From a virus (lineage: Duplodnaviria; Caudoviricetes): DNA of 24,898 bases. Of the stretch, positions 1-24,898 are shown piece after piece. The position numbers and the translations under genes were made by a program. Under the pieces are notes generated by a model, which saw nothing but the letters and a program-made list of their open reading frames with translations, had not been told where the DNA came from and did no database searches. The stretch's first letter is position 1; every line of letters starts with the position of its first letter. The stretch spans positions 1-24,898 of IMG/VR virus record IMGVR_UViG_3300012363_000021. One strand, 5' to 3'.

Positions 1-54
1 GGCCGGCTTCTCGCAGCCACCCTGCACGGCATCCCCGCTCGAAACGAGATTGAA

Positions 55-213
55 ATGAACCAGGCAACCGTAGTTGAAACCGTGGTGCGCCACGACGAAC
101 AGATCAAGGATTTGGATGAGAGGGTGAATTCCATGGCATCTACACTGACCTGGATCTTACGGTTCGGGATCGCCACCTTGGTCGGAGTCGCGGTCAACCT
201 GCTCAAGAAATAA
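55..213 (+). CDS. Small coiled-coil plus C-terminal TM protein, XhlA/holin-like (52 aa)
   Basis: Own translation MNQATVVETVVRHDEQIKDLDERVNSMASTLTWILRFGIATLVGVAVNLLKK. ATGA overlap with an upstream stop at 56-58; hydrophobic tail ending KK. Confidence 0.7.
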   Translation: MNQATVVETVVRHDEQIKDLDERVNSMASTLTWILRFGIATLVGVAVNLLKK

Positions 214-217
214 ACGT

Positions 218-412
218 ATGGATTGCGCCATCGAAATCTTCCCGGACGAGCAGGACGGCATCGAAGGTGTGGGAATGATTCTGCACCAAGCCTCCATCGT
301 CGAATCTGGCGAAGGGGAATTGGCGGCCGGATGCAAATTGTCGATGGATGGCGCTTTGAAGCTGGCCCACGGATTGATGGCCTGTCTCGAAAGATTGCAG
401 GCAGAAAACTGA
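218..412 (+). CDS. Hypothetical protein (64 aa)
   Basis: Starts 4 nt after the previous stop; acidic, plausible composition. Confidence 0.6.
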   Translation: MDCAIEIFPDEQDGIEGVGMILHQASIVESGEGELAAGCKLSMDGALKLAHGLMACLERLQAEN

Positions 413-420
413 ACACAAGA

Positions 421-576
421 ATGCCCAGCCCTTTGAACCCTCACGCGGAGACCGCAATCTCCGGGGAGATCCAGGACCGCTGCCGCGTGGAACTGGCGGA
501 CGCGCCGCGCCTGGCGGAATGCCTCCGGCTCTATCGCGAGATGGAGCTCGAACGCCTCGGGGAAACGCCGGTCTGA
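421..576 (+). CDS. Hypothetical protein (51 aa, MPSPLNPHAE...)
   Basis: ATG at 421 closely follows the stop at 412; helical-looking C-terminus; 5' part overlaps repeat L1. Confidence 0.45.
   Translation: MPSPLNPHAETAISGEIQDRCRVELADAPRLAECLRLYREMELERLGETPV
426..481 (-). repeat. Boundary repeat, reverse copy L1
   Basis: Reverse complement gcggtcctggatctcc...tctccgcgtgagggttcaaagggctg has the TCCTGGA core and the CAAAGGG end at family spacing. Confidence 0.7.
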
Positions 577-709
577 CCCTTATTTGTTTTTGCTGGGCTT
601 TCCGGCCTTGTGAGCCGTGCCCTTTTTGGTCGCGGTCGTTTTCTTCCCGGCAACAGTTTTAGCCATGCCCCGAGCATAGCAATTTCAACCTCACTAAAGG
701 ACACACAAC

Positions 710-901
710 ATGCCACGCTGGCTTCAAATCCTATTGCACATCGCCACTACCGGAGCGGGCGCTTACATCGCCTACTCGACCGGCACGGCGCTGCCACTGG
801 TCATATCGGGCGGCGTCAACACATTGGTCGGTAGCATCGCGCAGAACTACAACACGGACGGCACGCCGCAGGCGCAGCCCTTCGTAAAGGCCCCGAAGTG
901 A
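710..901 (+). CDS. Putative holin (63 aa, two hydrophobic segments)
   Basis: Hydrophobic N-terminal two thirds; AAAGGA RBS in an A/C-rich leader; GTGA overlap with the downstream lysin-like gene. Confidence 0.65.
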   Translation: MPRWLQILLHIATTGAGAYIAYSTGTALPLVISGGVNTLVGSIAQNYNTDGTPQAQPFVKAPK

Positions 902-1293
902 TCGCGGTCAAGGCCACGCGCGAGGGGCTGGTCGCCAAACGGGTCCAGAACGCCGACGGCACGGTGACGATCACCGGACGCCCTACTTCGAGCGGCTACC
1001 TGATCGATACGGTAGTGCCGTTCGTGGCGCTGCCGGACGGGAAAGCGCTGGATCGGTTCGTGCGGGTGACCAATCCGGCCAACGGCCGATCGGCGATCGC
1101 CTGGGTGGGAGAAACCGGGCCGTGGAACGAGCACGACGACGCGTATGTGTTCGGGGGCGCACGGCCGGCGGCCGAAACCGGTGTGGACACGCGCGGGCGC
1201 AAGACCAACGGCGCGGGCATCGACCTCTCCGAGAAAATCTACCGTCAACTGGGCCTGATCGATAACTCTCCGGTCGAGTGGGAGTTCGTCTGA
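898..1293 (+). CDS. RlpA-like double-psi beta-barrel protein, putative cell-wall lytic enzyme
   Basis: VALP...VRVTNPANGRSAIAWVGETGPW...IDLSEKIYRQLG matches the DPBB pattern (V.N..NGR...V.D.GP...IDLS...LG); coupled to the holin-like gene. Confidence 0.7.
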   Translation: MIAVKATREGLVAKRVQNADGTVTITGRPTSSGYLIDTVVPFVALPDGKALDRFVRVTNPANGRSAIAWVGETGPWNEHDDAYVFGGARPAAETGVDTRGRKTNGAGIDLSEKIYRQLGLIDNSPVEWEFV

Positions 1294-1303
1294 TCGCACC
1301 GCG

Positions 1304-1483
1304 ATGCCCCAATATGTTCCGGCGGCTCCGATTGCGGACGTACTGTTCGAGCAGTTGGCCGAACTGCTGACGCACGTCTTGGATTGCACTCGACAGCCCG
1401 GCGGCTGCGATACCTGCATCCGTCTCGAAGCCGTCACGAAAGAATTGCTCTGGCCGTTCCGACACCCAGAAAAACGAAGTTAG
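1304..1483 (+). CDS. Hypothetical protein (59 aa, HxxxC-x6-CxxC)
   Basis: Own translation MPQYVPAAPIADVLFEQLAELLTHVLDCTRQPGGCDTCIRLEAVTKELLWPFRHPEKRS; fills the gap before the portal. Confidence 0.6.
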   Translation: MPQYVPAAPIADVLFEQLAELLTHVLDCTRQPGGCDTCIRLEAVTKELLWPFRHPEKRS

Positions 1484-1487
1484 CCGA

Positions 1488-2864
1488 ATGCCGATCACTC
1501 CCACGCTGATTAAACTGCTGGACCGGGCGGAGAACCCGCGCGCCATCCGGGCGGCCTGCTGGGCGCTCGAAAAAGCCACCGGATTGAAGAGCATGGATCT
1601 GCTGAGCACCGGGGTCGGCGGAACGCTGGGCCTGGGATACGGCGCGGGCGGCTGGTACGAGCGCAACGGCTTTCACCTTCCGGGATGGAACGCCTACGGC
1701 TCCTACGCCGGGCAATTCATCTCGCGGGATACGGCGCTGCAATCGAGCGCGTTTTTCTGCGGCGTCAAAATCATTTCGGAAGACCTGGGTGCGTTGCCCT
1801 TCTTCGTGTATCGACGCTCGCAGGACCGGACCCAGATCGATAAGTTCTACGAGCACCCGCTCTACACCACCCTGCACGATCTGGTGAACCCCGAAATCTC
1901 AGCCGGGGAATTCGTGGAAAGCCTCACGGCGCACGCGCTCATGACGGGCAACGGGTTCGCCGAAATCCAGCGCGGCCAGCAGACCGTGTATCTCTGGCCG
2001 TGGCAGCCGGAGCAGACGCGCATCGTCCGCGACAGCGCCGGCAAACTGTTCTACATCAATTCGGCGACGGGAAAAGACAAGACCTACGCGCGCACCGATG
2101 TCTTTCACCTGAAGGGCTGGACCCTGGATGGATTGCAGGGCGAGAACACGCTCATGCGGATGCGCCACGTCCTGGGGATCACGCTCGCCGTGGACGAATA
2201 CCGCGGCCGGTATTTCGTCAACGACGCGACGCCGGGCGTGGTGCTTACGCGGCCGCCGGGGAGTGAGAAATGGGGTCCGGAAGTCCTGAAGGCTTTCAAG
2301 GAAGCCTGGAAGCAATGGCACCGGGGCACGGGGAATTCTCACGAGCCGGCGGTCATCCAGGACGGCATGACGATTGAGAAGATCACGCCTTCGAACGTCG
2401 AATCCCAACTCCGCGAATTGAGCCAGCATCAGATCGAGGAAGTCTGCCGCATCCTGCGGTTGCCGCCGCACAAGCTGGCGGAACTGAAGCGATCGACCAA
2501 CAACAACATCGAGCATCAGGGCATCGATTACGTGAGCAACACCATCGGTCCCTGGGCGGACCGCTGGCGCCGATCCGTCTGGCGCTGCCTCCTGACCACC
2601 GACGAACAGACCGCCAACCGGGTCTGGGCAGAGATGGAACTAGCCTCGCTGACGCGCGGGGACTTGAGCACGCAATCGGAAGCCTGGCGGAAGCTGCTCG
2701 AAAAAGGCGTCTTCTCGATCAACGAAGTCCGCAAATTCCTCAATCTGAATCCGGTCGAGGGCGGCCAAAACCATTTTATACAGCTCAATATGGCGACGGT
2801 GCAAGATGTCGCCTCGGGGGCTACGCTTGCGCAAAACGAGAGCGGGACTTTACCGATTCGTTGA
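1488..2864 (+). CDS. Phage portal protein, HK97 family
   Basis: ALQSSAFFCGVKIISEDLGALP, LMTGNGFAEI, DVFHLK, EVCRILRLPPHKL, NNIEHQGIDY and SINEVRKFLNLNPVEGG motifs. Confidence 0.97.
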   Translation: MPITPTLIKLLDRAENPRAIRAACWALEKATGLKSMDLLSTGVGGTLGLGYGAGGWYERNGFHLPGWNAYGSYAGQFISRDTALQSSAFFCGVKIISEDLGALPFFVYRRSQDRTQIDKFYEHPLYTTLHDLVNPEISAGEFVESLTAHALMTGNGFAEIQRGQQTVYLWPWQPEQTRIVRDSAGKLFYINSATGKDKTYARTDVFHLKGWTLDGLQGENTLMRMRHVLGITLAVDEYRGRYFVNDATPGVVLTRPPGSEKWGPEVLKAFKEAWKQWHRGTGNSHEPAVIQDGMTIEKITPSNVESQLRELSQHQIEEVCRILRLPPHKLAELKRSTNNNIEHQGIDYVSNTIGPWADRWRRSVWRCLLTTDEQTANRVWAEMELASLTRGDLSTQSEAWRKLLEKGVFSINEVRKFLNLNPVEGGQNHFIQLNMATVQDVASGATLAQNESGTLPIR

Positions 2865-3007
2865 ACCATTGCCAGCCAGCATCCGAGGCACAGCGTTCCA
2901 TCGAGCGGCGAAGTTTGCAAATGATGTCCCGAGCCATCCGGCTCGCGCATCTCTTGCGTGCAGATCCGGCAAGTGTTTTTCATCATTCACTCCGAGGGTA
3001 ATACGCC

Positions 3008-3157
3008 ATGATCCCCGAATTAGAATCCGACGATCCCGTGTGGTGCCTGGTGAGCTGGGACATCATGCTGCGCCCCTACCGGCGCCCGCGGCGCAAGCTG
3101 CGCAGCCGGAAGGCTTCGTTCCCGGACCGCGTCCGAAATCGCTGCTCTGAATTCTAG
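3008..3157 (+). CDS. Small basic hypothetical protein (49 aa)
   Basis: GAGGGT RBS at 2994-2999; MIPELESDDPVWCLVSWDIMLRPYRRPRRKLRSRKASFPDRVRNRCSEF; 3' half overlaps repeats L2/R1. Confidence 0.4.
   Translation: MIPELESDDPVWCLVSWDIMLRPYRRPRRKLRSRKASFPDRVRNRCSEF
3074..3131 (-). repeat. Boundary repeat, reverse copy L2
   Basis: gcgcccgcg (3082) and ttcccggaccgcg (3119) have the same 37-nt offset as gcgcccgcg (5532) and atccaggaccgcg (5569) in L3. Confidence 0.55.
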
Positions 3158-3173
3158 CTCAAAGGGCTTGCCC
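3117..3173 (+). repeat. Boundary repeat, forward copy R1
   Basis: 3139-3173 matches 13452-13486 at 29/35 without gaps; lies just upstream of the protease. Confidence 0.8.
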
Positions 3174-3194
3174 TAATCCTATTTTTTCCACGAG

Positions 3195-4172
3195 GTGCAT
3201 TTCAAAAACATGTTGGAAACGAAATCCCTTCTACCCAAGAAGCGCGAGACCAAATCCTTCTCGCTCGAAGTCAAGGCATTGCAGGAGGACGGCACTTTTG
3301 AAGGCATCCTCGCGGCCTACGGCAACGTCGACCTGGGCGGCGATCTGATCGAGCGCGGCGCCTTCGCCAAGACATTGCAGGAGAGTGGCGGCGAAGTGCC
3401 CATGCTGTGGCAGCACGATCCCGCGCAGCCCATCGGCATCATGAAATTGAAGGATTCGCCCGAGGGCCTGATCGCTTCCGGGCACCTGCTGCTCGAAGTG
3501 CCGCAGGCCAAAACCGCGTATCTCCTGCTCAAGGCCAAGGTGATCAAAGGCCTCTCCATCGGCTTCGACACGATCCAGGATTCCGTCGATAAGGGCATCC
3601 GCCATTTGAAAGAACTGCGGCTCTGGGAAGGCTCGCTCGTGACCTTTCCCATGAACCTCCAGGCCCTCGTGTCCTCCGTCAAAGCCCGGCAGGCGCTCCA
3701 TACCAAGGACGATTTCAACGAGGAATTGCAGGAGATCCAGCTCTATTCCGCCTCCTACCAGATGCGCTCGGCGCTGTCGTGCGCGCTCGATTCGTGCCGC
3801 TACGACTCGGCCCTGTCGGACGAGCAGAAACTCTCGGCCGCCGCCGATTCCATCGACCAGTTCAAGGCCGCGTATCTCGAAATGCTGCCGGCGCTGCTGG
3901 CCCTCGAAACCTCCGAAGGCATGGGCTGGATGGCGATGGCCAAGCGGATCGAAACCAAAGCGGGGGCCATGCTCTCGGCCGCCAACCGCAAGATTATCGC
4001 CGACAGCATGACTTCGCTGGAAGCCTGCAAAAGTTCCCTTCAGGCACTGCTCGACTCCGCCGATGCGGGCAAGTCGGCAGCCGCCCCACCAACTACCGAG
4101 CCGGGTCCCGATTCCCACTCGTGGTTCGATGCTTTCGCGCAGGAGTGGAAGCAGCAACTGAACGCCCAGTAA
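3195..4172 (+). CDS. HK97-family prohead maturation protease with a long helical C-terminal extension
   Basis: FEGILAAYGNVDLGGDLIERGAF, PMLWQHD, GLSIGF and LWEGSLVTFPMN motifs. Start may be ATG 3210. Confidence 0.96.
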   Translation: MHFKNMLETKSLLPKKRETKSFSLEVKALQEDGTFEGILAAYGNVDLGGDLIERGAFAKTLQESGGEVPMLWQHDPAQPIGIMKLKDSPEGLIASGHLLLEVPQAKTAYLLLKAKVIKGLSIGFDTIQDSVDKGIRHLKELRLWEGSLVTFPMNLQALVSSVKARQALHTKDDFNEELQEIQLYSASYQMRSALSCALDSCRYDSALSDEQKLSAAADSIDQFKAAYLEMLPALLALETSEGMGWMAMAKRIETKAGAMLSAANRKIIADSMTSLEACKSSLQALLDSADAGKSAAAPPTTEPGPDSHSWFDAFAQEWKQQLNAQ

Positions 4173-4238
4173 CGGCGCAACCCCCCATCCAACAATCCTC
4201 ACCGACCCCAGAACCACCCACAGGAGAACCACGAATCC

Positions 4239-5507
4239 ATGACCCCCGAAGAAATCAAAGCGATGGAAGACATCCGCACCGCCACGCTGGCTGCGATGGC
4301 CGCTTCCAAAACCGAGCACGCCAAGGCGCTCGGCGACCTCTCGACCGCCCTCATCGCGCGCATCGACGAACATAATACCAAGGGCTCGATCGACCCCGAG
4401 ACCAAAGAGAAGATCGACCGCCTGTTCGCGCGCCTCGACAAGCTGGAGCTGGACTCGACCCGTCCCGGCAGCGCGGCTTCCGTTTCGACCGAAGGCAAGA
4501 GCGCGGGCGAGCAGGTTATCTCGAGCGAAACCTTCCAGGCCGCGCAGAAATTGCAGTGGCTCGGACAGACCAAGGTTCCCTTCGCCGTGAAGGGCTGTCT
4601 GCCCCAGATCGAAATCCCCGGCCGCAAGAGCGCCATCACCACGGTCGGAGTCGGCACCGGGACCAGCGGCGTGCAGATGCCGCAGCGTTTGCCCGGCATC
4701 ACCGGCCTCGCGCGGCAGGCCCTGCGCATCCGCGATCTGTTGACCGTCCGGCCTCTCACCACCGGCAATTCCTTCGACTGGGTCAAGGAGCTGGCGCGCA
4801 CCAATAACGCCTCTCCCCAGATCGAATCGACGACCAAGGCGGAATCGACCTACACCTACACCGTGCAATCGGGCTCCGTCAAAACCGTGGCGCATTTCAT
4901 CAACGTCTCGCGCCAGGCTCTGGACGACATCGATTGGCTGCGCGGCAACATCGACTCGAACCTGATCTACGGACTGAAGGTCAAGGAAGAGTCCGAAATC
5001 CTGGCGGGCGACGGGCTGGGCCAGCATCTGAGCGGCCTGGTCACGCAGGCCTCCGCGTACAACACCGCGCTGCACGTGGCGGCCGACACGCGGCTCGACC
5101 AGCTCCGCCACGCCATCTTGCAGGCGCGCCTGGCCGGGTTGGACACTTACGCTCCGGACGGCATCGTTCTCCATCCGACCGATATGGAGAAAATCGAATT
5201 GATCAAGGTGGATCAGTCGGGGGCCAACACCGGCTTGTACATCCTCGGCGATCCCAAGACCGGCACGCAGATCAAGTTCGTCTGGGGCCTCCCCGTGGTG
5301 GAATCCGATTCCATGAGCGTGGGCCAGTTCCTGGTAGGCGGCTTCTCCACCGCCGCCGAATTGGTGGACCGCATGGCCGCCACCGTGCTGATCTCCTTCG
5401 AGCACGGCACCAATTTCACCGACAACATGGCCACCATCCTCTGCGAAGAGAGATTGGGCCTGCCCGTCAGACGGCCCGACGCCTTCATCCAAGGCACATT
5501 CGTCTAA
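4239..5507 (+). CDS. Major capsid protein, HK97 family
   Basis: N-terminal coiled-coil delta-like domain; LRIRDLL, KTVAHFINVSRQALDD, ILAGDG, WGLPVVES and ILCEERLGLPVRRPDAF motifs; AGGAG RBS. Confidence 0.97.
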   Translation: MTPEEIKAMEDIRTATLAAMAASKTEHAKALGDLSTALIARIDEHNTKGSIDPETKEKIDRLFARLDKLELDSTRPGSAASVSTEGKSAGEQVISSETFQAAQKLQWLGQTKVPFAVKGCLPQIEIPGRKSAITTVGVGTGTSGVQMPQRLPGITGLARQALRIRDLLTVRPLTTGNSFDWVKELARTNNASPQIESTTKAESTYTYTVQSGSVKTVAHFINVSRQALDDIDWLRGNIDSNLIYGLKVKEESEILAGDGLGQHLSGLVTQASAYNTALHVAADTRLDQLRHAILQARLAGLDTYAPDGIVLHPTDMEKIELIKVDQSGANTGLYILGDPKTGTQIKFVWGLPVVESDSMSVGQFLVGGFSTAAELVDRMAATVLISFEHGTNFTDNMATILCEERLGLPVRRPDAFIQGTFV

Positions 5508-5522
5508 CCCTCAAACGCCGTT

Positions 5523-5581
5523 TAGCCCCGTGCGCCCGCGCGCCAGCAAAGCGCGGGCGCACGGAGTTATCCAGGACCGCG
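5523..5581 (-). repeat. Boundary repeat, reverse copy L3, containing a perfect 14-bp hairpin
   Basis: Stem 5528-5541/5551-5564 (ccgtgcgcccgcgc) with a 9-nt loop, then tatccaggaccgcg, identical to 10282-10295. Confidence 0.75.
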
Positions 5582-5617
5582 CAGTCGTCAAACAGAGCCT
5601 CCAGCAAACACCGTGAC

Positions 5618-5671
5618 GCCGCGCTGGCACCTCCGCCCCGCGAGCAGATCGTCCGAACAAAAAAAGAAACC
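5618..5671 (+). repeat. Boundary repeat, degenerate forward copy R2
   Basis: cgctggc...gcagatcgtccgaacaaaaaaagaaacc resembles gcagacgtaacggcgcaaagagaatc; ends just before ATG 5675. Confidence 0.35.
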
Positions 5672-5674
5672 TTT

Positions 5675-5914
5675 ATGCCAAGACTGATCGCTATCCGCCA
5701 GTTGACCGGGGACTACGGCTGCGTAGACCCAGGCCAGCAGTTCGAGACCGACGCAGAGACCGCCGAGTCCCTGGAATCGCGCGGCCTCGCCTACGTCTAC
5801 CGCCCGCCGCGCTCCTTAGCGGAGCGTAAGGCCATGCAGGCGCCCGAAAACAAGGCCATGCAGGTGTCCGGCGACAAGGGCCATCCGTTCGAATTCATCG
5901 TCCGCTCGAAATAA
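5675..5914 (+). CDS. Small post-capsid phage protein (79 aa)
   Basis: MPRLIAIRQLTGDYG...PGQQFETDAETAESLESRGLA...APENKA is typical of small genes between capsid and connector; 3' end of the listed 4934..5914 frame. Confidence 0.8.
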   Translation: MPRLIAIRQLTGDYGCVDPGQQFETDAETAESLESRGLAYVYRPPRSLAERKAMQAPENKAMQVSGDKGHPFEFIVRSK

Positions 5915-5919
5915 CTCTC

Positions 5920-6612
5920 ATGCGCATCCTGCCCTGGAACCATCGTGTGCCCGTGCTGCGGGTGGTCACCCCGCCCGCGATGGAGCCCCTGTCTCTGGCC
6001 GAGGCCAAGCAGCAGATCCGGCTGGAGCAGGATTTTTCGGACGAGGACGACTACCTCTATCTCCTGATCGGCGCGGCCCGGCGCTTCTGCGAGCGCAGGA
6101 AAAGCTATTGCCTGGTCGAGCAGACCCTGGAATATTCCATCGACTGGTTCCCGCACTATCCGTTGGACGGCCTGGTGCTGCCCTATCCGGGAAGCAATTT
6201 GGGAATCGGCCTGTCGGCGTTTGCGATCGAATTGCCGAGGGCCACGCCGTTGCGCTCCATTCTGTCGGTCTACTACAGCGATTCGAACGGTGTCGCCGCC
6301 CTGTGGGATGCCTCCAACTACCGGGCCGAGACCTCCCGCACCCCCGGACTGCTGGTGCCGAATTACGGAGTGTCTTACCCGTCGTTCACGCCGCAGAACC
6401 AGAACGCGGTGAAGATCCAATACGTGGCGGGACCGGCGCTGCTCTCTCCGTCTGATGAAATCGACCCGTGCATCAAATTGGCGATGGGCCTGTTGGTCGG
6501 GCACTGGTATCAGAACCGCGAAGCCGCCGGAGGCACCGGAGGATTCGGAGTCATGCGGGAGCACGCCTTAATGGTGGACGACCTGCTGGGACTGGACCAA
6601 CTGATTTTCTGA
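5920..6612 (+). CDS. Head-tail connector (HK97 gp6 / phiE125 gp8-like)
   Basis: VTPPAMEPLSLAEAKQQIRL, AARRFCE and IKLAMGLLVGHWYQNREA motifs. Confidence 0.93.
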   Translation: MRILPWNHRVPVLRVVTPPAMEPLSLAEAKQQIRLEQDFSDEDDYLYLLIGAARRFCERRKSYCLVEQTLEYSIDWFPHYPLDGLVLPYPGSNLGIGLSAFAIELPRATPLRSILSVYYSDSNGVAALWDASNYRAETSRTPGLLVPNYGVSYPSFTPQNQNAVKIQYVAGPALLSPSDEIDPCIKLAMGLLVGHWYQNREAAGGTGGFGVMREHALMVDDLLGLDQLIF

Positions 6613-6670
6613 ACGCTGGCTGGGCTCCCGCGCAAGCCCGCTCCGCAGACGTAAAAGGCCAAAGAGAATT
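6613..6670 (+). repeat. Boundary repeat, forward copy R3
   Basis: cgcaagcccgctccgcagacgtaaaaggccaaagagaat shares cgcaagcccgctcc with R8 and ctccgcagacgtaa with R5; fills the intergenic gap. Confidence 0.85.
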
Positions 6671-6675
6671 ACATC

Positions 6676-7284
6676 GTGTTGGTCAGTGCCATCATGCCCA
6701 CGCGCGGGCGCCCGCAATTCGCTCAACGCGCACTGGAATGCTTTCTCTCGCAGACCTGGCCCGAGAAAGAACTGGCGATCCTGGACGATGCGGACAACCC
6801 GAGTTTTCCGGATGGAATCGCAGGCGAAGGAATTTACTACGAGCGGTTGAAGCGCAGGCTATCGATCGGCGCCAAACGAAACCTCTGCTGCTCGCGGGCC
6901 TCGGGCGACGTCCTGATGCACTGGGATGACGACGACTGGAGCTCGCCGGAACGGATGGCCGATCAGGTAGAACGCCTGAGTCAAGCGAACTGCGGGTTGA
7001 CCGGTTATCACTCCATGATCTTCGAGGACCGGGATACCGGGAAGCGCTGGAAGTATACAGGCCCCCTGCACGGCGCCGATGCCCTTGGCACCTCGCTCTG
7101 CTACACGCGCCGGTTCTGGATGGCGCATCCGTTCCCCGATCGACAGGTCGGCGAGGACGGAGCGGTTACGGGCCGCGTCTCGGGCATTCTCTCGGTGGAC
7201 GCCGGCGATTTGCTGATCGCCACGATTCACCCGGGCAACACCAGCCCCAAGACCATGGGCCGCCGCTGGGCGCTCCTCGACTGA
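6676..7284 (+). CDS. Glycosyltransferase family 2
   Basis: LVSAIMPTRGR, QTWPEKELAILDD, SIGAKRN, HWDDDDW and GED motifs of GT-A/GT2. Confidence 0.92.
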   Translation: MLVSAIMPTRGRPQFAQRALECFLSQTWPEKELAILDDADNPSFPDGIAGEGIYYERLKRRLSIGAKRNLCCSRASGDVLMHWDDDDWSSPERMADQVERLSQANCGLTGYHSMIFEDRDTGKRWKYTGPLHGADALGTSLCYTRRFWMAHPFPDRQVGEDGAVTGRVSGILSVDAGDLLIATIHPGNTSPKTMGRRWALLD

Positions 7285-7286
7285 CC

Positions 7287-7331
7287 GTTCTTTTTCCGCC
7301 CGCGCTTTTTCACCTGCCCAGTTCCCGGCGG
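7287..7331 (-). repeat. Boundary repeat, degenerate reverse copy L4
   Basis: ttctttttccgcccg resembles ttctctttgcgcccg of L5, 3 nt after a stop; core ttcccgg is at shorter spacing. Confidence 0.4.
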
Positions 7332-7391
7332 TGAAGCAATTCGACCCGTTACAAATCGCAACTCAACTCTAAAAGGACACCAAACAAAACA

Positions 7392-7787
7392 ATGGCTGCA
7401 ATCACGAATATCTTCACCGATACGATCTCGATTTCGTACTCGGGCAACGGCAAAACCGTCTCCACCAAAACCGGCACCTACACCGGCACGCACGACGCCG
7501 GCGTGGCGCTCGTAGTGCCCGCCGGCTCGGTGGACCTGCTGGTTGCCATCGAATTCCCGGTGGCCGGGATTCAATCCCTGGTCATGGCCGCTTCCGAGGA
7601 CGTCACCGTCAAGACCAACGCGATCTCACCGCCCGCCGATTCGTTCACGGTGAAGAAGACCGCCGGCGTGGTGTGGGGCTCGGATTATCACAACGCCTGC
7701 CCCTTCGGCACCAACGTCACGGCATTCTATATCTCGAACGCAGGGGTCACCGACGCCAAGTTCGATTTCCGCGTGCTGTACAACTAA
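7392..7787 (+). CDS. Hypothetical beta-rich Thr/Ser/Val-rich protein, probably virion structural
   Basis: Strong A/C-rich leader with AAAGGA like the tail tube gene; composition typical of structural proteins. Confidence 0.8.
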   Translation: MAAITNIFTDTISISYSGNGKTVSTKTGTYTGTHDAGVALVVPAGSVDLLVAIEFPVAGIQSLVMAASEDVTVKTNAISPPADSFTVKKTAGVVWGSDYHNACPFGTNVTAFYISNAGVTDAKFDFRVLYN

Positions 7788-7799
7788 CCCAACTCTGGC

Positions 7800-7856
7800 G
7801 ATTCTCTTTGCGCCCGTTCGTCAACGGATGGGCGGGCGCGGAGATCCAAGAGTCAG
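7800..7856 (-). repeat. Boundary repeat, reverse copy L5
   Basis: Reverse complement ctgactcttggatctccgcgcccgcccatccgttgacgaacgggcgcaaagagaatc is a near-consensus full copy. Confidence 0.9.
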
Positions 7857-7876
7857 CCTCAATCTGCGAACTCCTC

Positions 7877-8362
7877 ATGAAACTGAACCTGGGTGCGTGC
7901 GACCGGAGATTCCCCGGATTCACTTCGGTCGATATCGTTCCGCCGGCGGACGAGATCGCGGACCTTACAAAGCCGTGGCCGTGGGAGACAGCCAGCGTCC
8001 AGGAAGTGCTGGCATACGACGTCTTCGAACACCTGCCAAATAAGCGCCACACCATGAACGAGCTGTGGCGCGTGCTGAAGCCGGGCGGGATCGCACGCAT
8101 CCAGGTCCCTCACGCAACCCTGGGAGACGGAGGGCATTGCGACCCGACGCATTGTTCCTACTGGACCTGCAGCGACTTCGAATACTATGTGCCGGGAGTG
8201 CCGGAACGGGAGCGCTTCCGCAATTCAGCCTACTATGGAGTGAAGGCAGATTTCCGCATTTTGAACCTCACCTCCCGCGGACACATTCCCACGCAACGCT
8301 GCGAACGGAAGTTCGGCGGGTACGTGACTGAGATCCAGGTGGTGATCGAGGCCGTGAAATGA
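7877..8362 (+). CDS. Class I SAM-dependent methyltransferase (161 aa)
   Basis: MKLNLGAC, DLTKPWPWETASV, DVFEHL, MNELWRVLKPGG and DPTH motifs; true start ATG 7877. Confidence 0.9.
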   Translation: MKLNLGACDRRFPGFTSVDIVPPADEIADLTKPWPWETASVQEVLAYDVFEHLPNKRHTMNELWRVLKPGGIARIQVPHATLGDGGHCDPTHCSYWTCSDFEYYVPGVPERERFRNSAYYGVKADFRILNLTSRGHIPTQRCERKFGGYVTEIQVVIEAVK

Positions 8363-8676
8363 GCGGCGGCGATTATCAGCTATTCAGCGGACGCAGCACG
8401 GCCAAGGGTATATGGCTGTCGGCTTCTGACCTGGACCGATTGCTGTATGCCTGCCTGCCGGGCCTGAGCGGTCAGGATATCTTGACGCGGGAGTTGATGA
8501 CGGAAGCGCGATGCGAAGAATGCGGTGGAGTGAAGTCCACGAATTGCTCTCCTGAATACATCGACCATACCCCCGGTTGCCCCGGAGTCGCCAGATATCT
8601 GTTCGTGCAGCAAATGATCAAGGATGCTGCAAAGAAATCGATCTGGCGGCGCATCTATGAAATCGCCGTACCATGA
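8359..8676 (+). CDS. Hypothetical protein with CxxC...HxxxC putative metal site
   Basis: ATGA overlaps at both ends; RCEECGG...DHTPGCP. Confidence 0.75.
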   Translation: MSGGDYQLFSGRSTAKGIWLSASDLDRLLYACLPGLSGQDILTRELMTEARCEECGGVKSTNCSPEYIDHTPGCPGVARYLFVQQMIKDAAKKSIWRRIYEIAVP

Positions 8677-9455
8677 AGAACGATCTCTCGGTCATCGTCC
8701 CCTCGAAGACGGCATCGAATCTGATCCCCTGCGTTCAGGCGATCCGTGCGGCTGGCGAAGTCGCGGACATCATCGTGGTGAGCGATTTCGACGATCATGC
8801 CCTAGCGCGTCTGGCGCTTGAGGAATGCCCCGGCGTCGGATGTCTCTGCAAGATCGCCAACCTCGTAGCCGGCCAGAAGCCTTTCGTCTTCGCGCGCAAT
8901 GTGAACATCGGCATCCGGGCAGCCGGGTCTGACGACGTGATCGTGCTCAACGACGACGCGCTGCTCCAATCCCCCGGCGGCTTCACGCTGATGCAACAGG
9001 CCGCCGAAGACTACCCGGAGTTCGGCATCATCGGCGCCACATGCAACAACGTCGGGAATCCCAATCAGTCACGGATCAAGGGCGGCGGTATCTACGGCGC
9101 TGGCATTCGTGGCGGATTGCTCGCCGGGTTGCGCCAGGACAAGCGCATGGTCTGTTTCACGGCGGTTCTCGTTCCCAGGCGCACGCTCGAAAACGTAGGC
9201 CTGTTGGACGAACGGTTTATTTCGTATGGCTGCGAAGACGACGATTATTGTTTGCGCGTGCGCAAGGCGGGATTGAAGATCGGCATTCACGACGGTTGTT
9301 ATGTGGATCACGGCTCTCTCGCATCGAGTTTCCGAGCAAAGGGCGGCGCCGGTGGAGATTATCGTCCGAACCTGCGGCGTTTCATCGAAAAATGGGGCGT
9401 GGACAATTGGGGATGCGATCGGACACATTCGCACTTTAAGGAATTGTTTCCGTGA
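8673..9455 (+). CDS. Glycosyltransferase family 2
   Basis: LSVIVPS, FARNVNIGI, VIVLNDD and VGLLDERFISYGCEDDDYCLR motifs. Confidence 0.93.
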   Translation: MKNDLSVIVPSKTASNLIPCVQAIRAAGEVADIIVVSDFDDHALARLALEECPGVGCLCKIANLVAGQKPFVFARNVNIGIRAAGSDDVIVLNDDALLQSPGGFTLMQQAAEDYPEFGIIGATCNNVGNPNQSRIKGGGIYGAGIRGGLLAGLRQDKRMVCFTAVLVPRRTLENVGLLDERFISYGCEDDDYCLRVRKAGLKIGIHDGCYVDHGSLASSFRAKGGAGGDYRPNLRRFIEKWGVDNWGCDRTHSHFKELFP

Positions 9456-10309
9456 GACTCGCCGTCGTCGCCGGAGGCTGGCACTGGCCGCTCCACTTCT
9501 TCGCATCCGTCTCGAAGCAGGCGGGCGCGGCGGACCTGTTCGCCGTGGGGCACCGTTCCCCGGACCTGCCGGTTGTGCGGGAAGAGAAGCGCGCGATTCT
9601 CGAAGCGCTGCCGGGCGAGCTGGGCCGGGTGGACCGCGAACTCTACGGCCGCTATGCGGACACCGCGTGGCTGCATCGCCTGGGATGGCGCTATCGGGAA
9701 GAACCGAACACGGTAGGCGATTGGGGTTTCTTCAATCAATGGCTGGAGACGCACGACTACCGCAACTACGACCTGATCCTGTTCTGCCACGACGATACGT
9801 ACTTCCGGCCGCGCACCGATCTATTCAAGTTCCTGGCAGCGGTTGCGTCGTCGTCCGATTGGCTGATCGTTTCGCACAGCAAATATCCCGAGGCACCGCA
9901 AGGATACCTGCGCGGTTCGTTCGAATTCTGGACGCCGCAAATGCTGGACCTTTTGGGCGGCAAGATCGACCTGGGGCGGCTCGGCATGACACGGATGGGT
10001 CAATCGGACACACCGGTTGGAATGGAGGCCCTGTCGTCCTGGAATGCCACTTGCGATCCCTTAAGACGCTTCATGAGGGAGCGGAAACTGACGGACCGGA
10101 TCGCCTATCTGTCGAATCATTACCGGATCTCACCCTGGGCGATCGAAGGGGAGAGAGGATTCGTCAGCATGCAGGGCGGGGCACCATGGTCGTTCGAAGC
10201 CGGATTGCAAGCCTACCCGCTGCCCAACACGAACGCGGATAGCCCTGTGAGCCGGCACGCAAATACAGAGGGTTCGTCCGGTATCCAGGACCGCGGCGGG
10301 GCGGAATGA
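9452..10309 (+). CDS. Hypothetical protein, possibly a divergent GT-A fold glycosyltransferase
   Basis: GTGA-coupled; N-terminal beta strand (LAVVAGGW) and YDLILFCHDD DxD-like motif. Confidence 0.65.
   Translation: MRLAVVAGGWHWPLHFFASVSKQAGAADLFAVGHRSPDLPVVREEKRAILEALPGELGRVDRELYGRYADTAWLHRLGWRYREEPNTVGDWGFFNQWLETHDYRNYDLILFCHDDTYFRPRTDLFKFLAAVASSSDWLIVSHSKYPEAPQGYLRGSFEFWTPQMLDLLGGKIDLGRLGMTRMGQSDTPVGMEALSSWNATCDPLRRFMRERKLTDRIAYLSNHYRISPWAIEGERGFVSMQGGAPWSFEAGLQAYPLPNTNADSPVSRHANTEGSSGIQDRGGAE
10240..10294 (-). repeat. Boundary repeat, reverse copy L6
   Basis: Reverse complement gcggtcctggata...gcgtgccggctcacagggcta; lies within the 3' end of 9452..10309. Confidence 0.7.
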
Positions 10310-10485
10310 GCGTTCACAAACTCAGACGTCCAGCGGAGCGATGGCACAAAGACGTGCTGGCACTGGCGCGGCAATTGATGCAGAAGTATCCGGGCCTATC
10401 GCGCGATCAGGCGTGGAAGGATGCACGCGGAACGATCCGGATTTCCGGAGAAAAGTATCGGAGTGCCAAGAAAGGAGCGGCGTGA
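10306..10485 (+). CDS. Small basic helical protein (59 aa)
   Basis: Own translation MSVHKLRRPAERWHKDVLALARQLMQKYPGLSRDQAWKDARGTIRISGEKYRSAKKGAA; ATGA and GTGA overlaps at both ends. Confidence 0.7.
   Translation: MSVHKLRRPAERWHKDVLALARQLMQKYPGLSRDQAWKDARGTIRISGEKYRSAKKGAA
10314..10355 (+). repeat. Boundary repeat, forward copy R4
   Basis: cacaaactcagacgtccagcggagcgatggcacaaaga matches R9 at 25/38 ungapped. Confidence 0.55.
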
Positions 10486-11597
10486 GCGGCAGGCCCATCG
10501 TATTGATGCAGCCCTACGTCCCGGAGTCCGCCATCGCGGCCGTCTCGGAGGTGTTACGCTCGCGCTGGATCGGGCAGGGGCCGAAGGTCGACGAATTCGA
10601 GCGCCAGTTTTCCCGGCAGATCGCCGGCGGGCGCCCCTCGGTGGCGGTCAGTTCCTGCACCGCGGCGCTGCACCTCGCCTACATCCTGGCGGGAATCGAG
10701 CCGGGCGATACGGTGCTCGCACCGCTGTTTACGTGTACGGCGGCCAACGAAGCGCTGCTCTATCGCGGGGCCAAGATCCGGTTCGTGGACGTGGAGAAAG
10801 ACTCGCTCAACATGAGTCTCGAATACGCACTCGCTCACGGCCTGAACGAAGCCAAGGCGGTTTCGATTGTCCACTACGGCGGCATGCCGGCCGATGTCGG
10901 CGGATTCGTACGCCTGCTGCCGGGCACCCCGCTCATCGAAGATTGCGCGCAGGCGCTCGGGGGCTCATACCGGAATACCATGATGCCGCTGGGGGGCTGG
11001 GCCGACTACGCCTGCTACAGTTTTCAGGCCGTGAAGACAGTTACGACCGCCGATGGCGGAATGCTGTTGCCTTCTTGCCGTGTCGATACAGCGGCGGCCA
11101 CGCTCGCCAAGGCCAAGCGTCTCCGCTGGTTCGGAATCGACCGCCAAGCGAAGTTAGACGGCACCTGGGCCAACGATATTACGGAGCTGGGGTACAAGTA
11201 CCAGATGACCGATATCGCAGCCGCCATGGGGATCGAAGGGCTGAAGACGCTCGACTGGCAGATCGAGCACCGCCGCACATTGCGGAAGACGTATTTCTGC
11301 GGGTTCGAAGGCATCGACGGAATCCGGCTGCTCGACACCGATCCGCATTCGGCATGCTGGCTCTGTACCGTGCTGGTCGAAAGGCGCGAAGATTTCAAGC
11401 GCAAACTGAAAGACGCCGGAATCGAATCGGACCAGGTGCATTACCGCAACGACCGGTATTCGATCTTCAAAGAATTCCGGGGCGAGTTCCCGAACATGGA
11501 TGCCATCGACGGAAAGTATCTCTGCCTGCCATTGCACATGGGGATGTCAGTCGAGGACGTGGAGCGGATCTGCGATGCGGTCAGGAGCGGCTGGTAA
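10482..11597 (+). CDS. DegT/DnrJ/EryC1/StrS family PLP-dependent sugar aminotransferase
   Basis: SSCTAALHLA, IEDCAQA, SFQAVKTVTTADGG (catalytic Lys) and LCLPLH motifs; likely GTG start 10482 after AAGGAG. Confidence 0.95.
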   Translation: MSGRPIVLMQPYVPESAIAAVSEVLRSRWIGQGPKVDEFERQFSRQIAGGRPSVAVSSCTAALHLAYILAGIEPGDTVLAPLFTCTAANEALLYRGAKIRFVDVEKDSLNMSLEYALAHGLNEAKAVSIVHYGGMPADVGGFVRLLPGTPLIEDCAQALGGSYRNTMMPLGGWADYACYSFQAVKTVTTADGGMLLPSCRVDTAAATLAKAKRLRWFGIDRQAKLDGTWANDITELGYKYQMTDIAAAMGIEGLKTLDWQIEHRRTLRKTYFCGFEGIDGIRLLDTDPHSACWLCTVLVERREDFKRKLKDAGIESDQVHYRNDRYSIFKEFRGEFPNMDAIDGKYLCLPLHMGMSVEDVERICDAVRSGW

Positions 11598-11605
11598 AGG
11601 CCGTT

Positions 11606-12349
11606 ATGAGCATTGTCGTCTACACCGTCGTATTAGGAGGCTGGGATTATCTGCGTCCCCCGGTAGCGATCGAGCCCGGCGTGCGCTATCTGGCGTTCGT
11701 CGATCAGCCCATGCCGCCCTGTCCGCCGTGGGAGTTCCAGCCGGCCTTCACGCCGTACGGTACGCACTCGCGGAACAGCAGGCTGCCGAAGATCCTTCCG
11801 CATCTGCATTTCGATGCCGAGTATTCGGTCTACCACGACGCCAACTTCGCGCTGAAGGTCCCGGCCAGCTATCTGACCGCGTACCTGGCAAACGGACGCG
11901 ACATTGCGCTGTTCGAGCATCCCTGCCGCATACACATCGAGCAGGAGGCCAAGACGATCCTGGACAGGCCAGCCGAATTCCCCAACGTGGATCCGGGAGA
12001 GATCCGCCGGCAGATCACGCGCTGGAAGCACATGGGCGCTCCGCTCGGGTTGTGGGCGGGGGGGCTGATCGTCCGCCGGCACAACGAGGCAGTGGCGTCC
12101 TTCAACCGCACCTGGTGGCAGGAGTTCATGGCGGGCTGCTCGCGCGATCAGTTCTCGCTGCCCATGGCAAGGTCCTTGACGGGGATCGAGATCCAGAATA
12201 TCCAGGGCGACCTCTTCAATAATCCTTTGATGGCGTTCCACTGGCACGCGGCCTGGAAAGATAAAGGGGATAACCCGGCCATGGCAGACCGGATGCGGCC
12301 GTACCGGGATAGAAGAGTCAGGCTGGAAGAACTGGCAGACCGTCCGTAA
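11606..12349 (+). CDS. DUF616 (TOD1/MUCI70-like) glycosyltransferase-like protein
   Basis: IVVYTVVLGGWDYL, RLPKILPH, YSVYHDAN, FEHPCR and SRDQFSLP motifs; ATG 11606 within the long 10421 frame. Confidence 0.85.
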   Translation: MSIVVYTVVLGGWDYLRPPVAIEPGVRYLAFVDQPMPPCPPWEFQPAFTPYGTHSRNSRLPKILPHLHFDAEYSVYHDANFALKVPASYLTAYLANGRDIALFEHPCRIHIEQEAKTILDRPAEFPNVDPGEIRRQITRWKHMGAPLGLWAGGLIVRRHNEAVASFNRTWWQEFMAGCSRDQFSLPMARSLTGIEIQNIQGDLFNNPLMAFHWHAAWKDKGDNPAMADRMRPYRDRRVRLEELADRP

Positions 12350-12361
12350 CAAGCGGGGGAA

Positions 12362-12428
12362 AAAGCCGGTCTGGCTCTTCGGTCCTGCAGGCGGAGGGTG
12401 AGGCGGGCGCGGGGGCCAGCAGTCAGCT
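12362..12428 (-). repeat. Boundary repeat, reverse copy L7
   Basis: 59/67 identical to 15480-15546; contains the TGA of the antisense ORF. Confidence 0.9.
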
Positions 12429-12644
12429 TGACGGCTTCGTATCGCAAGCATCGCCGCAAGCCGTGCAGACGTAGCAGCAGGTGGCCGCGCCGAATCCGTC
12501 GTCGTCTCCAGAGATTTTGACTGGAGCGTTGCAACAATCCGAGACCGACGCGATGGCAACTGAGGCGCGCACATTACGTTCGCGCTGCTGGTCGGCCAAC
12601 CGGCGCTTGAACGTTTCGCGAATCCGCTGGCGCGTGTTCATCAC
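12423..12644 (-). CDS. Small antisense Zn-ribbon protein
   Basis: SDCCNAPV...YVCTACGDAC; occupies a + strand gap between L7 and R5. Confidence 0.65.
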   Translation of the reverse strand: MMNTRQRIRETFKRRLADQQRERNVRASVAIASVSDCCNAPVKISGDDDGFGAATCCYVCTACGDACDTKPSS

Positions 12645-12657
12645 TCACAGCTTACCG

Positions 12658-12715
12658 CCGACTCTTGGACAACTACGCAAGGCAACTCCGCAGACGTAAC
12701 GGCGCAAAGAGAATC
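12658..12715 (+). repeat. Boundary repeat, forward copy R5
   Basis: ccgactcttggacaactacgcaaggcaactccgcagacgtaacggcgcaaagagaatc, 17 nt before ATG 12733. Confidence 0.9.
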
Positions 12716-12732
12716 ATCGCCCGAAGTTCACT

Positions 12733-13470
12733 ATGCAATCGATCCTCGCCTGCCTGCGCGTCAAGAACGAAGCCCGCTGGATCGCACAAGTGCTCCAGTC
12801 CATTCAACCGTTGTGCCAGCGCATCCTGGTCTTCGACGATCGTTCCACCGATGACACGGTAGAGATAGCCCTGAATCGGGGAGCGGAAGTAATCCGGTCG
12901 CCCTTCGATGGACTGAACGAAGCGCGCGACAAAGCGTACCTGCTCGACGAATACCTGATCCCGGCAGATCCGGATTGGGTGCTGGCGATCGACGGCGACG
13001 AAATATTGACGCCCGATTCGATCCCGTTCGTTCAACGCGCCGCGGCCCGTCCCCAGGTCTCGCACTGCTCCTTTCGCGTGTTGTATCTGTGGGACCGGGA
13101 AGACCAGATCCGCACCGATGGAGTGTACCGGGATTTCCGGCGCTCTTCCATGTTCCGGGTAAGAGGGCAGCGCGGTTTGCATTTCCCCGCGTCGACGTCG
13201 CACGGCGGGAATTTCCATTGCAAGAGCGTCCCTCAGGGCTTACGCGGAATCGGCTCGCCGCTCGAAGCCAAGCTCCTGCACTACGGCTATCTGCACCGCG
13301 AGGACCGGCTCAGGAAATACGCGTGGTACCGGGCGCACGATCCGCACGCGCTTTCCGAAGACGGTTACCGGCATGTGGTGCAGGGCGACTTACCGGAGAT
13401 CCCGGCCGGAATGCGCTTGCTGCACGGCGGGCCGCTCAAACTCCAAACGCTCCGCTCCTCCGATTTCTAG
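12733..13470 (+). CDS. Glycosyltransferase family 2
   Basis: LRVKNEARWI, VFDDRSTDDT, DWVLAIDGDE and LLHYGY motifs. Confidence 0.93.
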   Translation: MQSILACLRVKNEARWIAQVLQSIQPLCQRILVFDDRSTDDTVEIALNRGAEVIRSPFDGLNEARDKAYLLDEYLIPADPDWVLAIDGDEILTPDSIPFVQRAAARPQVSHCSFRVLYLWDREDQIRTDGVYRDFRRSSMFRVRGQRGLHFPASTSHGGNFHCKSVPQGLRGIGSPLEAKLLHYGYLHREDRLRKYAWYRAHDPHALSEDGYRHVVQGDLPEIPAGMRLLHGGPLKLQTLRSSDF

Positions 13471-13486
13471 CGCAAAGGGCTTACCC
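13452..13486 (+). repeat. Boundary repeat, forward copy R6 (3' part)
   Basis: ccgctcctccgatttctagcgcaaagggcttaccc supplies the TAG of the GT gene; 29/35 to R1. Confidence 0.8.
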
Positions 13487-13500
13487 GCTTTTCGAATTCC

Positions 13501-13842
13501 ATGGCGTTTCAAACTCTAATCCGTGCCGGAGACTTGCCCCGCCGTCTGACGTTCTACACCCAGACGGTCTCAAAATCTCCCACCACCGGAACCGAAACGC
13601 TGACCTGGACCGATGAGTTCTGCACGGTGTGGGGCTCGATGGGACCGTCCGGAGATCCCAAGGCGTACGACCAGAACCGTTTCGTCCAGGAAGAGCACGG
13701 GCAAACGACGATCCGCTATCGCAAAGGGATTATCGCCACCATGCAGTTCGAATTTCAGGGACGAAGATTCGATGTGCTGAACGTATTAGACGTGGATGAA
13801 CGGCACATCAAAATGATCCTGACCGTCAGAGAAGTTCACTGA
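13501..13842 (+). CDS. Phage head closure (head-tail adaptor) protein
   Basis: RAGDLPRRLTF, TVWG, TIRYRKGI...M and GRRFDVLNVLDVDERH motifs. Confidence 0.92.
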   Translation: MAFQTLIRAGDLPRRLTFYTQTVSKSPTTGTETLTWTDEFCTVWGSMGPSGDPKAYDQNRFVQEEHGQTTIRYRKGIIATMQFEFQGRRFDVLNVLDVDERHIKMILTVREVH

Positions 13843-13898
13843 TTTCTGTTTTGGCTCTAGCGTGAGTGCCGCCATGCAGCACCGCCCGCCACGAGCGG
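13843..13898 (-). repeat. Boundary repeat, degenerate reverse copy L8
   Basis: Reverse complement ccgctcgtgg...tagagccaaaacagaaa; same 42-nt end-to-core offset as L5; begins at the stop codon. Confidence 0.45.
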
Positions 13899-13958
13899 AT
13901 GGGTCAAATCCACAAGTATTTAGCCTAAAGGGTAAATTGAGTCCATCGACTAAACTTC

Positions 13959-14018
13959 CCCGCTCTTGGTTCACTTCGCAAGTTCACTCGCCTAGCCCGC
14001 ACGGGCGCAAAGAGAATC
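13959..14018 (+). repeat. Boundary repeat, forward copy R7
   Basis: 49/59 aligned to R9 with one gap. Confidence 0.9.
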
Positions 14019-14032
14019 ACCGCTAACCTGTC

Positions 14033-14620
14033 ATGGCACTTCGCACTAAAAACATAGCCCGAGGCGGCGGCAAGGGCGGCGTATTCAAAGCCGATATCCA
14101 GGGCCTCAAGGAGCTGGAGCGCAAGCTGAAAGCCTTGCGCATGGACAGCCCGGAGATCACCGCGGAACTGTTCGGAATCGTGGGTGGGGCAGCCGACGAC
14201 CTGCGGGACCGGATGCGCTCCGCGGCGCGCTCGGCCGGCTGGGGTAGCCAGAAAACCACCGTTCAGGTTCCCGGCCAGAACGTCATGAAGCCGGTAACCG
14301 GCGACGACGCGATCGACACCATCTTTTCCTACGACACCCCGCGCGGCGGCTCCGGGCGCCAGCGCATTTCCGCCCTGGCCGGAGTCGCCAAGAAACGGAC
14401 CATGATCGTGTGGCGGGCGGCGCGGCATCCCCAATCCCCCAAGGCCCAACGCCGCTATCCCGAATTGGTGGCCGAGAGTTTCGCCTCGATGCTGGAATTC
14501 GGAACCACCCGCATGCCCGCCAGACCGGCCATCCGCTCGACCATCGAAGGGGCCAAGCAGTCGATCCTCGATAAACTGAGCGAAGGATATAAGGCGCTGG
14601 TCGAGAAATATTCGCGCTAG
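14033..14620 (+). CDS. HK97 gp10-like neck/tail protein
   Basis: IQGLKELERKLKAL and LEFGTTRMPARPAIR motifs; synteny. Confidence 0.9.
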   Translation: MALRTKNIARGGGKGGVFKADIQGLKELERKLKALRMDSPEITAELFGIVGGAADDLRDRMRSAARSAGWGSQKTTVQVPGQNVMKPVTGDDAIDTIFSYDTPRGGSGRQRISALAGVAKKRTMIVWRAARHPQSPKAQRRYPELVAESFASMLEFGTTRMPARPAIRSTIEGAKQSILDKLSEGYKALVEKYSR

Positions 14621-14625
14621 TTTAT

Positions 14626-14668
14626 CACGTCGGCAGCGCGGAGAAGAGGCCAGCGGCGGGGCTGAATG
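14626..14668 (-). repeat. Boundary repeat, degenerate reverse copy L9
   Basis: tcggc..cgcggaga.gaggc........gggc blocks are collinear with L10; lies between a + stop (14620) and a - stop (14669). Confidence 0.5.
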
Positions 14669-15010
14669 TTACGCCGGTTCGGCGGGCGCGATGCCGGCTG
14701 CGGACGTGCGCGTGCGCGTGGCGTCGATGGCATCGAGCAGAGCCTGGACCTTGCGCCCGATCTGAGTCCCCTTGGCAATCGAGGCGTGTGCCAGCCATTC
14801 GCGGACGGGTTCGGCTGCCTGATAGATCCCGGCCAGTTCAGGGGAATGGCCGCTGGTGACCAGGGCTCCCGATTCCACCGCGTCTTGCAAGCCGTGGATG
14901 GCGCGGTTGATGGCGTCGCGGCGCCAGCGCAGATCGGTCAACGCGCGCCGGTATTCCTCCGGGGTCAAGATTTCGATTTCCGTTTCGGTTCCCACGTGTG
15001 CAAACAGCAT
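14669..15010 (-). CDS. Antisense hypothetical protein (113 aa)
   Basis: Fills a + strand gap; helical composition; GAGG precedes the ATG on the - strand. Confidence 0.7.
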   Translation of the reverse strand: MLFAHVGTETEIEILTPEEYRRALTDLRWRRDAINRAIHGLQDAVESGALVTSGHSPELAGIYQAAEPVREWLAHASIAKGTQIGRKVQALLDAIDATRTRTSAAGIAPAEPA

Positions 15011-15015
15011 GCCTC

Positions 15016-15071
15016 AATCCAGGATCACTACGCAAGCCCGCTCCTCTGACCCACGGGCGCAAAGGGTTATC
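15016..15071 (+). repeat. Boundary repeat, forward copy R8
   Basis: aatccaggatcactacgcaagcccgctcctctgacccacgggcgcaaagggttatc. Confidence 0.9.
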
Positions 15072-15085
15072 CGGGAGAGTGCCGG

Positions 15086-15481
15086 TTGAGCCCCGAAGAA
15101 ATTGTCTATCAGGCCCTGGCGAACGATTCGGCCATCGCTCTGATCGTGGGCAACCGCATCTCTTCCCGGCACGTCATCCTGGGCCAGGAGCTGCCCTGCA
15201 TCACCTTCCAGATGATCGGCGGGCACATGCACTACACCCAGGACGGCTTGGACGCCATGCAATCGCCGGTGGTGCAGATCGACTGCTGGGCCAGAATATC
15301 GAGCTACGACGTCCTCACGGCGTTACGAATCGCGGTGATCGATTGCCTGAACGGAGCCGATTCCCCGGGCGTCGGCCGGTACTTCCTGATCACCGACGAC
15401 GGCACGGACTTCGTGGAAGAAAAAGGAACCATCGGACGGAAGAAGATCGATGCGATTGTGTGGCACAACCGCAACGCATAA
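15086..15481 (+). CDS. Tail completion/terminator protein (DUF3168-like)
   Basis: IVYQALAND..IALIVGNRI, LPCITF and VQIDCWA motifs; precedes the tail tube gene. Confidence 0.88.
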   Translation: MSPEEIVYQALANDSAIALIVGNRISSRHVILGQELPCITFQMIGGHMHYTQDGLDAMQSPVVQIDCWARISSYDVLTALRIAVIDCLNGADSPGVGRYFLITDDGTDFVEEKGTIGRKKIDAIVWHNRNA

Positions 15482-15546
15482 AGCCGGCTTGGCTCTTCGG
15501 CCCCGCACGCGGAGAGCGAGGCGGGCGCGTGGGCCAGCAGTCAGCT
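15480..15546 (-). repeat. Boundary repeat, reverse copy L10
   Basis: 59/67 identical to L7; contains the TGA of the antisense ORF at 15543-15541. Confidence 0.9.
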
Positions 15547-15843
15547 CTCTTTTCTAGCCAGAACGCCGAACAGGCGGGCACTGACTCGCCAACGGGACCG
15601 GCGTGTTGCGTTCCGCTGTCGGAGCAGGGCGATGATTCTGTTTCGCGTTATCGCCGGGGTCTCATCCGGCAGGCACGGCAGAAACTGAGTATCTCCAGGC
15701 TTGGCATGTGCCATGCCCTCGATGATCCAGTAGCGGCGGCAACGGTCAGCGCCCCTCCACTTGGGGCGATGGCAGAACTGCTGTATGTCTTCAGCCGCGC
15801 GCCGGTCCAGATCCTCGGGCCATTCAGGCAGGGTTTTCAGCAC
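15541..15843 (-). CDS. Antisense hypothetical protein (100 aa)
   Basis: Starts 2 nt after the stop of the upstream - strand ORF and ends inside L10. Confidence 0.6.
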   Translation of the reverse strand: MLKTLPEWPEDLDRRAAEDIQQFCHRPKWRGADRCRRYWIIEGMAHAKPGDTQFLPCLPDETPAITRNRIIALLRQRNATRRSRWRVSARLFGVLARKES

Positions 15844-15845
15844 AG

Positions 15846-16259
15846 TCAGCCTGCGTTTTCCTCATCACCGACCACTTCGTATGCGGAATAATGCGTCAAC
15901 GGAATTGCCAGCGGCAAGTTGTGCGTCAGCAGCTTCCGGAGTGCGGAAGCATGTCCCCGTACTGCTTCTTGGCGGGTGCGGTAGTGCGCCGTGAACACCG
16001 CAAACAACTCGATCCCCTCCAGAAAGACCATCGTCTCGTAACCGTGCTCTGGCTCGCAGATATGCAACGGATCTTCCGCGTGAGCGCCTTCAAGGCAGAC
16101 AGTCGAGACCGTTACCTTCTTGGCCCAGCCATCTTCCCAACTGCGATTAAGGGCGCTGATCCCGATGGGCAAGCCGAAGGTACCGCTTACCTCGGAGAGC
16201 CTCACCTGCCGCGCGTTCATTCCTGCTGGCCGTGGCATCCGATCACTCGCAGCCATCAT
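15846..16259 (-). CDS. Antisense hypothetical protein (VSTV...YETMVF...Y.T..EA..GH motif)
   Basis: Globular-looking core; start uncertain (ATG 16259, 16238 or 16220). Confidence 0.7.
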   Translation of the reverse strand: MMAASDRMPRPAGMNARQVRLSEVSGTFGLPIGISALNRSWEDGWAKKVTVSTVCLEGAHAEDPLHICEPEHGYETMVFLEGIELFAVFTAHYRTRQEAVRGHASALRKLLTHNLPLAIPLTHYSAYEVVGDEENAG

Positions 16260-16260
16260 G

Positions 16261-16320
16261 CCCGCTCTTGGATCGCGACGCAAGCTCACTCGCCTAAGCC
16301 CGTGATGGCGCAAAGAGAAG
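16261..16320 (+). repeat. Boundary repeat, forward copy R9
   Basis: cccgctcttggatcgcgacgcaagctcactcgcctaagcccgtgatggcgcaaagagaag. Confidence 0.9.
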
Positions 16321-16349
16321 CGACCGCGCTCGTGGATCTGATCTGACTT

Positions 16350-16562
16350 ATGACCTGCTGCGGCCCTCTCAAAGATATCTCGACGATGGACGATTTCATT
16401 CCGGTCTATCTGTGTACGGAGTGCGGCAAACAGGGACCGCCCAGCGCCTTCCCGGATGAGCGGGAGCCCTCCCCAGAACCGATGACTCCGTTCGCACGCA
16501 TGCGCGAGACCGTGGCCGGCGGATTGGATCGCTTGGCCAACTGGATCGCGCCCCGCTACTGA
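16350..16562 (+). CDS. Small Zn-ribbon protein (70 aa)
   Basis: CCG...YLCTECGK; follows R9. Confidence 0.65.
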   Translation: MTCCGPLKDISTMDDFIPVYLCTECGKQGPPSAFPDEREPSPEPMTPFARMRETVAGGLDRLANWIAPRY

Positions 16563-16634
16563 TTTCCCGTTTCACCCGCACGCCCGCCCAGGGCCAGTTT
16601 TTAAAAACCAAACACCTAAAGGAGCAGCACAACT

Positions 16635-17084
16635 ATGGCAGGCAGATTCGCCAAAGGTACCGGTCTATTCGTGGAGGATCTGGCAGCGCCAGGGAACTTC
16701 ACGAAAATCGCCAACGTCAAGGGCATCGATGGCCCGAATTTCAAGGTAGACATCAAAGACACCACCACGCATTCGACGGTGGGGAACTTCAAGGAAAAGA
16801 CCGCCGTTCTGGTGGACGCGGGGCAACTCAAATTCACCGCCAACTTCGACCCCGACGATCCGACCCTCGATCCGGTCCTCGCGACATCGCTGTTCGGTTC
16901 GATGAAGAGCCTGACGTCGCGCAATTGGCAGCTCCGGCTGCCTCCCTCGAATCCCAACAAGCAGATGATGGCTTTCGCCGGCTTCGTCATCGATCACGGG
17001 TTCAAGTTTCCGGTGGCCGACATCCAGGAAGCCATGGTCACCATCGAAATCGACGGCGAGCCGGTGTGGGGAGTCTTCGCTTAA
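16635..17084 (+). CDS. Major tail tube protein
   Basis: IANVKGIDGP, DTTTHST, LVDAGQLKF, FAGFV and VTIEIDGEP motifs; AAGGAG RBS. Confidence 0.92.
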   Translation: MAGRFAKGTGLFVEDLAAPGNFTKIANVKGIDGPNFKVDIKDTTTHSTVGNFKEKTAVLVDAGQLKFTANFDPDDPTLDPVLATSLFGSMKSLTSRNWQLRLPPSNPNKQMMAFAGFVIDHGFKFPVADIQEAMVTIEIDGEPVWGVFA

Positions 17085-17092
17085 TCGGCGAT

Positions 17093-17137
17093 GCGGCCGG
17101 GGATGCTGACCGCATGAGAGCGCCCGGCCGCTTTTTT
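17093..17137 (+). terminator. Probable intrinsic terminator/attenuator after the tail tube gene
   Basis: gcggccggg/cccggccgc 9-bp stem with an inner atgc/gcat stem, followed by T6. Confidence 0.65.
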
Positions 17138-17159
17138 CCATTCGCAAAACCAAGGATCT

Positions 17160-17549
17160 ATGTCAGTCACCATCACGCTTGCGGGCCAAGTCCGCACTCT
17201 GCATTACAATTTCGCGCAGACCAAGAAGTTGAAGAAAGAATTTAAGTTCATGGGCTACGAGGATCTCATCAAGCTCATGCCGGAAGAGTATCTTCCCACG
17301 GCGCTCTACGACGGATGCGTCCAAAAGGAAGGCCTCACGCCGGAAATCATCGAAGGCGAATTGACGGGCCCGGATATCGATAACGCCTTAATCGCTTTCT
17401 GCACGGCTTTTTTCCCCCAGCGCGTAGCCAGGCTCCTTACCTACGTCGAAGAGAACCGGGAGCAACTGGTGAAAAAACTGGAAGCCGGCCTGAAAGCGGA
17501 GCCGCCGGCCGAAACGCCGAGCGAAACGAACAAGCCCCTGATCCAGTAG
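17160..17549 (+). CDS. Tail assembly chaperone (gpG-like)
   Basis: Position after the tail tube gene; ITLAGQVRTLHYNF pattern. Confidence 0.85.
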   Translation: MSVTITLAGQVRTLHYNFAQTKKLKKEFKFMGYEDLIKLMPEEYLPTALYDGCVQKEGLTPEIIEGELTGPDIDNALIAFCTAFFPQRVARLLTYVEENREQLVKKLEAGLKAEPPAETPSETNKPLIQ

Positions 17550-17557
17550 ACGAATGG

Positions 17558-17860
17558 GTGGCGCTCGAAGCCATGTGCTGCCAGACGCTCGGCATGTCCG
17601 TCGCCGAATTCTGGGAGCTGGATTACGAGCGCTACTACGCCCGCCTGGAACGGTGGGAAGCGCAGGAGTACCGCTGGGACCTGCGGTTCGGGACGATCGC
17701 CTCGGCCTATCTGAATTCCAAGCAGAAGGAAGGCGCGACACCTGTCTCTGCCGGCGCCTGGTTCGGATACGCGGATCCCGAAGACCCGGAAGAAGACTAC
17801 GAAATGAGCGTGGAGGATACCGTGGCCTTCCTCAAGCAGAAGTGCCGCCCTCCGGTTTGA
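17558..17860 (+). CDS. Tail assembly chaperone C-terminal frame (gpT-like)
   Basis: LGMSVAEFWELD motif; in the -1 frame relative to the upstream gene and open back to at least 17414. Confidence 0.85.
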   Translation: MALEAMCCQTLGMSVAEFWELDYERYYARLERWEAQEYRWDLRFGTIASAYLNSKQKEGATPVSAGAWFGYADPEDPEEDYEMSVEDTVAFLKQKCRPPV

Positions 17861-17873
17861 GTTCTTAATCTAA

Positions 17874-20800
17874 ATGCTGCTTCAGGAATTGCTGGTCAAA
17901 ATCTCGGCCGACGTAAGCGAGTACACCTCGGGCATCGCCGAAGCCGTGGGCCAGGCCAGCGAACTGGAAAGCGCCTTCTCCAGCCTCGGAGTCGGACTCT
18001 CCGCGGCCGTGACAGGTCCCTTGGTGGCCATCGGAGCGGCCGCCCTGGATGCTGCGGCCAACATCAAGGAAGCCTATAACGCCATTATCGTAGGGACGGG
18101 AGCGGTAGGCGACAACCTCGAATCGCTGAAAGGCTCGTTCGCTGCGGTGTTCGCCGAAGTTCCCGCCAGCGCCAAGGAAGTCGGCGGAGCCATCGCGTTC
18201 ATCAACAACGCGCTCGATCTGACAGGCGCGCCCCTAGAACAACTGACCGCACAGTTGGCCAAGTTGTCGGAAGTGACCGGGACTTCGTTAATGGAGAACG
18301 TCCGGTCGCTGGTTCCGATTTTCAATCAATGGCAGGTGGCCACCCAAGACCAGGCGCAAACCCTGAACTATCTCTGGGGCATCGCGCAGCACACCAACAC
18401 CAGCATGCTGCAGTTGGGCCAGGGGCTGACCGCATACGGCGCGAACTTCCGGAACATGGGAGTGGATCTCGAAGGCACGGCAGCCATCATCGGGGAATTG
18501 AGCAAGCTCGGCATCCCGGCGGAACGTGTCATGGCGGGCCTGGCGAAAGCCGTCAGCAACATGTCCAAGGCCGGGGTGGATACCTCGGACGGTTTCCGGC
18601 AGGTCATCGACTACATCAAGATGGCCTCCACCGAAGCGGAGGGATTGAAGCGCACGCTCGATATTTTCGGAGCGAAGGGTGGCGGCCAAATCTTTCAGGC
18701 GATCAAGCTGGGCGGCCTCGACGTGGACCCGCTCACCGCGCAGATGAAGTCCTACAACGCCTCGATTGCCGAGACGCAGGAAAAAACCAAGACCTTCACG
18801 ACGGTTCTGAAAGAGGAATGGAACAAGCTGCAACTGGGCCTGGCCCCGGTGGGCACGTCCATGACCAACACGCTGAAGGACGCGCTCCTGGCGTTCGATC
18901 CGCTCATCGCTGCCATCGGAAGATTGGGAACGGCGTTTGCATCGCAGCCGGAGAGTTACAAAACCATCGAACTGGGCATCGTCGGGATTGCGGCGGCGGC
19001 AGGCCCGGCCATTCTCGCACTCGAAAAGCTGAACGCCTGGGTGATCTCACCCGCGATTGCGGCGCTCAGCTCGACGCTCGGGCCGGGCGGGATGATCGGC
19101 GAATGGATGGCCGGGACCGTCAGCCTGTCGGGGACGGCGGTTGCGTTGACTGCCGCGCTGGCCGCGCTCGCTCTGGCGTTCGCGGGACTCGCCTTCGATG
19201 TGGGCGGGGCCGCCACCAAGCTGGGCGGGTGGCTCGACAATCAGGGTATCAATCTCTTCGAAATCCTGAAAGGGGCGGCACTAGGAAAAAGCCCGGCAGA
19301 GATAGCTGCGGCCAGCGCCGAGGCCTCTGCCAAGACGCTCGGCGACCGGGCGACGGACAAGCAAGCGGCGGCTCTCACCAACGCCTACGGGAATGCTTTG
19401 CAGCCCGGCTCGGATGCCGCGAACGCTGCGGCGGACACTCCCGAGGGTAAGGCAGCAGCCGCCAACGCCGTTGCCATTGCCAAGGCCCGAGAAGCGGCCA
19501 AAAAAGCGGCCAAGGAACTGGAAGAGGCGCTGTCCGTCTTCGGCCTGAAATCGCAGGAGGAGTTGGTCAAATTCCCTGCGGCGCTCGAAAAGATCGGCGC
19601 GGCCTTCGATCATGGGGCCTTGAGCGCGCAGCGATATGGCTTGGCCATCGAAGGAGCCATCGCCAAGGAACTGAGCGAAGCGGAGAAGCTGAGCAAGAGT
19701 TCCTTCGCTGTGGAATTGTCCGGCGCGGAGACCAAGGGCTTCCAGAAAGACCTCGCGGGCTTGAATACGGACCTAGCCGCCGGGCGGGTTTCGCTCAAAC
19801 AGTATGTGGAGGCGCTGAAGGATCTGCAGGACCGGTTCGCGGCGGCGACCGGAACCTCCCGTCAGAACGCGCTGAAACATCTGGGCATTCCGTCGCACGA
19901 AGATTTACAGGAAGCCTATGCGGATGCGCAACGCTACTATGCGCAGATCGTCGCCGACGCAAATCATACCGCGCAGGAAGAAAACCTGGCCTTCGAGAAG
20001 AAGCAGGCTGCCGGGCAGCAAGTGGACCCGCGGCTAATTGCCTACGCGCGCGTCGGGGTTACGCCCCAGGAGGTGCTTCAGCATTCCGCGCAGGTCGCGC
20101 AGGGCGATCTCGATAAGGTTTGGAACGACGCGGGCGCCACTACCGCTCAGAAATTCGCCACCTTCCAAAAGACCTATAGCGCGATCGCCGCCACGGACCC
20201 GACCAACAACGCGCTGCTGCGTCTCAATATTCCCTCGCGGACGCAGCTCGAAGAAGGCGCCAAGGCCGCGCAGGCCGACCTCGATCAGGTCATGAACGAT
20301 GCCGCCACCAGCATCGCTCAGAAATTCGCGACCTTCGAGAAGACGTACAGCGCGATCGCCGCCGCCGATCCGACCAAAAGCGTGCTGCTGCGTCTCGGAA
20401 TTCCCGACCGGACGCAGCTCGAACAACACGCCAAGGCCGCGCAGGCCGATCTCGATCAGGTCATGAACGATGCCGCCACCAGCATCGCTCAGAAATTTGC
20501 GACCTTCCAGAAAACCTACAACGACATCGCCGCCGCGGACCCAACCGACAGCGCGCTGCTGCGTGTCGGGATTGCCTCGCGGAAGCAGCTCGAACAAGGC
20601 GCCAGAGCCGCGCAGGCCGACCTCGATCAGGTAATGAACGATGCCCGCACCAGCATCGCTCAGAAATTCGCGACCTTCCAGAAGACCTATGAGACCATCG
20701 CCGCCGCCGACCCGACCAAAAGCGCGCTGCTGCGTCTCGGGATTCCCGACCGGACGCAGCTCGAACAACACGCCAAGGCCGCAGAGGCCGACCTCGATCA

Positions 20801-23273
20801 GGTCATGAACGATGCCGCCGTCACCATCGCTCAGAAATTCGCGACCTTCCAGAAGACCTACAACGACATCGCCGCCGCAGACCCGACCAAGAGCGCGCTG
20901 CTGCGTCTCGGGGTCTCCTCGCATACGCAGCTCACCGAAGAGGACAAGGCCGCGCAGGCCGACGTCAATACCGTCCTGAACGATCCGCGTTCCACCAGCG
21001 ATGAAAAATACGCGGCGATTCAGGCAGCTTCCGCGAAGAAACAGGCCGCCGATCCGCGGTTGTACGCCTTGCAACGATTAGGCGTGCCCGCCCAGACAGA
21101 CTTGAATGAAGCCGCCAAGGAGGCTGCGGATTATTACAATCGCATCGCCGGCAGCGCCAAATCCACAACGCTCGAAATCGGTCAGGCGTGGTATGCCATG
21201 ATCGACAAGCAGATCGCCGCCGATCAGCGTCTGAGCGCCGAAACCATCGCCGCCTATGTGGCCATCCGGGGCAATGCGAATTCGCAAATGCTGGATTTCG
21301 GCAAGGCCATCGAAGGCCAGGTGGAAACCGCCTTCTCGGGAATGAGCAAGGCCATCGCCACCAATCTGGTCACCTGGAAAGGCTGGAAAGATTCGGTCCT
21401 CAACATCGCCAAGGAATTCGCCGTCGGCTTCTTGGATATTTTCATCAAGCAGGCCCTGCTCCCGCTCGAAAAAGAGGCGGCCAAACTGGCCGTCACTCTG
21501 GGCACGAAACTGGGCAGCGGATTGGGCCTGTTCGGTGCGGCGGGAAAGGCTGGCGTCGACGCTGCCGTGGGTGCGGCGCCCGCAGCCGCCATGCAAGCGG
21601 GCGATGCGGCCATTCACTCGGCGGTCGATGCAGCCACGGGCGCAGGGGTCGATGCGGCTACCGGTGCCGGGGTCGATGCGGCTACCGGTGCAGCCACGAA
21701 TGCGGCGGGCCAGGCAGCGACCAAAGCTGTCAGCTCCAGTCTCATGGCCACCGTCGGCGCGATAAGCAGCGCCGTCACCGCAGTGACCGGCGTCATCGGG
21801 GTGTTCCAGACCATGCACATGGAGACGGCCCTCAAGGCGATCGTGGAGCACACCCTGCGAATTTTCAACGAGACGTTCAATCGGAGAAAAGACGCGTGGG
21901 ATCAACACATCGGTTTGATGGCCAAGCTGGACGACATCTGGAAAACCGTCGGGGAAGGCTTAGGAAATCTGTTCACGCGGTTGGGAGAAGTTTCGACGGC
22001 CCTCGCAAACGGGATCACCGTGAACGCCGGAGGAGCGGTTCCGGAATCGCCTCCCGCTGCTACTACATCTCCGACGCCCACTCCCGAAGAAGACGCCGTA
22101 GCCAAAGCGCAGAAGGACGCGGATCAAGCTAAGATCGACGCCGCGAAATCGGAATACGATGCCGCGATGGCTGCCAAAGCAGCCTCTGATAAAGCTATGG
22201 CGGACGCGCAGGCGGCGGCCGATGCAGCCGCAGCCGCGGTTCCCAATCCCGCCACGACTCCTCCGGTTGCGGGTTTCGGAGGCGGAAACCCCGCCGCCGC
22301 TCCGGTGGGCTTCGCTTCCGGCACGCCGCTTCCCGAGAATCAGAGCACGGTCAACATGCTGACGGTCCTGAATCAGACCTGCGGCGAGGGATTATCCGCG
22401 ATCCTCGCGCAATTGCAGCGGATGACGGGCTTCGGCGGAACGGGAACCGGAGCGGGCGGCGGCGGCACGGGCGCGGGCTCGTTCGCTCAACCGTCGTCTG
22501 TGCCTTACCAGCCGGGAACCTACGGCGGCGGCCCCTCTGCCGGCGAGATCGCAGCCAACGACAGCAAGAACAGCGTCATGGCGGCGCTCGCCTCTACGAC
22601 GGTAGAGGAATTTTTCGCGGACCTGAAGAGCCTTCCCGATGCCGCGCAATCGGTTGTCGAACAGGCCACCGCGAATATCGACCGCACCGCGCCGGGAGCA
22701 CTCGACAAGCTGAAAAACGGTCTCGGCATGTTCGCGCAGATGGCGATCGATGCGGCGGCGGGAGTCACGACCGGCATGGGCGGCGCGGCGGCGGCGGCGG
22801 GAGAGACGAGCAGGAATTTGGCGTCGCTCAGCAAGGTACTCGACGGCGTAGTTGCCTGGAATCCGGATGGCTCGATCGCGTTCGGCAGCGCTCCGGTGAC
22901 GCATCTCGATCCCGTCAAAGGACCGCCAGTCGGGATCTCGCGATTAGACGGCGTAGCTGCCTGGAATCCGGATGGCTCGATCGCGTTCGGATCTGGCCCG
23001 GCGACGCATCTCGATCCGACCAAGGGACCGGATTTTGGGCTCACCCGCGAGGGACCGATCAACCCGACCACCGGGCTCCCCTACGTCTACGGAAACACGC
23101 CCTACATCCCGTCATCCATCGATGTCAGCCGGTACAACAACACGCCCGATACGATCTATCCCAAAGCCTCCGACCTGGCACCGACCGTCTCGGTGCATAT
23201 CCACGACAACACGTTCCATTCCAGAGAAGACGCCGCGTACATGGCGCAACTGATCATCAATCAACTGAACTAA
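17874..23273 (+). CDS. Tape measure protein (1799 aa)
   Basis: ELLVKISADVSEY start, GLSAAVTGPL, Ala-rich helical body and internal repeats; synteny. Confidence 0.96.
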   Translation: MLLQELLVKISADVSEYTSGIAEAVGQASELESAFSSLGVGLSAAVTGPLVAIGAAALDAAANIKEAYNAIIVGTGAVGDNLESLKGSFAAVFAEVPASAKEVGGAIAFINNALDLTGAPLEQLTAQLAKLSEVTGTSLMENVRSLVPIFNQWQVATQDQAQTLNYLWGIAQHTNTSMLQLGQGLTAYGANFRNMGVDLEGTAAIIGELSKLGIPAERVMAGLAKAVSNMSKAGVDTSDGFRQVIDYIKMASTEAEGLKRTLDIFGAKGGGQIFQAIKLGGLDVDPLTAQMKSYNASIAETQEKTKTFTTVLKEEWNKLQLGLAPVGTSMTNTLKDALLAFDPLIAAIGRLGTAFASQPESYKTIELGIVGIAAAAGPAILALEKLNAWVISPAIAALSSTLGPGGMIGEWMAGTVSLSGTAVALTAALAALALAFAGLAFDVGGAATKLGGWLDNQGINLFEILKGAALGKSPAEIAAASAEASAKTLGDRATDKQAAALTNAYGNALQPGSDAANAAADTPEGKAAAANAVAIAKAREAAKKAAKELEEALSVFGLKSQEELVKFPAALEKIGAAFDHGALSAQRYGLAIEGAIAKELSEAEKLSKSSFAVELSGAETKGFQKDLAGLNTDLAAGRVSLKQYVEALKDLQDRFAAATGTSRQNALKHLGIPSHEDLQEAYADAQRYYAQIVADANHTAQEENLAFEKKQAAGQQVDPRLIAYARVGVTPQEVLQHSAQVAQGDLDKVWNDAGATTAQKFATFQKTYSAIAATDPTNNALLRLNIPSRTQLEEGAKAAQADLDQVMNDAATSIAQKFATFEKTYSAIAAADPTKSVLLRLGIPDRTQLEQHAKAAQADLDQVMNDAATSIAQKFATFQKTYNDIAAADPTDSALLRVGIASRKQLEQGARAAQADLDQVMNDARTSIAQKFATFQKTYETIAAADPTKSALLRLGIPDRTQLEQHAKAAEADLDQVMNDAAVTIAQKFATFQKTYNDIAAADPTKSALLRLGVSSHTQLTEEDKAAQADVNTVLNDPRSTSDEKYAAIQAASAKKQAADPRLYALQRLGVPAQTDLNEAAKEAADYYNRIAGSAKSTTLEIGQAWYAMIDKQIAADQRLSAETIAAYVAIRGNANSQMLDFGKAIEGQVETAFSGMSKAIATNLVTWKGWKDSVLNIAKEFAVGFLDIFIKQALLPLEKEAAKLAVTLGTKLGSGLGLFGAAGKAGVDAAVGAAPAAAMQAGDAAIHSAVDAATGAGVDAATGAGVDAATGAATNAAGQAATKAVSSSLMATVGAISSAVTAVTGVIGVFQTMHMETALKAIVEHTLRIFNETFNRRKDAWDQHIGLMAKLDDIWKTVGEGLGNLFTRLGEVSTALANGITVNAGGAVPESPPAATTSPTPTPEEDAVAKAQKDADQAKIDAAKSEYDAAMAAKAASDKAMADAQAAADAAAAAVPNPATTPPVAGFGGGNPAAAPVGFASGTPLPENQSTVNMLTVLNQTCGEGLSAILAQLQRMTGFGGTGTGAGGGGTGAGSFAQPSSVPYQPGTYGGGPSAGEIAANDSKNSVMAALASTTVEEFFADLKSLPDAAQSVVEQATANIDRTAPGALDKLKNGLGMFAQMAIDAAAGVTTGMGGAAAAAGETSRNLASLSKVLDGVVAWNPDGSIAFGSAPVTHLDPVKGPPVGISRLDGVAAWNPDGSIAFGSGPATHLDPTKGPDFGLTREGPINPTTGLPYVYGNTPYIPSSIDVSRYNNTPDTIYPKASDLAPTVSVHIHDNTFHSREDAAYMAQLIINQLN
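19869..21236 (+). repeat. 171-bp (57-aa) tandem repeat in the tape measure gene, ~8 units
   Basis: Unit starts at 19869, 20040, 20211, 20382, 20553, 20724, 20895 and 21066; central units near-identical, outer units degenerate. Confidence 0.95.
21624..21695 (+). repeat. 24-bp (VDAATGAG) x3 tandem repeat
   Basis: gtcgatgc units at 21624, 21648 and 21672. Confidence 0.9.
22839..23030 (+). repeat. 105-bp (35-aa) duplication near the tape measure C-terminus
   Basis: LDGV.AWNPDGSIAFGS.P.THLDP.KGP at 22839 and 22944. Confidence 0.92.
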
Positions 23274-23282
23274 CCGGACTGT

Positions 23283-23338
23283 GTTGCCCTTTGCGCCGGT
23301 ACGTAAGGGGCGAGGCGGGCGCGGGCATCCAGGAGCGG
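23283..23338 (-). repeat. Boundary repeat, reverse copy L11
   Basis: Reverse complement ccgctcctggatgcccgcgcccgcctcgccccttacgtaccggcgcaaagggcaac, 9 nt after the tape measure stop. Confidence 0.9.
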
Positions 23339-23464
23339 GGCAGGCGGTGGGACCTGGCGCGACGCGAAATCCGGTTGCTACATTCCCCGGTTGCTGCATT
23401 CCGAATCGCGCCAGTAGACGAAGCACCGACCAAACGAACCTTGGCAGGCACCGGAACCATCATG

Positions 23465-23523
23465 CGCGCTCTCGGTTCCCCGCGTCAATCGCTCGCCTAG
23501 CCCGTTCGGGCGCAAAGAGAATC
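23465..23523 (+). repeat. Boundary repeat, forward copy R10
   Basis: cgcgctctcggttccccgcgtcaatcgctcgcctagcccgttcgggcgcaaagagaatc shares ctcgcctagcccg and cgggcgcaaagagaatc with R7. Confidence 0.9.
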
Positions 23524-23548
23524 CACACAACGGAGTAAGAACTTTTTT

Positions 23549-23947
23549 ATGGCAAGTCTCAGATATGCAGCGGGCCTCGAAGGCATCGGCGACCGTACCG
23601 TCGACATGCTGGGCGGGGACATCCGCGTAGCGCTGGTCTCCTCGGCCTATACCCCGAATGCGCTCACTCACAAATTTCTGTCGGATATTACCGGCATCGT
23701 AGCTCGCACTCCTGCCCTCACCGGCAAGACATTTACAGGCGGCGTATTCGACGCCGACGACGCGACCGCACCCACGGTTACCGGAGCGGTTATCGTGCAA
23801 CTGGTCGGCTTCCTGCACACCGGCTCGGATGCGACCGCGCGCTTGATCTGGCTGAACGATACCGGAACCGGATTGCCCTTCACTCCCTCGGGCTCCAACG
23901 TGCCGATCGCTTGGGACAACGCCAGCAATAAGATTTTCTCCCTCTAA
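23549..23947 (+). CDS. Minor tail/structural protein (132 aa)
   Basis: Follows the tape measure gene; DIRVALVSSAYTP...FLSDI...LTGKT...FDADD...PSGSNVPIAW pattern seen in phage structural proteins. Confidence 0.8.
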   Translation: MASLRYAAGLEGIGDRTVDMLGGDIRVALVSSAYTPNALTHKFLSDITGIVARTPALTGKTFTGGVFDADDATAPTVTGAVIVQLVGFLHTGSDATARLIWLNDTGTGLPFTPSGSNVPIAWDNASNKIFSL

Positions 23948-23970
23948 AACTCGCAAAAGGATATTCACAA

Positions 23971-24357
23971 ATGAGTCTCGTACTCGTAAATCAGGGTGAG
24001 AGCCGCGTGCTCACCAACTTCTTCGCGGACACCATGACACTGCGGCTGTTCGCGAATAATTACACGCCGATCGAAACCACCACAGAAGCGAGCGTCACCG
24101 AAGCGTCCGGCTCGGGGTATTCGTCCAAGACGCTCACCGGCGGATCGTGGACCGTCTCGGGCACGGCCCCCACTCAGGCGGCGTATGCCACCCAGACCTA
24201 TACCTTCACCGGGGCGCTGGGGAACGTGTACGGCTACTACGTCACGCGCAATAGCGATTCGAAACTCATGTTTGCGGAACGATTTTCGGACGGCCCGTAC
24301 AACATCCAGAACAACGGCGACACCATCGATGTGACACCGGTCTTCACACAGGACTGA
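23971..24357 (+). CDS. Minor tail/structural protein (128 aa)
   Basis: LRLFANNYTP...TEASGSGYSSKTL...W...VYGYYV...NGDTIDVTP; AAAGGA RBS. Confidence 0.8.
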   Translation: MSLVLVNQGESRVLTNFFADTMTLRLFANNYTPIETTTEASVTEASGSGYSSKTLTGGSWTVSGTAPTQAAYATQTYTFTGALGNVYGYYVTRNSDSKLMFAERFSDGPYNIQNNGDTIDVTPVFTQD

Positions 24358-24410
24358 GAGTGTGACTGCCTTCGATACGCTCGATAGCCGACTGCTTTTG
24401 ATCCGAGCCT

Positions 24411-24898
24411 ATGCCACAGTTCGCGCCGCAAGATTTAACGAGCAACACCAGTCATCCGCCCTTCGTGGTGTCGACCGGCCTGGGTGAGTATTTTCCGGCA
24501 TGGCACGTCTTCGATGGCACCGCCAATACGACCTGGGTGGTGCTGGCGCATTCGGGATACGTGGCGCTCGATATCGGCGCCGGCAACAGCAAAACGCTCG
24601 ATTCCTACGATGTCCAGTTCGACCTGAATCCCGGCGAGAACTCCTCCTACAACACCCGCGCTCCCAAGGACTGGACGCTCGAAGGCAGCAACGACGGCAG
24701 TAGCTGGTCTACTCTCGACACGCAAACCGGCCAGACGGCATGGGGCGATTCGGAAACCCGCACTTACACGCTGGGGAGCCCGTCCGCCGCTTATCGCTAC
24801 TTCCGGCTCAACGTTTCCGCCAACAACGGGGATGGCCTTTTACAGGTCGGATCACTCGCTCTCTATGGCGAGAGCCCAGCGACCGATTATCCGTACAC
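24411..24898 (+). CDS. Tail protein with an N-terminal discoidin (F5/8 type C, CBM32-like) domain, truncated by the window end
   Basis: Own translation contains AWHVFDG...TW, APKDWTLEGSNDGSSWSTLD and AYRYFRLNVSANNG; no stop before 24898. Confidence 0.88.
   Translation, partial: MPQFAPQDLTSNTSHPPFVVSTGLGEYFPAWHVFDGTANTTWVVLAHSGYVALDIGAGNSKTLDSYDVQFDLNPGENSSYNTRAPKDWTLEGSNDGSSWSTLDTQTGQTAWGDSETRTYTLGSPSAAYRYFRLNVSANNGDGLLQVGSLALYGESPATDYPY

Follow-up and report, generated by a model that had tools for sequence, protein, structure and literature searches.

Why do copies of one repeat stand at gene boundaries in the late region of this phage, in an orientation that follows the start and stop codons? 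The window, by which we mean the whole 24,898-nucleotide stretch that was analyzed, covers the late region of a tailed phage of the HK97 type (phage A). ORF and profile annotation places in it the portal, protease, capsid, and adaptor genes, a glycosyltransferase/methyltransferase/aminotransferase cluster, and genes for head closure, neck, tail terminator, tail tube, and tape measure. An initial annotation had read the repeats as a 55-60 bp family enclosing late genes, with a forward copy ahead of the start codon, a reverse copy behind the stop codon, and the AAAG ends pointing at the gene. It had proposed that the enclosed gene is an exchangeable module or that the copies act gene by gene on the late operon. 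The known sequence of phage A reaches ∼37 kb via overlapping records, and we compared it with phage B, which spans the same region and has a capsid 76% identical to that of phage A, and with L122, a variant 99% identical to A.

A profile search of the window together with an alignment confirms that the repeat family is real, with a conserved unit of ∼85 bp; conservation runs ∼20 nt further inward than the length first assigned, which was too short. The window holds 15 profile-supported copies, the half copy at 13452 included. When the model is built from phage B only, 10 window copies score at least 20 bits and 12 at least 5 bits, compared with a maximum of 12.7 bits and one match of at least 10 bits in 100 dinucleotide shuffles of the window. 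Fourteen of the 16 copies listed initially were recovered by profile (13452 as an outer half only); that at 13843 has no profile score and that at 14626 scores 2.4 bits, so that both are at best decayed or truncated, and one clear reverse copy (10232-10314) had been overlooked. Five columns, three of them in the outer block, are invariant in an alignment of 37 copies from A, B, L122, and the contig L070, which excludes one truncated phage B copy lacking the outer anchor, the window half copy, and an L122 duplicate.

The polarity relative to genes withstood a permutation check. The AAAG end lies 0-45 nt before a + strand start (forward copies) or after a + strand stop (reverse copies) in 14 of the 15 window copies, with gene starts picked by the analyst from ORF and profile matches. 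Random positions give a mean of 0.8 such copies and noncoding positions 3.2; none of 5000 noncoding draws reached 14, and with strands flipped only one of the 15 copies fits. The sole exception, anchored at 10243, lies 66 nt inside the 3′ end of a gene. Proximity to the codons thus stands, with measured distances of 10-44 nt (forward) and 12-26 nt (reverse) in place of the 5-30 and 0-20 nt first given, and the portal, capsid, and tape measure ORFs are free of copies, as had been claimed. Most late-gene junctions in the window have no copy. Solo ends are common: only three complete pairs occur among the 15 copies, three reverse and later three forward copies follow one another consecutively, and solo reverse copies lead straight into + strand starts at 7877 and 10306. 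Phage B copies mostly alternate. The features are collected in Table 1.

Table 1. Repeat copies, cassettes, and empty junctions of phage A in window coordinates
Feature	Position	Strand	Remarks
Solo reverse copy, subtype C	417..488	-	29.9 bits
Solo forward copy, subtype C, before prohead protease	3094..3174	+	18 bits; phage B copy at same junction
Solo reverse copy, subtype C, after major capsid gene	5513..5586	-	Phage B copy at same junction; contains a private long hairpin
Forward copy, subtype A, without inner block	6619..6679	+	Full reverse-cargo-forward cassette here in phage B
Possible remnant, outer block of a reverse copy	7288..7305	-	Read from sequence, no profile score; upstream edge of gene 7392-7787, which is missing from phage B
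Solo reverse copy, subtype A	7796..7873	-	Inner end leads into methyltransferase start 7877; sole subtype A copy in reverse orientation
Reverse copy, subtype C	10232..10314	-	Overlaps 3′ end of gene 9452-10309; in phage B a subtype B copy overlaps the gene 3′ end likewise
Empty 8-bp junction	11598..11605		320-bp cassette here in phage B
Complete cassette	12369..12717		Reverse copy 12362-12449 (B), cargo, forward copy 12635-12719 (A)
73-aa Cys-rich cargo ORF	12423..12644	-	Starts at forward copy inner edge, stops at reverse-copy TGA
Outer half of forward copy	13451..13492	+	99%-identical variant L122 has 312 bp in place of window 13434-13451
Short unit without ORF	13843..14024		Unscored, possibly decayed reverse end; forward copy 13952-14024
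Unit with truncated reverse end (2.4 bits)	14621..15073		Forward copy 15002-15073 (C); 113-aa antisense ORF 14669-15010; different cargo at that junction in phage B
Complete cassette	15487..16323		Reverse copy 15480-15548 (B), forward copy 16239-16320 (A); antisense ORFs 15846-16259 and 15541-15843, the latter stopping at reverse-copy TGA
Empty junction	16563..16634		365-bp cassette here in phage B
Complete cassette after tape measure gene	23281..23525		Reverse copy 23278-23358 (C), forward copy 23445-23524 (A); ∼80 bp cargo without fitted ORF

The late genes on the + strand are collinear and in the same order in phages A and B, and the spacers are what varies. At three junctions, one phage carries a whole unit of reverse copy, cargo, and forward copy and the other has no repeat, as far as two phages too diverged for an exact empty-site reading can be compared. 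The junctions before the tail tube gene and after the aminotransferase gene are empty in the window and filled in phage B; that between the last two glycosyltransferases is filled in the window and empty in phage B. The cargo of this last cassette has a homologue in phage B at the tail tube junction (87.5% identity over 96 nt), and a protein search with it returned the phage B cargo as the only homologue (2/2 candidates). The relocated pair differs by 13 synonymous and 7 nonsynonymous changes in 38 shared codons, and its 5′ halves are unrelated. Except for one pair, the cargos are unrelated to one another. Between the neck and terminator genes, both phages have a unit and the cargo differs. 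L122 carries 312 bp in place of window 13434-13451, comprising an antisense frame and the inner half that the forward copy lacks in the window, and mid-repeat breakpoints lie at 13452 and 6613.

Because the late genes stay put while spacers vary together with both ends, the AAAG ends face outward from the mobile unit. The cassette (reverse copy, cargo, forward copy) is, with high confidence, the unit that is gained, lost, and relocated between late genes. Cassette-like exchange, as first suggested, is accordingly borne out with the unit inverted, and the stop-to-start polarity arises because an element with inverted ends sits between a stop codon and a start codon.

The two ends of a cassette are mostly distinct subtypes in fixed orientation: subtype A is forward in 14 of 15 copies, subtype B is reverse in 11 of 11, and subtype C is found both ways (5 and 6). 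This distinction extends to the 6 nt beyond the invariant block, where on average 3.5-4.1 of 6 positions are identical within subtypes and 1.24 of 6 between subtypes A and B; no A-B pair among 165 reaches at least 5 of 6. Matched in mirror image against its outside flank, the arm agrees best across a 6-bp core (105 of 259 versus 73 ± 7), although the mirrored half-site is weak (41%), cores of 3, 4, 5, 7, and 8 also give p < 0.05, and T-rich intergenic composition could contribute. By the same mirror match and by column counts, the outside half of the end is not conserved. Neither a target duplication nor a consistent adjacent direct repeat was found in 11 cassettes. Within subtypes, the inner half of a repeat does not correlate with its outer half (Mantel rho 0.06 and 0.16), which short, saturated sequences could partly explain, and identical inner halves occur on outer halves that are 50% identical.

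The cargo measures 75-670 bp between 90-nt ends. A TGA stands at the inner edge of the reverse end in 6 of 11 paired cassettes, and in all six an antisense frame of 56-106 codons is open up to that TGA (joint shuffle P 7e-7); the other five have no frame spanning to that position. Five of these frames extend back as far as the forward end's inner edge; the remaining one belongs to a cassette with two ORFs and is the second of them. Two phage B cargos seem to read in the late sense. A PHROG family was assigned to one of 10 scanned cargo proteins, and that family has no known function. The cargo ORF L007 1101-1316 (+) has no PHROG or NCBIfam match; its N-terminal half resembles the beginning of HigA-type antitoxins, a likeness that suggests a chimeric gene. 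On L002 of phage B, 9184-10316 holds two tandem cassettes joined via a truncated forward copy, with both cargos apparently in the late sense.

Two RNA-level readings were considered and rejected. Structured RNA found no support from Rfam (no match in the window or phage B) or RNAalifold (no consensus base pair in 37 copies). Looping out of cargo from mRNA by pairing of the ends, similar to an rRNA intervening sequence, would call for cognate ends that complement each other; cognate pairs are no more complementary than noncognate ones (p 0.51; phage B alone, 0.31), and about half of the cassettes can pair their ends in a whole-cassette fold.

We consider it somewhat probable that these two-ended cassettes are moved by a tyrosine recombinase, an enzyme class suggested by the weak mirrored half-site across 6 bp. 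Acting in trans, the enzyme would cut just outside the invariant AAAG block. A first insertion at a repeat-free junction would use a degenerate half-site across the ∼6-bp core and leave no target duplication, and cargo could later be swapped by crossovers between like ends (forward × forward, reverse × reverse), partly mid-repeat. With their differing cores, the two ends would not allow a single cassette to be excised or inverted, solo and half copies would be leftovers of deletion, and the forward end may provide the cargo with a promoter and a start context. Support for this model comes from the three presence/absence junctions, the relocated cargo, the subtype orientation, the TGA-fitted frames, the 6-bp mirror peak, the missing target duplication, the uncorrelated repeat halves, and the mid-repeat break in the 99% variant. 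Against it stand the failure to find a recombinase, the recombinase-bearing relatives without repeats, the weak half-site, the lack of an exact empty site, the excess of solo ends over cassettes, the absence of an excised form from contigs, and the absence of a σ70 call from the copies in 5400-17200.

Some of these observations would also be expected of regulatory modules (a promoter or leader, stop signals, small antisense genes) that spread by homologous or annealase-type recombination in a PeSL-like manner and have no dedicated enzyme. The mosaic repeat halves, the breakpoints at 13452 and 6613, the start and stop codons fitted to the ends, and the solo reverse copies running directly into + strand starts all agree with such modules. 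Repeat homology alone is insufficient, however, because whole two-ended cassettes stand at junctions that are repeat-free in the relative. Moreover, the invariant bases lie at the outer end, the copies form inverted pairs of two subtypes, and promoter and terminator calls fall outside them: within 5400-17200, neither of two σ70 calls falls in a copy (shuffles, 3.1) and no copy has a terminator call. We regard this explanation as unlikely, and still more so a descent from a DDE insertion sequence as MITE-like or mobile-insertion-cassette derivatives, with long imperfect terminal inverted repeats served by a host transposase. Inverted homologous ends with several conserved blocks, intergenic insertion, and the size range of the cargo are what such derivatives would show. 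They do not account for 11 cassettes without a target duplication, for the lack of a fixed terminal dinucleotide beyond the invariant block, or for the strict left/right orientation bias, and no supported copy turned up in the GTDB-wide scan or in sampled genomes.

The initial model, in which units of forward copy, gene, and reverse copy punctuate the late operon as modules or as binding/processing sites, draws on the boundary association, on the retention by both phages of subtype C copies at the protease and capsid junctions, and on the frequency of solo copies. As an account of mobility it is largely refuted. Only spacers with both ends vary among collinear late genes, most junctions lack a copy, and the copies share no consensus fold. 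Late-operon control is not supported either, because two relatives (G537 and G534) that share the head genes and one or more of the glycosyltransferase genes are entirely without repeats. We give this model little credence, and the least to the proposal that the ends are hairpin substrates of an HUH nuclease (REP/RAYT or IS200/IS605-type), with REPIN-like pairs. In many copies a short stem can form immediately inward of the invariant block, and the missing target duplication would fit, but the 37 copies share no consensus pair, several fold at only 0 to -2 kcal/mol, and sampled genomes contain no host copies.

The initial annotation had suggested looking elsewhere on the contig for a recombinase. 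An ORF scan found none in ∼37 kb of phage A or in the phage B contig, and PF00589 is absent from the IMG/VR records of A and B, which are 31% and 34% complete. G537 and G534 encode a tyrosine recombinase yet lack the repeats; in G534 it is short (232 aa; L250 12457-13152 (-)) and follows the clamp gene, and the phage A contig stops just past its own clamp gene, before the equivalent position. Contigs from seven runs contain no excised, empty, or cassette-sized joint, which is no evidence of absence. The clamp-like gene, L031 23-1675 (-), is DNA polymerase clamp-like and has a C-terminal excisionase-like domain; it adjoins a conserved 348-aa gene just left of the terminase genes, and the same pair is present in G534. 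Directly behind reverse copy 10232-10314 lies a 59-aa ORF (10306-10485); two runs each have one contig that jumps over it (176 nt, with 6-bp microhomology and only 24 letters on the short side).

Phage A is found in soil metagenome runs (11 listed, four with at least 89% of its words), and no RNA run is among those listed as carrying it. The source named for one capsid relative (54% identity) is a Bryobacterales genome, which makes an acidobacterial host likely. In pattern scans of viral and metagenome contigs, profile-supported copies were confined to A, L122, B, and L070, a 1.6-kb contig that shares only the repeats with the others; loci without profile support made up 47 of 48 other (one single 16-bit match), 65 of 80, and 101 of 103. 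The gene beside the repeats at L070 2-295 matches phrog_12985 (unknown function) and may resemble podovirus head-completion proteins; if it is podovirus-like, the repeats would occur in a second phage type.

Elsewhere the repeats were not encountered. GenBank phages and PLSDB plasmids gave no match, and a GTDB-wide pattern scan gave 11 single matches, one with a lone 16-bit profile score and none supported. By pattern, 11 of 401 bacterial genomes had one unsupported match each; by model, one of 151 had a chance match, inside a gene. The possibility raised earlier of a common host REP element thus finds no supported copy in the sampled bacterial genomes, which need not include the host. Neither relative carries a copy; G537 is 98% complete, with a capsid at 58% identity and three of the glycosyltransferases. 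A literature search found no description of the repeats, and the family is apparently undescribed, with cassettes seen so far in three distinct elements.

Several known systems share features with these cassettes. Tn916-type elements have a cognate tyrosine recombinase and a circular intermediate, leave no target duplication, and place a short core beside a degenerate target half-site, and integrons hold ORFs fitted tightly to recombination sites, each a single folded attC, in a tandem array behind the integrase. The cassettes resemble the former in the missing duplication, the short core, and the degenerate half-site, and the latter in the fit of ORFs to sites. They differ from both in that no enzyme lies in the unit and two dispersed ends bound each cassette without a tandem array, and from attC in particular in having inverted pairs, no consensus fold, and no Rfam match. 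Terminal inverted repeats are shared with MITE or DDE derivatives, which differ in their target-site duplication. Unlike host REP or REPIN elements, the repeats have no many-copy chromosomal presence in sampled bacteria, with the same reservation about the host.

The closest analogues are the mycobacteriophage MPMEs, Acinetobacter dif modules, and T4 PeSLs, and each departs from the cassettes in a defining feature. MPME1 and MPME2 are sub-kilobase phage elements bounded by a left and a right inverted repeat; related phages carry them at different sites, and an unexplained 6-bp stretch is added at one end, new at each insertion (PMC3029335). MPME1 has one fixed sequence of 439 bp that does not differ between phages (PMC3029335, PMC13604845). 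MPMEs and the cassettes alike are borne by phages and have inverted ends and a 6-bp stretch at an end. An MPME has the same ∼439-bp interior throughout, whereas cargo here is variable and chimeric and the ∼85 bp ends come in two subtypes with many units per genome. The 6-nt stretch here recurs within subtypes and is subtype-specific.

The pdif modules of Acinetobacter plasmids use XerC/XerD at a 28-bp site with two conserved binding sites and a 6-bp spacer; their sites alternate in inverse orientation, and two crossovers, at sites whose 6-bp spacers match, replace a single module (PMC13141974). Inverted sites bounding accessory modules and spacer-matched replacement are likenesses. The cassettes are set apart by having one conserved arm and an unconserved outer half, by a repeat three times longer, and by whole cassettes at site-free junctions. 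PeSLs of T4-type phages combine a consensus σ70 promoter with a terminator stem-loop, mostly in hyperplastic regions (PMC2839356). Both families are dispersed intergenic repeats with small ORFans and shuffling between copies. In contrast to PeSLs as outlined there, the copies here have no σ70 call, stem-loop consensus, or terminator call, and they form inverted two-subtype pairs in the virion module.

It has long been asked how single accessory genes (morons, ORFans) enter cleanly between essential phage genes. One tentative and rather doubtful answer here would be a dedicated phage gene-capture system, in which a recombinase and two noninterchangeable ∼85-bp ends place cassettes between essential late genes. 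In this reading the ends would supply a start context and a stop codon, so that captured or chimeric DNA would become an expressed antisense gene. If true, it would amount to a natural system for exchanging cassettes and to a source of phage ORFans. Since the insertions carry recognizable, reusable ends, the insertion step can be tested, and the material offers sites and cargo that are defined and alleles that are naturally empty, filled, or swapped. A noninterchangeable end pair that permits cargo exchange could also be useful as a genetic tool.

The phage shows other features besides the repeats. On L031, left of the window start region, an 81 bp segment (9127-9207) that also occurs in the first 100 bases of the window is missing from the near-identical contig WNFC01001110.1, at a position away from any repeat. 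The glycosyltransferase, methyltransferase, and DegT-type aminotransferase cluster (6676-13470) lies between the adaptor and head-closure genes. In G537 and G534, parts of this cluster are found again behind the capsid gene; this arrangement suggests a role in virion glycosylation. The tape measure gene contains five 171-nt (57-codon) tandem repeats at 20048-21031 and a 105-nt duplication at 22842-23047.
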